Source: an uncultured Dehalococcoidales bacterium
GTDB lineage: Bacteria; Chloroflexota; Dehalococcoidia; GIF9; AB-539-J10
Direction of reading: 5' to 3'
Assembly: GCA_964557455.1 (NCBI GenBank)
Contig: CAZLAL010000090.1
Span: 1 to 47,604, forward strand
Length of the DNA: 47,604 bases
This document shows positions 1 through 47,604 of the stretch, piece after piece. The notes under the pieces are model-generated. The model had not been told where the DNA came from and searched no databases. It was given only the letters and a program-made list of their open reading frames with translations. Both the position numbers and the translations under genes were made by a program. Within the stretch, counting starts at the first letter, position 1. The number at the start of each line of letters is the position of its first letter.

Positions 1-212
1 TCTTTGACTTCGGGGATTCTGCCCATAACCTTTACATTGCCGTTAATAGCCAGTGCTGGAGTCAAGGTGACGCCCCTCTTTATTATTTGCACCTGGTCCT
101 TTACTAGCTTGACCTCTCCTTCTAGTCCCAGTTGGCGCAGTGCCTCAGCGGCGTTTTTCTCCGTGGCCTGGCACTTCGGACACCCGGTGCCGAAAACCTC
201 TAATTTAATCAT
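1..212 (-). CDS. thioredoxin-fold redox-active disulfide protein (CPKC active site), C-terminus cut by window edge
   Basis: The ORF runs off the window, so it is absent from the ORF track. Minus-strand ATG at 212-210, with AGGAGG (complement of 219-224) 6 nt upstream. Translation: MIKLEVFGTGCPKCQATEKNAAEALRQLGLEGEVKLVKDQVQIIKRGVTLTPALAINGNVKVMGRIPEVK. An N-terminal strand plus CxxC is typical of the small redox-active disulfide protein 2 family, which often follows DUF318 permeases. Confidence 0.7.
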   Translation of the reverse strand, partial: MIKLEVFGTGCPKCQATEKNAAEALRQLGLEGEVKLVKDQVQIIKRGVTLTPALAINGNVKVMGRIPEVK

Positions 213-236
213 TCCGAACCTCCTTGTACTATTTCC

Positions 237-1256
237 TCAAAGTGTTACGACAAAAGTCTGGTAAACCAGACCAGCAATAAATGCGACTACTACCGCCAGC
301 GCCGCATAGTTGACGACTACCTTCCAACCAATAATCCGGGAAACACCTAACATCGAAGGTATTGAAGCCATAGGGGCGCCTATCAGGAAGGCAAGAGCTG
401 CTGCCGCTGACATACCTTTGGCAATTAAGCCTCTGACCAGGAAAACCTCAACCAGTGTCGGTGTATATGTAGGAACGCCAATGACAGCCCCGAGCGCAAC
501 TCCACTGGTGCCTGAAAGGTAATTGACGACTATCTCGGTAGGAAGGTATCTCTCGATGAAACTGATTACAAAGATTCCGATACCCAGATAGGGTAACACC
601 AGTTTCGCTAGGATACCGGCTTCCTTCATAGCGTTCCAGCTCTTCTCATGAAAATCGAACTTCACTTCTTCGACGGACACGGCGGTTATGCCTGCATACT
701 TTGTCTCCTGTTCCTTGCCCCAGCTGGTACGGCTGATCAGGTAACCGATGGCTATAGCGCCGACCAGGCTGAACGCTAGCCTGAACAGCATTATCTTTGG
801 GGATATAATCGTTGCCGTAAAGATTAGCGCCATGACGTTGGCTGCTGGGGCCATCAGCAGAAAGGTCAATGCCGGCCCTATTCCTGCACCGGACATCAGG
901 AGTCCGCCAAAAATCGGTATCATGGCGCAGGAGCACACGGTTAACACCGGTGCGAAAACCCCAGCCAGAACAAATGAATAGAAGTGGTTGCTGCTCAGGT
1001 ATTTCTTCATTTTTTCTTTGGGTACAAATGCTGAAAGGACACCGCCCAGCACGAAAGCGAGGGCGAGCGGTCCCCACGCCCGGGTGATGTAGCTGAAGAT
1101 ATAGACGAAAGGCAGCTGCCAGAAGGCGTAATCCATCAGTTCGTTATAATCGGGGGTGGTCGGGTTGTCATAGTTGAATACCGGAAATAAAGGTGCCCCT
1201 GTAACGCGGGGATAGATAATGGTTGCCAGACCCACCCCGATTATGAGCCACGGCAA
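237..1256 (-). CDS. multi-pass membrane permease, COG0701/DUF318 (ArsP-like) family
   Basis: 339-aa, almost entirely hydrophobic ORF with a Cys pair inside a TM segment (LTVCSCAMIPIFGG). It lies between an ArsR repressor and a CxxC thioredoxin-fold gene on the same strand. Confidence 0.75.
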   Translation of the reverse strand: MPWLIIGVGLATIIYPRVTGAPLFPVFNYDNPTTPDYNELMDYAFWQLPFVYIFSYITRAWGPLALAFVLGGVLSAFVPKEKMKKYLSSNHFYSFVLAGVFAPVLTVCSCAMIPIFGGLLMSGAGIGPALTFLLMAPAANVMALIFTATIISPKIMLFRLAFSLVGAIAIGYLISRTSWGKEQETKYAGITAVSVEEVKFDFHEKSWNAMKEAGILAKLVLPYLGIGIFVISFIERYLPTEIVVNYLSGTSGVALGAVIGVPTYTPTLVEVFLVRGLIAKGMSAAAALAFLIGAPMASIPSMLGVSRIIGWKVVVNYAALAVVVAFIAGLVYQTFVVTL

Positions 1257-1371
1257 GATTGTTCTTAGCCGTCTAGTGATATTATTCGTCTTGCTCCTTC
1301 GCTCTTGCTTTTAGCAGGTCGCGCTACCGTAGTTTCGGCCATGCACATAGCCAAATATAACGCTCAAAAAA

Positions 1372-1722
1372 TTACCTTTGTATCGCGTGCGGCCCGCATT
1401 GCACAGCACGCCCTAACCTTTTTCTGTCCTGTAGCAGAATTTCCTCCTTAACAAGAGAAGCCCGGAGAACTTCAATTAGCGGGCCGGCATGGCTGCTAAT
1501 TCTTTGCTCATCAATAGAGTAAACGACCCAAAGCCCGTCTCTTCTGGATTTAATAAAGCCGGCGTCCTCAAGTATGCCCAGGTTACGTGAGGCCCGGGAC
1601 TGGGTGATGTTCAGCGCCTGCATAATTTCGCAAACGCAGCACTCTCTTTCCAAGAGCACTTTCAGGATTCTAATCCTGGTGTCATCGGATAGGGCCTTAA
1701 ACAACTTTACGAAATCTCTCAT
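1372..1722 (-). CDS. ArsR/SmtB-family metalloregulatory repressor
   Basis: MRDFVKLFKALSDDTRIRILKVLLERECCVCEIMQALNITQSRASRNLGILEDAGFI is a classic ArsR wHTH with a CVC sensing motif. I place the start at ATG 1722, not the ORF-track 1782, because a promoter and operator occupy 1750-1798. Confidence 0.85.
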   Translation of the reverse strand: MRDFVKLFKALSDDTRIRILKVLLERECCVCEIMQALNITQSRASRNLGILEDAGFIKSRRDGLWVVYSIDEQRISSHAGPLIEVLRASLVKEEILLQDRKRLGRAVQCGPHAIQR

Positions 1723-1749
1723 TGCTATCAAACAGGCGCTGTTTCCAAG

Positions 1750-1798
1750 ATATGCGCATACCCGCATATAGTTTAGCCACACAAGCGTTACTTGTCAA
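1750..1798 (-). promoter_or_regulatory. arsR promoter (TTGACA-17-TAAACT) with overlapping inverted-repeat operator
   Basis: On the minus strand, TTGACA is the complement of 1793-1798, followed by a 17-nt spacer and TAAACT (complement of 1770-1775). Immediately downstream is the inverted repeat ATATGCG-N6-CGCATAT (1750-1769), which fits ArsR-type autoregulation. Confidence 0.5.
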
Positions 1799-1962
1799 GC
1801 CTGCTAAAGAATGGTTGGCGTATTTTGTAGCCGAGGTCACGGAGGAGACACTCTGAACACTAATATCTGAACCCAAAGCATTATCAGATGACCGAAATCC
1901 GAAGGACTAGCCGGTTTTAGATTTGGAATTTACGGTTTGGAGCGGACTGCCGTATCTCGTCG

Positions 1963-2802
1963 CTAGGCAGCTGAAATTACCTTTATCTCGTCTCCCACCA
2001 GCGCACCCAGGAAGTCGCAAGCGCTTCCCCCTCTTAGCGACACTTCAAGATAGCCGCTGCTGCCTAAGATAGCCATTACGCCTTCCTTTTGTGAGTAGTA
2101 TTCACTGATGCCCTGAATACTATAGCCAGCTATCTCAATCACGGCGTCCTTTCCCGCTACATCCTTGATTTTGATATTGGTGATCAAATTGCCGAAGCGG
2201 TCAACATGTAATATCTGGCCAACCAGCCTGCCTTCTGAATCAAGCGATGGCTTTGGTATCGGGAGGACATGTAGCGAGTTGATTTTTTCCCCGAATTCAT
2301 AGGGGGAAATACCCAGGGAGAGGCCGGCCGCTACCGGAGCAAAGATGTCTCTGCCATGAAAGGTGGGGCTGACCGGATGCCGCCAGAAGCGCGGGTCGGT
2401 GATAGCTGCAGCTTCCAGTCCCTTCTTAAATACTATCTCCTTGAGCTCGTCACTCGCTTCGGTCAGCGAGGGACTTTCCAGCGAAAATAAGTCATCAACT
2501 ATATAGCTCAGGATGCCGTTGTCGGGAATAACGAAGATTGCCGAAGGTGTCTTTAGTATTATGCCCCGGCGCTCACTGCCTACCCCGGGGTCAACGATGG
2601 CGAGGTGTACGGTTTGCTTGGGGAAATAGCGATAGGCAATACCGAGAATGAAAGCAGCCTCACGGATATTCTGCGGCCTGATAGAGTGGCTGATGTCTAT
2701 GATATTAGCTTCGGGATTAATGCTTAAGATGGCGCCCTTTACAGCACCCACATAGGCATCGTCATATCCAAAGTCGGTTGTCAGTGTTATTATAGGACTC
2801 AT
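1963..2802 (-). CDS. SAM hydroxide adenosyltransferase family protein (DUF62, fluorinase/chlorinase-like fold)
   Basis: 279 aa. The N-terminus (ITLTTDFGYDDAYVGAVKGAI) and later HVDRFGNLITNI match the conserved DUF62 signature blocks. Confidence 0.8.
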   Translation of the reverse strand: MSPIITLTTDFGYDDAYVGAVKGAILSINPEANIIDISHSIRPQNIREAAFILGIAYRYFPKQTVHLAIVDPGVGSERRGIILKTPSAIFVIPDNGILSYIVDDLFSLESPSLTEASDELKEIVFKKGLEAAAITDPRFWRHPVSPTFHGRDIFAPVAAGLSLGISPYEFGEKINSLHVLPIPKPSLDSEGRLVGQILHVDRFGNLITNIKIKDVAGKDAVIEIAGYSIQGISEYYSQKEGVMAILGSSGYLEVSLRGGSACDFLGALVGDEIKVISAA

Positions 2803-2817
2803 CCACAGATACCGAGG

Positions 2818-3030
2818 CTAGGCAGTCGCCAGAGTAGCCAGAAGTACAAGCGCGACGACCAGGATTATGGTCAGCTTGAACAGGGTGCTTTCTATACCTC
2901 GCCGGGTGCGATACACCGAGTCAGCTTGCCCGAAGATCCCCCCTATGCCTCCACCGCGTAACTGGAATAACAGGGTGGCAATCAGAGCTATTGCTACCAG
3001 CATCTCAGCAATCAAAAGATAATCAGGCAA
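2818..3030 (-). CDS. secG: preprotein translocase subunit SecG
   Basis: 70 aa, two TM helices joined by a Gly-rich loop (LLFQLRGGGIGGIFGQ), the characteristic SecG pattern. It sits directly downstream of gatB. Confidence 0.7.
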   Translation of the reverse strand: MPDYLLIAEMLVAIALIATLLFQLRGGGIGGIFGQADSVYRTRRGIESTLFKLTIILVVALVLLATLATA

Positions 3031-3031
3031 T

Positions 3032-4468
3032 TCATTTACCTCCTAGCTCCTCCATAATGACAGCTTTTACCGCGCCCGGATTGGCCCTTCCTCTGGTGGC
3101 TTTCATCACCTGCCCTATAATGAAGGTCAGAGCTTGCTGTTTACCAGAGATGTAGTCTGCTGCTGCCTCTTTATTAGCGGCTATGACTTGTTTCACGGCT
3201 TCCCTTATTTCACCGGCATCGCTAATCTGGCCCAGTTTCCTTTCTGCTATGATCTCACTGGCTCCCTTGCCAGTGTCAGACATCTCCTCGAGCACCGCTT
3301 TGGCTGTCGGTCCGGTTATAGTACCGTTGTTGACCAGGACAAGCATCTCTGCCAGATGTTCTGGCCGTATTTTAGCATTTTCAACCTCGGTCTTGGAAGC
3401 GTTAAGCAGTCGGCTGAAATCTCCTAGCAGCCAGTTGCTAACCAGCTTTGCCTTGCCGGGGCCCATTAGTCTAACGCAGTCTTCAAAATAATCTGCCATG
3501 GCCCTGGAGCCAGTCAGAATGTTGGCGTCGTATAAGGACAACCCGTATCGAGCTATGAATCGGTCTTTGCGGGCTTCGGGCAATTCAGGGAGTCTGGCTC
3601 TGATTTCCTCTATCCACGACCGCTCCAGGAGCAGCGGAGGCAAGTCAGGTTCGGGGAAATACCGGTAATCATTAGCATATTCCTTGGTTCTCTGGGACAC
3701 CGTCATGCCTGTTTCCTCTGCCCACCCTCTGGTCTCCTGCACCAGCGTCCCACCTTCTTCAAGCACATTGCTCTGCCGCTTCGCTTCATAGGCTAGAGCC
3801 TGATACACCGCCTTGAAGCTGTTGAGATTCTTAACTTCCACCTTGGGCAGCAGCTTCTTACTAGTCGCGGGACGTATGCTTATATTGGCATCGCATCTAA
3901 AGCTTCCTTCCTCCATGTTGCCGGTGGACACTCCCAGATAACGCAGAATAGTGCGTAACTTGGTAAGGTAATCTCGAGCCTCTTCGGGCGAGCTTATCTC
4001 GGGCTCGCTAACGATCTCCATCAGCGGCACGCCGGCGCGGTTGACATCTACCAGACTGTGGTCTCCCTTGTGCCACAATTTAGCGACATCCTCTTCAAGA
4101 TGCACTCTGGTGATATTGACTCTTTTCGCCGTGCCGTCGCTGTCGATGGTTAGCCACCCCCCCTTTCCAAGGGGGGCATCATATTGGGAGATCTGATAGC
4201 CCTTCATCAGGTCGGGGTAGAAGTAGTTCTTGCGGTCAAACTTGCTGTGTTCGGGTATGGTGCAATTCAGGGCCAGGGCGGTCATTACCGTATATTCTAT
4301 TGCTTTCTCGTTGATAACAGGGAGGACTCCGGGCATGCCCAGGCAGATAGGGCAAACGTGGGTATTGGGAGGAGCGCTGGCATAATCGGCGCTGCAGCTG
4401 CAGAACATCTTGCTCTTGGTTAGTAGCTGGGAGTGTACCTCGAGACCGATGACGGTTTCATAGCTCAT
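3032..4468 (-). CDS. gatB: Asp-tRNA(Asn)/Glu-tRNA(Gln) amidotransferase subunit B
   Basis: 478 aa. [15 protein letters not shown]..., CSC...[28 protein letters not shown] and the C-terminal GatB/YqeY tail ([16 protein letters not shown]) are all canonical GatB blocks. Confidence 0.95.
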
Positions 4469-6185
4469 AGCTTTCGCTCAGTATAGCAGCGTTCTCAAGC
4501 AGGAGCAAGGAGTCGCTGACTTGACCCACGCTCGGGGCATTGCTAGAATTCAATTCGGGGATATAGCTCAGCTGGGAGAGCACTGCGTTCGCATCGCAGG
4601 GGTCGGGGGTTCGAATCCCCCTATCTCCACCAAGGGTGACCATAGGCAGAACTTCCAGTGACTCCTTCATTCTCCCATCCGGTGGCATGGGTAGAGTGTA
4701 GTCTATCTTGGCGCTTCCTCCATCTATTTCAATTCTCTTGATGAATGAGCGAAGGAAAGCCTTGCTCTCAAGAATGTCAGCATCTCCGAGCAGGCATTCC
4801 AGGTCCCGAGCATAAGCCTTCACGATTCTGGCATCCACGTGTTTGACTACGCGAGTAATTTTCTCGGCTTCCATGAGAAGCCTAGCCTTGCTTAACTCAT
4901 CCTGCCGGACTCTTAGGCCTTTGATCCGGGGTGCCAAGTCATCGAGGCTGAGTTTTTCTGTTTCAAGGGCATCATACAGTTTCGACAACCTAGCTTCAAC
5001 ATCGTTGAGCTCAGCATCAATGGCATCCAGCTTCTCTTTCAAGATACCCTGGGTGGAATCAAGTTCCATATTGACTAGGCTGACCAACTCCTCCAGCGAC
5101 TTCTGGTTAAGTACCCTCTGCTTGACTTGCTTGAGGACCAATTGTTCGAGCTTATCTTTCGGCAACGCTCTGGCATTACAGGCATTCTTGCCTTTTTTAA
5201 ATCCCCCATTGCAGGTATAGTAGAAATACTGATGCGACTTGGCACTTCGACCTATCATAGCGTGTCCACAGGAACAGAAGAGGAAGCCAGTGAGGAGGTA
5301 AGGGCTCGGTATGGTGCGGGGATGAATTGTCTGTGGCCTTTTGGATCTCATTCTCTCCTGTACCAGCGCAAAGGTAGCCGGGTCGATAATTGCTGGCCAA
5401 GCATTCTCCACTCTCACGGGAGGATCGGAGCTGTGAATTGCCGGATGTCCCGGCCTACCACCCCAGACGAGGGTACCGCAATATGCTTCATTCGTCAAAA
5501 CCTTATGAACCGTGGTCCTCCCCCATAGTTGTCCCCCTCGAGTATGAAAGCCTTCTTTGTTCATTACTTTGGCGATTTCCTTGGAGCCGATGTCCTGCAG
5601 TGCCATACCAAACATCCTCTGAACAACCCTTACAGCCGCAGAGTCGTCAGGATCAGGCCCAAGCTTGTATCTGGTCTTAGTACCGTCCTGTACAGGAACC
5701 CTGCGTAAGCCGTAGGGAGGTCGGCTGCCATTGAAGAAACCACGTTGAGCGTTCTCTCTCATACCGCGCTTAATGTCCTGCCCGAGACTGGCGCTATAGA
5801 ATTCGTCGATAGATTCGATGACCCCTTCGAGCAGTTGACCGGAGGGGCTATCGTCCAGTTGTTCGCTGATGGAGATGACTTTGATACCCTTGCTCTTCAG
5901 CAGCGTTTTGTACGTAATGGAGTCCAGTCGATTTCTTGCAAACCGATTCAGCTTCCAGACCAGAATGCCTTCAAACGGCACGGGCTCGGTCTTGGCGAGG
6001 GCAGTCATCTCGCGAAAAGCAGGTCTGGAGGCGGTGCGACCACTTTCCGCCTCATCAACAAATTCTCTGACAATCTCGTGCCCTTGCTTCGCCGCATAGT
6101 CTCTCAATGCCCTGAGTTGAGCCGATATTGATAGGTCGGTATCCTGACTGTCGGATGATACTCTCGCATAAACAACAACTCTCAT
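4458..6185 (-). CDS. large serine recombinase (resolvase catalytic domain + recombinase domain + zinc ribbon + coiled coil); the last ~58 codons are read-through into host tRNA/promoter DNA
   Basis: [14 protein letters not shown] catalytic Ser motif, a recombinase domain, Cys-rich CSCGH...YYTCNGG...C, then a coiled coil. ATG 6185 is preceded by GGGGGTG. Recognisable domains end near codon 518 (about 4645); the ORF then continues antisense through tRNA-Ala to a stop at 4458. Confidence 0.9.
4521..4549 (+). promoter_or_regulatory. tRNA-Ala promoter TTGACC-17-TAGAAT
   Basis: TTGACC at 4521-4526, a 17-nt spacer, and TAGAAT at 4544-4549. The mature tRNA 5' end lies 8 nt downstream of the -10 element. 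Confidence 0.5.
4557..4632 (+). tRNA. tRNA-Ala (anticodon CGC), CCA encoded
   Basis: GGGGATA/TATCTCC acceptor stem with the G3:U70 alanine identity pair. D-arm GCTC-AGCTGGGA-GAGC, anticodon arm CTGCG-TTCGCAT-CGCAG, T-arm GGGGG-TTCGAAT-CCCCC, then discriminator A and CCA. Confidence 0.9.
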
Positions 6186-6207
6186 ATTCACCCCCATGTG
6201 TTGACCA

Positions 6208-7041
6208 TTATAATGGGCAATAGTGACAACGGCCGGGAACTACTCTTCTGAGTGTAATCACTGCTATTTCATCGTTCAGGTTCTTCTCAACACGACCGAG
6301 GTCCAGAAGAGATTTTTTGAGCTTCTCCAATTCCTCTAGCTCCTTCACACGCGACTCCAAGTCTTGCACCACTTCGCGTATGACCTTTGAGACCGTTCGA
6401 AGATGACCCTGTCCCACTGTCCCTAATCCGAATGCACCGTAGCGGAAATTCACGAAGCCTTCTCCTGCGGGTTCTGTACGGAGATTCTCCTCAATGTCTA
6501 GCCCACGGTACCCCTTGGCCCATTGCGCAGCCTGAAATCTGAGAGCTTCGATAAAACCATCAATAAGCCCAGAAGAACCCTCAGTCAAGCCGCTGCTCAA
6601 CCTGGCGTCTGATGTTACCAACTCTTCAATTTTGTTCTCAGTTTCCTCTGTAAGTTCGGCTATCCTTTGCCTTAGGCTGTCCCTTTGGTTCAGATAGCCC
6701 CAGATTCGCGATCTTGGGATATGCTGGCGTAAGGCATTTCTCATGTGTTCGGAATACAGACCATGGGCCCCAGTTGCTTCTCCTAAGGGGTACGTGCCAA
6801 GCGTTCTAGCATAATCACACAGGTCTTGATAATGACGCTCTAGGGCATTGCGCAATACCATTGACCTGGCTTCTTTGACTTCTCTCTCTTGTTTGGCTAA
6901 TTCGATATGTTTTCGCACTGTGCGAACATCCACTTGATCCTTGTTAGCTATACTGGGTGGTGAATCTCCGTCCTCATAGCGCCTCAGCCAATCAAGCCTC
7001 TGCTCAGGTGTGATTCTGGATTTTTTTATTTCTTCTGCCAT
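6208..7041 (-). CDS. hypothetical protein, N-terminal HTH-like segment plus coiled-coil C-terminus (possible recombinase accessory or regulatory factor)
   Basis: 277 aa from ATG 7041, with GGAGGA (complement of 7044-7049) upstream. The ORF-track start at 7083 falls inside the -10 box of the promoter. Its stop is 22 nt upstream of the recombinase ATG, so the two are probably one operon. Confidence 0.6.
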   Translation of the reverse strand: MAEEIKKSRITPEQRLDWLRRYEDGDSPPSIANKDQVDVRTVRKHIELAKQEREVKEARSMVLRNALERHYQDLCDYARTLGTYPLGEATGAHGLYSEHMRNALRQHIPRSRIWGYLNQRDSLRQRIAELTEETENKIEELVTSDARLSSGLTEGSSGLIDGFIEALRFQAAQWAKGYRGLDIEENLRTEPAGEGFVNFRYGAFGLGTVGQGHLRTVSKVIREVVQDLESRVKELEELEKLKKSLLDLGRVEKNLNDEIAVITLRRVVPGRCHYCPL

Positions 7042-7081
7042 ATGTCCTCCTGCTGCAACCTGGTCATGTATTGTGCAGTAC

Positions 7082-7110
7082 ATTATATACTATTTAACTA
7101 ATGTTGTCAA
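7082..7110 (-). promoter_or_regulatory. perfect consensus sigma70 promoter TTGACA-17-TATAAT driving the HTH gene and the serine recombinase
   Basis: On the minus strand, TTGACA is the complement of 7105-7110, followed by a 17-nt spacer and TATAAT (complement of 7082-7087). A divergent + strand candidate, TTGACT (7126-7131)-17-CATATT (7149-7154), faces the tyrosine recombinase module. Confidence 0.6.
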
Positions 7111-7363
7111 GTGTATCTTAAAGCATTGACTCAATGTTCTATTCATGCCATATTTGATTCCAATGGCTGTAATTAGAGGCACTATTTATGCTTATTGTAC
7201 CAGAGAAATGGCAACATGGCAAGCAAGCCCGATCCATCTGTGACTCCTAGGACCAGTGCATTGGCCATCCTCGCGAGAATAATAGCTCACGATATCTTGA
7301 GGAAAGCGAGGATTGGTAATGGACGCCTTGAAATGGCGACCAACGTGACTGACAACGAAACCA

Positions 7364-8119
7364 GTGAGAATAATGCGGACACAAACGATGAAGATTGCCA
7401 CAAATGACGCCAAGAAAGTTTATCTGGAACCCGAAGACGCAGCGCTGCTCGAGGGTGCCACCACGAATCTGCGGGATAGGTTACTGGTCCGCCTTCTATT
7501 TCGGTTGGGTTGCCGCATCAGCGAGGCTCTAGCTTTGGAGGTCGAAGATATAGACTTCGCCCAGGGTACGGTCAAAATTCAGCACCTCAAAGCACGGATC
7601 AATTTGGGATGCCCCAAATGCGGCGCTAGATTGGGAAGGACCCATAGTTTTTGTCCCAAATGTGGCGCAAAGGTAACAGCGACAATAATCAAAGAACAGC
7701 AGCATCGCAGGATGAGGGTACTCCCTCTGGACAGGGACACTTCGGCAATGTTGGATGATTTTATCAAGCGCGGCGGCCCGGTAAATAAGAATGGTAGGAG
7801 ACTCGTTTTCGGTATAAATCGTCACAGGGCGTGGCAGATCGTTAGAGATTGCGCTGAGAAAGCAGGATTCCCCAAGTTAATCAATCCTGAAACCGGGAAG
7901 ATGCATAATGTGAGTCCACATCGGCTCCGCGACGCTTTCGCTGTCCACGCTGTGAAGCTGGATGACTCTGGTGACGGACTCAGACTCCTGCAGGAGCACC
8001 TCGGCCACACCAGCTTTGACACCACTGCGAAATACAGGAAGGTTGCGGGCGAGGAACTGAGGGGCTGGTACGACCGGCTGTGGAAAGAAGAGGTGAATCG
8101 AAATGAACCTCAGACCTAG
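7364..8119 (+). CDS. tyrosine recombinase, catalytic domain only, with an inserted double-CPKCG zinc ribbon
   Basis: Catalytic residues in order: GCRISEAL (Arg I), HRLRDAF (HxxR), LGHTSF (His) and TTAKY (Tyr). CPKCGARLGRTHSFCPKCGAKV is inserted between the beta-hairpin strands. Only about 30 aa precede box I, so there is no core-binding domain. The start may be ATG 7388 (MKIATND). Confidence 0.8.
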   Translation: MRIMRTQTMKIATNDAKKVYLEPEDAALLEGATTNLRDRLLVRLLFRLGCRISEALALEVEDIDFAQGTVKIQHLKARINLGCPKCGARLGRTHSFCPKCGAKVTATIIKEQQHRRMRVLPLDRDTSAMLDDFIKRGGPVNKNGRRLVFGINRHRAWQIVRDCAEKAGFPKLINPETGKMHNVSPHRLRDAFAVHAVKLDDSGDGLRLLQEHLGHTSFDTTAKYRKVAGEELRGWYDRLWKEEVNRNEPQT

Positions 8120-8603
8120 TAGAGGCGGCTTCCTGCGTCCGTTCGGTTGTGGCTGGTTTATTCGCGAATTCCTCATGGGTCACGGTCCAATGGGCTCGCC
8201 GCAGGTAGACCCTAATGTTGGTGCGCCTCAATCCGATATCTGCTATCACTACAAGCAAACTCTCCTGAGCGCGATTGCCGTTGATAGAGCCACCAGGCAG
8301 GAGGAAAGGCAGGCCAGGCATGAAAAGCGTCCCATCTCTCCCGACAGAATAGAAAAGCTTGCCGCACGATACCTGCTCCGGACACCCTACAAGTCCAGTA
8401 GCTGCCGCTATCACTCGTTCGTTGTCTACTTCTCAAACCTCCAGAGGCTCGGTTGGGTGGAAGAAAGCGGGAAGGAAGAGCGCTCAAGCTTTCAGGACAA
8501 TTACCCCCGAGGCTATCCCCGCAGGTTCTTTCGCCTCGCTGAGGCTGGCAGAGCTGCCTCTGAGAGCGCTTGGGCAAACCCCCTTGCTGCCCTCTATAGG
8601 TAG
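8103..8603 (+). CDS. hypothetical protein, possible winged-helix DNA-binding protein
   Basis: 166-aa ORF overlapping the recombinase stop by 17 nt. The C-terminal half (SCRYHSFVVYFSNLQRLGWVEESGKEE) resembles a recognition helix plus wing. No RBS is obvious. Confidence 0.35.
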   Translation: MNLRPSRGGFLRPFGCGWFIREFLMGHGPMGSPQVDPNVGAPQSDICYHYKQTLLSAIAVDRATRQEERQARHEKRPISPDRIEKLAARYLLRTPYKSSSCRYHSFVVYFSNLQRLGWVEESGKEERSSFQDNYPRGYPRRFFRLAEAGRAASESAWANPLAALYR

Positions 8604-8836
8604 TGTCCTATGTCAATGACCGCACGGCAGTAGCGGTTTTCATTCCTTCGTGAAATCATGGAAATTCCTTGCTTTGAAATCCTTCACGTAAATATAGGTT
8701 CATTCTGTTAATGAACAAAATGTCCTTTTGTGTGATGATGGATACTGGATAATCGCACCTTAACAACTGAATATCCCACAAGGCGAGCCTGAGCGCTTAC
8801 CCACTTCGGGCCAATAGAAGCGAGAAGGGGGGCAAG

Positions 8837-9550
8837 ATGAGAAAACTAGGGGAAAGGCAAGGCATTTGCCACTGGGACCCAGATAACGCAAATTGCGTTA
8901 CCGCAGCGACAAAACCTTGCCAGCTACAGTCTATCGGAAGTGCAGATGGAGAGCAAGGGTACAATGGCAACAATGGCTATGACCAGCTACCAGAGCCGTA
9001 TTTAACCTACTACAAAATAGCTTTGCGGTTCGCTCACAAGTCTTTTCTAGACGACAGACAAGACCTTCTGCACGACATCATCGAAGGGCTTGCTAGAGTA
9101 GCGGAACATAAGACGATTGGCGAAGCTGCGATGTATCGGCTTGCCGAGCATGTCAAAGACCATTACTGGTATAAGCACTACGCCTATCATAATGGGTTAG
9201 ATTGCCAGCACTGTAGCAAAGAGCAGAGGGCCAAATGCCGATACCGGTGGGGGCATAGCGAGTGGGGCTTTGCTGATTGTGAGAAGGCAATCCGCCTTGA
9301 AAGCCTAAACCAGCCTGTCACAGATAGCGAGGGCAATATGACCGAGCTTGGGGAACTAATAGCCGATGACAACGCTCTGGACTTGGACGAATGGCTAGAC
9401 GCTAAGAGTTTCCTAATCGGAGCACCAATACGACTAAAGGCAATCGCTATCAAGAAGCACAAAGGTCAGACGCTAACAGAGGCGGAGCTAATGTATCTCT
9501 CAAGGCTACGGAAAAAACAACAGAAAACGCTCGCAAGCGTTAGGTTTTAG
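8837..9550 (+). CDS. hypothetical protein, sigma-70 region 2/4-like or HTH regulator with a Cys-rich insert
   Basis: 237 aa, with GGGGGG 4 nt upstream of the ATG. The C-terminal LTEAELMYLSRLRKKQQKTL resembles a region-4 HTH. Cys cluster CQHCSKEQRAKC. The family assignment is tentative. Confidence 0.5.
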   Translation: MRKLGERQGICHWDPDNANCVTAATKPCQLQSIGSADGEQGYNGNNGYDQLPEPYLTYYKIALRFAHKSFLDDRQDLLHDIIEGLARVAEHKTIGEAAMYRLAEHVKDHYWYKHYAYHNGLDCQHCSKEQRAKCRYRWGHSEWGFADCEKAIRLESLNQPVTDSEGNMTELGELIADDNALDLDEWLDAKSFLIGAPIRLKAIAIKKHKGQTLTEAELMYLSRLRKKQQKTLASVRF

Positions 9551-9786
9551 GCAATTCCGGACATTATTATAGTAGAAGCAACCGCATAGGCTAGCGAGTT
9601 GCAGCTATGCGAGGGCTTACTACTGGCTACCAGTGGACTTGCCCGCCATTGGAGAATAGCCGAAAGGGGGTGTTCTAAATAGAACAACTAAATATCGTGG
9701 GCAAACGCTCAGGCGAAGGCTTTGTGGCTCACAAGGCGAAACTGGTGAACGCCCTGTCCAGAACATTAGCCGAAAGGGTGATGCTG

Positions 9787-10917
9787 ATGGACTTTACAAT
9801 CGGGCGGAAAGGCTTGCTCGGCTACATTAAGGCTCTTAGCGGAAGCAATATCGTTAAGATAGTCCCTGCTTCCTCTAACGGCAGTGCTAGCGAGGCGCAG
9901 ACTGCTGCTAAAAAGCTGAAAGTAGCGTGTGGGGCTTGCACCAGCTACCTTGACGACACGGCTTGGATTGGCGATAAGACGGCCATGACCTTTGCTGAAA
10001 TCAGAGTGTGTCCAGCTAACAGCGTCAAACCCAATCTTGGAAGCCTGGAGCTATCGGAGGCAATCAGCAGAGTGCTTCCCTTCACCGCTAAGGATGAAGT
10101 CAGACCAGTTCTCCAATGCGTTCTCTTTAGGGCGAAGGAAGGCAAGCTGTCTATGGTTGCTAGCGATGGTTTTAGACTGGCGACTGTGGCACTGGACTAC
10201 GACGACAGCGAGGGCGACGTGCTAGTCCACAAAGACGAGCTAAGAGGCATCGCCAATGCCTTACGCAAGGCAAAGAGGGTTAGACTGGGCTTTGAGAAAG
10301 GCGGTGATACTCTTGACGGCATGAGCTTGATAATTGATACCGAAGCGATACGCTATCAATGGCGTGGCGCTGAAGGCCAATTCCCCGACTATGAGAAGCT
10401 CATACCGACGGAGTTCAACACCGTAGCGCACCTTGACACCGTTGAGGCTGTCAAGGCCGTGTATTCCTTCAGAGCTTTGTCGGATAATCCCAAAGACTAT
10501 CCCATAGACCTTACCATTGGCGAAGGCAAGATTGTCATGGCTAATCCCGATGAAAAGGGAGAGGCCACAATCCCCGCCGACACCGATGGACAGGGTTCTG
10601 TGAGAGTGGATGGGAGATACTTAGCCGAAGCTCTCAAGGCTTGCGGTGGCATGGTGGACTTCAAGCTCGTCAATGCCTACTCTCCAATGCTCTTTGCCAA
10701 TGACGGCTATCAAGTGGTAGTAATGCCCTTGATGACCCCACAGGCAAACGCAGCGATGGAGCAAGATAGGCAAGCGAAAGCACCAATCGAAGCGGAAGCA
10801 CCAGTAGAAGGGGAAGCCGAAGCGCAAGCGGAAGCGGAAACTGGGGAAGAGTCCGAGCAAGAGCCGAGAAAGAGGAAGAAGAGCCGAAAGGCTAAGGTAC
10901 TCGCAGCAGTAGCCTAG
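9787..10917 (+). CDS. DNA polymerase III beta sliding-clamp (DnaN) paralog, divergent, with a charged C-terminal tail
   Basis: From ATG 9787 the protein starts MDFTIGRKGLLGYIKAL, like DnaN (MKFTI..). It also has PVLQCVLFRAKEGKLSMVASDGFRLATV (domain II ATDGxRLA block), GQFPDYEKLIP (FPDY..IP motif) and YQVVVMPLM (the canonical C-terminal VVMPMR-like block). A 60-aa EA-rich then KRKK tail follows. The ORF-track GTG start at 9697 is less likely: AAAGGGTG lies 7 nt before 9787. Confidence 0.65.
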   Translation: MDFTIGRKGLLGYIKALSGSNIVKIVPASSNGSASEAQTAAKKLKVACGACTSYLDDTAWIGDKTAMTFAEIRVCPANSVKPNLGSLELSEAISRVLPFTAKDEVRPVLQCVLFRAKEGKLSMVASDGFRLATVALDYDDSEGDVLVHKDELRGIANALRKAKRVRLGFEKGGDTLDGMSLIIDTEAIRYQWRGAEGQFPDYEKLIPTEFNTVAHLDTVEAVKAVYSFRALSDNPKDYPIDLTIGEGKIVMANPDEKGEATIPADTDGQGSVRVDGRYLAEALKACGGMVDFKLVNAYSPMLFANDGYQVVVMPLMTPQANAAMEQDRQAKAPIEAEAPVEGEAEAQAEAETGEESEQEPRKRKKSRKAKVLAAVA

Positions 10918-10949
10918 AGCGTTTGACCGAAAACAACCACGCACAGGAA

Positions 10950-10970
10950 GGCGGCGGTAGCCGCCTTTTT
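10950..10970 (+). terminator. intrinsic terminator hairpin after the clamp-like gene
   Basis: GGCGGC (10950-10955), loop GGTA, GCCGCC (10960-10965), then TTTTT. Confidence 0.6.
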
Positions 10971-10982
10971 GTGCTTTCTGTA

Positions 10983-11025
10983 GGGGGTATTCCTGCCCTT
11001 AGTGGCGTGGAATACCCCCTTTTTT
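10983..11025 (+). terminator. second, stronger intrinsic terminator
   Basis: Perfect 11-bp stem GGGGGTATTCC (10983-10993) / GGAATACCCCC (11009-11019), a 15-nt loop, then TTTTTT (11020-11025). Confidence 0.65.
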
Positions 11026-11055
11026 GTGCGTGGCGAGGGCAGGAAAGGGGGAAAG

Positions 11056-11259
11056 GTGATATGCGAATTCTGCGGCCAGGATGTCCCTGCTCTGATAAAG
11101 CTGCGGGTTTACACACGGCAGGGCATCTGGGTCTGCCAGGACTGCTATGAGGCGATAGACAGCCATCGGCACAAACCTTATTCAAGGATAATGGACAAGC
11201 TCGCGCTACTGGAAGCCGGTTATCAGGCCAATCGGAAGCTGGCAAGAAGTCAAAGGTAA
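11056..11259 (+). CDS. small zinc-finger protein (hypothetical)
   Basis: GTG start after GGGGGAAAG. (M)ICEFCGQ...VCQDCYEAI gives two CxxC pairs. The ORF-track ATG 11002 lies inside the terminator hairpin, so it is unlikely to be the start. Whether the gene is real is uncertain. Confidence 0.35.
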   Translation: MICEFCGQDVPALIKLRVYTRQGIWVCQDCYEAIDSHRHKPYSRIMDKLALLEAGYQANRKLARSQR

Positions 11260-11293
11260 TCTGTCCTTACAGGCGAGAGAGTGCGACAGAATA

Positions 11294-11325
11294 GGGTCGA
11301 GGTTAACTCCTCGGCCCTGTTTTTT
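11294..11325 (+). terminator. intrinsic terminator hairpin
   Basis: GGGTCGAGG (11294-11302) / CCTCGGCCC (11309-11317) with one G:U pair, then TGTTTTTT. Confidence 0.55.
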
Positions 11326-11334
11326 GCCTTTGAG

Positions 11335-11384
11335 GTAACAAAGTACGCTAATGTGACTTGCTGAACAAAGCAAGTTTTTGTTAC
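11335..11384 (+). terminator. nested inverted repeats with a terminator-like inner hairpin
   Basis: Outer repeat GTAACAAA (11335-11342) / TTTGTTAC (11377-11384). Inner stem ACTTGCT (11356-11362) / AGCAAGT (11369-11375), followed by a T run. Confidence 0.45.
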
Positions 11385-11508
11385 ATGGGCCTAGGATTCT
11401 GCCCTTCTTCTAATTGGCAAAGCAATCTTGCTTTGGAAAGAAAATGAGATCTTGTAGCGTTTCATTGGAGCTCTTATGCTCCGGTATATTGCGCAACTAT
11501 CGTTTACT

Positions 11509-14500
11509 TCAATGCCATGTTAGTGACGCTACTCCTGTTGTTTGAGCAAATTTGATGGCTGTTTGAGCATGCATCCACGATAACTTGAAATAAGTAGTCG
11601 CTTGGACTGGCATATCCCTCTCCAAATATTCGTATGCCTTGTCCAGTCGCTCTTCGGCCTTGGCAATTTCCCTACCCACTATTTTCTGTTTCCGCGCATT
11701 TTCTACATCTATGCTCTTGGCATCGTTGATTGCTATGATACATAGAAGCTTATCCGCGTTTGTCAGTTTATCTATAACTGCTTCGATTTCATCTTCGATA
11801 GAGGGATCAATTCTTTTTGCTATCTCCAGCTTAAGAACAGCCGCCTTCTCCATATCAAATACTAAAGCACCTCCTGTTGCCGCTGAGCATAAATGAGAAT
11901 CATCAATCCATAGCCTATCAGCAAGCGATTTATTAATGAACCAGCGTGAATTATCAATAAAGCGCTGAGCAGCTCTTTTACTTGGCTCTATAGTGTCTAA
12001 GCTGCTAATCGCATCTTCCTTAATTAGCTGCGGAATTGTTTCGTGCAAGAACTCATCATGCGTAAGCTCATCATCGGAAGTGACAGTGCTTTCAAATATG
12101 CCATCGCCGTCGGAATCTATCTGAGCTGTGACGCCTTCTTCACCTTGAGACAGGGCATCCCAGTCAATGATGTATTGATGCACTGTCCCGGGTGTTATAG
12201 GAATATCTGTGGCGGCGAAGGCGGTAGCGTCTTCATCCTCAACAGAGGTCACCGTCAGTCCATAAGTCCCAGCATCTACTCCTGCTATTTCATACCGATC
12301 CAAACTACTTGGGGAAAACAATATAGCAGTGTTATCGAAATACGCTGACTCCGGAATCTCTTCTTTTATTTCCCCATCCACCAAACCTGTAACTCGCCCC
12401 TCCGAATCGTAGACCCTCAGTTCACCAGGACTATGCTGTTGTACTACGATCATCGAGCTTGAGATATCAACTCTGTAAAGTCCCTCTATTGTCGCAGCAT
12501 AGAGAATACGAGAGTCGATGCCGGAGGCGAGAACCAAATCTTTGACATGCCTATCTTTCAAGTCACCTAGGGGAAACCAGTTCTCACCAGAGTCGGGGGA
12601 AAAGTAGATATACTTGAATCCCCATTCCCCAGATGCGTAAATCACTCTGTCGTAATCAGGATGCACACATATCGAGCCCATTTTCCCCGTTGTGCCGTAC
12701 ATGCCTATTGTACGCAATACCGGATCCACGTCAGGGAGAGGATTCAACCCGCTGCTGCCGCTTGCGTCATCCCATACTTCACCCCCATCGACAGACTTGT
12801 CGACACTGTAGCTCTCTGTTACGCCTGTTATGGTGTAGAGCATATGAGCATCTGTCTCAGAAACGGCTATATCATCTATTTTTCCAAAAGGCACTTCTAG
12901 TAATGTCTCCCAAGTGTCGCCACTGTCTTCAGACTTGATGAGATGTGCTGGAATAAGAATACCGGACCAGCCCATAGCTTCAGATGGCGCAAAATTGTAC
13001 GCAGCAGCGTAAACGATACTTGGATTGGCAGGGCTAATAGCAAGACTGACTACTTCCAGCAATGTTTCCCTGTGAACCGGCAGGTCCCAGATTTTCTCCC
13101 AAGATTCTCCTCCGTTAGTTGTCCTCCAAATTCCTCCACCAACAGTACCGACATAAACAATACCAGGATCTGCTGGATGAACGGCCATCGAAGAAATGGG
13201 ATAGTAGCCCTTAAATATCAACAACGTTGTGAAGTATGGCCCGGCAATTGGCGTCCATTCTGCACCTCCATTAGTGGATTTGTAGATCCCTTTCGCGGTG
13301 GAAGTCAGGTCAGAATATGGGTCAAAAGCTGATGTGCCTACATAAATTACATCAGAGTCTGATGGAGCGATGGCAATTGCACCAATTGGCCAATAGTATT
13401 GTGATCCCGGTGCCGGGTGTAGTCCTGCATTTGTTGGAGTCCAATCAAGTCCACCATTTGTTGATCTGTAGAGTGTATCTCCTACGTATCCCCAGTAATA
13501 ATGGTCGTGGCTGGCTATTGCATATATCACCTCAGGGCTGTTCGGGTGAACCGTGATTTGTAAAAGCCGGGTCGATATGTCCCACGCTTCCTCTTCCCAC
13601 GGTCCGCTTATCTCTTCCCACAACGCGGGCGGTGGAGCAGGACTAACATAAGTTTCCTCGAAAACAGTAATATCTCGTTCTCTATATCTCCTAGCTTCAT
13701 TGAAATCCTGTATGATTTCTCCATCAACTTCTACGTCGATGTTTGTGTTCCAGTTACACTCGTCCTCACCTGGAGTATGTTTCTCTGTGTGGTAGGCACA
13801 GAAGAAATGGTATGTCCCAGGTTTTTCGGGCAGGGTGAGATACCCTTGATAAGCATGACTGTCTCCTGGATTAAGCATGACATCATAGCTTTTCCCAAAA
13901 TCAACGACCTCGCCAGTAGGGCCACGTCCGCCTACAAGTAGTACATCAAAGGTGATAGATTCCGTTCCCCTATTGGTGATGGTGAACTTGGACGCTAATG
14001 TGTCTCCTACGTAATAGATATCTTTGGCAGTTATCTCTAAAGGCACAGTGATGACCGGGTAAGGAACAGGGCCTGTCTCGTAATTCTCGAATGGTGCAAC
14101 CAGTGGATAATCGTCTGCATCCGAGGCCAAATCGTAAGGGGTGTCCCAAACTCCAGTTAAACCTATCTCTCCAGCACCTGGATACCTGTCTTCGTAATCG
14201 CTCCAGTAGTTGCCGAGGTAGTTTGTATAAGTATTGCCGTTGTAGGTGTAGGTTATTTCTTCTGGAGAATGCCATATGTTGGGTGAACTCTCAGGATAAA
14301 CATGTCCGCCGTTATCAAAGTTGTTGAGGTAGACTATGTTATTTGATGAATATATGAGACTGATCCCTTCGTGGAAATTGTATGATGCTTTGTTATTGAT
14401 TACCATGATATGACTAGAGGTTCCTAAAGAGATTCCTAACCTATTATTTGAAACATCGACATTTTCTATCTTCGAATTATGGGTGTTTATAAACAACACT

Positions 14501-17500
14501 CCCTCGCCATTATTGCTTAGGGAAAGGTCTCTTACTGTTATGCCCCTGGAGTTAACGACTCCAATATAACCAACATCCCAGGTTGAATCTATAACCAGAT
14601 CGGCTTGGTTCACGATGTATTGTATAGGCTTTCCATTCACTTTGTTGGTAGTGTCTATCCTGTGGTCGCCGTAAATCCCCGTAACATCAAAGTTCCAGCG
14701 GTTATTTGACATTATGTTGCCAGTAAGAGTGTTATTGCTGCAATTCTGAAGTAGAAGGCCGGTTAGTTGGCTATTCGATATGTGGTTATCGACCAGAGTG
14801 TTATTATGAGCATTACTTGAGAATATTCCGAAGTTGTTCGAGTCTAAGGTGTTGCTACTTAATACATTGTTATGTGACTGAGAGAGAGTGATTCCATCTC
14901 CAGTGCCTTTTATAATGTTATGACAGATGCTGCAATAGTTTGCATTTGCCAGATAAACAGCTCCGGCTCCACGATCAGTGGTAAAGCCACTTACCTCCAC
15001 TTCATCAACTGTGATATGAAATACTACTTCATTCAGGTTTGCAGGCTTAATGATTGTTGTCTCAGCCCCGTTCTCTGACTGAATGGTCAAGTGATCCTTG
15101 TTCACGTTTATGTTCTCGGTGTAAGTACCAGGATAAATAATAATACTGTCCCCAGAGTTGGCAGCATCGACAGCTTCCTGAATCGTGGTGAAATCGGCGG
15201 CAGGGTAATCAACAAGGTCATCGTCAACATACCATATTTTAGGGCCAGCGCCTGTCCCCCACTCTAAATCACTGCTTCTATAGAATTTGATGTCAGAGCC
15301 GTCGTTCCAAACAAAGGCGTAACCGTCTTTTGGTCTGCTGGTTCTAACATCACTTACAACTGGCCACCAAGCCCAAATGAGATTCGAATATTCTTGGTCT
15401 ACAGAAGCAGAAGTAAGGTCTTGAACCAAACTCCAGCCAGTGGTGTATTTCCTATATCGTATTTGGTAATAGTCCGGTGAACCTGAGTGCTTTCCTTGCC
15501 AGACTACGTGAAGAGCATCATTGCTGTCTACTGATATGCTTGGGTTTTTCTGTGGATATTCACTTGCGGGACAGACCTCTTCGGCTGTTTGCCAGCCACT
15601 AGAAGTCCTCATGCTCATCATAATAGGCCCTGGGGTAACGCCACTAACACCGCTGTACGAACCTAAATAATAAAGCACATAAATGTTACCGCTGCTAGCC
15701 AGTGCTATTGAGCCCGGAGACCAATCGTGGTCATCAGTCTGAATAATTTCCTCACTCTGCCAACCACTGGCGGTTCTCTTTCGATATCTCAGCCCATAAT
15801 GGGAACCAGACTTTGGTGAGTGAGTGTAAACCACATGAGCATCATTATCCTCGTCTATCGCTACTGCTGGATTCCCACCCCAGCAATTTGAACTGACCGT
15901 TTCAGGTGAACCCCAACCTGACGGGGTCCTCTTTATGTACCTTACATAGTGACAGCTGTAGGCACCACCCCATTTCCCGCCAACAACAAGATGGACATTA
16001 TCATGACTATCTATTGCCAGTGAAGGCAAAGATTGTTGATTAATAACATCCTCAATGTCCTGCCACGTTGTTGTCTTTACACGATACTGAATTGCACAGG
16101 TCTCACTTGACCCGCTACCCTGGCGTGTATCCCAAACGACATGGATGTAGTCCTTACTATCTGTGGCAATTGATGGATTCTCGTGCCTATAAGGGGCATC
16201 AGTTACCGCTTCCTCAATCCAACTTTCTCCTTCGTCGGTAGAATAGGAATGATAGATTTGACTATAGGAACCATCAGAGCGGCTGTAAACGCAGTGTAAA
16301 ACACCATCAGAAGTCCTTGCCAGTTTCCTTGGATTATTCTGACTCAACTTACCTGGTGCAACAATTTCATTAGCAGGTTCTGTCTTGAAGGTTACGTCAG
16401 AGCCATAGCTTGTCTCCTTGCCATTTTGAGCACACGCTCTGAAGTGATAAGTGGTATCGGGGTTTAGCCCAGATATAACGGTGGTAAACGGCCCGGTTGA
16501 TGAGACTGATAGCTTTGAGGTTGAGCTTCCGTAGGATGTTGATGTCCCATAGTCAAACCATACCTGGCAGGTCTCTCCACCTGTGCTGTCGAGGTTGCCG
16601 GTCAGCACTGCTGACGACGTGGTGACGCTAGATGCACCCTCAGTTGTTACCTGTGGCGGATTGTCTGCCGGAATGACTTCCACCTCGATGGGAGAAAAAC
16701 CTGAGTCCGTTTCTGTGACCCAGTTTCCTGCACCATCGCCGATATGTATCCCATACCAATAAGTGCCAACTGTGAGGGGTGTATCAGAAAAAGAACCAGG
16801 GTAGGGGCCATTTCCGACGCCGGAGAGTGTAGTGCTATCCACTTGCTCCCAACTTGCTGTTTCGTACTTTCGCCACAGCTGGATCCAACCCAAGCCAGAA
16901 CCACCCGTATCTGAGATCGTATAGGAGATGGCAAATGGGTTACCCGGAGTGACGGAACTGGGTACAACGTTAAAGGCGGTAACGACTGGTGGTGTTGAGT
17001 CGCTTTGGTACAATTCCTTCCATTCATTAACCAGATTAACAGCATACGGGTCACTGGGACTGAGCCCAGACCAGGTCGCCACTGCCTGTTGAATGGCCTC
17101 TTCATCAAAAGATACTCTTGCTAGCATTTGCCGAATGGCTTCGTAATATGATAGTGACAGAGTATTTGCGGTGGCTTCAACACCTGTATCCTCGTCAACA
17201 TAATTCTTGACGCCTGCAGCATTGAAATCCCAGCTTTTTTCTCCCATATCCCAAGTTGTCGCCAATGGATTCCAGCATGCCTCTGTGTTCTCATAACGCG
17301 TCCATATTTCTAAGGCTTCTAGTGCGAAATCATTGATAGGCAGGCTGAGTTGACTTAATACACTGTCAAAGAAGTCGGGGGCCTTTTCAGGAGTATCCCT
17401 CCCGGGCATGCTGCAAGCGTATTCAAGCCAATCCTCAACTGCCCAGCCGGAATATAATCCTGGGCCAAAGTCGACCTGCCACCAGATATAACCGTCAGCA

Positions 17501-17754
17501 CTTGATGGCCCGTCGAGGACTTCTCCTATAGTCCCTTCTGGTGCGTAACCAGGATAATCAGGGTCTGTGATCTCAGGATAGCTAGTTCCCGCTCCTTCAC
17601 GCACATTAAGATTGGCGGTGACTTCAACAGTATCCCCTATATTGAACTTGTCAGCCGCCTGAGCGATGCCCGGTGACCCACCAAATGTCGTCCAAAGCAT
17701 AGCAAGCACAATTGCAGTTCCAAGGATTCTGCCTATAAACCTAGCTTTCTTCAT
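11509..17754 (-). CDS. giant secreted surface protein: signal peptide, SH3b-like domain, FN3 domains, BNR/Asp-box propeller, PbH1 right-handed beta-helix, second Asp-box propeller, helical C-terminus
   Basis: 2081 aa from ATG 17754, with a GGAGG 6 nt upstream. Signal peptide: MKKARFIGRILGTAIVLAMLW...GIAQA. Asp-boxes: STDEGESW, STNGGLDW, STNGGAEW, TTNGGESW, SEDSGDTW, SVDGGEVW and SPDSGENW. N-rich PbH1 repeats (NNVLSSNTLDSNNFGIFSSNAHNNTLVDNHISNS...). By eye it is AT-richer than the flanking DNA. Confidence 0.85.
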   Translation of the reverse strand: MKKARFIGRILGTAIVLAMLWTTFGGSPGIAQAADKFNIGDTVEVTANLNVREGAGTSYPEITDPDYPGYAPEGTIGEVLDGPSSADGYIWWQVDFGPGLYSGWAVEDWLEYACSMPGRDTPEKAPDFFDSVLSQLSLPINDFALEALEIWTRYENTEACWNPLATTWDMGEKSWDFNAAGVKNYVDEDTGVEATANTLSLSYYEAIRQMLARVSFDEEAIQQAVATWSGLSPSDPYAVNLVNEWKELYQSDSTPPVVTAFNVVPSSVTPGNPFAISYTISDTGGSGLGWIQLWRKYETASWEQVDSTTLSGVGNGPYPGSFSDTPLTVGTYWYGIHIGDGAGNWVTETDSGFSPIEVEVIPADNPPQVTTEGASSVTTSSAVLTGNLDSTGGETCQVWFDYGTSTSYGSSTSKLSVSSTGPFTTVISGLNPDTTYHFRACAQNGKETSYGSDVTFKTEPANEIVAPGKLSQNNPRKLARTSDGVLHCVYSRSDGSYSQIYHSYSTDEGESWIEEAVTDAPYRHENPSIATDSKDYIHVVWDTRQGSGSSETCAIQYRVKTTTWQDIEDVINQQSLPSLAIDSHDNVHLVVGGKWGGAYSCHYVRYIKRTPSGWGSPETVSSNCWGGNPAVAIDEDNDAHVVYTHSPKSGSHYGLRYRKRTASGWQSEEIIQTDDHDWSPGSIALASSGNIYVLYYLGSYSGVSGVTPGPIMMSMRTSSGWQTAEEVCPASEYPQKNPSISVDSNDALHVVWQGKHSGSPDYYQIRYRKYTTGWSLVQDLTSASVDQEYSNLIWAWWPVVSDVRTSRPKDGYAFVWNDGSDIKFYRSSDLEWGTGAGPKIWYVDDDLVDYPAADFTTIQEAVDAANSGDSIIIYPGTYTENINVNKDHLTIQSENGAETTIIKPANLNEVVFHITVDEVEVSGFTTDRGAGAVYLANANYCSICHNIIKGTGDGITLSQSHNNVLSSNTLDSNNFGIFSSNAHNNTLVDNHISNSQLTGLLLQNCSNNTLTGNIMSNNRWNFDVTGIYGDHRIDTTNKVNGKPIQYIVNQADLVIDSTWDVGYIGVVNSRGITVRDLSLSNNGEGVLFINTHNSKIENVDVSNNRLGISLGTSSHIMVINNKASYNFHEGISLIYSSNNIVYLNNFDNGGHVYPESSPNIWHSPEEITYTYNGNTYTNYLGNYWSDYEDRYPGAGEIGLTGVWDTPYDLASDADDYPLVAPFENYETGPVPYPVITVPLEITAKDIYYVGDTLASKFTITNRGTESITFDVLLVGGRGPTGEVVDFGKSYDVMLNPGDSHAYQGYLTLPEKPGTYHFFCAYHTEKHTPGEDECNWNTNIDVEVDGEIIQDFNEARRYRERDITVFEETYVSPAPPPALWEEISGPWEEEAWDISTRLLQITVHPNSPEVIYAIASHDHYYWGYVGDTLYRSTNGGLDWTPTNAGLHPAPGSQYYWPIGAIAIAPSDSDVIYVGTSAFDPYSDLTSTAKGIYKSTNGGAEWTPIAGPYFTTLLIFKGYYPISSMAVHPADPGIVYVGTVGGGIWRTTNGGESWEKIWDLPVHRETLLEVVSLAISPANPSIVYAAAYNFAPSEAMGWSGILIPAHLIKSEDSGDTWETLLEVPFGKIDDIAVSETDAHMLYTITGVTESYSVDKSVDGGEVWDDASGSSGLNPLPDVDPVLRTIGMYGTTGKMGSICVHPDYDRVIYASGEWGFKYIYFSPDSGENWFPLGDLKDRHVKDLVLASGIDSRILYAATIEGLYRVDISSSMIVVQQHSPGELRVYDSEGRVTGLVDGEIKEEIPESAYFDNTAILFSPSSLDRYEIAGVDAGTYGLTVTSVEDEDATAFAATDIPITPGTVHQYIIDWDALSQGEEGVTAQIDSDGDGIFESTVTSDDELTHDEFLHETIPQLIKEDAISSLDTIEPSKRAAQRFIDNSRWFINKSLADRLWIDDSHLCSAATGGALVFDMEKAAVLKLEIAKRIDPSIEDEIEAVIDKLTNADKLLCIIAINDAKSIDVENARKQKIVGREIAKAEERLDKAYEYLERDMPVQATTYFKLSWMHAQTAIKFAQTTGVASLTWH

Positions 17755-18381
17755 TGTATGACCTCCATTGTTCACTGCTTCATACTTGTCGTCATAGTTC
17801 GGTGAGTGCGCAGCATGCGATTATCCTGCTGTATACGCCGACTTGGAAAAAGCGGGAAGTGAGAGAACCTTTTGATGAACGGCTGATCGCCACTTCTACA
17901 TCCTCATGGGAACTATGAGCACTGACATTATTGTACTACTGTCACTGGGATGATTGTCAATATGCCTAGACTTGCCTTTTCTTACCAATCGAGGCCTCCT
18001 GACTACTCCGGCGGCTGTGTTACTGACTTCGCAGGAGGACGTTGCCCAGCACCAGTGCATACAAGGGCAGCTTGCCAGTGTCCCCTGAGCTTTGAAACTA
18101 CGGTTTGGATTGTGGCCATATGACTGAAGCACAGAGGAAAGGCACTCAGCACAAATCACACATTTCCGAGGATTGTTACTCAACGTCCATACCACAACAA
18201 CATTGTCGATTCCGGGGATATAATACCAATCTATTCTATGGTGGGCCCAACTGCTATGGTGTCCCTCGAATTCTTGAAACGCTAACACAGCCTGAATAAG
18301 GCATCGGGGATTAACGTTTCGTGCTACGCCGATATGTTATACTATAAATGCCCACGGAATAGGTATTAAAACAGATTCCAG

Positions 18382-19806
18382 ATGGACAGAAGTACTATAT
18401 GGAAGGAGGTGGTGGGGGCCGTCCTCAAGACACTAACGGTTGCTCCAGACCCCGCTGCCCGTGAGGTCGGAAAGGTATGGCAGTGGGCGTTTGAGCGACT
18501 TGAAAGGCAACCAGAACAATTCAACCAACTCCAGGGATCGAGGCCAGAACACCTGGACGAACTTGTTCGTGAGTTTCTCCAGATTGCAGAGGCAAGGGCG
18601 CGCGGTCAGTCTGTTTCTGACTTATCTTTTGTGAACAAAGCTGTCCAGCATAGTCTTCCTCTTGAGGATGCCCCGTCTCTCTACCACACAAGTAAAGAGG
18701 TTGCTGACGCACTTGCAGCCTTCGGCATGTTCATCGGGCACCATGGTCATAACGCTATCGATTCGGGAGGCAGATTTCCTTATACGTGCGCTCTATTTGG
18801 TCTTCGTAAAGATGTTCTTCAGGACATCCTCCAGTCAAAGCAGCTTCCAGAGGAACAGCGGAAGATCGTTATGAAGGTTGCCAAACATGTGCCTGCTGGC
18901 GATGGGGCCAAGACCTACTTTCGACGCCTAGAAGCGGCCACCTCGGTCGAGAGGCTATTCGGGTTTTCACGAAAGCTAATTGCTTCTACGGATGTTTACG
19001 CATTGGGCCGAGAGTTCTACCGTCTGTCTTCACAGCGCGGTCCTCGGATTACTCTGACGGTCTCAAATACTTCGGGCTTATGGAACCCGCATGAGAGACT
19101 TGGTACCGCTGAATTCGTACGGCGCTTCGGAAAGAAGCCTGGTGCGACATTACCCTACAAGGACGGCTATCGCGCCACCAATTTCACCGATGGCATCCTC
19201 AACCCAGATCATGCCTGCACAAGAATCTACGTGTACAATTCCAGGGATACATGGTACGCGTTTGAACGTGCACGGCAGGCAGCTCAGAATACTGATGCTT
19301 TTGATGAATACACGAGGCAACTCATGGCCGAGGTTGCCAAAAGAAGCACAGCCTATCCTGGTACTCTTCATCTCATCTCCGTGGAGGATTTCGACGCTTG
19401 TCGGCCTCTGACCCTTGTCACGCGAGCCTCGAAAGATGTGCTCATGTTCAGCAACCGCGGCAGTGACTTTTCGATTGCACATGCCTTCTGGTGTCACCTC
19501 AGGCACTCTCAGGCAAGGAATATCGCAGGTGATGGTGCAAGAATCCTAGCAATCGTTGGAGACCTAGTATCTGCGGGGCTTTTATCGAGTCTGAAGGCAC
19601 TCTTTCCCTTATTAGAGGCGATTATCGGAAGGTCAGCAATTGGCACGAAAGCACGAGAGTTCTATGCTGGTGAGATCGTCAGAGGTAGCCTACGTGGCAG
19701 CGTTGAATCGTTCCAAGAAATGCTCTCAGAAAAGCTCGGTTTGGAGTCTGTCTATGTAACTGCTCCTATTCTTTCGAAAGAACTACGTGCTCGGATCGGC
19801 GGTTAG
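18382..19806 (+). CDS. hypothetical protein (no recognisable family)
   Basis: A 474-aa uninterrupted ORF, too long to be chance at this base composition. No SD sequence and no motif I can name. There is a hydrophobic segment near the C-terminus (ARILAIVGDLVSAGLLSSLKALFPLLEAIIG). Confidence 0.55.
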   Translation: MDRSTIWKEVVGAVLKTLTVAPDPAAREVGKVWQWAFERLERQPEQFNQLQGSRPEHLDELVREFLQIAEARARGQSVSDLSFVNKAVQHSLPLEDAPSLYHTSKEVADALAAFGMFIGHHGHNAIDSGGRFPYTCALFGLRKDVLQDILQSKQLPEEQRKIVMKVAKHVPAGDGAKTYFRRLEAATSVERLFGFSRKLIASTDVYALGREFYRLSSQRGPRITLTVSNTSGLWNPHERLGTAEFVRRFGKKPGATLPYKDGYRATNFTDGILNPDHACTRIYVYNSRDTWYAFERARQAAQNTDAFDEYTRQLMAEVAKRSTAYPGTLHLISVEDFDACRPLTLVTRASKDVLMFSNRGSDFSIAHAFWCHLRHSQARNIAGDGARILAIVGDLVSAGLLSSLKALFPLLEAIIGRSAIGTKAREFYAGEIVRGSLRGSVESFQEMLSEKLGLESVYVTAPILSKELRARIGG

Positions 19807-20340
19807 AGTATCGCCGTGTTGTATCCTGATAAGGACAGACGTCTGGCGACGCTGGCGCATCTCGGTCATCGCCGGGCTCTCAGAACCGCAAAGATGCAAT
19901 AAAGTGCACTGACTCACAATTGATTCGCACCAGCACAGTAGAAGGTAAGTTCAAGTCTATTCATTTTAACAAGCGCAAACTCTGCAGTATCGGCCGAGTG
20001 TAATGGGTCGGTTTGAGTCGCAGAACCACGAGCAAGGCTAGGAATGCAAGCATAACCACAGGAGCACTCGCGTAGTGTCTGTCATACTTCAGTTCTATGG
20101 CAGATTCAACTGAACCACGGTCACGGTGAGAAGAATTGAAGATCCCAAGAGGGAGCGAGCCCGTACGTTGTGTTCGACGTAAGTTTGTCGACTTCGTGGA
20201 GTAACTTCTCGCAGGACAGTGGGACTGCACTTTTGTCAGGATTGTGTAGTAGGTTTCCTGCATCGCAGTAGATTGCTCGTGCCCTTACGAACAAAGCACC
20301 CTAAAGCCTAAAGTGACAGACTTCGGTATTTAGGTGTAAT

Positions 20341-23300
20341 ATGATAGCAAAACCCCTACATGGACTATGCCGAATGTTTGAAGAGAAGAAACAAGGTTTG
20401 CCTGACCAGCCAAGTCCACCATTTCAGAATCGAGGTTTATTTTCTGACCACTTTCTACAGGCACGTCTACCTGAATGGAAGGAATGGAAAGTTGACGCGG
20501 AGCTAGTCCCTTTCCGAGAGAGTCTTCAATCGCTGTATAACTCCAAAAAGTCAATCTTGCCTTACCTTAATGAGGCACAAACGGAGCTGGAATTTGTGCA
20601 ACCGGTGTTATACCTGCTTGGATATGCCAACAGCTATATAGTCCAGGCTCCTACCAAAGTTGGTCAGCATACAAATCGGCCCGATTACGCTTTGTTTCCG
20701 GATATAAAGACCAAAAATAAGGCCTATCAGAAACTGGAGCAAAACGATTATTCCCTGTGCATTGGAATTGCTGATGCCAAATACTGGGAGCGTGAGCTTG
20801 ACTTGACTAAGTCAAGCGACCGTGACACGTTCACAAACCAGAATCCGTCATTTCAGATAGCTGCGTATTTGACCGGCACAAAGCAAAACTGGGGAATCCT
20901 CACTAACGGCAGACTATGGAGGTTATACAACAGCAAGTCTCATTTACCACTGGGTAACTACTACCAAGTTGACCTCGTCCAGCTTCTGGAAGAAGCTCCT
21001 GTGGAAATCTTTAAGTATTTCTATGTTCTCTTCTGTAAGCAGGCCTTGCTTCAGGTTGAGGGTAAATCGCTTTTAGACCGTATTCTTGAAGGCAGTGAGG
21101 AATATACAGTTGAACTCGAAGCTGATATTAAAGACCGTGCCTATGATGTGGTTGAGTTCTTGTGCCGAGGTTTCGCCGCCGACTTTCCGCATGAACGACT
21201 GGCTGATGCGGCTCTAAAGGATATCTATGATAACTCGCTAACCCTTCTCTACCGTCTCCTCTTCGTATTCTACGCTGAGGCTAGGGAACTGCTACCCTTA
21301 ACCACCAATGCAAGTTATCGCGAGAATTACAGCTTAAGAAAATTGACCCATGACATTGACGAGATATTCAAGAAGGGATATGAACTCAGCACCAGCTCAA
21401 CGCAGTACTATCATTACGTTAGCAACCTCTTTCGCTTGATAAATAATGGTGACCCCAAGCTGGGCGTACCGGAGTATAATGGCGGGCTTTTTGACCCGAT
21501 AGAGCATCCGTTTCTTGAGAAGCAAGTGATTTCTGATGCCTATCTGGTTCGAGCAATTTACCAGCTAGCTCGAATTACCGACAAAAAATTAAAACGTGAG
21601 GTGGCTGTTGATTACAACACCCTGAGTGAGAGACATTTGGGCAGTATTTATGAAGGTCTGCTTGAGTTCAAGCCGGTGATAGCACCACACGATTTAGTGA
21701 TTATCAAGGACAAGGGCAGCATAAAATATGCGCCAGCTAATAAGCATCCTGGTAAGAAAGTTGCCTACACAAAGGACGAGCTTTATCTTGCCAATGACAA
21801 AGGCGAGCGAAAAGCGAGTGGTTCTTACTATACACCTGAGTACATAGTCAATTACATTGTGGAGAATACGCTTGACCCACTGGTAGCAGAGGCGCACGAG
21901 AAGGTAAAAACTCTAAAGCCCGAAGTTGCTAAGGTGATTACCGAATGGCAGATACTGAAAGAACAGAAGCAAGGATTAGAGCCAACAGAGAAATATGAGC
22001 GTAAGATAGCTGAAGAAAGTGAAAGACTCCTTGAACCATACCTTGCACTGAAGGTGCTCGACCCGGCTATGGGCAGTGGACACTTCCTGGCACGGGCAAC
22101 GGACTTTCTAGCCGAAGCAATTGCTACTGACCCAGACATTAAATCACCTTTAGAACTCGCCGAAGAATCAGAATTAACTTACTATCGCCGTCGTGTTGTA
22201 GAGAGCTGCATCTATGGCGTTGACCTGAACCCACTGGCTGTCGAGCTTGCCAAGCTTACACTATGGCTAACCACTATGGCTAAATCGAAGCCACTCTCTT
22301 TCCTTAACCATCATCTGAGGGTAGGCAATAGCCTGATTGGCGCCAGAGTAGGTGACCTTGATGAGATACCTAAAGCCAAGGGTAAGAAGAAAGCCATTGA
22401 CCTTAGTCGTGCCTCGGTGCAACTCGGCCTCTTTCAGATCGTGTTTAACCAGAAACTCTACGACCTGCTCCAAAACCGGGCGCTTATTGCCAAACTACCC
22501 ACTGAGACACTGGAGGACGTGCATAACAAGCAAAAATGGGAGGAGGTGTTTGGGCATGACGTACTGCGCTTCCGTATGCTGGCGGATGTTTGGACGAGTA
22601 CATCCTTCGGTAATGAGGTAGCGTGGGACGCTTATAACACGCTGGTTGAGAAACTACAGTCTCCTGACCCCGAGTGGGAGGAACTTACGCAGAAAAAGTA
22701 CGTTCAAAGGGCTCTGGAAAGTTCTAAGGAAAGGCGTTTCTTCCACTGGGAACTAGAATTCCCCGAGGTGTTTTACGATGAACAGGGCAACCGCAAAAAC
22801 AGTGCTGGCTTCGATGCTGTGATTGGTAATCCGCCGTATGATGTCCTGGAGAAGGAACGTTTGGGTACGGAAGATCCTCATGCTGAACTTGCCATATATC
22901 TTGAATCGGAAGCCATTTATCACCCTGCACTTGGTGGCAAAGTCAACTTGTTCAGGCCATTCCTGATTCAGGATTATCAACTATTACGAGATGGCGGACT
23001 GGTGGGGAAAATCATACCTTTAGCTATTGTAAATGATTATTCTTGTGCCAGAACGCGAGCTCATTTGCTTATTAAATCGAGCGTATGTCGTTTAGAGTGC
23101 TTCCCTCAGAAAGACGACCCGAAAGATAGGGTCTTTGAAGATGCAAAGCTATCAACCTGTGTTATTATTTTCGGAAAACCGGGACCCACAAGCCACTTCA
23201 ATATGAGGGTACATCCCGGTAAGCACTTCACAGAAAGTCCGAAAGAGGCTTGTATATCTTTACAAGAGATTAAAGCGATTGACCCTGACATCTTCCCAAT

Positions 23301-24396
23301 CCCTCTCGTGTCTCAAGTCGAGTGGGATATTGCTACCAAAATACACTTACGTTTACCCGTGTGCCACATTTCTCAAATGGCCACCTTAACTCGTGGTGAA
23401 ATGAATCAGACTACTTTTGCAGAGTTTATAACCCGGAGCTCGCGACACCATGAGATGATTAAAGGCGTAGAAATCGACCGTTATGCCAAGCATTGGTATC
23501 TCAGCCAAGGAGAAAAGGAGTGGTTTAATGAGCAACTATACTACCAGAAAACAAAGAATCCCAAGATTATTCCTAATTTCCGTATTGGAATTCAGCGCAT
23601 TACCGGAATAGACGAAGCAGTAAGGCTGAGAGCCACCTTTTTTGACGAACGTGTTTATTTTGCCGATTCGACTAACTCGATAGAAAGTGAAGATGTAACG
23701 AATCTATATTTTTTACTTGCGCTGATAAACTCACGACTCTTCAATTGGCGTTTCAAGTTGACAAGTACTAACAACAATGTTTCTACTAATGAATTGGAGC
23801 GTTTGCCCATCCGGCTTATTCACCTTAATACCCCCGAAAGAGAACGCAAGCAGTTGCTGAATCAAGCTAAAAGGTTATATCAAGAGCACATGGATAGCAA
23901 ATATTGGGATAGAATCCTCACATTTGTGGTCGGACTTTTGCCTCTCAGAGAGGATGGCAAACCAGATACGGAGCATGAGAAATCAGATGTGGTGCATGAC
24001 CTCTTGGCTTTCCTTGCTGGGGAAATGATGCGCCTTAATAAGGAAAAGCAGTCCAGCATTAAGGCATTCTTATCATGGCTGGAGAAGGAAATACTAAAAA
24101 GTTCTGTCGACGACCAGAAGAACAAGACGAAGATAAAGGACTTTCACAACAACACCTTTGAAGACTTGCTGGATGTGCTCAAAAAGAACAACGTTGTTAA
24201 GGACCCGTGCCCATCTGATGTCCGGGATACCATTGCCAGCGAATTTTCGTCTGCCATAAAAGCTCTGACTCCACTCAAGACTCGCATTAAAGCAACTGAT
24301 GACCTTATTGACCAGATAGTTTACAGACTCTACGGGCTTTCCGATGCCGAGATAGCTATCGTGGAAAGGCAGCCAAGTCATAGCAAGCCAGCTTAG
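20341..24396 (+). CDS. type IIG (Eco57I/MmeI-like) restriction-modification fusion: N-terminal PD-(D/E)xK nuclease, N6-adenine methyltransferase and C-terminal specificity region
   Basis: Nuclease candidates RPDYALF...IGIADAKYWE. SAM motif I VLDPAMGSGHFL. FHWELEFPEVF...GFDAVIGNPPYDV (motif IV). C-terminal TRD-like region, and the LIDQIVYRLYGLSDAEIAIVE tail typical of this class. An alternative start is ATG 20374. Confidence 0.85.
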   Translation: MIAKPLHGLCRMFEEKKQGLPDQPSPPFQNRGLFSDHFLQARLPEWKEWKVDAELVPFRESLQSLYNSKKSILPYLNEAQTELEFVQPVLYLLGYANSYIVQAPTKVGQHTNRPDYALFPDIKTKNKAYQKLEQNDYSLCIGIADAKYWERELDLTKSSDRDTFTNQNPSFQIAAYLTGTKQNWGILTNGRLWRLYNSKSHLPLGNYYQVDLVQLLEEAPVEIFKYFYVLFCKQALLQVEGKSLLDRILEGSEEYTVELEADIKDRAYDVVEFLCRGFAADFPHERLADAALKDIYDNSLTLLYRLLFVFYAEARELLPLTTNASYRENYSLRKLTHDIDEIFKKGYELSTSSTQYYHYVSNLFRLINNGDPKLGVPEYNGGLFDPIEHPFLEKQVISDAYLVRAIYQLARITDKKLKREVAVDYNTLSERHLGSIYEGLLEFKPVIAPHDLVIIKDKGSIKYAPANKHPGKKVAYTKDELYLANDKGERKASGSYYTPEYIVNYIVENTLDPLVAEAHEKVKTLKPEVAKVITEWQILKEQKQGLEPTEKYERKIAEESERLLEPYLALKVLDPAMGSGHFLARATDFLAEAIATDPDIKSPLELAEESELTYYRRRVVESCIYGVDLNPLAVELAKLTLWLTTMAKSKPLSFLNHHLRVGNSLIGARVGDLDEIPKAKGKKKAIDLSRASVQLGLFQIVFNQKLYDLLQNRALIAKLPTETLEDVHNKQKWEEVFGHDVLRFRMLADVWTSTSFGNEVAWDAYNTLVEKLQSPDPEWEELTQKKYVQRALESSKERRFFHWELEFPEVFYDEQGNRKNSAGFDAVIGNPPYDVLEKERLGTEDPHAELAIYLESEAIYHPALGGKVNLFRPFLIQDYQLLRDGGLVGKIIPLAIVNDYSCARTRAHLLIKSSVCRLECFPQKDDPKDRVFEDAKLSTCVIIFGKPGPTSHFNMRVHPGKHFTESPKEACISLQEIKAIDPDIFPIPLVSQVEWDIATKIHLRLPVCHISQMATLTRGEMNQTTFAEFITRSSRHHEMIKGVEIDRYAKHWYLSQGEKEWFNEQLYYQKTKNPKIIPNFRIGIQRITGIDEAVRLRATFFDERVYFADSTNSIESEDVTNLYFLLALINSRLFNWRFKLTSTNNNVSTNELERLPIRLIHLNTPERERKQLLNQAKRLYQEHMDSKYWDRILTFVVGLLPLREDGKPDTEHEKSDVVHDLLAFLAGEMMRLNKEKQSSIKAFLSWLEKEILKSSVDDQKNKTKIKDFHNNTFEDLLDVLKKNNVVKDPCPSDVRDTIASEFSSAIKALTPLKTRIKATDDLIDQIVYRLYGLSDAEIAIVERQPSHSKPA

Positions 24397-24482
24397 GGTT
24401 GTTCCACTCCCAAGGGCTGGCTTGACAGATTGCACCTTCCGTCACTTTGTGCAACAGGAGATTCAAAGACCGGATAAGCGGA

Positions 24483-26483
24483 CTATGTACCTTTTTGCCT
24501 ATGGTGTAGCTGTGCTTGTAGTTCACGGTACTTGTCGATGTATTCGTGGATTGCTATCACAACAGCGGCGTGGCTCCAGGTCAGCGGTGAGACACTGAGC
24601 GGAGCATGATTATGCGGATGAACCTGCTCAGCAAGAACACCACTATGGAGAGCGCAGTGCTGAGCCCAGGTGAGGGTTTGAAGGGCCGGCTTTAGGTCAT
24701 CTACCGATTGAGCTCTGGCAGTGTGGTACTGTGCTACCCACATGGTGCAAACAAACCATGGGTTACCGGGAATATTGGCTATGTCCTGGCTGGCTTGCTG
24801 GTAGCGGTCGTTCTCGTAACGGGCAATGCCTCCCACCTCGGTTTTGCAACAAAGCCTGTCCATAAGTACTGCCATCGTGCTCTCAATAAGGGGATCAGTA
24901 GCCTGGAGCATGCCGAAGAGAAAAGGACCGCAAATACTGCTATCAATAGTGTAGTCCGGTTCCACCACACCGTCAGCGTCAACTTTGACCGAGCGCATGA
25001 AGCGCCCCAACTTCTTGTCAAAAAGATACTCAATAGCCGCCTCTTTTATCTCAGCAGCCGCCTGACGGTACCGTTTGGTGAGGGCCACCTCACCAAACAT
25101 TTCCGTAAAATTGGCTGCCGCTTGTAAGCCTGCCCAAACCGCAGCCACGGTAAACGAGTGGATGCCACGGCGTTCCTCCCAAAGGTCATATGAAGGTGCC
25201 GGAAGTTTCGTATGAGGCTCTCTATAGCTAGCCATAAAATCGGCAGCGTTCTTAATCAGCTTTTGATAAAGGGAACGGATGTGCTCTACATTGTGGAACT
25301 TATGGTAGTGGTGCCAGAGGCTGTATATTACTAAAGCAGTCTCATCCTCTTCAATTGGCAGTTGCAGCTTGCCCTCCTCGTCTGCCCAGGGCATCCACTG
25401 GCCCGCCAGATACCCGTCAGCGGTGTACTTGTGAAGGAGATAGCCTTCACTGGTAATGACATTGGCGCAAAAATCGAAGAACTCGTGACTGACTTCATCG
25501 TAGTTGGCCATGTCGAGGGCCTTAGCGGTGAAGGCGCCATCACGACCCCACACATAAGAGTAGATGTCCCCCAAAACTTCGGCGATGTCTGAGTCACTGC
25601 TGGCAATGATAGCGCCGCGGTTATCAGTCTGCACACGCATCGTGAGCAAGCTGCGGCGGTACAGGTCCAATATAGAGGCCGGCAGGCCGGCAAAGTCCAG
25701 CGATTCCTTATTCACCCATGCTCGCCAGTAATCACGGGTGCGTATGATGAATGACTCAGGTCCACGTTCCTTGACCAGAGCGTTGAGTTCCTCGACTCCG
25801 TGGAAATGGGTACTGGCCGCCAGCCAGTGGTAAATGGTTGAGCTTCTTCCAGCGGGCACAGCCTTCTCATAGAGCCCGATGACGCCCTCAGCGAAGCCGC
25901 AGGTAAGAGGCACCTTCTCCAATTTGCCATCTTCGGCATCGCGCCGTGCACTTTGTTTATCCTCTGATTTTATGCTTCCGGTTGTCCAGTCGTCGAGGCC
26001 AACTCTTCCATTTACTTGGCCACCTGCCATGAAGTAACGCTGCTCTTTATACATCACCAATGCCCTCAGTTCTGGGTGGTAGTAGATAGTATCGCTTATT
26101 TCCCTGCCCAGGACCCGTAGCGCATAATGGAAGAATAGACGTACGTCGCGGGGGTAGTCTCGGTGATTGACGATATTAACTCGTCTAAAGAAGATGTCCC
26201 GGTGAAAGTCCACGAGGTCAGAATAGGTGAGGGTAAGCCCTATCTCAGGATTAGTGGCCGTAACTTTGGTGACCAGACTATCGCTTTCATAGACCATTTC
26301 CTTCTGCCACTGGGGGCTGTCAATCCAGGTGAAGTTGCCATCAACCCAGATGCCAGTACGTGATACACAACCTTCGGCATGGTTCTCCTTGCCGACATAA
26401 GGATAGTAGATATCCCGGATGTTGTAATCAGTATCGAAATTGATGAGCAGGTTGCCATTGCCTACAGGTAAGTCTCTAGGCAT
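24483..26483 (-). CDS. glycoside hydrolase family 15 (glucoamylase/trehalase-like)
   Basis: 666 aa. The N-terminal beta-sandwich start (VGNGNLLINFDTDYNIRDIYYP) and the (alpha/alpha)6 region blocks (YSYVWGRDGAF, SYDLWEER, PNPWFVCTMW, LAEQV) follow the GH15 pattern. GGAGGG RBS upstream. Confidence 0.85.
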   Translation of the reverse strand: MPRDLPVGNGNLLINFDTDYNIRDIYYPYVGKENHAEGCVSRTGIWVDGNFTWIDSPQWQKEMVYESDSLVTKVTATNPEIGLTLTYSDLVDFHRDIFFRRVNIVNHRDYPRDVRLFFHYALRVLGREISDTIYYHPELRALVMYKEQRYFMAGGQVNGRVGLDDWTTGSIKSEDKQSARRDAEDGKLEKVPLTCGFAEGVIGLYEKAVPAGRSSTIYHWLAASTHFHGVEELNALVKERGPESFIIRTRDYWRAWVNKESLDFAGLPASILDLYRRSLLTMRVQTDNRGAIIASSDSDIAEVLGDIYSYVWGRDGAFTAKALDMANYDEVSHEFFDFCANVITSEGYLLHKYTADGYLAGQWMPWADEEGKLQLPIEEDETALVIYSLWHHYHKFHNVEHIRSLYQKLIKNAADFMASYREPHTKLPAPSYDLWEERRGIHSFTVAAVWAGLQAAANFTEMFGEVALTKRYRQAAAEIKEAAIEYLFDKKLGRFMRSVKVDADGVVEPDYTIDSSICGPFLFGMLQATDPLIESTMAVLMDRLCCKTEVGGIARYENDRYQQASQDIANIPGNPWFVCTMWVAQYHTARAQSVDDLKPALQTLTWAQHCALHSGVLAEQVHPHNHAPLSVSPLTWSHAAVVIAIHEYIDKYRELQAQLHHRQKGT

Positions 26484-26510
26484 GTTAGTTGTTACACTAC
26501 CCTCCTCTCT

Positions 26511-26730
26511 CGCTTTAATACACTATTATAGACCTCTAGGGTTTTCTGAGATGCTGGATTTCGTGAAAGTCTCTCTGCAGTCTCTCGGGCACGCTCAGCC
26601 GTAGCCTTTCTAAGTCCGGCCGATTTAATACAGTATTATAGACCTCCAAGGTTTTCTGAGCTACCTGATCCCATGAGAATTTTTCTGCGGTTTCCCTAGC
26701 ACGCTCACCCATGGTCTTTCTAAGTCCAGC
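26511..26730. repeat. tandem direct duplication, 2 x 110 bp, 85/110 identical
   Basis: 26511-26620 and 26621-26730 align without gaps (my count: 85 of 110 matches). The unit is the 3' end of the GT4 gene. Confidence 0.85.
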
Positions 26731-27804
26731 ACTTGAAAGCAGCAACTCGATTTTTGCTGCCAGGCCGTTGACATCGGAGGGGGCTCTAAGTAGGAGGCCA
26801 TTTACCCCATCGATTATGAGATCGGCAGCTCCGGCAACCCTGCTGGTGATTACAGGCAAGCCGCTGGCCATAGCCTCGACGATGACCAGACCAAAGGGCT
26901 CATATATGGTAGGAAGAACGAATATATCGCTAGCAGCATAGTATTCCCAAAGATTGCTGCTGTGAGGAACAAAGATTATCCTCTCCCTCACCCGCTTTAG
27001 CTCCGCAAGCTGGCCGTAGAATTTCTCGTCATCGCTACCAATAATTATAAGTTTGACGTTTCTTTCCGAAAGCAGTGGAAGTACTTCTATGATATACCGA
27101 ACTCCCTTCCTTTCCCAATCGCCTCCAGCGAACATCAGTAATGGATCACTACGGGATACAGCATGCTTTTGCCTGATCTGGCCTCTATAGAGCAGCCGAT
27201 TAGTCGGGTGGAATCTGAGAGTATCTACTCCATTAGGGATTACGATGATGTCTTTGGCCGCATCACCGTAATGGCGGGCAAACTCCTTTTGCATAGCCTG
27301 AGAAACTACAATACACGCTTTAGAGTTGCTGCGATGAATTATCAGCCCCTCAACAAAGCATAGCAGGCTGCGATACAGCCTGTGGTCCAAGGCTTTCAGT
27401 TTTTGCCAGACACTCCTGCATGGTATCTTAATTATGTTAGCTTTTTCGAGACACCGGCACTCTCTCTCACAGAAATGAGAGGTTATAACGTTTGAAGAAA
27501 AGGCAGAGTCATACCCTGTCGAATGAATGATGTCAAAGTCTGTTTTTCTGAGAAGGGAAAGAGCGGCAAGAAGTAAGGTACTGGATATCAAGAAGGTAAT
27601 GTGTGCCAAAGACTTGCCACATCTGAGTGCTGGCACCTTATAGTGCTTAACTTTGAGTAAGTCAATTCCATTTATAGTATTAGAAAAAACCGAAACCTGA
27701 TGATCCTCACAAAGCCTTTCGACTAGGTGAGCGGTGACGGTTGCTGGCCCTGTTTCAAAGTTAACGTGATGCGCAATGAAAGCGATCTTCAAGCTTATCT
27801 CCAA
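26536..27804 (-). CDS. GT4-family glycosyltransferase (glycosyl transferases group 1)
   Basis: The GT-B C-terminal block PTIYEPFGLVIVEAMASGLPVITSRVAGAADLI is the EX7E-type GT4 signature. The likelier start is TTG 27792 (MKIAFIAHH), 6 nt after GGAG. The last 28 codons come from an out-of-frame duplicated copy of the gene's 3' end (see the repeat feature). Confidence 0.85.
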   Translation of the reverse strand: MEISLKIAFIAHHVNFETGPATVTAHLVERLCEDHQVSVFSNTINGIDLLKVKHYKVPALRCGKSLAHITFLISSTLLLAALSLLRKTDFDIIHSTGYDSAFSSNVITSHFCERECRCLEKANIIKIPCRSVWQKLKALDHRLYRSLLCFVEGLIIHRSNSKACIVVSQAMQKEFARHYGDAAKDIIVIPNGVDTLRFHPTNRLLYRGQIRQKHAVSRSDPLLMFAGGDWERKGVRYIIEVLPLLSERNVKLIIIGSDDEKFYGQLAELKRVRERIIFVPHSSNLWEYYAASDIFVLPTIYEPFGLVIVEAMASGLPVITSRVAGAADLIIDGVNGLLLRAPSDVNGLAAKIELLLSSAGLRKTMGERARETAEKFSWDQVAQKTLEVYNTVLNRPDLERLRLSVPERLQRDFHEIQHLRKP

Positions 27805-27831
27805 AAGGGGCCTCTAGCATAGGGACTTAGT

Positions 27832-27899
27832 ATATGGTGCTTTTGCGGGAGAGCACCAGACTTTGGTTCAAAGAGCTACTGCCAACCCTACCACCAAGG
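27832..27899 (+). pseudogene. decayed tRNA-Ala-like remnant, same orientation as tRNA-Ala at 4557
   Basis: GCgGGGAGAGCAC (27845-27856) matches the D-arm 4572-4583 at 12/13. GGTTCAA (27865-27871) matches the T-loop GGTTCGAA. CCCTA plus CCACCAAGG (27886-27899) matches 4619-4623 plus 4627-4635. The order and strand are conserved, and the spacing is 9 nt shorter. It does not fold into a cloverleaf by eye. Confidence 0.35.
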
Positions 27900-28406
27900 C
27901 CGCCGCTAAATGGCGCTTGCCATCTGGAACTATAAATATTATACCACAATGGACACGGTGTGCATAGAAACTTACTCTATGTCAGCTGCTGCGCAAGGGG
28001 TCGAGTCTAAACAAAGGGTGCAAGCTCCAAAGTAACGAATACAATTCACATTGAGATGAACAAAAAGCCATAAGGTGTAATATTGGCCTCCCGAGCAGAA
28101 GAATAGCACGTACTCTCTTGAGGTTCACCTAATCACTTACTGGCTAACCGCCGCAATTCCGATCAGCCCTGCTATGCCAGTAAACGTCACGCTTTCACTA
28201 ACAGCCAGTTCGAACCACTTCTTACATAAGCAACCCGACGAAAACGGTATAGGCAATGCCGACCGAGTTCTGAATACTACATCGGCAGTAATCGAAATCT
28301 TGACGGGAGCCCCGAAGGGGCAAGACAAGCCCAGCAAGGCTATAACAATACAGCAGGTCGGAAAGGTTGCTTTCATTAGCCCTGATAAACGCGTCATAGT
28401 AAGTAA

Positions 28407-28432
28407 GCTAGCTAGCTAGCTAGCTAGCTAGC
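28407..28432. repeat. (GCTA)6.5 perfect tetranucleotide repeat, fully self-complementary
   Basis: GCTAGCTAGCTAGCTAGCTAGCTAGC, flanked by TAAGTAA on the left and by CATAGT on both sides (28395-28400 and 28436-28441). Confidence 0.95.
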
Positions 28433-28518
28433 ATGCATAGTCAGTATGCCTCTTCAACTCCAGAACCTTATTATATGCTGTCTCCGTCGGAATCAACCTT
28501 GTGTCATTCTTACCCGAT

Positions 28519-28890
28519 TTATCCAGAAGGTGTTGGATGCGAGTATCCTCTGTCGTAGATTCCCGAGTCTCTCCATCTTTCTCTCCACTCTTGCTGGGCC
28601 TCCGATCCGGTATACCGAGAGTACTGATTACTCTCGCCAGCCAAGAATAGCCCGTACTCGGTTCCATCGTCATACCCGTTGAGGTAGCCAGTCCACCAGC
28701 CATCATAATGTCCAACGTCGTAACCTGCGTCAACCCAGTAGCTACGTGCCTCTTCATACCCTTCTTGGTACCCTACCTCATACGCTTCATCTTTTAGTTG
28801 AGACACCCAGTGTATGTTGTACACGTGACCAGCTACACTAACCACCAACAAGAATGCAAGAATACCAACAAATACATACCACTTTTTCAT
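28519..28890 (-). CDS. membrane-anchored hypothetical protein, Tyr/Gly/Asp/Glu-rich ectodomain
   Basis: 123 aa, with AAGGAGG 8 nt upstream of the ATG. N-terminal anchor MKKWYVFVGILAFLLVVSVAG, then repeated GY/DG motifs (YEVGYQEGYEE, DAGYDVGHYDGWWTGYLNGYDDG). Confidence 0.6.
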   Translation of the reverse strand: MKKWYVFVGILAFLLVVSVAGHVYNIHWVSQLKDEAYEVGYQEGYEEARSYWVDAGYDVGHYDGWWTGYLNGYDDGTEYGLFLAGESNQYSRYTGSEAQQEWRERWRDSGIYDRGYSHPTPSG

Positions 28891-28983
28891 TGCTTACACC
28901 TCCTTATCTCTTGTAACCCGTTCTACTTTACTCATAGTCTATGGACTTATATTCTAATTATCACTTACGCTTATTGCAACTGC

Positions 28984-29223
28984 ATGTCTAAGCAAGTCGC
29001 TTCGGACCCATTTCTATCAGCGTTTGGAAGCCATCTGCGCTCTCTCAGGAAAAGGTCCGGCCTTTCTCAAGAGGAAACCGCGGATAAGGCAGGACTCCAT
29101 GTCACTTATGTCAGCGGAGTGGAGCGCGGTTTACGCAACCCATCTATACGTAGTGTTAAGCGATTGGCACAAGCACTGGGAGTGCCGGCGAGAGCGTTAT
29201 TCGACTTTGACGAGCCTTCTTAA
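28984..29223 (+). CDS. XRE-family helix-turn-helix transcriptional regulator
   Basis: 79 aa from ATG 28984. LRSLRKRSGLSQEETADKAGLHVTYVSGVERGLRNPSIRSVKRLAQALGV is a textbook Cro/C1 HTH. The N-terminal 62 codons in the ORF track are low-complexity read-through. Confidence 0.8.
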   Translation: MSKQVASDPFLSAFGSHLRSLRKRSGLSQEETADKAGLHVTYVSGVERGLRNPSIRSVKRLAQALGVPARALFDFDEPS

Positions 29224-29433
29224 CAGATTTTGGTGTGACATAATAGTCAGCCAGATTACGACTTCAAGATTTGCCCCCTTGCTCCCGTTTCAATTCCAGG
29301 TTCTAACTGTTAATTTCTGAGTTGTAGCTTCTAACTTACACTTGGAATCTGAAACTTGGAACTCGTAGCTCATATGGAGTTGCATAACAATCCGATGTAT
29401 TGTTGGTGGGGTCATGAGCTATAATTGTGATAG

Positions 29434-30120
29434 ATGGGGCGAAGGCGAATAATATATGCGTGTGACGTTGGAACCACCCAGTGTTCCGCAGAGACTAGCT
29501 TACCATCCTTTGCGTGGGCTAGAGTGAATCCCGAAGATGGCACCATTCAGGTGTCTTCCTACATTTGCAAGCTAGTTCAGCAATTGGAATCAGACATCCG
29601 GCAAGGATATAGTATTGCTCTTGGATTTGAAGCACCTTTGTTCATTCCAGTTCCTGAAGATTGGCGAGACTTAAGTAAGGGGCGCGAGGGAGACGGCAAC
29701 CGTCCTTGGTCGGCATCATCAGGAGCATACGTTACTACCCTAGGAATTCATCAGTCTGCATGGATTCTAAAAAGGCTTCATGAATCCTCATCCGGTAAAT
29801 GTGAATTCACGCTGGATTGGCGGCGCTGGTGGCCACCTTCTGGTCATCAACCGATTCTATTCTGCTGGGAGGCTTTCGTTTCTGGAGAAGCTCACAGTGG
29901 CGACCACACAAAAGACGCTGCAACAGCGGCTGCTTTCTTCTCTTGCTATGAACAGAAACTGCAAGAAGTAAGAGAAGTCAAAGCCAAATGTACCATTTCG
30001 CTGATAGGTGCGGTTGCGCTTTGGAGCGGTTGGGTGAGGGACCTAGAATTTATTCATGAACCAACTCTCGTTATCAAGCCCAAAGAACCGTTTAGGGGTG
30101 ACTGCCAAAATCTCGATTGA
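29434..30120 (+). CDS. hypothetical protein, possible RNase H-fold (DUF429/RuvC-like) nuclease
   Basis: 228 aa. An acidic triad-like pattern in RNase H order: IYACDVG (strand 1 Asp), IALGFEAPLFIP (Glu) and GDHTKDAATAAAFF (helix Asp). TATAAT at 29420-29425 lies only 8 nt before the ATG and there is no SD, so the transcript may be leaderless. The function is an inference. Confidence 0.5.
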   Translation: MGRRRIIYACDVGTTQCSAETSLPSFAWARVNPEDGTIQVSSYICKLVQQLESDIRQGYSIALGFEAPLFIPVPEDWRDLSKGREGDGNRPWSASSGAYVTTLGIHQSAWILKRLHESSSGKCEFTLDWRRWWPPSGHQPILFCWEAFVSGEAHSGDHTKDAATAAAFFSCYEQKLQEVREVKAKCTISLIGAVALWSGWVRDLEFIHEPTLVIKPKEPFRGDCQNLD

Positions 30121-30181
30121 CCATGACAGCATGTCCGCAACGTCTGAAAACCACACCTTTTAGCTTTTTGTTACCCGTAAT

Positions 30182-32059
30182 CTACTTTTTACACCAACGT
30201 AGCACGGACCTTTTGTCTTTTTCAGACTTCTCCATGACCTCTATTTGTGTATCGTCATCTCTATCCAGAAGCATGTATCCAGTGGCCGTATAAAACGTAT
30301 CCTTTGTTGGCCCCGTACTCCATTTAGTAGTGTCCACAATCTTGATACTATATGTTCCACTTAAATTCTTGATGGCGCCCTCTATTGAAACTAATCTGGT
30401 TTTTATTGCACTTACTTCAGTCTGCTTCTCCGCTCTGATAGTATTTTCATCTGGACTAAAGAATATTTCTAGGTCACCACACTGTGTTTCCCAGGTCCCC
30501 CCAAAATGGTTTGGCCGGATAGTCTTGTCGGTCAGGTAAGATTCTGCGTACCTCACTCTGAATCGTCGTTCATTTTCTGCGTCCATTAGTAATTCTCTTT
30601 CCTTGTCGTTCTCTTCTTTTGATATCGAATCTAACCGATTCTTAGCGTAGCCCACGTTGCCATGAACCTCGACATCAGCCTTGGACAAGTCATTTGCCCT
30701 TTTAATCATTTTGCTAGCATCTTCTACAAATCCTTGGTCGAGATATCTGTTGGCTAGATTAGCCATCGCTAGAGTTACTCTACGGTCTGCTGCTTTACAA
30801 TAGCTATTAATGCTCTTTCCCTTCAAGTCAACCTTCTCATATTGAGCGCCGAGATTATTTAGTCCCATAGGTTCTTCTACGGCATCTGTGAGCTTCTTAT
30901 AGTGCAAAAGGCTTATTCTATGCTGACCCGCTGCTGAATAACGGTAAGCCAGATTGAATCGCAGGTCGGTATATGTGGGGTCCATATCTAGGCATCCTTC
31001 CGCATATATGAAGAATCGTTCCATGTCCATGTTATCTTCCGCTATATCAGCCAGACCCTTCAAGATTTGTGCTCTCTGGCCACTGAACTCACCTTCGCGT
31101 AGTCGTTTGGATAGCAAGGAAATCGCCTCATCATACTCTCCCTGCAAAGCTATGCATTGACTTGCCTCAACATAGCAGTTAACTATGCTCACCTTAGCAC
31201 TTTCATTCGTAATGTCATATATATCCTTCACCTCTAGATATTTGTCTTTCGCCTTCCCGTATTCTCCCATGTGTTTCAGTCTGATGGCTAGCTGCTCCAC
31301 TACTTCGGCTTTGTCCTTGTTCTTTTCCGCAAGCTCCACGAGTTCCCCGAAGGCAGCTGAATCACCAAAGGAGTGAGCCATTCGCAAGGTAAAACCTTTC
31401 CATACCAACTTATCATCTTCAGAAGAGAGAGCTGGCACAAGGTCTGTTTCGTATGCTTTTCTGACCGTGGCAGGGTCCTTAGTATCAAGGGCCTTCCAGT
31501 ACTTGCCGAAAGCGTCCTCTTCTCCTATAGGAGTGGGAGTTTCCCTTTTCCCTTCTTGTTTTTCCTCTTTTCCCTCTGGAGATTCTGGTCTGTCATATAC
31601 GCCACCCGTCACTAAGGTCTTTGCCTTTCCCAACGTGGAGTCAATTACTTGATTCAGTTTAACAAAAGGTTGTTCTAAGTCATTCCTAGTGAAATATATG
31701 AGCTCTAAATCACCTTGCAGTTCAGGGAATTTATAGATGCCTTCCTCTACGATAAGAATGAGCGGTTTATCCCGGCCCAAAGCAAACCCAGATTCCTGAA
31801 TTACCCAGTTAGATGTAGTGTAGGCTTTTTCACGGCTGAAAATGCCTTTAGCAGTATCTATTTTCTTATCACAGGTAAATATACCAGCAAAAACATCACT
31901 TTCGCCTATCTTATCTTGGACTTTTCCCGCTATTGATTTATTCTGTACCCGTTCGCCTGTAATTACCTCTATATCGTCCCTAGATTTAAAAAATTCTAGA
32001 AACTTGCCAATAACAGTATCGTCCTTATCATCAAAACTGTGTCCTATAAATATTTTCAT
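30182..32059 (-). CDS. TIR-like (COG4271/Cap12-type) N-terminal domain fused to TPR repeats and an unknown beta-rich C-terminal domain
   Basis: 625 aa from ATG 32059, with GGAGGAATAAC upstream. The N-terminus (KIFIGHSFDD...SDVFAGIFTCD...SNWVIQESGFALGRDKPLILIVEEGIYKFPELQGDLELIYF) follows the FI.HG / vi.E.G.a.G / PSD.G..Y pattern of TIR-like nucleotide-binding domains. Residues ~230-480 show repeated TPR-like helical hairpins (GEYGKAKDKYLE, GEYDEAISLL). The last ~110 aa are unassigned. Confidence 0.7.
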   Translation of the reverse strand: MKIFIGHSFDDKDDTVIGKFLEFFKSRDDIEVITGERVQNKSIAGKVQDKIGESDVFAGIFTCDKKIDTAKGIFSREKAYTTSNWVIQESGFALGRDKPLILIVEEGIYKFPELQGDLELIYFTRNDLEQPFVKLNQVIDSTLGKAKTLVTGGVYDRPESPEGKEEKQEGKRETPTPIGEEDAFGKYWKALDTKDPATVRKAYETDLVPALSSEDDKLVWKGFTLRMAHSFGDSAAFGELVELAEKNKDKAEVVEQLAIRLKHMGEYGKAKDKYLEVKDIYDITNESAKVSIVNCYVEASQCIALQGEYDEAISLLSKRLREGEFSGQRAQILKGLADIAEDNMDMERFFIYAEGCLDMDPTYTDLRFNLAYRYSAAGQHRISLLHYKKLTDAVEEPMGLNNLGAQYEKVDLKGKSINSYCKAADRRVTLAMANLANRYLDQGFVEDASKMIKRANDLSKADVEVHGNVGYAKNRLDSISKEENDKERELLMDAENERRFRVRYAESYLTDKTIRPNHFGGTWETQCGDLEIFFSPDENTIRAEKQTEVSAIKTRLVSIEGAIKNLSGTYSIKIVDTTKWSTGPTKDTFYTATGYMLLDRDDDTQIEVMEKSEKDKRSVLRWCKK

Positions 32060-32157
32060 GTTATTCCTCCTGGTCGCGGTTAGATTTCTGAAGACCAACA
32101 GATGTTGCCATAGCGGCACAAGAATTCAATACCGATTCTCCTTATAAAGGTAATAGG

Positions 32158-32186
32158 ATTATAGATTGCTAGATTTAAAGGGTCAA
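32158..32186 (-). promoter_or_regulatory. near-consensus promoter TTGACC-17-TATAAT for the TIR-like-TPR gene
   Basis: On the minus strand, TTGACC is the complement of 32181-32186, followed by a 17-nt spacer and TATAAT (complement of 32158-32163). This implies a ~90-nt leader. Confidence 0.55.
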
Positions 32187-32575
32187 CATGAGGATTGTTA
32201 TGTGTGATTAGCAGCGATACTTGTCATCTGTCAAATAGGGGAACTATTCTGACCTCTACAATCTGGCGTTTTGTTACGCTTGTGATAAGAGTCAAATCCT
32301 GCGTCATAGGTTGCTCAACCGTCAGATGAAAGTTTAGGAGACCCTCAAACTTCACGAAGCGAGTAATTCACAACTCCTTCTGGAGAGGTTTGGCTGGTGC
32401 TATAATTACGTTGAGCACATCAGTGAAAACAGCTATTCTAGTTTGCTGTAGCTTTGGTTTGGCCTTATTAGCCTTGTTAGGTTCATCATATACCCGTGGC
32501 GGGCGCACGCCTGACGTAATCAAGTTGGAGATACTAAGTAAAGCCTGATAGCCCTTTAAGGAGCTGTGAGGACAT

Positions 32576-35500
32576 ATGACTTACAACCGTTTGATTTTGG
32601 ATGGTTACGGGAGTGAGGTACAGGAGCAGTTAGCTTCTCTAATTGCTGAAGCAAAAAACGACAACCTGCTTGCTCCGGTAACAGTCGTCGTACCCTCCAT
32701 GTACACTGGTCTGTCGGTGCGGCGCAGTCTGGGAAAACAGCGAGGCCTAGTAAACGTACGCTTCATGGTCCTACCCAGACTCACCGAGTACCTGGGAGCA
32801 CCAGCACTAACCAGACAGGGTAAATCACCTCTCACGCCAACAATGAAGCTGGTCGCAGTTAGGCACTTTGCCAGCGAGATGGCAAACAGGGAACCGCTTG
32901 GCGCAATATCCAAGCATCCCCCGCTTCATGGTTATCTGGTAAATAACTTCAATGAGCTTGCCATGCTGTCGGAAAAGCAGTTGTCGTGGCTGCAAGCAAA
33001 AACCCCGGTACTGAACCAGGTCGTTGAGTGGTATCACATGTACCGAGAGCTCACGCAGCCTTACTACGACCGTGAGGAGCTTGCCCACTCCGCTGCTATA
33101 TCAGTTGACAACGGCGATGCTGAAAGCGTGCTGAAAGACCTCGGCTTCATTATCTTTTACCTGGTTACAGGTTTTTCGCGGGGCGAACTGGCTTTCGTAT
33201 CCAGTCTTGGGGTGCGCAAATGCTGCGCCGTAATTCTTGGCCTTACCGGAGAAGAAGAAGTTGATGCCGAGAGTCACAGACTGGTTTCGCGATTGGAACC
33301 AGTACAGGGAAAGGCTGCAAGTACTATACCCGCTCCAAAGAGCTATGCAGCCGACCATATCACAATTGCTTCAGACTCTAACGAAGAGGTGCGCTGGGCA
33401 GTTCGACATATCGCACAATGTGCGGAGAACGGTGTCCGGTTTCACCGCATGGCCCTACTGTATCGTAACGCTAGTCCTTATGCAGAATTAATCAAGAGCT
33501 ATCTCTACCTGGCACAGATTCCTGTTGCCGGTCCCGACCCTGTACCTCTCCGGGATTCGGCAGCAGGGAAAATAGCTCTCTATCTCATCGATGTATTTGT
33601 GTCTGATTTTGCCCGGGAGAGTGTTATGCGGTGGATATCGGAAGCACCAGTTTATACAGGAGAAAATACAGAGTCCCCCTCAAGGGAAGCTGCGCTGTGG
33701 GAGGAGGTATCCGGCAGAGCGGGAATAATCAGGGGTGCTGGACAGTGGAGCAATCGTCTAGAGCGCTTCTGCACAGGCATAGAACAGAAGCTAAGAAGCG
33801 AAGAACCACGTGAAGAAGACGAGGAAACTGTGACCACCAGCCCCGATGAGGATTGTGCTAAGGCGGGGATGCGGCTCAAGTCGTTTGTCGAAAGGTTGTC
33901 AGAAAACCCTCCACCGACTGACGAAAGCTCATGGAAAGACTACTCGCAGTGGGCATCCCGGATGATGAAGCAATACTCTCACCTGGATACATGGCCCGAA
34001 GCGCAGATATTGAGTTACGAACGAGTGACTGCAGTGTTGCAGGAATTGGGTACACTGGATTCTATCGAGCCCGGCGGTACTAACCTGGGCGGTTTTCGCC
34101 AGATGCTTGATGATTGCCTGAAGATGAGCTCGGGACGATTAGGGACTGTTGGAGAAGGAGTCTTCGTAGGTCCACTGGCATCTGCACAGGGCATGGAGTT
34201 TGACATAGTTCACATTCTGGGTATGGTCGGCGGAGCATTTCCTCCCAAACTCCATGATGACGCCATTATTCCAGATCAGTTACGTGAAGAACTGGGCGAC
34301 AATAGCCCGCTGGCGCTACGTGACCAGAGGCGTATAGATGAGCGCCGACTCTTTCGAGCAGCCCTCGCTTCGGGACAGAAGAGGATCCTGTCATATCCCC
34401 ACTCCGACGGAGACGGTAAAAGGCAGTGTTACCCTTCACCCTGGCTCATGAGCGAGGCTGAAATCCTGCACAGTAAATACAAGCAAATAGAAGCATCGGA
34501 AAGTGAAGCTTACACACCCATTCGTTGTGTAGAGTTAGAAGGGATGGCTGCCGAGGAGTGGATATCAGTTATTCACTCCATTCATGGCAGCGTGCTGTCG
34601 CTGGGTGGGCTCGTGGCAGCGGATATTCATGATTATGATATACACAGTCTGGCCAAATGGCATGACTCGGGTTACCGTGTTGACAGGCACTTTCTCATGA
34701 GAGAGCGCAGCATTGCCCATCGGGCACTCATGACTGAAAGAGCGTCTAGGAGTACAGCCTTCACCGCCTGGGATGGAAACGTCACCTCTCTTGCGGGCAG
34801 AAGCCGAAGACTTGGCATGCCAGGTAAGACAGCACACTCACCGACGAGGCTTGAGCTCTGGGCGAAATGCCCCTTCCGTTATTACCTGAAGCATGTTCTT
34901 GAGGTGCCGGTGCTTGAACGCCCAGAGGAAATCCTCACCATATCTCCCCTGGATCGTGGGTCTCTGGTACACGGAATACTGGAGAGATTTGTGAAAACCT
35001 TGAAGGAAAGCGGGCAGATGCCTGGCTATGGAGAACCCTGGGATTCGAACCACCAAGCACTGCTCATGCAAATTGCAGAAGAGGAATTTGCCAAGACCGA
35101 ATCGCTTGGCTTGACGGGGAGGCCTCTTCTCTGGAATGTAGTTATGAGTGAGATACGAGATGACCTATCTCTATGTTTGAAGAAGGACAGCGAATTACGT
35201 GCCCAGACAATGACACGGCCTGTAGAAGTTGAATGGCGGTTTGGTTTTGGGGAAGCGGGTCAGTGTCCTCCCGTAACACTCGAAATCGGCAGAGGGCAGC
35301 AAATCATGTTCAGGGGGATTATCGATCGGCTGGACAGCGATGAATCAGGCACAAGGCTTTTTATAGTGGACTATAAAACCGGCAGCTCTTACGCTTATCG
35401 TGATATGAGAGATGACCCGCTGGGAGCGGGAACTCACCTTCAATTACCGGTGTATGCTCTCGCGGCTCGTAGTGCATTCGGGCAGGAAAGTAAGGTTCAG

Positions 35501-35800
35501 GCCGGTTACTGGTTTATCTCTGCCCGGGCTGGTTTTGATACCAAGGGGATGGTCTTTTCCGAAGAACTGGAGCGTGATTTCGTGAACATGGTGCGTCTGA
35601 TTGTGTCCGGCATAGAGGGTGGCCTTTTCCCTGCCAATCCCGGAAGCGGCGGCGCAGGATTCAATAATTGCGCCTACTGTGAGTACGCACGTATCTGCCC
35701 GGCTGATATAGATATGGTGTGGGAGAGGAAATCTCAGAACCCCGAACTTGCTTCGTACTTAAGTATGATTACGGGAACAAGAACAGAGGAGATCGAATGA
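32576..35800 (+). CDS. AddB/RexB-like helicase-nuclease subunit: degenerate helicase fold without Walker A, C-terminal PD-(D/E)xK nuclease with an Fe-S cysteine cluster
   Basis: 1074 aa. The N-terminus VTVVVPSMYTG has no GxGKT. GMEFDIVHILGMVGGAFP and RRLFRAALASGQKRILSYP are AddB-type motifs. Nuclease blocks LFIVDYKTGS and HLQLPVYALA. Cysteines: CPFRYY...CAYCEYARIC. Confidence 0.85.
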   Translation: MTYNRLILDGYGSEVQEQLASLIAEAKNDNLLAPVTVVVPSMYTGLSVRRSLGKQRGLVNVRFMVLPRLTEYLGAPALTRQGKSPLTPTMKLVAVRHFASEMANREPLGAISKHPPLHGYLVNNFNELAMLSEKQLSWLQAKTPVLNQVVEWYHMYRELTQPYYDREELAHSAAISVDNGDAESVLKDLGFIIFYLVTGFSRGELAFVSSLGVRKCCAVILGLTGEEEVDAESHRLVSRLEPVQGKAASTIPAPKSYAADHITIASDSNEEVRWAVRHIAQCAENGVRFHRMALLYRNASPYAELIKSYLYLAQIPVAGPDPVPLRDSAAGKIALYLIDVFVSDFARESVMRWISEAPVYTGENTESPSREAALWEEVSGRAGIIRGAGQWSNRLERFCTGIEQKLRSEEPREEDEETVTTSPDEDCAKAGMRLKSFVERLSENPPPTDESSWKDYSQWASRMMKQYSHLDTWPEAQILSYERVTAVLQELGTLDSIEPGGTNLGGFRQMLDDCLKMSSGRLGTVGEGVFVGPLASAQGMEFDIVHILGMVGGAFPPKLHDDAIIPDQLREELGDNSPLALRDQRRIDERRLFRAALASGQKRILSYPHSDGDGKRQCYPSPWLMSEAEILHSKYKQIEASESEAYTPIRCVELEGMAAEEWISVIHSIHGSVLSLGGLVAADIHDYDIHSLAKWHDSGYRVDRHFLMRERSIAHRALMTERASRSTAFTAWDGNVTSLAGRSRRLGMPGKTAHSPTRLELWAKCPFRYYLKHVLEVPVLERPEEILTISPLDRGSLVHGILERFVKTLKESGQMPGYGEPWDSNHQALLMQIAEEEFAKTESLGLTGRPLLWNVVMSEIRDDLSLCLKKDSELRAQTMTRPVEVEWRFGFGEAGQCPPVTLEIGRGQQIMFRGIIDRLDSDESGTRLFIVDYKTGSSYAYRDMRDDPLGAGTHLQLPVYALAARSAFGQESKVQAGYWFISARAGFDTKGMVFSEELERDFVNMVRLIVSGIEGGLFPANPGSGGAGFNNCAYCEYARICPADIDMVWERKSQNPELASYLSMITGTRTEEIE

Positions 35801-38800
35801 GCCAGGAATTTGTTCCCTCCGACCAGAAACACAGGATACGCGTAGAGAACGAGCTGGACACTACCTTCTTCGTGGAGGCAGGTGCCGGCACCGGGAAAAC
35901 ACGGGAACTTGTGCAGCGCATTACCAACCTGATAGTCTGCGGAGTAACACAAATAGACCATATCGCGGCCATCACCTTTACAGAGGCAGCTGCTGCTGAA
36001 CTGAAAGACAGAGTTCGTACGGACCTTGAAAGGTGTGCTACCGACCGGACGCTGGATGGTGAAAAGATAGCAAGGTGTCGTGCTGCTCTAACCCGTTTTG
36101 ATGATGCCAGCATTCAGACACTGCACAGTTTTGCAGCATCTCTTCTGCGGGAGAGACCGTTTGAGGCAGGGCTGCCGCCCAACTTCGAGGTTGTTGCACA
36201 AATGGAGGCTGGTATCGACTTCGAGCGAAACTGGCAGGAATGGGGGGACGGGGCAATGGAGAGAAAGGAAACGGCCTCCCATTTGCTCACTGCCATGACC
36301 TTGGGCCTCAGGATGAATGACCTCAAGACAGCCGCAAGGCTGCTTCATGAGAACTACGATATGATGCCTGATCGGTTTGAACCCGTTCCTCCACCATCGC
36401 CCAGGATAGCACAGGCTGTCGTATCAGAAGCCAAACATATCGAGCTGTTAATGGAGCTGGCCAATGAAGGCTTTAATGATACTCTTGCTGCCCATGCACA
36501 AAGGGTGGTCGACCTGGCACGCACTCTGAGTTCCATGAATTATAGTGGTAACGCCGCGCTTTCGCTCCTCGCGGGCTTTGGTAAGCTGTCCTGCAAGGCT
36601 GGTCGCAAACAAGACTGGGCGGATGTAAAAGCCGGTGTGAATGGATGCACCGTGCTCAAACAGCTGCTGGAGAAACTCGAGGCAATGAAATGCGAGGAGC
36701 TTGAAGCTGTTCGCCGTGCTGCCCTGATGCCGCTCCTTGAGGACCTGAGGAGCTCTCTGCTGAACTGGGTTGAACAACGTCGCAGCGACAGCAAGGTTGA
36801 TTTCCACGACCTGCTGGTGCGAACCAGGGATATGCTGCGTGATGTGCCGGACGTAAGGGAGCACTTCCAGAAACACTTCACCCACATATTGATTGACGAG
36901 TTCCAGGACACTGATCCCATCCAGGCGGAGATTGCCTTCTTTCTGGCTGCAGACCAGAAAGCGATGGGCCGTAGCGCTCTTACTGAGAAAGATTGGAGGA
37001 AGCTTGTAACCACCCCTGGCAAGCTGTTTATGGTGGGAGACCCCAAACAATCTATTTACCGTTTCCGGAGAGCAGATATCGCCACAGTGCAGGACGTAGG
37101 TGAGATTCCTGGAACGGACAACGTACCATTGGAACAGAATTTCCGCTCTCAGGAGCCGGTGATTGCCTGGGTTAATGCGGTATTTGGCAGGTGGATGGGC
37201 GACGGCAAGCCTCACGTTCAGGCAACTTATGCCAAACTGTCGGCGCGATGGAACGACAAAGGTGCTGTACCTCCGATGGGAGTGCACCGCTTTGGAGAGG
37301 CTGTGGATGAGGCGGCAGCGCAGCTCAGGAAATACGAGGCATCTTCCATTGCCAATGTTCTCTACGTTATCAAGAAGAGGCAGTGGCAGGTTAGAAATGC
37401 CGTCACAAATACTCTGCATCCGGCACGCTACTGTGACATCTGTGTACTCATGCCTACACGCACCGTATTACCCTACATAGAACGTGCTCTTGACGAAGCT
37501 AATATCCCCTATCGCATTGAAAGCGAGTCCCTTATTTTTGGGACACAGGATGTCCGTGAGCTTCTCAGCTGCCTGCGCGCCATTGATTCTCCTGCCGACA
37601 GGGTGGCACTGGTAGCCGCCCTTCGTTCAACCGCCTTTGGATGCAACGATGTCGAGTTAGTGGAATATCTGGATTCTGGAGGCCTTCTTGACTACACGAG
37701 CCCTGGCAAGGCTGATGGACCGGTGAGCGAGGCTATGCAGGTACTGGCACGATACAACGAGATGCGCACTTGGGTACCCATCGACCAGTTAATCGAGATG
37801 TTCATCCGAGAGAGGCGCCTCGCCGAGATAGCTTTCGGCAGGGCCAGGCCAAGAGAACGACTTCGCCGCCTTAAGATGGTGGCACAGCAAGCACGAGCGT
37901 TCTCCGAGATAGGAGAAAGATCGCTCCGAATCTTTGCCGACTGGATGGAGCAACAGATGGCCGAGGGCAGCCGCATGGTGGAAATCCCGGTACCGGAAGC
38001 TGATGAAGATGCAGTTCGTATTATGACAATTCATGCTGCCAAGGGATTGGAGTTCCCTATCGTTATACTGGCGGGAATTGGAGGCACTGGTGCAAGCCGC
38101 GGTAATCCCGTCATATTCGAACGAGATGGGGGTAGTGTTGAGGTAAGCTTGGGCATAGAGGGAAGGAAGTTTGTGACTTCAGGCTACGAAAGAGCACGTG
38201 AGCAGGAGAAGGAGATGGATGAGGCGGAGGCAGTCCGCCTGATGTATGTAGCTACCACCAGAGCCAGAGACCACCTGATGGTAAGTCTTTATCGAAAAGC
38301 CACTAAGTCGATGAGTAATGCTCTTGCGGCAGTCATCGAAAGGTTCGCCGGCGAAACTGGCTGTAAATGGGATGAAATTGACTGCTCACAGGTGGATACA
38401 GAGGAAATACGAGAGCGTGATACTGATGTTCCGAATGTGTTAGGTACTGAGGCTGATAGAGAGAAGTGGATAACTGACCGTGAGACGGTCTTAGAACAGG
38501 CCTCTAGGAAGCCAGCCATAGCGGTGACCGCGCTGGCTCACTTGGACAAGGAAGAACCTGAGCGGGGAGAAATTTACTATCGAAAGGGGCGAGGAGGTAC
38601 CAGTCTGGGTCGTGCTGTGCACAGTGTTCTGCAAAGTATTGACTTGGCTACTGGGAAAGATCTGGAAGAAATAGCCAGAGCCCAGGCTGCCGCCGAAGGA
38701 ATACATGACAAATGGAAGGAGGTGGCGGGATTGGTACGCCGCGGCTTGAATGCACAAGCAGTGAAGCGTGCAGTTGTTTCGAATAAGTATCATCGTGAAG

Positions 38801-39129
38801 TGTTTGTGAGCGTGCCATATGAAAACGTATTGGTCGAAGGCTTTATTGACCTCCTCTTTGAAGAAGACGGAGGCCTTGTAGTAGTGGATTACAAGACAGA
38901 CGTACTGGACAATGAAGAAGAGGAGATGAAAAGGCAAGATCGATACCAGCTGCAGGCTGGAACATATGCACTTACTATTGAAAAGGCTACTTCAAAGCCA
39001 GTGAAAGAGGTAGTGCTGCTGTTTCTTCGTTGTGGCAAGGAAATGATTGTTACGAATATTAAGTCTTTAACAGCCCAATCGCATCAACATATAGTGTCGA
39101 TTCTTAATGCTAAGGGAGGTAAATTATGA
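35797..39129 (+). CDS. AddA/RecB-like UvrD-family helicase with a C-terminal RecB nuclease domain
   Basis: 1110 aa from the ATG in an ATGA overlap with the upstream stop. Motifs: EAGAGTGKT, ILIDEFQDTDP, VGDPKQSIYRFRRA, NFRS, TIHAAKGLEFP and YVATTRARD. Nuclease: GFIDLLFEEDGGLVVVDYKTD and RYQLQAGTYAL. Confidence 0.9.
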   Translation: MSQEFVPSDQKHRIRVENELDTTFFVEAGAGTGKTRELVQRITNLIVCGVTQIDHIAAITFTEAAAAELKDRVRTDLERCATDRTLDGEKIARCRAALTRFDDASIQTLHSFAASLLRERPFEAGLPPNFEVVAQMEAGIDFERNWQEWGDGAMERKETASHLLTAMTLGLRMNDLKTAARLLHENYDMMPDRFEPVPPPSPRIAQAVVSEAKHIELLMELANEGFNDTLAAHAQRVVDLARTLSSMNYSGNAALSLLAGFGKLSCKAGRKQDWADVKAGVNGCTVLKQLLEKLEAMKCEELEAVRRAALMPLLEDLRSSLLNWVEQRRSDSKVDFHDLLVRTRDMLRDVPDVREHFQKHFTHILIDEFQDTDPIQAEIAFFLAADQKAMGRSALTEKDWRKLVTTPGKLFMVGDPKQSIYRFRRADIATVQDVGEIPGTDNVPLEQNFRSQEPVIAWVNAVFGRWMGDGKPHVQATYAKLSARWNDKGAVPPMGVHRFGEAVDEAAAQLRKYEASSIANVLYVIKKRQWQVRNAVTNTLHPARYCDICVLMPTRTVLPYIERALDEANIPYRIESESLIFGTQDVRELLSCLRAIDSPADRVALVAALRSTAFGCNDVELVEYLDSGGLLDYTSPGKADGPVSEAMQVLARYNEMRTWVPIDQLIEMFIRERRLAEIAFGRARPRERLRRLKMVAQQARAFSEIGERSLRIFADWMEQQMAEGSRMVEIPVPEADEDAVRIMTIHAAKGLEFPIVILAGIGGTGASRGNPVIFERDGGSVEVSLGIEGRKFVTSGYERAREQEKEMDEAEAVRLMYVATTRARDHLMVSLYRKATKSMSNALAAVIERFAGETGCKWDEIDCSQVDTEEIRERDTDVPNVLGTEADREKWITDRETVLEQASRKPAIAVTALAHLDKEEPERGEIYYRKGRGGTSLGRAVHSVLQSIDLATGKDLEEIARAQAAAEGIHDKWKEVAGLVRRGLNAQAVKRAVVSNKYHREVFVSVPYENVLVEGFIDLLFEEDGGLVVVDYKTDVLDNEEEEMKRQDRYQLQAGTYALTIEKATSKPVKEVVLLFLRCGKEMIVTNIKSLTAQSHQHIVSILNAKGGKL

Positions 39130-40256
39130 CAATCAAGATCCTGCATACAGCAGACTTACATTTGGGCATGAGATTTGCCAGTCGTGGCTATACTCCACAA
39201 CTACAGGAGAGCCTATCAAAGGCGCGTTTCGAAACACTTGATACGTTGATTAAGGTTGCCAACAAAGAGCAAAGCGACCTATTGGTCATTGCTGGTGATC
39301 TGTTTGACTCGCCCAGGGTGTCACGGGGAGATATTCTTAGAGCTGCTACCCTTCTGAAAGACTTTGAGGGTCGACTTATTCTGATCCTTCCAGGCAACCA
39401 CGACTATATTCAAAAAAGTGATGACCCGCTCTGGCCTAATTTCCTCAACAACACTAGCCAAAATACAATACTCCTCGGTGAACCCAAACCTTACGATCTT
39501 GGGCTGCATGGTCTTGACCTAGCCATTTACCCCGCACCATGCACGTCCAAGCACTCGAAGGCCAATGTAATAGGTTGGGTGCCCGAATACACGAAAGACA
39601 AAGAGACGAGCTTGACTGTGGGCATCGCACACGGCAGCCTGGAGGGGCTGTCGCCTGATTTCAAGCAGGATTACTATCCAATGTCGAAAAGGGAATTGCA
39701 GACAGCGGGCGTAGACCTCTGGCTCATGGGGCATACTCATACCCGCTACCCAAATGAAGACAAGGGAACACAAGCACGGATCTTTTTCCCTTCGACTCCT
39801 GAGCCGGACGGATTCGATTGCAGGCATCCCGGCTACGTGTGGTCTATAGAAATTGCTGAGAACAAATCCATACACTATCACTCGATTCAAACCGGGACCT
39901 ACCGGTTTTCTGATTTGGAGAGACAATTAGAGAATGAAGCTGACATAGAGAACATCAGAATCGAATTTCGTGGAATGAATGCTGAGAAAGACCTGGTGAG
40001 ACTAAGACTGAGAGGGAGAATTCAGAATGAGCTTTACGATGAACGAGAATCTTTGCTAGGCGAACTGGAGAAATCAGTTCTATATCTAGAGCCAGATACT
40101 TCCGAGCTATTCCGGCAAATCACATTGAAGGATATCGACCAGGAATTCACTTCCGGGTCGTTTCCACACAGGTTACTCACTACATTGGCCAAGAAGCATC
40201 CAGATCCGCTGCTGCTTCAAACCGCCTATGATCTGATACAGGAGGCTAGAAAATGA
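39126..40256 (+). CDS. SbcD/Mre11/YhaO-like metallophosphoesterase nuclease subunit
   Basis: 376 aa. Calcineurin-like motifs in order: ILHTADLHLG, VIAGDLFD, LPGNHD and LMGHTH. ATGA overlap with the upstream stop. Confidence 0.85.
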   Translation: MTIKILHTADLHLGMRFASRGYTPQLQESLSKARFETLDTLIKVANKEQSDLLVIAGDLFDSPRVSRGDILRAATLLKDFEGRLILILPGNHDYIQKSDDPLWPNFLNNTSQNTILLGEPKPYDLGLHGLDLAIYPAPCTSKHSKANVIGWVPEYTKDKETSLTVGIAHGSLEGLSPDFKQDYYPMSKRELQTAGVDLWLMGHTHTRYPNEDKGTQARIFFPSTPEPDGFDCRHPGYVWSIEIAENKSIHYHSIQTGTYRFSDLERQLENEADIENIRIEFRGMNAEKDLVRLRLRGRIQNELYDERESLLGELEKSVLYLEPDTSELFRQITLKDIDQEFTSGSFPHRLLTTLAKKHPDPLLLQTAYDLIQEARK

Positions 40257-42685
40257 TAATTAACAGCTTGAAACTCGATCCCTTTGCAGGCATTTCAAAG
40301 AAGCAGATAGATCTCGAGAAAGGTCTGAATGTTATTGTGGGTCCCAACGAGGCAGGCAAGAGCACCCTGCTGAATGCACTCAGGTTGGTTCTGTTTGTGC
40401 CGACAGACTGCGGCAAACGCATATTCAAGGAGGAGATTGCCGACTTCATGCCTCTGGCTGGAGGAGACACTATCAGGGTTGGTCTGGATTTCAGGATCGG
40501 AAAACACGACTATTCTGTGACGAAATCTTGGGGATATTCAAAGCAAGATTCTGAACTGAAATTACCGGGAGGAGGTCTGAAAACGAATGCCCAAGACGTT
40601 CAAGAGGAGCTGCAGAATCTACTGGTTCTCAGCAGGGGTACCTCCGATTCAGTGCTATTTGGCGCACAATCTAGACTTGGGCACACCTATGATTCTCTTG
40701 AGGAGGGTTCTTCGGCTATGCAAGACCTAGCCTCGATTATGAGAAAAACAATCTTCGAAACGGAAGGTGTGTCCATCGGGCAACTAGGTGATGCAATTGA
40801 CGATTCATTCTATGACTATTTCAGCCACTGGGATACAGAGCTTAAACGTCCAGAAGGTAATAGGCAAATTGATAATCCCTGGAAGAAAGAGGTGAGGAAA
40901 ATACTAACTGCATACTACAAGCTGGAAAGGCTGAAACAACAAATGCTGGATGTCCAAGAGCATGAAGACAAAATTGGTGAGCTGGTCCAGCTTGTGCAAG
41001 AACGCTCTACAGAGTTGCAGGAATTGCAGGCTTACCTTAAAGAGAACCAGAAAGCAGTTACTGATGCTAAACAGCGACAAATACTTGTCGCACAGCATGA
41101 TGCTCTAAGGATCAAGGAAAAGACACTGCTTGATGCATCTAAGCTTTGGCCAACGATTGTCGGTGAAAGAAACCGTATGCAAAACGATCTTAGAAAATTC
41201 AAGACGAAGCATAGGAACCTGGAGAAAGAAATGGACAAGGCGCAGGCCTACGAGGACAACAAGGCAAGGCTCGAAAAATATAAGCGGGCATCAAGGAAGA
41301 AAAACGAATTGGAGAGAAAGCAAAATGCCTTACTGAAAATGAAGGTAATCGAGGAAAAAGACTATAAAAAACTGGAGAAATTAAATGCTGAGTTGATGAA
41401 GCTAGAAACCAGTTTGCAGGCCGGTCAGCTTGCTCTCACTATGACCGCAAAGAAGGCGCTGAGTTTGAGGGTGTCAAAGGATTTTGAAAAAGAGACACAG
41501 CACAGGCTTGGGGCAAGGAGATCCCTTAAGCTATCTGCAGGAGGGCAAGTACAAATTGATCATGACGACTGGGCATTAAAGGTCAAATCCGGAGATATCG
41601 ATTTTGATGACCTGAAGAAATCCGTCGAGGATGTTTCCAGCAGGTATGAGGCATTACTAAGGCGCTTATGTGTTAGTGATTTTGATAGCGCTGGTAAGGC
41701 CTATGACTCATATCAAATTCAGCGCAATTTGGTTACCGGTTTGCAGGAGCGATTGGAGGAAATCCTCGATGGAGAAACATATGAAGAACTGGATAAATTA
41801 GCCAGAAAGGCTTCTCGCACAAAAGCCCCTTCTCGGACCTCTGGATCCATTGGTAAGGAACTAGGAGCCATAGTGAATGAAATATCTAATACTGAAAATG
41901 AGATAAAATCGCGCACACAAACATTATCTGGATTGGAGAGGAAATATGGTTCTCAGGATGAACTCCTAGAGTTGCTGGTCAACGAGCGAGCTGAACTGAA
42001 GCGGACCGAAATGGAGCTAAAGAAACTCAAACCGTTGCCGAAGTCAGTAGAGGGTCCTGATCAGTTCATTCTAGAATACGAAAAGAAACAGATCGCCGCA
42101 CAGAAAGAAGAGAGAGAAATAAATGGACTGCGAATAGAGAAAGCTCATAAGGAAGCACAGGCACCTACAGAAACTAGGGAGGAACTTCAGTCACAACTAA
42201 TACAAGCTGAGCTTGATTTCGCGAAGAGAGAAAGAGAGGGAGAAGCCATCTCGGAGATACGCGATACCTTTCGGAAGATTGAGGCGGAGATGGATTCACA
42301 AACTCTCGATCCATGGTTAGATGAGCTAGGGACAGTACTGGAGCCATTAACAGCAAATCGCTATAAGCAAATCGATCTGGGTGAAGGCGATTCGGGCAAG
42401 GCATTACGTGCAGATGGATTGGCTATCCCCTTCGTGCTACTTTCTATCGGCACCAAAGTAGGATTGGGATTAGCCCTGCGCCTTTCTATGGCCCGGTACT
42501 TCTTGAAGGACTCGGAAGGATTCTTGGTTCTGGATGATCCGCTTGTTGACATGGACCCAGACCGGCAAGGTGCTGCAGCTAAGATCATACAGAATTTCGC
42601 TGCGGAGAAACAGGTAATTGTTATGACATGTCACCCAAGTCACGCAGATTTGCTGGCAGGAAACACTATCAGGTTATTATTGTGA
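40253..42685 (+). CDS. SbcC/Rad50/YhaN-like ABC-type ATPase with a long coiled coil and no zinc hook
   Basis: 810 aa. Walker A GPNEAGKSTLLNAL, a ~500-aa heptad-rich K/E/L middle, signature-like LSIGTKVGLGLALRLS, Walker B GFLVLDDPLVDMD and H-loop MTCHPSH. The only cysteines are isolated (no CxxC). ATGA overlap with the upstream stop. Confidence 0.85.
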   Translation: MIINSLKLDPFAGISKKQIDLEKGLNVIVGPNEAGKSTLLNALRLVLFVPTDCGKRIFKEEIADFMPLAGGDTIRVGLDFRIGKHDYSVTKSWGYSKQDSELKLPGGGLKTNAQDVQEELQNLLVLSRGTSDSVLFGAQSRLGHTYDSLEEGSSAMQDLASIMRKTIFETEGVSIGQLGDAIDDSFYDYFSHWDTELKRPEGNRQIDNPWKKEVRKILTAYYKLERLKQQMLDVQEHEDKIGELVQLVQERSTELQELQAYLKENQKAVTDAKQRQILVAQHDALRIKEKTLLDASKLWPTIVGERNRMQNDLRKFKTKHRNLEKEMDKAQAYEDNKARLEKYKRASRKKNELERKQNALLKMKVIEEKDYKKLEKLNAELMKLETSLQAGQLALTMTAKKALSLRVSKDFEKETQHRLGARRSLKLSAGGQVQIDHDDWALKVKSGDIDFDDLKKSVEDVSSRYEALLRRLCVSDFDSAGKAYDSYQIQRNLVTGLQERLEEILDGETYEELDKLARKASRTKAPSRTSGSIGKELGAIVNEISNTENEIKSRTQTLSGLERKYGSQDELLELLVNERAELKRTEMELKKLKPLPKSVEGPDQFILEYEKKQIAAQKEEREINGLRIEKAHKEAQAPTETREELQSQLIQAELDFAKREREGEAISEIRDTFRKIEAEMDSQTLDPWLDELGTVLEPLTANRYKQIDLGEGDSGKALRADGLAIPFVLLSIGTKVGLGLALRLSMARYFLKDSEGFLVLDDPLVDMDPDRQGAAAKIIQNFAAEKQVIVMTCHPSHADLLAGNTIRLLL

Positions 42686-43046
42686 TGCTGGCTGAGCCTT
42701 CTCCTGTACCGCCGCTAATAAGGACGGAGTTACGCGTATGCTGTGATTGCAGGGCAACCTTCCCATTCTGATCATCGCGAGCGCTGCAAATGTGCATGGC
42801 GGTGTACATGCCTATCTCGCCAACATTGCCGAATCTGTTCCCAAGCATAGGGAAGCATCTCCTTAACTGCGATGATAGAGGGAAAGGTTTCTATCGGCAG
42901 GAGAATGGCTATGTAGGATAATTAGAGTCGCTTTTAGCGGCAGTGGCTGCCTAGGCAAGAAGGGCAAAGGGATGAAAGTTCGCAGGGCACCTCAAGGCGA
43001 GACCGTACAATAGCCTATGTTGTTGCACAAGAACTTGAAATGTTAC

Positions 43047-43637
43047 CTAAGCACGCGAGCCACCATTCGGTTGAATTCGAATTAGCCGAGCGATATAGAT
43101 TAACTTTCCTTTCGACTGCTGAAGTCTCTGAATGATGTTATCGAGAGTTCCAACTCGTTTTCCCTGTAAAGCTTCCATTTTCAACTCATCGATCGCAGCG
43201 ATTAGGCTCTCCAATGTAACCCATGTTCCTTCCGCCGGAATAGCGTTGTAGGGTGCCATCATTAATCTCTTGTCCAATGACACTGCCCATCTTGTTTCTC
43301 CGAATACTTGCGTCATACCATTGAAACCTGACAGCCCTGCACCCAAAGCAGCATACTTGTCCCTAGTTATCACCCCCGCAAGAATTGAATTCGCCGCAGT
43401 CACTGCCAGGCTGGCTCCTATGTTCTTCTTATCTCTCGTAAGCAGGGTGAATCCTCTTTGACGTGCTAAAGCCTCCCTTCGTTTTTTCAGAGAATGTTTC
43501 AGAAACTCCATCTTCAAGGACTCGGCTTCAAGGCGTAGGATTTCAATGCCTCTGCCGACACTCTGGCACGCGCTTTCAATATAGGCCAACTCATTTCTCA
43601 GGTCTGCAACAGCCTTTGCCCACCTATTATTTGACAT
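43047..43637 (-). CDS. hypothetical protein with a central Gly/Ala-rich hydrophobic segment
   Basis: 196 aa. Its ATG overlaps the upstream stop (TGATG), which suggests translational coupling. N-terminal coiled-coil-like helix, then IGASLAVTAANSILAGVI...AALGAGLSGFNG. No family recognised. Confidence 0.55.
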   Translation of the reverse strand: MSNNRWAKAVADLRNELAYIESACQSVGRGIEILRLEAESLKMEFLKHSLKKRREALARQRGFTLLTRDKKNIGASLAVTAANSILAGVITRDKYAALGAGLSGFNGMTQVFGETRWAVSLDKRLMMAPYNAIPAEGTWVTLESLIAAIDELKMEALQGKRVGTLDNIIQRLQQSKGKLIYIARLIRIQPNGGSRA

Positions 43638-44866
43638 CAATTTCTCCCAAGACTGTGTTGCACTTCCTCGATGAAGTTGCCCAAAGTCTTTCCAGATTCC
43701 TCACCTTTTTTTACTACTTGCCTCATCTCACCTATGGCCTCACCTGCCCTTAGAGCATCGGCCAACAAAGCACTGAGTTGGTCCTTAATATCGGCCACCT
43801 GTTGCTGTATCTGTGAAGCACCATCTTCTCCTGCGGCTCTTACTTTTTCCGATGTGTAGGAAATAATGCCGAGGATTTCACCTTCCAGAAGCCCCTTCTT
43901 CTTATCCAACTCAGCAATTTCGCCTGCCAAGACAGATTCCTTTTTGACCAGCCGGTTTACTTGTTCTACTTCCACCTTTCGCTGATTTTCAAGGCCGCAT
44001 ACCTCTTGAAAGAGGCCCAAGGCAGAAACGAACCTCTTCTTGAGCTCTTTACCGCTAATCCCTTCGTTCTTACTGGTTCTTTCGACGAAGTCTGTGATAC
44101 GGAGAAGGTCTTCATCGGACAAGCCAATGTCGTTGACCCGTTTTAGCGACTCTTCTCGACCACCGATCTCCGACGAGAGTTTGGTCCTTCTGCCCTGGAG
44201 CCCCTTTATTTCCCTGTTCAATCGCGATCCTTCCTCCTCCCTTTCCTTGATCCTTGACTTGAGTTCCGTTAGCTTTGCGGTCTGTATCTCAACAGTGTTC
44301 TCGAGCTTGTCCTTGGCTCTCTCCAGCGATTCAAGTTCTGAACGCAGTGACCCCACCGTTTCAATGAGCTCATTCTTATTATTGATGAGAGAGTCCACAT
44401 CCGCCTTAAGCTCATCCACTCCCTCTTTCAGCCTCACGTACTCCGCGGCCAGCGCGGCAAAAGGTTTCCCCTCACTTTTTTCTAGCTCATCAAATCTTAA
44501 TGCCGCTTCAATGAAATCTTTGGCTGGGAAGTCGACGGGAAGGAGTCTCTTGGTCAGTTCCGCCCACTTGTTCATTAATTCCGGTGTTACTTCCAGGGCC
44601 TGGAGCCTGTCAAATGATAAGATTCCCAGCAGCGCCTGAGATGGTTCCAAGCCTTTCTTTTTGAGCTCAAGGGAGAGGCGACGAAGGTCGTTCACCTGGT
44701 CAAATGAGCTACCGGGGATGGTAAGTTTACCGCATTCCAGTTCCTTCACGATGTTCACGACGCTGCCGTGCGACACCCCCGACCGATTCTCTATATCACT
44801 ATATAGATGACCTAAAATATAGTACTGCGCGACTTCTAGCTTCTTTGCTCTTGTTATTTCCTTCAT
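43637..44866 (-). CDS. hypothetical HTH protein with a long coiled coil
   Basis: 409 aa, with AGAGGT 5 nt upstream of the ATG. N-terminal HTH-like KKLEVAQYYILGHLYSDIENRSGVSHGSVVNIVKEL, then ~250 aa of heptad-rich sequence. Confidence 0.6.
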   Translation of the reverse strand: MKEITRAKKLEVAQYYILGHLYSDIENRSGVSHGSVVNIVKELECGKLTIPGSSFDQVNDLRRLSLELKKKGLEPSQALLGILSFDRLQALEVTPELMNKWAELTKRLLPVDFPAKDFIEAALRFDELEKSEGKPFAALAAEYVRLKEGVDELKADVDSLINNKNELIETVGSLRSELESLERAKDKLENTVEIQTAKLTELKSRIKEREEEGSRLNREIKGLQGRRTKLSSEIGGREESLKRVNDIGLSDEDLLRITDFVERTSKNEGISGKELKKRFVSALGLFQEVCGLENQRKVEVEQVNRLVKKESVLAGEIAELDKKKGLLEGEILGIISYTSEKVRAAGEDGASQIQQQVADIKDQLSALLADALRAGEAIGEMRQVVKKGEESGKTLGNFIEEVQHSLGRN

Positions 44867-44908
44867 TTTTTACCTCTTTTTTGCTGAAAATTTCCATCAT
44901 CTGACTAT

Positions 44909-44978
44909 TTGACGGACTAATTGACCGACCACTTGACCGTGCTTTTGACTTTTTGACCTGAATCGTGATAATTTGACC
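44909..44978 (+). repeat. array of six TTGAC(C) motifs upstream of the HTH-coiled-coil gene
   Basis: TTGAC at 44909, 44921, 44933, 44945, 44953 and 44973. The first four are exactly 12 bp apart, and four of the six read TTGACC. Confidence 0.7.
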
Positions 44979-45056
44979 TCCAAGCGACTATTAGCTGTGA
45001 CTGTTAAATAGTAAGGGGGAAGGTAAAGCTAAAAGTTCTGTCTATTGCTACCCCGG

Positions 45057-45071
45057 CTCCACCATAGGGTC
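45057..45071. other. candidate right-end attachment repeat (copy of the tRNA-Ala 3' end/trailer)
   Basis: CTCCACCATAGGGTC against 4625-4646 CTCCACCAAGGGTGACCATAGG. Two alignments are possible: CTCCACCA[T]AGGGT (13 matches, 1-nt indel), or ACCATAGG 8/8 (45061-45068 = 4639-4646). The match is short, so this is only suggestive. Confidence 0.35.
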
Positions 45072-45209
45072 TCGCAGAGATGGGTGCAAAGCACTTCGAG
45101 GAGTCGAGTCGCCAGGGTCTCTGTGTAAATGTAGTCGACGGTCTAGTTGACATAAAAATCAAGGCGCTTGCGAAAGACATAGCTCGAGTGAAGAATGTGG
45201 TAGCGGCGT

Positions 45210-45283
45210 GCCCCTGTAGCTCAGATGGATAGAGCAGCGGTTTCCTAAACCGCGTGTCGGGCGTTCGAGTCGCCCCAGGGGTA
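45210..45283 (+). tRNA. tRNA-Arg (anticodon CCT), CCA not encoded
   Basis: Acceptor GCCCCTG/CAGGGGT (G1:U72 wobble), D-arm GCTC..GAGC, anticodon arm GCGGT-TTCCTAA-ACCGC, T-arm GGGCG-TTCGAGT-CGCCC, discriminator A. Confidence 0.85.
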
Positions 45284-45307
45284 CTTTTGATATAATTACG
45301 CTGGTTT

Positions 45308-45384
45308 AGGGGTGTAGCTCAGTTGGCTAGAGCAGCGGTCTCCAAAACCGCAGGTCGCGGGTTCGAGTCCTGCCACCCCTGCCA
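45308..45384 (+). tRNA. tRNA-Trp (anticodon CCA), CCA encoded
   Basis: Acceptor AGGGGTG/CACCCCT, anticodon arm GCGGT-CTCCAAA-ACCGC, T-arm GCGGG-TTCGAGT-CCTGC, discriminator G, then CCA. Confidence 0.9.
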
Positions 45385-45434
45385 GAAAAGCAAGTTGATT
45401 TCCCTCAAAGATGAAGCTTTTCTGGAGCAATGAT

Positions 45435-45521
45435 GCCGAGGTGGTGGAATAGGCAGACACGCCATCTTGAGGGGGTGGTGGGCGAAAGCCCGTGGGAGTT
45501 CAAATCTCCCCCTCGGCACCA
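45435..45521 (+). tRNA. tRNA-Leu (anticodon GAG), long variable arm, CCA encoded
   Basis: Acceptor GCCGAGG/CCTCGGC, anticodon arm CCATC-TTGAGGG-GGTGG, a long variable arm, T-loop TTCAAAT, discriminator A, then CCA. Confidence 0.85.
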
Positions 45522-45641
45522 GGATTGCAGCCGGAAGGCGTTTTCAAAATCTGCCTGCGCGTCTTATTGGGATTGGGTGAATGAGTCCTTAACTTCTAAG
45601 ATGGGACCTGTGGAAAAGCCAGACTATTGCCCAACACTAGC

Positions 45642-45670
45642 TTGCGAGAACCAGGCAAAGACGGTAAAAT
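45642..45670 (+). promoter_or_regulatory. internal promoter candidate TTGCGA-17-TAAAAT for the Gly-Cys-Leu tRNAs
   Basis: TTGCGA at 45642-45647, a 17-nt spacer, and TAAAAT at 45665-45670. tRNA-Gly begins 10 nt downstream, inside the 158-bp gap in the array. Confidence 0.4.
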
Positions 45671-45679
45671 CTGTTTAAA

Positions 45680-45754
45680 GCGGAAGTAGTTCAGCGGTAG
45701 AATGCTTCCTTGCCAAGGAAGAGGTCGCGGGTTCGAATCCCGTCTTCCGCTCCA
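45680..45754 (+). tRNA. tRNA-Gly (anticodon GCC), CCA encoded
   Basis: Acceptor GCGGAAG/CTTCCGC, anticodon arm CTTCC-TTGCCAA-GGAAG, T-arm GCGGG-TTCGAAT-CCCGT, discriminator T, then CCA. Confidence 0.9.
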
Positions 45755-45771
45755 TTGAATTTGCGAGTTGT

Positions 45772-45844
45772 GGCGGTGTAGCCAAGAGGTTAAGGCAGGG
45801 GTCTGCAAAACCCCGATGCGGCGGTTCGAATCCGCCCGCCGCCT
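45772..45844 (+). tRNA. tRNA-Cys (anticodon GCA), CCA not encoded
   Basis: Acceptor GGCGGTG/CGCCGCC, anticodon arm GGGGT-CTGCAAA-ACCCC, T-arm GGCGG-TTCGAAT-CCGCC, and discriminator U, as expected for Cys. Confidence 0.9.
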
Positions 45845-45860
45845 TTTTCCCAACCATCAG

Positions 45861-45946
45861 GCCGAGGTGGCGGAATGGTAGACGCGGCGGACTTAAAATC
45901 CGCTTCCCGCAAAGGAGTGTGGGTTCGAGTCCCTCCCTCGGCACCA
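45861..45946 (+). tRNA. tRNA-Leu (anticodon TAA), long variable arm, CCA encoded
   Basis: Acceptor GCCGAGG/CCTCGGC, anticodon arm GCGGA-CTTAAAA-TCCGC, a long variable arm, T-loop TTCGAGT, discriminator A, then CCA. Confidence 0.9.
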
Positions 45947-46198
45947 GGCCGGGTCAACAGGAAATCGAGAGTCAGAGGGCAGGGACTGCATTTCCATGAT
46001 AGATGATAAATCAGGAAGAGATGCGGTTTTGCCATTTGGCCTTTAGCGGCTGAGATTATCGCGTGCCACGGCAGTTGGTACCCCACTGTAGTCCCCCCTT
46101 ATCTTAAGGGGAACGTTTAAGGGAAAGGTTGAAGGGAAAAGAGGGACTGGGAGAGGTGCGGCCACCGAAACGTTGTCTAAGCTAGTACTATTCTCTCA

Positions 46199-46227
46199 TT
46201 GACTTGTCTAATGCTGGAAATTATACT
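46199..46227 (+). promoter_or_regulatory. promoter TTGACT-17-TATACT for the downstream zinc-ribbon/nuclease gene
   Basis: TTGACT at 46199-46204, a 17-nt spacer, and TATACT at 46222-46227. GGAGG at 46245-46249 lies 6 nt before ATG 46256. Confidence 0.55.
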
Positions 46228-46255
46228 GTTTTAACTGCATGAACGGAGGCAAGGC

Positions 46256-47604
46256 ATGGCAAAAGTTGCTAAAGAGGCACAGACAGCAAAGGGCCCCCAG
46301 GGCATAATCGGCCTGGGCAAGGATGAGCCGGCTGCCAGAGTGGTGGCCGGAATGCTGGCGTCGAAGATCGTTGACATCAAGCCCCAGCTTGATTTCACCA
46401 CCGAGCTGGGCTTCGTCTATCCGGTCGTGCAACAGACTGCAGGGGTCACAGGCAAGGAAGCGGTAGCAGTTCTGGAATCCCTGACCGAGAGGGGTATATT
46501 GAGAAGAAGCTTCTCTGACAGACTTCTGCAGTGTCCGCGATGTCACTCGATAAACCTGAGGCCGAGCATCCACTGCCCCAAATGCGGCTCAGGAGATATT
46601 GTGCGGGGACGAATCTTTGAGCATTTGGCCTGCGGCTTTGTCGGCGTGGAAGAAGAGTTTGCCAGCAAGGGCAAGTACATATGTCCCAAGTGTAAACTGG
46701 AACTGCGCACTCTGGGCGTCGACTATCAAAGCAGGGGAGTGCTGCGCAAGTGCCGCGATTGTGGCGAGATATTCACCGCGCCATTGCTGAAGTGGCGCTG
46801 CCTGAAGTGTTCCGGGCTTATTAGTGAAGACGAAGTCCAGGAGGTCAATATTTACGCGTATACTCTCGAGGAATCCAAGAAAAACTGGTTGGAATTTGAG
46901 CTTCAGCCTAAAGCACGGTTCGTCGAATTCTTAAAACGGCACGGCTACAAAGTAACGGAAAATGCCAGGGTGAAGGGAAGGTCGGGGGCAGAACACGAAA
47001 TAGATATGCTGGCCACCAGAGATGACGGCGTGGTTACGCATAATGTGGCTATTGGGCTGGAGATTGCCAGGGAAAGAATAGGACTGGACAGGATAATGGA
47101 CTTCGATGTCAAAGCCTTCGATACCGGAGTTCACGATAAAGTGCTTATTGTAATCCCCGCACTGGGCGAAGAGGCGGCCAAGTTTGCCAGCTACCAGGGG
47201 ATAAGAGTGCTGGAACCCAAAGACCTGGAGACGGTGCTGACCGGCGGTGCGGAGCAGCGCCCGGAAATAGTGAAGCAGCCATTTGAATTCAAGTCTAAAT
47301 CACAGCTTATAGAATATCTGAAGAAGCAGGGCTACAGAGTGCGGGAGAACGCTGAGCTGAAAGGTAGGTCCGGTGCTGTCCATAACGTGGACATACTGGC
47401 CATCAAGGATGAGGGCATCATCACCCATCGTATTGCTATTGGTACCCAGGTAGATAAGAAGCCGATGGGCCTGGACAGGGTATTCGACTTCGATGACAAG
47501 GCTTACGATGCCGGAATTATGGATAAGGTGCTTATTGCTGTTCCCGGACTCACCAGGGAGGCCCAGCAGTTTGCTGAGCGGCAGGGAATAGTGGTGTTTG
47601 AGGT
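46256..47604 (+). CDS. multi-zinc-ribbon protein with two tandem PD-(D/E)xK (Hjc/Mrr restriction-endonuclease-like) domains, open at the window end
   Basis: No stop occurs before the window edge, so it is missing from the ORF track. Start: MAKVAKEAQTAKGPQG.... It has five CxxC motifs (CPRC, CPKC, CPKC, CRDC, CLKC). Two ~105-aa repeats follow: FVEFLKRHGYKVTENARVKGRSGAEHEIDMLATRDDGVVTHNVAIGLEI... and LIEYLKKQGYRVRENAELKGRSGAVHNVDILAIKDEGIITHRIAIGTQV.... Confidence 0.8.
   Translation, partial: MAKVAKEAQTAKGPQGIIGLGKDEPAARVVAGMLASKIVDIKPQLDFTTELGFVYPVVQQTAGVTGKEAVAVLESLTERGILRRSFSDRLLQCPRCHSINLRPSIHCPKCGSGDIVRGRIFEHLACGFVGVEEEFASKGKYICPKCKLELRTLGVDYQSRGVLRKCRDCGEIFTAPLLKWRCLKCSGLISEDEVQEVNIYAYTLEESKKNWLEFELQPKARFVEFLKRHGYKVTENARVKGRSGAEHEIDMLATRDDGVVTHNVAIGLEIARERIGLDRIMDFDVKAFDTGVHDKVLIVIPALGEEAAKFASYQGIRVLEPKDLETVLTGGAEQRPEIVKQPFEFKSKSQLIEYLKKQGYRVRENAELKGRSGAVHNVDILAIKDEGIITHRIAIGTQVDKKPMGLDRVFDFDDKAYDAGIMDKVLIAVPGLTREAQQFAERQGIVVFE

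Follow-up and report, generated by a model that had tools for sequence, protein, structure and literature searches.

Islands of Dehalococcoides mccartyi lie at tRNA-Ala, tRNA-Val and tRNA-Lys genes, with a site-specific recombinase adjoining the tRNA gene (McMurdie et al. 2009, PMC2764846). Compared with them, the putative island described here, found in a window (the whole stretch of DNA analysed) of 47,604 nucleotides, comes from the same class and has the same type of target gene: it likewise starts directly after tRNA-Ala, with an adjacent recombinase and with the tRNA 3' end directly repeated, and tandem arrays occur both in D. mccartyi and in the present family. It differs in its host (an uncultured genus), in its direct repeat (8 bp shared, versus 25 bp) and in its cargo (defence, repair and surface genes, versus reductive dehalogenases), and the arms and split-gene tail reported below have no description in the available part of that paper (PMC2764846).

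The ssrA-specific islands of Dehalococcoides carry the large serine recombinase DsiB (McMurdie et al. 2011, PMC3146451), whose gene, as here, occupies the left edge of the island and is read from the reverse strand. The 3' end of the DsiB gene always overlaps attL and meets a stop codon only outside the island, a likeness to the present gene, and the same authors already suggested that the circle may be the only form in which the DsiB gene is fully functional. The ssrA islands are 10–60 kb long and without transfer genes, again as here, but their target is the tmRNA gene, their repeat is 20 bp and their integration module includes DsiA, RecF, ParB, Mom and others (PMC3146451). In the present island, by contrast, an HTH protein of 291 aa makes up the module together with a tyrosine recombinase and a clamp paralogue; the likeness to DsiB is one of layout.

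The phage/ICE large serine integrases of phiC31, Bxb1, TP901-1, A118 and SPbeta (SprA) are the same three-domain enzyme as that found here. Their att sites, which the present ones resemble, consist of short, imperfect inverted repeats on either side of a central crossover, and attP and attB have little identity. These enzymes are mostly known to act at protein-coding or intergenic sites, with an attP that lies outside the integrase ORF, whereas the present family targets tRNA gene 3' ends and has attP embedded in its own last codons. According to the Islander paper, serine integrases were not known to target tRNA genes (PMC4383910). An attP within the integrase ORF is known from the archaeal SSV-type 'suicidal' tyrosine integrases, in which integration therefore splits the gene and intact protein comes only from the excised form (PMC7253208). 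The present gene is split upon integration in the same way, but the SSV-type enzymes belong to an unrelated family and their mid-gene split destroys the enzyme (PMC7253208), whereas the present gene loses no more than its last 17 codons to the far end and keeps its catalytic and DNA-binding domains intact.

Insertion into an ancestral tRNA array

A preliminary description of this DNA had listed seven tRNA genes, all of which ARAGORN and Rfam place at the same coordinates on the + strand. The features that delimit the insertion are:

4557–4632, +, tRNA-Ala(CGC), the integration target (ARAGORN; Rfam)
4625–4632, +, attL core CTCCACCA, the final 8 nt of tRNA-Ala including CCA
45057–45064, +, attR core CTCCACCA, displaced copy of the tRNA-Ala 3' end, where homology to the empty site in G003:C182 restarts (at 45057)
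45065–45209, +, native tRNA-Ala trailer and Ala-Arg spacer (TAGGGTCTCG...), in alignment with spacers of 140 bp in G003, G002 and G007
45210–45946, +, Arg(CCT), Trp, Leu(GAG), Gly, Cys and Leu(TAA), the remainder of the ancestral array (ARAGORN; Rfam)

In same-genus genomes and in three other families, gatB and tRNA-Ala are followed by Arg-Trp-Leu-Gly-Cys-Leu at a distance of 0–300 bp. This contiguous layout is present in G007:C190, G002:C234, G003:C182 and G018:C30 and, outside the host's own family, in G028, G026 and G030 (three families); Ala adjoins Arg in G010, G022, G020, G004 and G011. The comparison with relatives that had been proposed thus bears out the view of an Ala-Arg-Trp-Leu-Gly-Cys-Leu array that was contiguous ancestrally and is here split by some 40 kb of accessory DNA, and none of 40 relatives, many of them with the empty site, carries this DNA between tRNA-Ala and tRNA-Arg. 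Homology to the relatives' gatB-tRNA-Ala stops exactly at 4632 and homology to the empty sites restarts at 45057, which establishes an insert of 4633–45056 (40,424 bp). The left and right alignments to the empty site of G003:C182 share an 8-nt overlap, the core, and the trailer TAGGGT at the island corresponds to TAGGAT and TAGAGT in relatives. No part of the island was seen in a core context in relatives, with the exception of one GH15-GT4 block (see below), and no second copy of any part was found elsewhere in its own genome, a metagenome assembly that is 65% complete and comprises 226 contigs.

We conclude that 4633–45056 is very probably a single integrative genomic island, inserted into tRNA-Ala(CGC), at the final 8 bp (CTCCACCA), by the large serine recombinase that it encodes. 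Integration would have restored tRNA-Ala and put 40 kb between it and the six tRNA genes that make up the remainder of the array; the tRNA-Ala gene is intact because the element brings an identical 3' end. It is hardly credible that the region always lay between the tRNA genes and was lost in the relatives, the repeat being due to chance. Although the 8-mer by itself is not significant and the composition is typical in parts of the region, the empty sites contradict this reading: with a contiguous array common to four families, many independent base-precise deletions would be needed, and there would be no explanation for the arms, the recombinase or the architecture seen throughout the family.

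Attachment sites

Two arms flank the core in what would be the circular form of the island:

4635–4653, −, P' arm AGTTCTGCCTATGGTCACC (minus-strand reading), which also encodes ..VLPMVT of the recombinase
45034–45052, +, P arm AGTTCTGTCTATTGCTACC, 15/19 identical to the inverted P' arm

An attL/attR pair had been proposed at the two ends, and CTCCACCA indeed lies at the tRNA-Ala 3' end and again at 45057–45064. The accompanying caution about chance 8-mers was justified: the 8-bp core alone is not significant, for the window contains four copies of CTCCACCA, with 1.5 expected, and at least four appear in 4 of 100 shuffles. The repeat is judged real because of its position relative to the relatives' empty sites and because of the flanking inverted arms, which are 19 bp long and equally distant from the core. 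The P arm with the core occurs only once in the whole genome, and the DNA motif GTTCTnnCTAnnG is kept at the register of the P' arm in 27 related loci. Two alignments had been offered for CTCCACCAAGGGTGACCATAGG (4625–4646) and CTCCACCATAGGGTC (45057–45071). The first, CTCCACCA[T]AGGGT, reflects the junction, while the exact match ACCATAGG is a coincidence. As a crossover site ACCATAGG was rejected: at 4639–4646 it belongs to the P' arm of the element, and at 45061–45068 it is the core ACCA followed by the native trailer TAGG, as also seen in relatives (CTCCACCATAGGAT, CTCCACCATAGAGT).

The reconstructed attP would read P arm (45034–52), CCGG, CTCCACCA, AG, P' arm (4635–53), a predicted 19-bp imperfect inverted repeat with a 14-bp spacer. 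The centre of the spacer between the arms falls in the core, and the crossover dinucleotide is probably CC at 4627–4628. The corresponding attB would consist of the tRNA 3' end and the native trailer TAGGG.

We consider it quite unlikely that at least two islands integrated successively at tRNA-Ala and that the internal seam decayed (for example, at the tRNA-Ala-like stretch 27832–27899), leaving only the outer sites usable. Such arrays are the rule at Dehalococcoides ssrA (PMC3146451), one follows tRNA-Ala in G122, and the mosaic composition of the cargo and the second recombinase of the island would fit. However, the window holds no third arm-like sequence with up to three mismatches, both internal copies of CTCCACCA (13134 and 36389) are within coding regions, and the serine recombinase is single. 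The alignment of 27832–27899 to tRNA-Ala amounts to one 10-mer and one 9-mer, the stretch is part of a block that relatives carry in non-island contexts, and Rfam (E<=1) finds nothing tRNA-like in 27700–28100.

Large serine recombinase and its split 3' end

The gene of the presumed integrase is found in two pieces at opposite ends of the island:

4458–6197, −, large serine recombinase, 579-aa integrated-form ORF adjoining attL (Pfam, PHROG)
45004–45056, −, 3' end of the recombinase gene, displaced from the rest, with its final 17 codons (AGVAIDRTFSFTFPLTI) and a TAA stop (45004–45006)

All three large-serine-recombinase domains are present (Pfam Resolvase, 3.3e-32; Recombinase, 4.9e-20; Zn_ribbon_recom, 1.4e-14; PHROG integrase, 3.5e-113). 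As the preliminary description had noted, the integrated-form ORF runs antisense through the entire tRNA-Ala; its last 58 codons are antisense tRNA-Ala and the region upstream of it, and the residues borne by the element are those encoded by 4633–6197. With attP inside the last codons of the gene, integration splits it, and the displaced tail joins the rest only across attP. The ORF had been expected to close in the circular form as ...LEVLPMVEPG-stop at 45048–45050; it does close differently there, but this ending was built on the wrong joint. With the joint at the true core, the protein has 541 aa and ends in ...TLGGAGVAIDRTFSFTFPLTI-stop (...PMVTLGGAGVAIDRTFSFTFPLTI), with the complement of 45004–45006 as the stop codon.

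The tail is clearly conserved. Six related right ends encode GG[AP][GQ]x[AT]I[DHA]RTF[STG][FL][TSA]F[PAS]LT[IT] and stop at the same codon, be it TAA, TGA or TAG, which suggests that the recombinase gene is complete only in the excised circle; seven distant elements have hydrophobic tails of similar length. On the chromosome, the 579-aa ORF continues into the antisense tRNA. Once excised, the gene would regain the conserved 17-codon hydrophobic tail and the stop from the far end (541 aa) and would then lie just upstream of the right-end genes. The swap of tails may have a role of its own.

Backbone genes

The genes next to the two ends recur in other elements:

6208–7083, −, 291-aa protein, co-oriented with and upstream of the recombinase, with a weak N-terminal HTH (Pfam HTH_29, below cut-off)
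7364–8119, +, short tyrosine recombinase, 251 aa, with a zinc-ribbon insert (Pfam Phage_integrase, 2.7e-18, and Zn ribbons; PHROG integrase)
8837–10917, +, 237-aa orphan and DnaN-like sliding-clamp paralogue (406 aa) (Pfam DNA_pol3_beta; PHROG processivity factor, 1.5e-34)
43047–44866, −, 409-aa HTH/coiled-coil protein and 197-aa protein
44901–44979, +, phased TTGAC(C) array between the recombinase tail and the 409-aa gene

The recombinase, its 291-aa partner, the tyrosine recombinase and the clamp would form the left backbone, and the 197-aa and 409-aa genes, the TTGAC array and the P arm the right one. Homologues of the 291-aa protein (26–43% identity) adjoin the recombinase in more than 10 related loci, and the protein is a candidate regulator or directionality factor; no gene of the island was identified as a directionality factor, replication gene or transfer gene. 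The clamp module recurs in G018, G004, G189 and others. The two right-end proteins, whose genes in the circular form would immediately follow the recombinase gene in the same orientation, are kept at 66–76% amino acid identity in G004, G003, G189 and G172, each time adjoining a P arm. The TTGAC(C) array, with starts at 44909, 44921, 44933, 44945, 44953 and 44973, is almost invariant in three elements and is a candidate operator or iteron.

The usual tRNA-targeting enzymes are tyrosine integrases (PMC4383910), and in G004:C7 a module with a homologous tyrosine recombinase lies 84 bp from tRNA-Ala(TGC) without a serine recombinase; a section of the backbone may therefore derive from an element that was once independent. 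It is nevertheless very unlikely that the tyrosine recombinase inserted the present element, with the serine recombinase as cargo or a passenger. The tyrosine recombinase gene is 2.7 kb inside the island, the enzyme has neither an arm-binding nor a core-binding domain, and the direct repeat is 8 bp, as opposed to the tens of bp typical of tyrosine systems; moreover, the arms at both ends either belong to the serine recombinase gene or mirror it, as is also the case in dozens of relatives.

Cargo and composition

Between the backbones lies what appears to be a mosaic of largely defence-type cargo:

11509–17775, −, surface/adhesin-like protein, 2088 aa (Pfam NosD/beta-helix and BNR/sortilin repeats)
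20341–24396, +, type IIG restriction-modification enzyme, Eco57I/DrmMI-like, 1351 aa (Pfam; PADLOC REase_MTase_IIG, 3.5e-71, and DrmMI, 1.2e-97)
24431–28081, −, GH15 glycoside hydrolase and GT4 glycosyltransferase block
30182–32119, −, TIR-like/TPR protein, 645 aa (Pfam CAP12-PCTIR_TIR, below cut-off, and TPR; no PADLOC match)
32576–42685, +, four overlapping genes, AddB-like, AddA-like, SbcD-like and SbcC/LmuB-like (Pfam; PADLOC)

A DNA search of 24 same-genus relatives found none of these last four genes. The composition had been called visibly patchy, and a windowed analysis (4-kb windows, 2-kb step, tetranucleotide distance from the rest of the genome) finds it to be atypical only in patches: six windows, at 12–18, 20–24, 28–32 and 38–44 kb, exceed the 95th percentile. 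The gene for the 2088-aa surface protein is at the 97th percentile, and the recombinase module, the GH15/GT4 block and addAB are typical.

The GH15-GT4 block (3.65 kb) is either a captured host segment or the sole place where an assembly chimera is possible. It is 95% identical in four congeneric genomes (G001, G010, G015 and G007), whose core DNA is only ~85% identical and which carry it amid housekeeping genes, so an assembler could in principle have joined there two different islands residing at the same tRNA-Ala in co-existing strains; the ancestral neighbour UbiE in the host's own genome (C159) is at a contig end without the block beside it. If this were true, the 40-kb size and the cargo list would be artefacts, and the insertion site and both att ends would stay real. 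We hold such a chimera to be unlikely. The assembly has a single copy of the block, capture of host genes by islands is common, and a 95% match to genomes of other species is no proof of a second, near-identical copy in the sample; furthermore, the ends of the island are two halves of one backbone type that co-occur in G003 and G189.

A family of tRNA-targeting elements in Dehalococcoidia

Homologues of the serine recombinase (38–77% identity) end a few nt from an opposite-strand tRNA 3' end in 27 of the 35 public loci scanned for tRNAs (41 were returned in all), and most of 24 further loci from the class have the same layout, which establishes this architecture for the family. The tRNA genes involved are Ala (all three anticodons), Leu, Asn, Ile, Glu, Asp, His, Val, Lys, Gln and Met. 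At the junction, the homologues nearest in sequence (>=58% identity) end in ..VLP[IMLT]xT-GG and more distant ones keep only VL; a GTTCT-type motif is kept by all. The right-end module recurs at 75–85% DNA identity in G189, G004 (twice), G170, G003 and G172, terminating each time in a P arm and a tRNA-end core. In G003, the partner of this right end is a recombinase at tRNA-Ile, with a P' arm that mirrors the P arm, and in G189 the clamp module and the right end are on a single contig. The same attR design bounds intervals of 60–84 kb in two Dehalogenimonas genomes and tandem intervals of 10 and 18 kb after tRNA-Ala in G122. One complete genome of the class (1.4 Mb) has a homologue of 57% identity that adjoins tRNA-Ala ~58 kb into the sequence and is followed by two attR-like sites, in agreement with the position of tRNA-Ala-1/HPR1 published for D. 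mccartyi (PMC2764846). The island described here may still be mobile today, and it is a complete, new example of an island type previously reported in Dehalococcoidia.

Empty site and boundaries of the island

The window spans contig C90 from end to end, the longest of 226 in an assembly of 1.27 Mb that is 65% complete and has a G+C content of 51%. ARAGORN and Rfam both place the following tRNA genes on it:

4557-4632, + strand, tRNA-Ala(CGC)
45210-45946, + strand, tRNA array Arg-Trp-Leu-Gly-Cys-Leu

We used the two flanks as queries against 40 relatives, 24 of them from the same genus (relative genomes are denoted G, their contigs C and retrieved loci L). Four of these carry gatB and tRNA-Ala followed by the six-tRNA array on a single contig (G007:C190, G002:C234, G003:C182, G018:C30). 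The spacing between tRNA-Ala and tRNA-Arg is 0-33 bp in G010, G022, G020 and G004, and the contiguous Ala-Arg layout is also found in three other families (G028, G026, G030). Left-flank homology ends at 4632 in all relatives and resumes at 45057 in the alignment with G003:C182, where the two flank alignments share exactly 8 nt of subject, CTCCACCA. The attR core is followed by TAGGGTCTCG, the native trailer, which corresponds to CTCCACCATAGGAT and CTCCACCATAGAGT in relatives. These flank alignments to empty sites, together with the native trailer, define the insert as 4633-45056 (40,424 bp), flanked by an 8-bp direct repeat. It starts directly past tRNA-Ala, with a recombinase gene adjoining and the tRNA 3'-end repeat at the far end. 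Used whole as a DNA query, the insert was found at the tRNA-Ala/Arg site in none of the 40 relatives, and so in none that lacks the recombinase, an arrangement that the preliminary description had named as speaking against an insertion. No other copies of the island DNA or its recombinases are present in the same genome. Contigs G003:C160, G008:C48 and G004:C2 stop precisely where tRNA-Ala or tRNA-Arg has its 3' end, and such breaks would be expected if the populations sampled hold both filled and empty alleles.

The seven-tRNA array is a hotspot for several unrelated elements. In G020:C54 (L095/L096), an insert of ~30 kb lies between tRNA-Arg and tRNA-Trp; considered as a relative of the island, it was rejected, as the two have no proteins in common. 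G022:C146 (L016) carries 2.5 kb after tRNA-Arg, closing with a partial Arg repeat, and three further genomes (G017:C96, L023; G013:C55, L025; G024:C65, L029) have tRNA-Ala 3'-half repeats of 29-57 bp about 260-290 bp downstream of the tRNA. Just outside the island, at 46256-47602, the window encodes a protein in which two Mrr-type restriction-endonuclease domains come after a TackOD1 domain; the homologous region also follows the array in G020, so this gene is assigned to the chromosome.

Attachment sites

The direct repeat lies where the preliminary description had placed it, and the accompanying caution about chance was well founded: CTCCACCA alone is not significant (4 copies versus 1.5 expected). 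Each core has an arm on its island side:

45034-45052, + strand, P arm, AGTTCTGTCTATTGCTACC, left of the attR core
4635-4653, - strand, P' arm, AGTTCTGCCTATGGTCACC, right of the attL core, read on the other strand

The arms, 19 bp each, are identical at 15 of 19 positions and stand 14 bp apart in the reconstructed attP, which consists of the P arm, CCGG, CTCCACCA, AG and the P' arm. The P arm together with the core occurs a single time in the whole genome. The attB, ...CCCTATCTCCACCATAGGG..., is itself a small dyad (CCCTAT/ATAGGG), and the core is common to attP and attB. The predicted attP joint connects ...GCTACCCCGGCTCCACCA to AGGGTGACCATAGG and the predicted attB joint ...TATCTCCACCA to TAGGGTCTCGCAG. 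Halfway along the 14-bp spacer lies the CC of the core, and we infer this dinucleotide to be the crossover. As at the sites of serine integrases, the inverted repeats here are short and imperfect and enclose a predicted central crossover, and attL and attR are hybrids. An exact alternative repeat, ACCATAGG, had been put forward as the joint; judged against the empty sites, it is a coincidence, a chance match of P'-arm sequence to the core plus trailer.

The recombinase and its split gene

The recombinase matches Pfam PF00239 (3.3e-32), PF07508 (4.9e-20) and PF13408 (1.4e-14), in that order, and its N-terminus carries a YARVSSDSQ motif. By its three-domain order, it is a large serine recombinase, and it is predicted to catalyze recombination between attP and attB. 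In the integrated form, the ORF encodes 579 aa (4458-6197, - strand) and runs antisense through the entire tRNA gene, continuing for 58 codons beyond the junction to 4458. In the circular form joined at the true core, it would encode 541 aa and end in ...PMVTLGGAGVAIDRTFSFTFPLTI, with the complement of 45004-45006 as its stop. The ...PMVEPG-stop ending proposed previously rests on the ACCATAGG joint and falls with it, since the true-core joint derived from empty sites yields ...PMVTLGGAGVAIDRTFSFTFPLTI.

The displaced tail can be followed in other elements. Six related right ends encode, in the same frame, GG[AP][GQ]x[AT]I[DHA]RTF[STG][FL][TSA]F[PAS]LT[IT]; the position of the stop codon is identical in all six while the codon itself varies (TAA, TGA or TAG), and several of the changes in the tail are synonymous (TTT/TTC, CTT/CTC, ACT/ACC, AGC/AGT). 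Seven distant elements, whose DNA is unrelated in this region, still have tails of 18-25 residues with alternating hydrophobicity, such as ..EVSFGLNL, ..LELIFKLV and ..FQFIFLIS. In a hand count over the six close right ends and three of the seven distant ones, the variable tail sites at codon positions 1, 2 and 3 numbered 4, 6 and 11, respectively, a bias that points to a translated tail and is suggestive but not conclusive. If translated, the tail would be expressed only from attP, that is, from the circle, in which the recombinase gene stands directly upstream of, and on the same strand as, a TTGAC array and genes for proteins of 409 and 197 aa.

A mechanism can be proposed in which the far end of the island keeps, across the recombinase family, the last 17-24 codons and stop of the gene, encoding a conserved hydrophobic, strand-like tail. 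The full enzyme would then be made solely from the excised circle, and the integrated copy would give a version with an antisense-tRNA tail. Such a tail swap could inform the enzyme of its integration state and could bias direction, stability or expression; circularization would moreover join the recombinase operon with the right-end genes. The idea that the split acts as an inbuilt switch and is no side effect is a tentative proposal that we regard as rather doubtful. McMurdie et al. 2011 (PMC3146451) proposed an integrase gene that is whole only in the circle for DsiB, without evidence of tail conservation, and the conserved displaced tail provides comparative support for that idea.

Backbone of the element

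The right end of the island is a module made up of the 197-aa gene, the 409-aa gene, the P arm and the following array:

44901-44979, phased TTGAC(C) array, six motifs, the first four 12 bp apart

The array separates the displaced recombinase tail from the 409-aa gene, is nearly invariant in three elements (this island and those at L038 and L094) and could be an operator or iteron. Copies of the module, with 75-85% DNA identity, are present in G189, G004 (twice), G170, G003 and G172, and each is closed by a P arm with a tRNA-end core after it. On the left, the recombinase is accompanied by a 291-aa HTH-like protein, a tyrosine recombinase, orphans and a clamp paralogue; searches of the 291-, 409- and 197-aa backbone proteins against PHROGs gave nothing useful. 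The G003 right end (core TGGCCCAC) pairs with a recombinase adjoining tRNA-Ile on a separate contig, where the P' arm mirrors the right-end P arm and a tyrosine-recombinase module lies alongside. In G189:C10, the clamp module and the right end are 9 kb apart. From the pairing of right ends with left modules in G003 and G189, the two ends of the window island belong to one backbone type; by these comparisons, the window holds a single backbone type with variable cargo between its ends.

A tandem array of islands would offer another account, with an internal seam at the tRNA-Ala-like stretch 27832-27899. The alignment of this stretch to tRNA-Ala is weak, it has no Rfam match at E<=1, and it lies in a block common to relatives. 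A third arm copy or an internal inverted attP is absent from the window at up to 3 mismatches, leaving just the two arms. We therefore regard a tandem array as very improbable and retain the reading of one element.

G189 was also considered as a full-length relative and rejected: it shares the clamp module and the right end with the island but differs on the left side, with a 569-aa orphan and ACTATGATT repeats. A run of these repeats (G189:C10, L143, 15960-16040) precedes the orphan in the usual position of the recombinases of this island type, and this stretch may be an alternative left-end module. In G004:C7 (L037, 7900-8960), a homologue of the short zinc-ribbon tyrosine recombinase starts 84 bp past tRNA-Ala(TGC) and is followed by the clamp module; this locus lacks both a serine recombinase and a P' arm, so the tyrosine-recombinase/clamp module may also work alone as an element.

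Cargo

Between the ends, the island encodes:

a 2088-aa beta-helix/BNR surface protein
a type IIG restriction-modification enzyme
a TIR-like/TPR protein
four overlapping genes, AddB-, AddA-, SbcD- and SbcC/LmuB-like
24431-28081, a discrete GH15-GT4 block of 3.65 kb

The four overlapping genes had no match in DNA searches of the 24 same-genus relatives, and PADLOC returned nothing for the TIR-TPR, 474-aa and 228-aa proteins. No capsid, portal, terminase or tail genes were detected (19 larger ORFs against Pfam, 10 against PHROGs), and the 19 larger ORFs of the window lack Pfam domains of relaxases, coupling proteins and type IV secretion. Given the lack of phage structural and conjugation genes in the ORFs scanned, the element is most aptly classed as a genomic island that may be mobilizable, and not as a prophage or an integrative conjugative element.

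The GH15-GT4 block is 95% identical to its counterparts in four congeneric genomes, where adjacent core DNA is ~85% identical; the relatives concerned are G001:C59, G010:C91, G015:C159, G007:C385/C222 and G018:C15. In the congeners, it occupies differing housekeeping contexts (UbiE, enolase, peptidyl-tRNA hydrolase, RNase Y), which suggests recent exchange of the cassette inside the genus. Either the island picked up the block from the DNA of a former host, or this is the sole spot where an assembler could have joined two islands; the high identity to other genomes speaks for the latter, and the pairing of both island ends with one backbone type elsewhere speaks against it. We consider such a misjoin improbable. 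To the right of the block, an intergenic stretch (28405-28433) is a perfect self-complementary (GCTA)n microsatellite. Composition was set aside as a decisive test, as just six of the overlapping 4-kb windows exceed the 95th percentile; it supports a mosaic and is not proof of foreign origin.

Distribution of the recombinase family

Public relatives of the recombinase come nearly all from Dehalococcoidia metagenome assemblies. Homologues of 38-77% identity were found at 41 public loci, and in 27 of the 35 loci scanned for tRNAs the gene ends a few nt from the 3' end of an opposite-strand tRNA: Ala (all three anticodons), Leu(TAG), Asn, Glu, Ile, Asp or His. The integrated ORF continues into the antisense tRNA for 7-89 codons in 26 of these 27 junctions. 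The closest homologues (at least 58% identity) have ..VLP[IMLT]xT-GG at the junction and distant ones retain just VL; a GTTCT-type DNA motif is kept in all junctions. An even sampling of the class gave homologues in 31 of 121 genomes, with at most 11 matches per genome, and most of 24 further loci also adjoin tRNAs, adding Val, Lys, Gln and Met to the targets. Near-identical recombinase 3' ends are found at tRNA-Ile(GAT) in G003:C163 (L130) and tRNA-Leu(TAG) in G017:C3 (L131); the genes are identical over at least the last ~68 nt while their targets share only CCCACCA, which indicates loose target choice.

Homologues of 48-57% identity occur in complete 1.4-Mb genomes of the class, and those looked at adjoin tRNAs, not tmRNA. 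One of these (G122) has a recombinase 57% identical to that of the window beside tRNA-Ala(GGC) at 58 kb, with attR-like sites at +10 kb and +28 kb (G122:C1:58363-86274; L100, L147, L149) and a truncated second recombinase immediately after the first of them; this arrangement is a tandem island pair, and its recombinase may correspond to the one next to tRNA-Ala-1 of D. mccartyi. Two Dehalogenimonas genomes have attR-like sites built in the same way, at distances of 84 kb and 60 kb from the recombinase. In G004:C3, a remnant of 109-143 bp (194025-194133; L036, 8026-8168) follows tRNA-Leu(TAG) without a recombinase gene; it matches the 3' end of the recombinase gene and the P' arm at 79-80% identity and looks like the scar of a lost element.

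Comparison with known systems

To our knowledge, the textbook rule is that only tyrosine integrases use tRNA genes, and a serine-integrase island that targets a tRNA goes against it. In classical tyrosine-integrase tRNA islands, the integrase lies at the edge and the displaced tRNA fragment is tens of bp long, whereas the tyrosine recombinase of the window is internal, with a catalytic domain only, and the repeat is 8 bp. According to the Islander paper (PMC4383910), no serine integrase is known to use a tRNA gene as its target, a statement which indicates that the family is poorly known beyond its Dehalococcoidia niche.

In Dehalococcoides, McMurdie et al. 2009 (PMC2764846) found islands at tRNA-Ala, tRNA-Val and tRNA-Lys; a recombinase adjoins tRNA-Ala there, and the repeat is 25 bp long. 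The window island resembles the tRNA-Ala islands described there in its start, adjoining recombinase and tRNA 3'-end repeat. In the ssrA islands of Dehalococcoides, the serine recombinase DsiB always overlaps attL (McMurdie et al. 2011, PMC3146451). The window recombinase is alike in that its 3' end lies over attL and its stop outside the island, but the target is tRNA-Ala(CGC) with an 8-bp repeat, not the ssrA 3' end with a 20-bp repeat, and the six-gene module of the ssrA islands (DsiB, DsiA, RecF-like, ParB, Mom and a large protein) is not matched by its neighbours. The island is real and well bounded, and is another case of an already known island type; what it adds is a fully reconstructed attP/attB pair and comparative support for the displaced gene tail.

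With both ends, the empty site of relatives, attP and attB all explicit, this serine-integrase island type is directly testable. Its integrase target is short and present in every bacterium, and may interest genome engineers as a tool. If the switch proposal holds, it would combine with generic tRNA 3'-end targeting to make a retargetable, self-sensing class of serine integrases. The island type is widespread in Dehalococcoidia, and the present example illustrates how an uncultured lineage with a small genome gains genes for defence and for DNA-end processing, along with a giant surface protein, in a single step.

Follow-up and report, generated by a model that had tools for sequence, protein, structure and literature searches.

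Three open reading frames (ORFs) lie side by side in a 47,604-nucleotide stretch of DNA (the window) from an uncultured Dehalococcoidales bacterium. A first-pass annotation took them for a candidate defence locus, and the question that they raise is whether they form one system or whether one of them, which encodes a fusion of a TIR-like domain with TPR repeats, works alone. The ORF list places all three where that annotation had put them: an XRE-family HTH protein of 79 aa (28984-29223, forward strand), a 228-aa ORF (29434-30120, forward strand), and the TIR-TPR-CTD protein of 625 aa plus stop codon (30182-32059, reverse strand), which is supported by its ORF, its ribosome-binding site and ATG, its homologs and an AlphaFold model. 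We consider it rather probable that the 625-aa gene is on its own a complete anti-phage module, mobile by horizontal transfer, that would combine an abortive-infection sensor with an NADase. The XRE gene and the gene of the RNase H-like 228-aa protein are most likely separate accessory genes that lie beside it by chance in a strain-specific segment.

Borders of the adjacent genes

DNA homology to relatives found in unrelated contexts delimits the TIR-TPR gene as a single-gene unit at 30154-32274. By blastn, one relative (L118) matches with 86% identity over 30154-32274 and two others (L119 and L120) with 79% over 30179-32274; the homology reaches 215 nt beyond the upstream end of the gene and ~30 nt beyond its downstream end, and the close relatives, with 83, 72 and 65% amino acid identity, have entirely different neighbours. 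The 228-aa gene forms a unit of its own at 29385-30173, also defined by DNA homology and abutting the TIR-TPR unit: matches to L038 (94%), L039 (86%), L041, L044 and L045 start at 29385-29395 and end at 30165-30173.

These borders bear directly on the proposal of a three-gene system, in which the XRE protein would act as repressor of the 228-aa nuclease, of the TIR-TPR gene or of both, and the products of these two genes would cooperate. The proposal draws on the adjacency of the three genes, with the TIR-TPR and 228-aa units meeting within ~20 nt, and on a metagenome contig (L053) that repeats the convergent pair with a 228-aa homolog (59% aa identity) and a distant TIR-TPR-like fragment (31%), a pairing far above chance because both families are rare. 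The XRE protein (HTH_3, E 5.9e-17) also has as its best PADLOC model the restriction-modification Control_protein (3.5e-19). However, the closest relatives of each gene, at 86-94% nucleotide identity, are surrounded by unrelated DNA, with the homology breaking off sharply, and none of the 37 TIR-TPR genome loci has a 228-aa homolog inside 10 kb, nor do the four loci of the three closest TIR-TPR relatives inside 6 kb. Conversely, of the 80 loci that hold a member of the 228-aa family, 79 have no TIR-TPR gene and 79 no XRE homolog (which adjoins the family gene, upstream, in 1/80), and neighbour clusters are absent around both families. We therefore judge a single three-gene system to be very unlikely, and the locus as first drawn divides into separate units.

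The role of the XRE protein as regulator of the locus fares no better, since its homologs almost never adjoin either family: inside 10 kb of the TIR-TPR gene they occur in 2 of the 37 loci, adjacent in one of these, and in the window the XRE gene stands 3 kb from the TIR-TPR promoter. A restriction-modification C protein was considered for it and set aside, because the profile match is good (3.5e-19) but a methyltransferase is not adjacent.

Genus-level synteny stops at ~28081. Ten flanking ORFs between 18.4 and 44.9 kb were scanned; those with Pfam matches comprise type IIG restriction-modification, GH15, GT4, AddAB and SbcCD-like proteins, three have no Pfam family, and none of the ten is a cyclase, NTPase partner, TIR or candidate effector gene. 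The case shows that adjacency in an island does not make a system, as two unrelated single-gene units can simply abut.

Domain architecture of the 625-aa protein

The AlphaFold model (pLDDT 86) resolves a TIR domain (residues 1-147), a linker, a TPR region (180-461), a helix (467-508) and an eight-strand beta domain (521-624), all encoded on the reverse strand. The N-terminal domain (31619-32059) is identified as TIR from PF10137 and TIR_2 matches, an invariant motif and a TIR-like strand-helix order in the model. Against PF10137, the whole protein scores 18 bits and the isolated N-domain 22 bits, both under the gathering score of 24.7; across the family, the same profile matches 33 of 34 N-domains (best E 1.6e-10) and TIR_2 matches 21 of 34 (best 1.4e-10). 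The rival assignment to a nucleoside deoxyribosyltransferase, which had been named as the finding that would overturn the TIR reading, receives weak Nuc_deoxyrib_tr matches in 2/34 N-domains only. The N-domain profile had no match among PDB sequences, and the Foldseek list for the whole model is filled by TPR proteins.

Nine positions of this domain (F4, F9, S83, W85, Q88, E89, G91, E105 and Q115) are invariant in 50/50 aligned homologs, which answers the call for an alignment of the conserved Glu. The S83-x-W85-x3-E89 motif falls at the start of helix C, with helix 84-95 following strand 78-82 in the model. We take E89 (codon 31793-31795) to be the catalytic position, and the W-x3-E spacing to be the one found in the catalytic motif of TIR NADases from plants and bacteria. 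The original description of a Cap12-type TIR-like domain whose Glu is conserved is thus borne out by PF10137 in 33/34 and E89 in 50/50 sequences. Judged by profiles and alignment, the N-terminal domain is probably a TIR of the CAP12/PycTIR type, and it would be expected to degrade NAD+. TIR domains may alternatively produce signalling molecules rather than deplete NAD+.

Residues 148-179 (31523-31618) form a charged, disordered linker, with pLDDT <50 at residues 146-178, whose length and sequence differ across the family alignment. This linker separates the TIR from the TPR, so that the fusion is not direct, contrary to what had been stated. The TPR solenoid (residues 180-461, ~280 aa; 30677-31522) is supported by Pfam TPR, by Foldseek matches to consensus TPR proteins and O-GlcNAc transferase TPRs with E values down to 2e-10, and by invariant columns. 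It is followed by a long charged helix with its connector (residues 462-520; 30500-30676) and by the C-terminal beta domain (CTD; residues 521-625, 105 aa; 30185-30499). The CTD belongs to no Pfam family, and a search of PDB sequences gave only a weak LigA match (E 0.004). Its profile finds 304 representative clusters and, in nearly all of the 150 listed, the domain is C-terminal. Neither profile scans nor the AlphaFold model contain a P-loop or NTPase domain in the 625-aa protein. The architecture of TIR, TPR and beta domain, free of an NTPase and of a nearby cyclase, holds in the protein profile scans and in the ten flanking ORFs, and a one-protein sensor plus effector, as first suggested, is consistent with these sequence data.

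Exchange of the N-terminal domain

In one homolog (P0280, 784 aa), SIR2_2 (E 1.1e-14) with GAGSS, TTNFD and LHGD motifs replaces the TIR ahead of a homologous TPR-CTD region (CTD homology E 3.8e-21), whose closest relatives, at 56-74% identity, bear TIR. This protein is recorded in two sources, Logan and NCBI, and the SIR2 variant amounts to one 90% cluster; relatives of its SIR2_2 domain include SIR2 proteins of ~1015 aa. Another homolog (P0248) has a hydrophobic N-terminal helix where the TIR would be. Since TIR has been exchanged for SIR2, an effector domain, the N-terminus appears to be the effector, and the exchange can be read as a natural experiment that reveals an effector-agnostic scaffold. 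A broader reading, which we offer tentatively, is that the TPR and beta domain constitute a previously undescribed NTPase-free sensor scaffold common to bacteria and archaea, accepting interchangeable death effectors (mostly TIR, SIR2 in P0280, a membrane helix in P0248). The same tentative reading includes a recurrent, unexplained association with the mobile 228-aa RuvC-like gene (in the window and in L053), which might be a homing-type element or a modulator.

Possible modes of activation

In the mechanism that we propose, the TPR solenoid and CTD would keep the protein inactive and would also detect a sign of infection, most likely a protein of the phage. Once bound, this cue would cause oligomerisation or release auto-inhibition, and the N-terminal TIR domains, once brought together, would form a composite active site around E89. 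The assembled TIR would then hydrolyse NAD+ and arrest the infected cell (abortive infection), and this activation would require neither an NTPase switch nor a cyclic-nucleotide second messenger.

The invariant polar residues of the TPR (E354, R367, H386, N401 and N402 in the family alignment) resemble a fixed ligand pocket more than they do a rapidly evolving sensor of phage proteins. They suggest a different possibility, that of a signal-activated effector like ThsI or BcTpr: its TPR would bind, as a small ligand, a nucleotide signal (cADPR, for example) that a TIR or cyclase from another locus has produced; in a variant, its own TIR would make the signal for an unlinked effector. There are precedents: ThsI, a nucleotide-hydrolase-like domain with TPR, responds to cADPR (bioRxiv 10.64898/2025.12.03.692087), and BcTir/BcTpr is a two-gene system of TIR and TPR (bioRxiv 10.1101/2023.05.26.542521). 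ThsB_TIR also occurs in 2 of 122 neighbours of TIR-TPR homologs. Against this stands an N-domain that is TIR and not CMP-hydrolase-like (Nuc_deoxyrib_tr being weak, in 2/34), the absence of a conserved partner gene, and the absence of a TIR, cyclase or candidate effector in the ten flanking ORFs scanned. Moreover, the TIR-TPR gene moves as a single unit that includes its promoter, and the swap to SIR2 points to the N-terminus as effector. We hold signal activation to be unlikely, and direct sensing by the protein itself remains our preferred reading.

Distribution and genomic context of the TIR-TPR family

At least 156 full-length homologs of the TIR-TPR protein were found. They come from >10 phyla, including archaea (Methanobacteriaceae and Woesearchaeota), and mainly from uncultured anaerobes and archaea. 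Within the same order, none of 150 other genomes searched contains the family.

The survey of gene neighbourhoods that the first-pass annotation had called for returned no conserved partner in 37 genome loci. The homologs nevertheless often adjoin genes of conflict systems, as a defence context would have it. Their neighbours include DpnI, MvaI/BcnI, type ISP and IIG enzymes, several methyltransferases, ThsB_TIR, SIR2_2, a transposase, and HEPN and caspase genes; one locus (L118) has a C-protein and two methyltransferases beside the TIR-TPR gene, and another (L121) a serine recombinase with HNH and PLD. This enrichment in defence genes is a rough count, made without a background comparison, and many other neighbours are housekeeping genes (ALAD, DAHP synthase, ETF, SOD).

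The number of metabolic genes among the neighbours would fit a non-defence role, with the protein as an accessory TPR scaffold whose nucleotide-binding TIR-like domain serves housekeeping, regulation or stress. Two negative results point the same way: no PADLOC v2 model matches the 625-aa protein, and searches for the family gave no match among phage and plasmid records (tblastn) or in viral-contig collections. This role is hard to reconcile with the invariance of a Glu of catalytic type and of all the TIR motifs, with an extremely patchy distribution in which near-identical cassettes occupy unrelated contexts, with the recurrence of conflict-type neighbours, and with the replacement of TIR by SIR2 on the same scaffold. 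We give it little credence, and a defence function is the reading that we carry forward.

Comparison with known systems

As a probable sensor and NADase in one protein, the TIR-TPR protein is analogous to two single-gene systems, E. coli TIR-II and DSR2. TIR-II is a single TIR and TPR protein with anti-phage activity that requires the TIR active-site residues; an ATPase is missing from ~70% of its members, its authors call the system widespread, and it is reported in Caudoviricetes too (Nat Commun 2024, PMC11350192). The novelty of the architecture is accordingly less than the initial description implied. The likeness, which concerns architecture as described, lies in the presence of TIR and TPR in one protein, here with no conserved partner; the present family differs in its distinctive CTD, in its concentration in uncultured anaerobes and archaea, and in the lack of tblastn matches in phage or plasmid records.

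DSR2 joins an N-terminal SIR2 NADase to a large C-terminal helical-repeat sensor in a single gene with no NTPase, and is activated on binding a phage structural protein. The order of N-terminal effector and C-terminal repeat sensor in one NTPase-free gene is the same by description, and P0280 even carries SIR2_2, whereas the 625-aa protein has a TIR effector, a sensor of canonical TPR and beta domain, and a length of ~625 aa against ~1000 aa.

Three other comparisons were examined and rejected. CBASS Cap12 and Pycsar PycTIR (PF10137) are NAD+-depleting effectors activated by cyclic nucleotides through a fused sensor, with an adjacent cyclase. By profile, the 625-aa protein has the same TIR subfamily, but it carries no SAVED, STING or cNMP-binding sensor, and there is no cyclase in the ten flanking ORFs scanned. 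Avs and bacterial NLR-like STAND proteins share the N-terminal effector, the C-terminal TPR sensor and the logic of pattern recognition; here, no NTPase profile matches and the effector-repeat junction (148-178) is a disordered linker. Thoeris type VIII ThsI and BcTir/BcTpr resemble it in having a Rossmann-like N-domain with TPR and in belonging to TIR-linked immunity. Unlike the 625-aa protein, which has a fused TIR and no partner gene, they are two-gene systems in which the TIR is encoded apart from the TPR protein and the latter has a CMP-hydrolase-like N-domain; the N-domain here is not of that kind (2/34 weak matches), and no TIR gene is adjacent in the window.

If the protein defends alone, a compact family of ~300 clusters joins the NTPase-free "sensor plus NADase" proteins (TIR-II, DSR2, SpbK), and the class would reach archaea (methanogens and others) as well as Chloroflexota, Planctomycetota and Omnitrophota, groups whose defence systems are poorly sampled. 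The conserved TPR pocket and variable beta domain would offer a tractable case for TIR switching that uses neither ATPase nor second messenger.

Promoter of the TIR-TPR gene

The best site of the promoter scan is TTGACC-17-TATAAT (32158-32186, reverse strand), matched at 11/12 positions and kept in the relatives L118 and L119. It leaves a leader of ~90 nt, and AGGAGG at 32071-32066 precedes the ATG of the 625-aa ORF. The near-consensus promoter and leader described at first reading are in this way confirmed.

The 228-aa protein and its upstream region

The 228-aa protein matches no Pfam, NCBIfam, PADLOC or PHROG family and has 513 homologs; D11, E66, H106, E146 and D161 are invariant. Its family has no conserved neighbouring gene, and the only methylases among its neighbours are two Eco57I-type enzymes. 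The AlphaFold model (pLDDT 92) has the order b1-b2-b3-a-b4-a-b5-a, with strands 5-11, 27-32, 37-41, 60-66 and 141-147 and helices between. It contains an RNase H-like core, whose acidic positions (b1, b4 and the stretch following b5) are represented by the invariant D11, E66, E146 and D161. Comparison with known RNase H-like members gave no significant match (best Foldseek E 0.026 in PDB, 0.016 in viral structures); the weak matches are mostly to the MutS connector domain, integrase cores, RuvC, RNase H and terminase nucleases. The RNase H reading therefore stands as regards fold order and acidic residues, but not as regards a significant structural or profile match, and the protein is probably, going by its predicted structure, an orphan with an RNase H-like (RuvC-like) fold.

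It had also been suggested that this gene is translated from a leaderless mRNA and controlled through short direct repeats. TATAAT lies at 29420-25, 8 nt upstream of the ATG, and there is no Shine-Dalgarno sequence; however, there is no good -35 and the promoter scan did not pick out this TATAAT. A leaderless transcript is plausible from these signals. The direct repeats, AG(G/C)TTCTAACT x2 and ACTTGGAA x2 (29298-29361, forward strand), are present but fall outside the 228-aa unit, and are therefore not operators of the 228-aa gene. The program's repeat listing includes only the TTCTAACT pair, and two 8-mer pairs per ~210 bp are barely above chance expectation. The segment that spans the repeats (29234-29374) is matched at 81% on a contig of one genome of the same genus.

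Domain organization and family of the TIR-TPR protein

The 625-aa ORF lies on the reverse strand (30182-32059) with AGGAGG placed 6 nt ahead of its ATG, and encodes the protein that we call TIR-TPR. Its promoter, TTGACC-17-TATAAT (reverse strand, 32186-32158), matches at 11 of 12 positions and is the top site of the region in our scan. Counted from this site the leader is ~90 nt long, and the near-consensus promoter and leader described in the first-pass annotation are thereby confirmed. The AlphaFold model of the protein, for which the family alignment was used (pLDDT 86), places a TIR-like domain of beta-alpha type at residues 1-147, followed by a disordered linker (148-178), the TPR helices (180-461), a single long helix (467-508), and an eight-strand beta domain at the C-terminus (CTD, 521-624).

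The CAP12-PCTIR_TIR profile (PF10137) matches residues 2-116 with 18 bits in the whole protein and 22 bits in the isolated domain, both under the Pfam cut-off of 24.7 bits. The family, which comprises no fewer than 156 full-length relatives between 620 and 670 aa in length, gives a clearer signal: among 34 N-domains scanned singly, 33 match PF10137 (best 1.6e-10), 21 match TIR_2 (best 1.4e-10), and nucleoside deoxyribosyltransferase profiles produce weak matches in two. The profiles therefore favor the Cap12-type TIR-like domain proposed from the sequence over the deoxyribosyltransferase that had been named as its alternative. Across 50 aligned sequences, F4, F9, F57, S83, W85, Q88, E89, G91, A93, E105, L114, Q115, and F123 of the N-domain do not vary; the conserved Glu noted earlier is E89. 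In TIR NADases, the catalytic Glu sits in a motif with this S-x-W-x3-E spacing.

Several TPR families of Pfam also match the protein, and Foldseek with the whole model retrieved TPR proteins only, which confirms the TPR part and carries no information on the end domains. The N-domain profile of the family found nothing useful among PDB sequences; the CTD profile found nothing convincing there, its one weak match, LigA (E 0.004), being likely spurious, and the CTD has no family in Pfam. The CTD is weakly conserved (mean column identity of 38%), and the TPR region contains the polar residues E354, R367, H386, N401, and N402, invariant in the 50-sequence alignment.

PADLOC returned no model for TIR-TPR or for the 228-aa protein encoded next to it. 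The sole PHROGs match of TIR-TPR is phrog_31809, a family of phage proteins with no assigned function (E 1.4e-16), which covers the TPR-helix part (residues 234-542, window 30434-31360). This match contrasts with the searches of phage sequences: TIR-TPR had no tblastn match in the phage or plasmid collections, and IMG/VR pattern scans found no member of the TIR-TPR or 228-aa families.

Independent accessory genes side by side

The XRE-type HTH protein (79 aa, 28984-29223) and the 228-aa ORF (29434-30120) lie on the forward strand, the latter converging on the 625-aa ORF across a 61-nt gap. The initial reading of these three genes as one defence locus had to be abandoned. No conserved neighbor of the TIR-TPR gene was found across 37 genome loci with relatives, from all of which a 228-aa homolog is absent; likewise, the 228-aa gene has no conserved neighbor in 80 metagenome loci, and an XRE homolog is upstream of it in only one of the 80. 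The nearest TIR-TPR relatives (83, 72, and 65% aa identity) are surrounded by wholly different genes, and the homology of their DNA to the window, which starts at 30154 or 30179 and ends at 32274, takes in no more than the gene with its promoter region and ~30 nt downstream. The 228-aa gene region shares with its relatives (nt identities of 94, 86, and 77%) a separate block only, 29385-30173. The "locus" is thus a set of independent accessory genes side by side. The TIR-TPR and 228-aa genes are each single-copy in this genome; a search of 150 further genomes of the order found the former in none and the latter in one.

The surrounding DNA was also compared with genomes of the same genus. The common stretch (24431-28081, with GH15, GT4, and ~280 nt beyond) ends at ~28071-28081 in five genomes, and 28082-36000, with the XRE, 228-aa, TIR-TPR, and AddB genes, has no match in 35 same-genus genomes except three stretches of 100-150 nt. 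At 32258-32493, from the border of the TIR-TPR unit (32274) to addB, matches of 75-77% over 100-150 nt occur in three same-genus genomes; this stretch matches no Rfam family and occurs once in this genome. The spacer between the XRE and 228-aa genes (29234-29374), in which short direct repeats lie, aligns over 140 nt at 81% with one contig (G036:C80) of one same-genus genome.

Ten flanking ORFs (18.4-44.9 kb) were scanned; three have no Pfam family, and those with Pfam matches are a type IIG Eco57I-like enzyme, GH15, GT4, AddAB, and an SbcCD-like pair. No cyclase was found among the ten, and no P-loop in TIR-TPR, which agrees with the earlier statement that an NTPase and a nearby cyclase are lacking. 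The GT4 glycosyltransferase (26539-27804) also passes the Pfam 'GT4-conflict' profile (41.7 bits, cut-off 26).

The two families meet once more. In a metagenome contig (L053, 192-1631), a 228-aa homolog (59% aa identity) converges on a distantly related TIR-TPR-like gene (31% aa identity, C-terminal part) within which the contig ends. Because both families are rare, two such co-occurrences are well above chance; they may reflect a common insertion niche or, in some cases, a partnership, which these data do not separate. Integron cassettes were ruled out, given that the genes are convergent and have a promoter each. Genes of 666 and 422 aa beside the 83% relative coincide in length with the GH15 and GT4 genes of the window and have no homology to them.

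Effector exchange and genomic context of the family

The most telling result for a defence role is the exchange of TIR for SIR2 on the same scaffold. A profile of the helix and beta domain retrieved 304 representative clusters; among the 150 matches listed, the domain is C-terminal in nearly all, and full-length members have ~620-670 aa. One member (P0280, 784 aa) has a SIR2_2 domain (E 1.1e-14; motifs GAGSS, TTNFD, and LHGD) ahead of a homologous TPR-CTD part, and the closest relatives of this part (56-74% identity) have TIR instead. The SIR2 part of P0280 shares 89% identity with that of a 554-aa SIR2 protein and ~40% with ~1015-aa SIR2 proteins, and the identical 784-aa sequence is present under two sources, Logan and NCBI. 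In another member (P0248), an N-terminal hydrophobic helix replaces TIR. Swapping NADase-type effectors while keeping one sensor scaffold is a typical feature of immune proteins.

The family has a scattered set of host lineages: Methanobacteriaceae, Woesearchaeota, Zixibacteria, Planctomycetota, Omnitrophota, Nitrospirota, Melainabacteria, Acidobacteriota, and Chloroflexota. The immediate neighbors of the relatives are housekeeping genes mixed with conflict-system or mobile-element genes: DpnI, MvaI/BcnI, type ISP and IIG enzymes, several methyltransferases, two ThsB-type TIR proteins, one SIR2_2 protein, and one DDE transposase, in a rough count made without a background comparison. The 83% relative is flanked by a C-protein, two methyltransferases, and a HARE-HTH protein, and the 65% relative by a serine recombinase, HNH, and PLD. 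Same-strand upstream neighbors include HEPN and caspase genes; a HEPN gene immediately precedes a full-length relative (L021:1208-3793), and a caspase-domain gene immediately precedes a ~175-aa ORF matching the TIR domain only (L035:8874-10516).

Relation to known systems and proposed mechanism

TIR-II is a single-protein TIR and TPR system that protects E. coli and requires the TIR active site, and ~30% of its members also have an ATPase (PMC11350192). Since TIR-II already combines these parts in one defence protein, the architecture of TIR-TPR is not new in kind. In a comparison of architecture, hosts, and occurrence, the TIR-TPR family differs in its distinct beta domain, its hosts, and its lack of matches in the phage and plasmid records searched. 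Membership in Cap12/PycTIR fails, as TIR-TPR has no nucleotide sensor and no cyclase, and membership in Avs fails as it has no NTPase. The closest functional analogue would be DSR2.

We propose that the TPR-CTD part would sense infection, after which the TIR domains would assemble and hydrolyse NAD+, aborting the infection. The low conservation of the CTD is as expected for what may be a target-recognition surface, and the invariant polar residues of the TPR could form a fixed small-ligand pocket or a surface on which TIR docks; the two patterns point in different directions. A protein that responds to a signal, after ThsI (type VIII Thoeris; bioRxiv 10.64898/2025.12.03.692087) and BcTpr (BcTir/BcTpr system; bioRxiv 10.1101/2023.05.26.542521), is retained as an improbable alternative because those TPR residues are compatible with such a pocket; the lack of a conserved partner gene argues against it. 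TIR-TPR is a credible candidate for single-gene defence.

The XRE and 228-aa proteins

The XRE protein has a clear HTH_3 domain (5.9e-17), and among PADLOC models it matches a restriction-modification control protein best (3.5e-19); no restriction or methylase genes are adjacent to it. A restriction enzyme under C-protein control was rejected for the 228-aa gene, whose homologs have no conserved neighbor and, among the genes around them, only two methylase matches, of Eco57I type. The 228-aa family has more than 500 members and is covered by no Pfam, NCBIfam, PADLOC, or PHROGs profile. In the model of the protein (pLDDT 92) the strands follow the RNase H-like order, the residues D11, E66, E146, and D161, invariant in the family, sit at the acidic-residue positions of RuvC-type nucleases, and Foldseek gave non-significant matches only, mostly to RNase H-like proteins.

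The gene, with ~49 nt upstream and ~52 nt downstream, forms a sharply bounded unit (29385-30173) that is found again, at nt identities of 94-72%, in many unrelated surroundings. It may represent a small element of mobile or homing type whose product is a RuvC-like protein. A multicopy IS element was considered as well; against it, the unit is single-copy in this 65%-complete genome, and clear terminal inverted repeats were not seen by eye.

Rfam and tRNA scans of 27.7-32.7 kb gave no match. A perfect TATAAT ends 8 nt before the ATG of the 228-aa ORF and no Shine-Dalgarno sequence was found ahead of it, which makes the leaderless mRNA suggested earlier plausible; no good -35 accompanies this site, and the promoter scan did not list it. 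The short direct repeats between the XRE and 228-aa genes, which the first-pass annotation took as possible operators, do exist (the repeat scan listed the TTCTAACT pair only), are marginally above chance, and fall outside the 228-aa unit. The XRE gene and its downstream spacer lie between the arms of an 11-nt inverted repeat (28975-28985 and 29374-29384), complementary at 10 of the 11 positions; the repeat may be due to chance, and its right arm stops exactly at the start of the 228-aa unit.

Follow-up and report, generated by a model that had tools for sequence, protein, structure and literature searches.

A Chloroflexota addB-addA operon joined to a hook-less Mre11/Rad50-like pair looks like a repair operon in mobile-element DNA

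Introduction

The window, a stretch of 47,604 nucleotides from an uncultured Dehalococcoidales bacterium, harbours four overlapping genes for putative DNA-end-processing enzymes, which raises the question whether they constitute a machine carried by a genomic island or a housekeeping operon located in mobile DNA. The sequence-only reading had considered it plausible that they form a self-contained, mobile end-surveillance system directed against phages or plasmids. The setting is mobile-element DNA, yet the operon looks like a repair operon rather than a new anti-phage system.

Organisation of the operon

All four genes are located on the plus strand (32576-42685). g1 (32576-35800) encodes an AddB-type subunit of 1074 aa, in which an N-terminal part resembling a degenerate helicase precedes a PD-(D/E)xK nuclease at the C-terminus. 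g2 (35797-39129) encodes 1110 aa when read from the ATG at 35797; its product is AddA-type and combines an SF1A (UvrD-like) helicase with a RecB-type nuclease at the C-terminus. The Mre11/SbcD-like metallophosphoesterase encoded by g3 (39126-40256) has 376 aa. The 810-aa product of g4 (40253-42685) is a Rad50/SMC-like ABC ATPase without a hook; it belongs to the YhaN/SbcE superfamily, and its apex domain is rich in beta structure. Reading of the open reading frames and junctions bore out the earlier description of four intact same-strand genes joined by three ATGA overlaps (35797-35800, 39126-39129 and 40253-40256), and the motifs named for g1 to g4 were all found in the translations. The overlapping stop/start junctions are retained in relatives, and the ATGA overlaps imply that translation of the four subunits is probably coupled.

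The operon is preceded by a conserved non-coding block of 312 bp (32264-32575, plus strand), which comprises a leader of roughly 165 untranslated nucleotides and the previously proposed extended -10 promoter TGCTATAAT; the latter is present at 32398-32406 and keeps its status as a candidate. The block is about 90% identical to the relatives L003 and L005, and homology begins sharply at 32264. It contains neither a conserved ORF nor an Rfam match, and the exonuclease genes found 5' of addB in other relatives have left no trace in it; secondary structure in the leader is unremarkable (z = +1.18). Depending on the relative, the left edge of operon homology lies at 32264, 32565, 32550 or 32659. 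A second conserved non-coding block follows g4 (42686-43055, plus strand), with a degenerate version of the junction motif at its end; homology to L003 reaches 43037, ending where L003 has a perfect ACTTGTTTTGTTCAGCAAGT. A 20-nt motif marks both the right-hand boundary of the operon and the junction of the integrative element described below. A 59-aa antisense ORF (42669-42848) was rejected and is probably not a gene, because it is broken in L003 and missing in L099.

The AddB/AddA pair

Motifs, Pfam matches and the PDB sequence match agree that g1 is an AddB-type protein without Walker A, with a PD-(D/E)xK site and with an Fe-S pattern. It is matched by PDDEXK_1 (2.8e-40) and weakly by UvrD_C, and its sole sequence match in the PDB is B. 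subtilis AddB (3u44_B). The motifs CPFRYY (C765), VDYKTG (931-936) and CAYCEYARIC (C1032, C1035, C1041) were located, and the four cysteines, IDRLD and DYKTG are kept across 16 relatives; a nuclease with four Fe-S cysteines is predicted from this pattern. g2 matches UvrD-helicase, UvrD_C and PDDEXK_1, its best PDB match is AddA (3u44_A, 3e-46), and further matches are RecB (6e-23) and 7sjr_B (5e-14), a UvrD/REP helicase chain which we take to be AdnB. Among 20 homologues, little or no variation occurs at Walker A (G29-T35), D367/E368 and D1018/D1031/K1033, in agreement with the earlier view of g2 as a UvrD-type helicase fused to a RecB nuclease. g1 scores 93.8 bits with the addB_Gpos model, far under the cut-off of 903.7, and both subunits fall far under the Gram-positive and alpha-proteobacterial equivalog cut-offs. 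g1 and g2 represent a helicase-nuclease of the AddB/AddA type.

The Mre11/Rad50-like pair

g3 matches Metallophos in Pfam (1.6e-16), and its PDB matches are Mre11 and SbcD. Each of the Mre11/SbcD phosphoesterase motifs attributed to it was located (DLHLG, GDLFD, GNHD, AHGS and GHTH). D10, H12, D58, N91, H92, H169, H203 and H205 are invariant in eight members from bacteria and an archaeon, as is the family-specific block TPEPDGFDCRH. g3 is the obligate partner of g4, which matches AAA_27, AAA_23, AAA_15 and SMC_N and carries GPNEAGKST and LVLDDP. No CxxC is present in g4, whose only cysteines are at positions 53, 473 and 793; a central CxxC at the hook position was found in none of 22 family members, one of which carries a CGDC in its N-terminal part (residue 82). 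Profile comparison with a YhaN-like set using hhalign gave a probability of 99.95 (E 8.7e-38, 744 columns), so that head motifs, hhalign and the absent CxxC agree with the earlier assignment as a hook-less YhaN-type ATPase. In the AF2 model (pLDDT 80.9), residues 1-215 together with 704-807 make up the heads, residues 216-389 and 451-700 form long helices, and six strands (393-445) fold into a small beta domain at the tip of the coiled coil. The top Foldseek match is Rad50, which ranks over LmuB and JetC. At E <= 1e-30, the family comprises 546 representative clusters, nearly all of 800-815 aa, so that g4 is a member of a family within the YhaN/SbcE superfamily whose length is constant at about 810 aa. 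Canonical SbcCD was rejected as an identity of the pair, since g3 scores 55.8 bits with the sbcd model TIGR00619, under the cut-off of 77.65, and g4 matches none of the SbcC models.

Evolution and genomic context

Across more than 100 clusters of AddA homologues, identity falls smoothly from 88% to 45%; those with an organism name are nearly all from Chloroflexota, Dehalococcoidia or SAR202, on contigs of up to 4.7 Mb. Complete chromosomes of Caldilineaceae, Dehalococcoidia and Chloroflexia carry overlapping addB-addA pairs amid metabolic and housekeeping genes, and ordinary core genes form the right flank of the operon in L007. Because distant Chloroflexota chromosomes carry the pair among ordinary metabolic genes, addB-addA looks ancestral in this phylum and vertically inherited, judging from sequence comparison. 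Local loss is also possible, as L095 retains g3-g4 beside an addA reduced to a 44-aa remnant.

The distribution of g3-g4 is patchy and extends over several bacterial phyla and an archaeon. An archaeon of the genus Methanolobus and metagenome contigs carry stand-alone pairs with the same overlap, surrounded by genes unrelated to defence, and a position behind addA is confined to the closest relatives, at AddA identities of about 80% or higher. In evolutionary terms, g3-g4 can be read as a two-gene module which one narrow subclade acquired downstream of addA. In L006 and L101, addBA adjoins non-orthologous Metallophos and AAA_27 pairs; the linkage of addBA with an Mre11/Rad50-like pair has thus arisen independently more than once, as also shown by addB-addA-sbcD-sbcC in Priestia L066 and B. 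subtilis.

Upstream of the operon lies the left part of an integrative element (4458-11375, mixed strands), which contains a tRNA-Ala (4557-4632, plus strand), a large serine recombinase at this tRNA (4458-6197, minus strand), a short Tyr recombinase with a Zn ribbon (7364-8119), orf166 and orf237, a DnaN-like clamp (9697-10917) and the junction motif (11353-11375, minus strand). Elements that L102 and L103 carry at other sites, behind integrases (next to rplM/rpsI in L103), share homology with positions 7328-8657 and 8686-11355. Homology to L102 and L099 ends at 11355, and one IMG/VR contig carries a clamp gene with 91% identity. To the right of the operon, orf197 and a 409-aa coiled-coil gene are encoded on the minus strand (43047-44866). 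The coiled-coil protein shares 26% identity over 294-413 aa with 453-aa proteins of L102 and L103 (E 1e-24 to 2e-28) and is a distant homologue of this 453-aa gene of the element family. The element core, which recurs in elements inserted elsewhere, and the operon flanks, which are unrelated in every relative, support the proposed island location as far as mobile DNA is concerned, but the att repeats are not confirmed: the only tRNA-associated repeats found (about 4.6 kb versus 45.2-45.9 kb) reflect 61-72% similarity between the T-arms of tRNA-Ala and a six-tRNA cluster rather than att sites. Likewise, the TPR gene noted as a TIR-like neighbour is 516 bp away, given the JGI gene-call start, but neither Pfam nor PADLOC detects a TIR domain. 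In relatives with at least 56% AddA identity, genes of a mobile or defence type are always found among the visible neighbours (type ISP and IIG R-M, Hypoth_Ymh, PrimPol, SIR2-TPR, nSTAND3, WYL, pAgo and GmrSD/SNF2 fragments). These observations can be read as an operon at or inside a hotspot that has repeatedly been remodelled by integrative elements and defence genes.

Biological role

We consider it fairly probable that the operon is the double-strand-break repair operon of this lineage, a Chloroflexota version of the Bacillus addB-addA-sbcD-sbcC operon, in which an Mre11/Rad50-like pair without a zinc hook, akin to YhaO/YhaN (SbcF/SbcE), takes the position of SbcCD. The mobile or defence-type neighbours just mentioned count against this reading, as do the fact that both the window and L099 have the operon on the cargo side of the element junction, the local loss of addBA in L095, the GC3 of g1-g2 (0.52-0.53, versus 0.55-0.61 in flanking core genes) and the cargo-like GC3 of g4 (0.47). 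They leave some room for a module which is carried by or co-inherited with integrative elements of the DnaN-clamp type and has an accessory role, such as extra degradation of linear phage or plasmid DNA or backup against phage inhibitors of the host enzyme, although we regard this as unlikely. In its favour, the operon directly abuts the junction in L099, addBA neighbours the orf237/DnaN module in three genomes and three orientations, and homology among whole-operon relatives ends sharply just outside the operon, with the 20-nt motif on its right; defence-rich flanks, the patchiness of g3-g4 and uneven g1-g4 identities (86/89/83/78% in L098 and 81/81/90/77% in L099) fit as well. However, most sampled elements of the family (L102, L103) lack addBA within 10 kb, the left boundary varies, at odds with a defined cassette, AddA declines smoothly inside one phylum with distant orthologues in core contexts, and the stand-alone g3-g4 pairs of other phyla lie outside defence islands. 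Furthermore, no PADLOC defence-system model fits the operon composition, and close relatives of its genes were found on no plasmids, phages or viral contigs. These two results also speak against the self-contained mobile defence or end-surveillance machine, which finds no support: AddBA behaves like a vertically inherited gene pair, and the four genes do not form one unit under about 80% AddA identity.

It is quite improbable that the operon and the DnaN-like clamp, together with clamp-loader-like and exonuclease genes of relatives, support replication or recombination of the element itself, by analogy with phage-encoded Mre11/Rad50-like and RecB-like enzymes. The DnaN-like module adjoins the operon in the window, L099 and L101, L100 carries DNA_pol3_delta2-like, AAA-SAP and RNase_T genes directly 5' of addB, and RNase_H_2-type exonuclease genes occupy this position in L006 and L101; however, the association is not general across the element family, viral contigs lack close relatives, and large two-subunit AddAB enzymes are not known to serve as replication factors of elements. 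A decaying relic would suit the rearrangement-prone region and the partial loss in L095, but is scarcely credible given four intact ORFs, catalytic residues that are invariant among relatives at 28-90% identity and the conserved overlapping junctions.

For the repair operon, the following course of action can be envisaged. g3 and g4 would form an ATP-driven Mre11/Rad50-type complex, which recognises DNA ends and cuts hairpin-capped or protein-blocked termini; g4 presumably dimerises or tethers via its beta-rich apex domain in place of a zinc hook. The cleaned end would next be taken over by g1-g2, an AddAB-type machine in which g2 supplies the single active SF1A motor and each subunit a RecB-family nuclease site, of which the one in g1 is probably Fe-S-stabilised. 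This enzyme would unwind and degrade the duplex and pass a 3' tail to RecA.

Comparison with known systems

The best PADLOC matches are LmuB for g4 (2.9e-19) and GajB for g2 (4e-37), and LmuB structures are among the Foldseek matches of g4. Lamassu (LmuB) and Gabija (GajA/GajB) likewise employ hook-less coiled-coil SMC/ABC ATPases or UvrD-like helicases paired with nucleases; however, an LmuA, LmuC or GajA (OLD/TOPRIM) partner is absent here, and both identities were rejected, the matches reflecting generic similarity of ABC heads and UvrD cores.

The operon shares with the Bacillus type the presence of AddB, AddA, an Mre11-like nuclease and a Rad50-like ATPase encoded on a single strand, their junctions overlapping or adjacent, the Fe-S nuclease in AddB, and the UvrD motor and RecB nuclease in AddA. 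In contrast to g1, B. subtilis AddB possesses a Walker A motif. The likeness in gene order suggested earlier is matched by the B. subtilis order addB-addA-sbcD-sbcC (PMC1533848) and by Priestia endophytica L066 as a positive control, whereas g3-g4 are not SbcD/SbcC: L066 SbcC has 1127 aa and a CPVC at 538, while g4 has 810 aa and no CxxC.

The hook-less SbcE and its partner SbcF (YhaN/YhaO) are implicated in double-strand-break repair in B. subtilis (PMC2811018). The Bacillus yhaON genes are not joined to addAB, unlike g3-g4, the YhaN-like set is longer (930-1170 aa versus about 810 aa), the central domain of SbcE is hydrophobic (PMC2811018) whereas g4 has a small six-strand beta apex, and direct sequence matches of g4 to YhaN-named proteins are restricted to the N-terminus (13-20%). 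Nevertheless, YhaN-like proteins share the head motifs GPNEAGKST, LSxGT, DDxLVxxDxxR and TCHP with g4, and in both systems the gene for an SbcD-like phosphoesterase adjoins that of an SMC/Rad50-like ATPase with no CxxC hook and with a distinctive central domain.

Organization of the operon

The operon consists of four genes on the plus strand, which encode an AddB-type protein (gene 1, 32576-35800), an AddA-type protein (gene 2, 35797-39129), an Mre11/SbcD-like phosphoesterase (gene 3, 39126-40256) and a hook-less Rad50/SMC-like ATPase of 810 amino acids (gene 4, 40253-42685). The sequence-only reading had described these genes, an ATGA stop/start overlap at every gene junction and a series of protein motifs, all of which could be confirmed at the same positions. 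Such translational coupling would keep the production of the subunits linked. The candidate extended -10 promoter proposed in the same reading, TGCTATAAT, is likewise present at 32398-32406 and falls within a non-coding block of 312 bp (32264-32575), which is around 90% identical in the closest relatives. This block contains neither a conserved small ORF nor any remnant of the exonuclease genes that precede addB at the related loci L006, L100 and L101. The leader RNA matched no Rfam family and folded no better than shuffled sequences (z = +1.18), and scans for promoters and terminators gave counts at chance level. A 59-aa antisense ORF at 42669-42848, the protein of which is not conserved, was dropped as a gene. 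GC and GC3 of the operon genes, the comparison of which had been proposed earlier, are intermediate and not decisive.

The AddB/AddA-type pair

Gene 2 encodes a complete UvrD-type SF1A motor with intact Walker A and B motifs and a C-terminal RecB-family nuclease; the conserved residues are G29-T35, D367/E368 and D1018/D1031/K1033. Its best match in the PDB is AddA of Bacillus subtilis (3u44_A, 3e-46), followed by RecB (6e-23) and the UvrD/REP helicase chain 7sjr_B (5e-14), which we take to be AdnB. The sole solved relative of the gene 1 product is AddB. This protein has no Walker A motif and retains the PD-(D/E)xK nuclease motifs at its C-terminus, and its conserved cysteines (C765...C1032-x2-C1035-x5-C1041) form a putative Fe-S cluster motif with the pattern of AddB. 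These motifs and cysteines are all retained in 16 relatives, the most distant of which has 24% identity. addB lies directly upstream of addA here and in all relatives whose upstream ORF was examined, and genes 1 and 2 encode an AddB/AddA-type pair. The cut-offs of the curated equivalogs were not reached by either protein, neither for the Gram-positive models (addA_Gpos, 322.5 vs. 707.65; addB_Gpos, 93.8 vs. 903.7) nor for the alpha-proteobacterial ones (addA_alphas, 224.9 vs. 860.75; addB_alphas, 41.7 vs. 486.5). Judged by these scores, the pair is a clade apart from both curated AddAB subfamilies, and this clade is found in Chloroflexota, Acidimicrobiia and Dormibacteria among the matches listed in a scan of GTDB genomes.

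The Mre11/Rad50-like pair

The Mre11-type phosphoesterase motifs I to V are present in the gene 3 product and all catalytic residues are conserved; on the sbcd model, it scores 55.8 and thus below the cut-off of 77.65. SbcD and SbcC of Priestia endophytica, whose addB-addA-sbcD-sbcC locus L066 served as positive control, reached 240 bits on sbcd, above the cut-off, 262 bits on sbcc, below the cut-off of 478.5, and 605 and 1029 bits on the Bacillus equivalogs. No sbcc/SbcC model was among the best 25 of 33 NCBIfam matches of gene 4. A central CxxC motif at the hook position is absent from the gene 4 product and from 21 other members of its family, one of which has a CGDC motif at residue 82 in the N-terminal part; the control SbcC carries CPVC at position 538. 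The N-terminal ATPase domain matches AAA_27, the YhaN-type domain, with 36.9 bits (Pfam cut-off 22), the head motifs are the same as in the YhaN/SbcE superfamily, and an hhalign comparison of the gene 4 family with YhaN-like proteins gave a probability of 99.95% (E 8.7e-38, 744 aligned columns, 18% identity). By these profile comparisons, the family is assigned to YhaN/SbcE at the superfamily level, and gene 4 encodes a Rad50/SMC-like ABC ATPase which is not SbcC. Of the original assignment to a Rad50/SbcC/YhaN type, the Rad50-like character and the link to the YhaN superfamily hold, but the SbcC label does not.

The AlphaFold model of the gene 4 product (pLDDT 80.9) consists of a pair of head lobes, a pair of long helical arms and a six-stranded apical beta domain (residues 393-445), which carries family-invariant residues; the conserved residues of the central domain are A429, G431, H437 and G447. 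The gene 3-type gene overlaps the gene 4-type gene at all sampled loci except L010, where the phosphoesterase gene seems to be split and displaced.

Distribution of the two halves of the operon

The distribution of homologs indicates that the two halves of the operon differ in their history. AddA homologs fall into more than 100 clusters, whose identity declines smoothly from 88% to 45%, and nearly all clusters with an organism name belong to Chloroflexota, Dehalococcoidia or SAR202, some of them on megabase contigs. Overlapping addB-addA genes are located among ordinary metabolic genes in complete chromosomes of Caldilineaceae, Dehalococcoidia and Chloroflexia, and none of these distant complete Chloroflexota chromosomes has an Mre11/Rad50-like neighbor of addB-addA. 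A metagenome scan identified only four loci; in the GTDB genome scan with the AddA alignment, the degenerate patterns were too generic, so that it is informative for distant contexts only, and the best AddA relative among the matches listed has 43% identity.

The identities of the gene 4 family fall in steps, from 71-89% on Chloroflexota-like contigs to 55%, 46% and 30-40%, and the lower-identity relatives are named as Calditrichia, Atribacterota, Clostridia, Spirochaetaceae and the archaeon Methanolobus. An exhaustive search (E <= 1e-30) yielded 546 clusters at 50% identity from bacteria and archaea, and nearly all full-length members listed have 800 to 815 amino acids. In Methanolobus and on metagenome contigs, gene 4 homologs form a stand-alone module of two overlapping genes with a gene 3-like partner of 44-49% identity, and the neighbors of these stand-alone modules are non-defence genes. 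At the Methanolobus locus (L008, 14696-21330), the pair sits in a nuclease-rich cluster together with a second pair of a Metallophos (436 aa) and an AAA_27 (1279 aa) protein, a beta-CASP-like protein and a PIN_4 protein.

The fusion of all four genes is only found in relatives with an AddA identity of at least about 81%, namely the loci L003/4/5, L098 and L099. L100 (AddA 77%) has addBA without genes 3 and 4, L101 (73%) has a convergent, non-orthologous Metallophos and AAA_27 pair, L006 (70%) possesses another, different pair of this kind 3 kb downstream, and L007 (56%) has none. L095 (8743-12427) contains a pair 86% and 71% identical to genes 3 and 4 of the window; upstream of this pair, addA is reduced to its last 44 codons, which are preceded by an HTH_17 gene of the excisionase type, so that addBA has been naturally deleted or replaced at this locus. 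Identities to genes 1 to 4 of the window are 86/89/83/78% in L098 and 81/81/90/77% in L099, and this mosaic along the operon points to recombination within it.

Integrative elements, junction motif and flanking genes

The region 4458-11375 of the window corresponds to the core that is conserved in a family of integrative elements and comprises a large serine recombinase gene overlapping a tRNA-Ala gene, a short Zn-ribbon tyrosine recombinase gene, orf166, orf237 and a gene for a divergent DnaN-like clamp. The module recurs behind integrases at unrelated sites in L102 (203-8712) and L103 (1771-10566) with 63-83% DNA identity by block. In Chloroflexota, the gene set of the family consists of the integrase(s), the Zn-ribbon tyrosine recombinase, a 166-aa gene, a 237/243-aa gene and the clamp, while 453- and 213-aa genes are optional and variable cargo follows behind the core. 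More than 100 clusters of clamp homologs at 68% identity or above suggest that the family is widespread, and one copy of the module is classed as viral in IMG/VR. Directly after the element junction, the window encodes a protein of 2088 amino acids with NosD/beta-helix, BNR and sortilin-VPS10 repeats (11509-17775, minus strand); L102 and L103 have a large, probably surface-protein gene on the minus strand at the same position (Glug/Flg_new_2 and Peptidase_M10/CARDB, respectively).

Homology to L102 and L099 stops at position 11355, beyond which the cargo differs in each genome, and an imperfect palindrome, ACTTGCTTTGTTCAGCAAGTCAC, is located at this end (11353-11375, minus strand). It is one copy of a junction motif of 20 to 23 nt, ACTTGYTTTGTTCAGYAAGT(CAC), which coincides exactly with breakpoints of homology between genomes: a degenerate copy lies at the right end of the operon (around 43023-43055, plus strand), operon homology in L003 ends on the right exactly at a perfect 20-mer copy (17234-17253), and a third copy is found upstream in L098 (2159-2178). 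In L099, the right end of the operon is joined directly to the end of the element core; the window therefore looks like the L099 arrangement inverted over approximately 31.7 kb between two inverted motif copies. The motif did not match any viral contig; it may be the site of a recombinase, or simply an intergenic element that is conserved. An orf237 homolog is located 5 kb downstream of addA in L101, and the 409-aa coiled-coil gene to the right of the operon is a distant homolog of the 453-aa gene of the element family. The 426- and 199-aa genes of L003 were considered as homologs of the 409-aa gene and the adjacent orf197 and were rejected by comparison.

In every relative, the operon has flanks of unrelated sequence, with many genes of mobile or defence type (restriction-modification of types ISP and IIG, Hypoth_Ymh, PrimPol, SIR2-TPR, nSTAND3, WYL and pAgo); comparison of the relatives' flanks with the window by tblastx and blastp gave nothing but matches of the DnaN module. 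The island setting proposed in the sequence-only reading is real, as judged from the element core, the junction motif and the turnover of the flanks, but the att repeats named there are not the evidence for it. These had been claimed without coordinates, and the only tRNA-associated repeats found by direct and inverted repeat searches are T-arm similarities of 61-72% between tRNA-Ala (4557-4632) and a cluster of six tRNA genes (45210-45946; Arg-CCT, Trp, Leu-GAG, Gly-GCC, Cys and Leu-TAA), which were dismissed as att sites. The same cluster accounts for a 57-bp "direct repeat" at 45215/45313 and for 43 bp shared with the unrelated contig L006. A TIR domain in the neighboring TPR protein was not detected.

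Several further genes and repeats were noted in these regions. In the regions upstream of addB in L101 (52-4822), L006 (1693-6783) and L100 (3018-5805), the exonuclease gene that directly precedes addB is of the RNase_H_2 type in L101 and L006 and of the RNase_T/ExoX type in L100. Farther upstream, L101 and L006 encode a PafBC/BrxR-like HTH-WYL-WCX regulator, together with a long pAgo in L101 and an nSTAND3 ATPase in L006; clamp-loader-like DNA_pol3_delta2 and AAA-SAP genes are found in L100. The window itself encodes a 1351-aa type IIG restriction-modification or DrmMI-like enzyme (20341-24396; Eco57I, N6_Mtase, TaqI_C) that matches DrmMI of PADLOC at 1e-97, and no other DISARM genes were seen nearby. 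Two 110-nt tandem copies with 77% identity lie at the 3' end of a GT4 glycosyltransferase gene (26511-26730), and an (AGCT)n palindromic microsatellite at 28395-28448.

Possible functions of the operon

The most economical reading, and probably the correct one, is that the four genes form a double-strand break repair operon working like addB-addA-sbcD-sbcC of Bacillus. The Mre11/Rad50-like pair would open or trim hairpin or blocked ends, which the AddAB-type enzyme would then resect for RecA. This reading is based on the vertical pattern of addBA and its location among core genes, its repeated and independent linkage to different Mre11/Rad50-like pairs, and the non-defence context of the stand-alone gene 3-gene 4 pairs. 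It also draws on the lack of a defence-system match and of plasmid, phage or viral copies. The gene set matches no system composition in PADLOC-DB v2, where only generic ABC-ATPase, UvrD and Cas4-like nuclease models were hit. In tblastn searches, gene 4 matched plasmids only with 21-42% coverage at around 25% identity, on sphingomonad plasmids, and had no match in phages; viral contigs contain no member of its family and no AddA relative above 27% identity. The proposal of a new anti-phage or anti-plasmid system is therefore not supported, and no paper was found that describes a defence system of AddAB and SbcCD-like proteins.

As the main rival, the operon could be carried by the element as cargo and have an accessory, perhaps defensive function, since it lies on the cargo side of the element junction, is associated three times with the DnaN module and has sharp boundaries marked by the junction motif as well as defence-rich flanks. 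However, the left boundary of operon homology varies, other sampled members of the element family lack addBA within 10 kb and the vertical signal of AddA is phylum-wide, which leaves this explanation doubtful. The fuller proposal is rather unlikely as well: that tRNA-targeting integrative elements of Dehalococcoidia-like Chloroflexota, equipped with a serine and/or Zn-ribbon tyrosine recombinase and a DnaN-like clamp, carry the four genes and shuffle or invert them at the junction motif of 20-35 nt, as a portable DNA-end destruction and processing module for defence or element maintenance. If true, this would be a so far undescribed mobile AddAB and hook-less Rad50/Mre11 system. There is only a small chance that the operon serves replication or recombination of the element, and it is very improbable that it is a relic.

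The AddAB locus of these organisms lies at a hotspot of both integrative elements and defence genes, and "guilt by association" calls of defence systems at this locus should allow for its location. Besides genes 3 and 4, the end-resection enzyme is linked in the Chloroflexota clade to two further non-orthologous Mre11/Rad50-like families, and this linkage makes a good comparative case for cooperation between the two machines.

Comparison with known systems

The Bacillus gene order and the hook-less class of Rad50-like proteins, with SbcE as precedent, are already known. New are the joining of AddAB and a YhaON-like pair in one translationally fused operon, the phylum of occurrence, Chloroflexota, and the 810-aa gene 4 family with its beta apex, which seems to be uncharacterized. 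The idea of an AddAB-SbcCD "super-operon" now reaches beyond Firmicutes, and the gene 4 family, with its constant length of around 810 amino acids, is a tractable model for Rad50-type complexes without a zinc hook. The operon of the window shares gene order and logic with the addB-addA-sbcD-sbcC cluster of Bacillus (PMC1533848), represented here by the Priestia control. It resembles canonical SbcCD in the phosphoesterase motifs of gene 3; however, gene 4 has no zinc hook and gene 3 stays below the sbcd cut-off. The gene 4 product is hook-less and has a conserved central domain, which may or may not be homologous to that of SbcE/YhaN. Its described precedent, SbcE/YhaN of B. subtilis, likewise lacks the hook, has a central domain of its own and acts in double-strand break repair with the SbcD-like partner YhaO/SbcF (PMC2811018).
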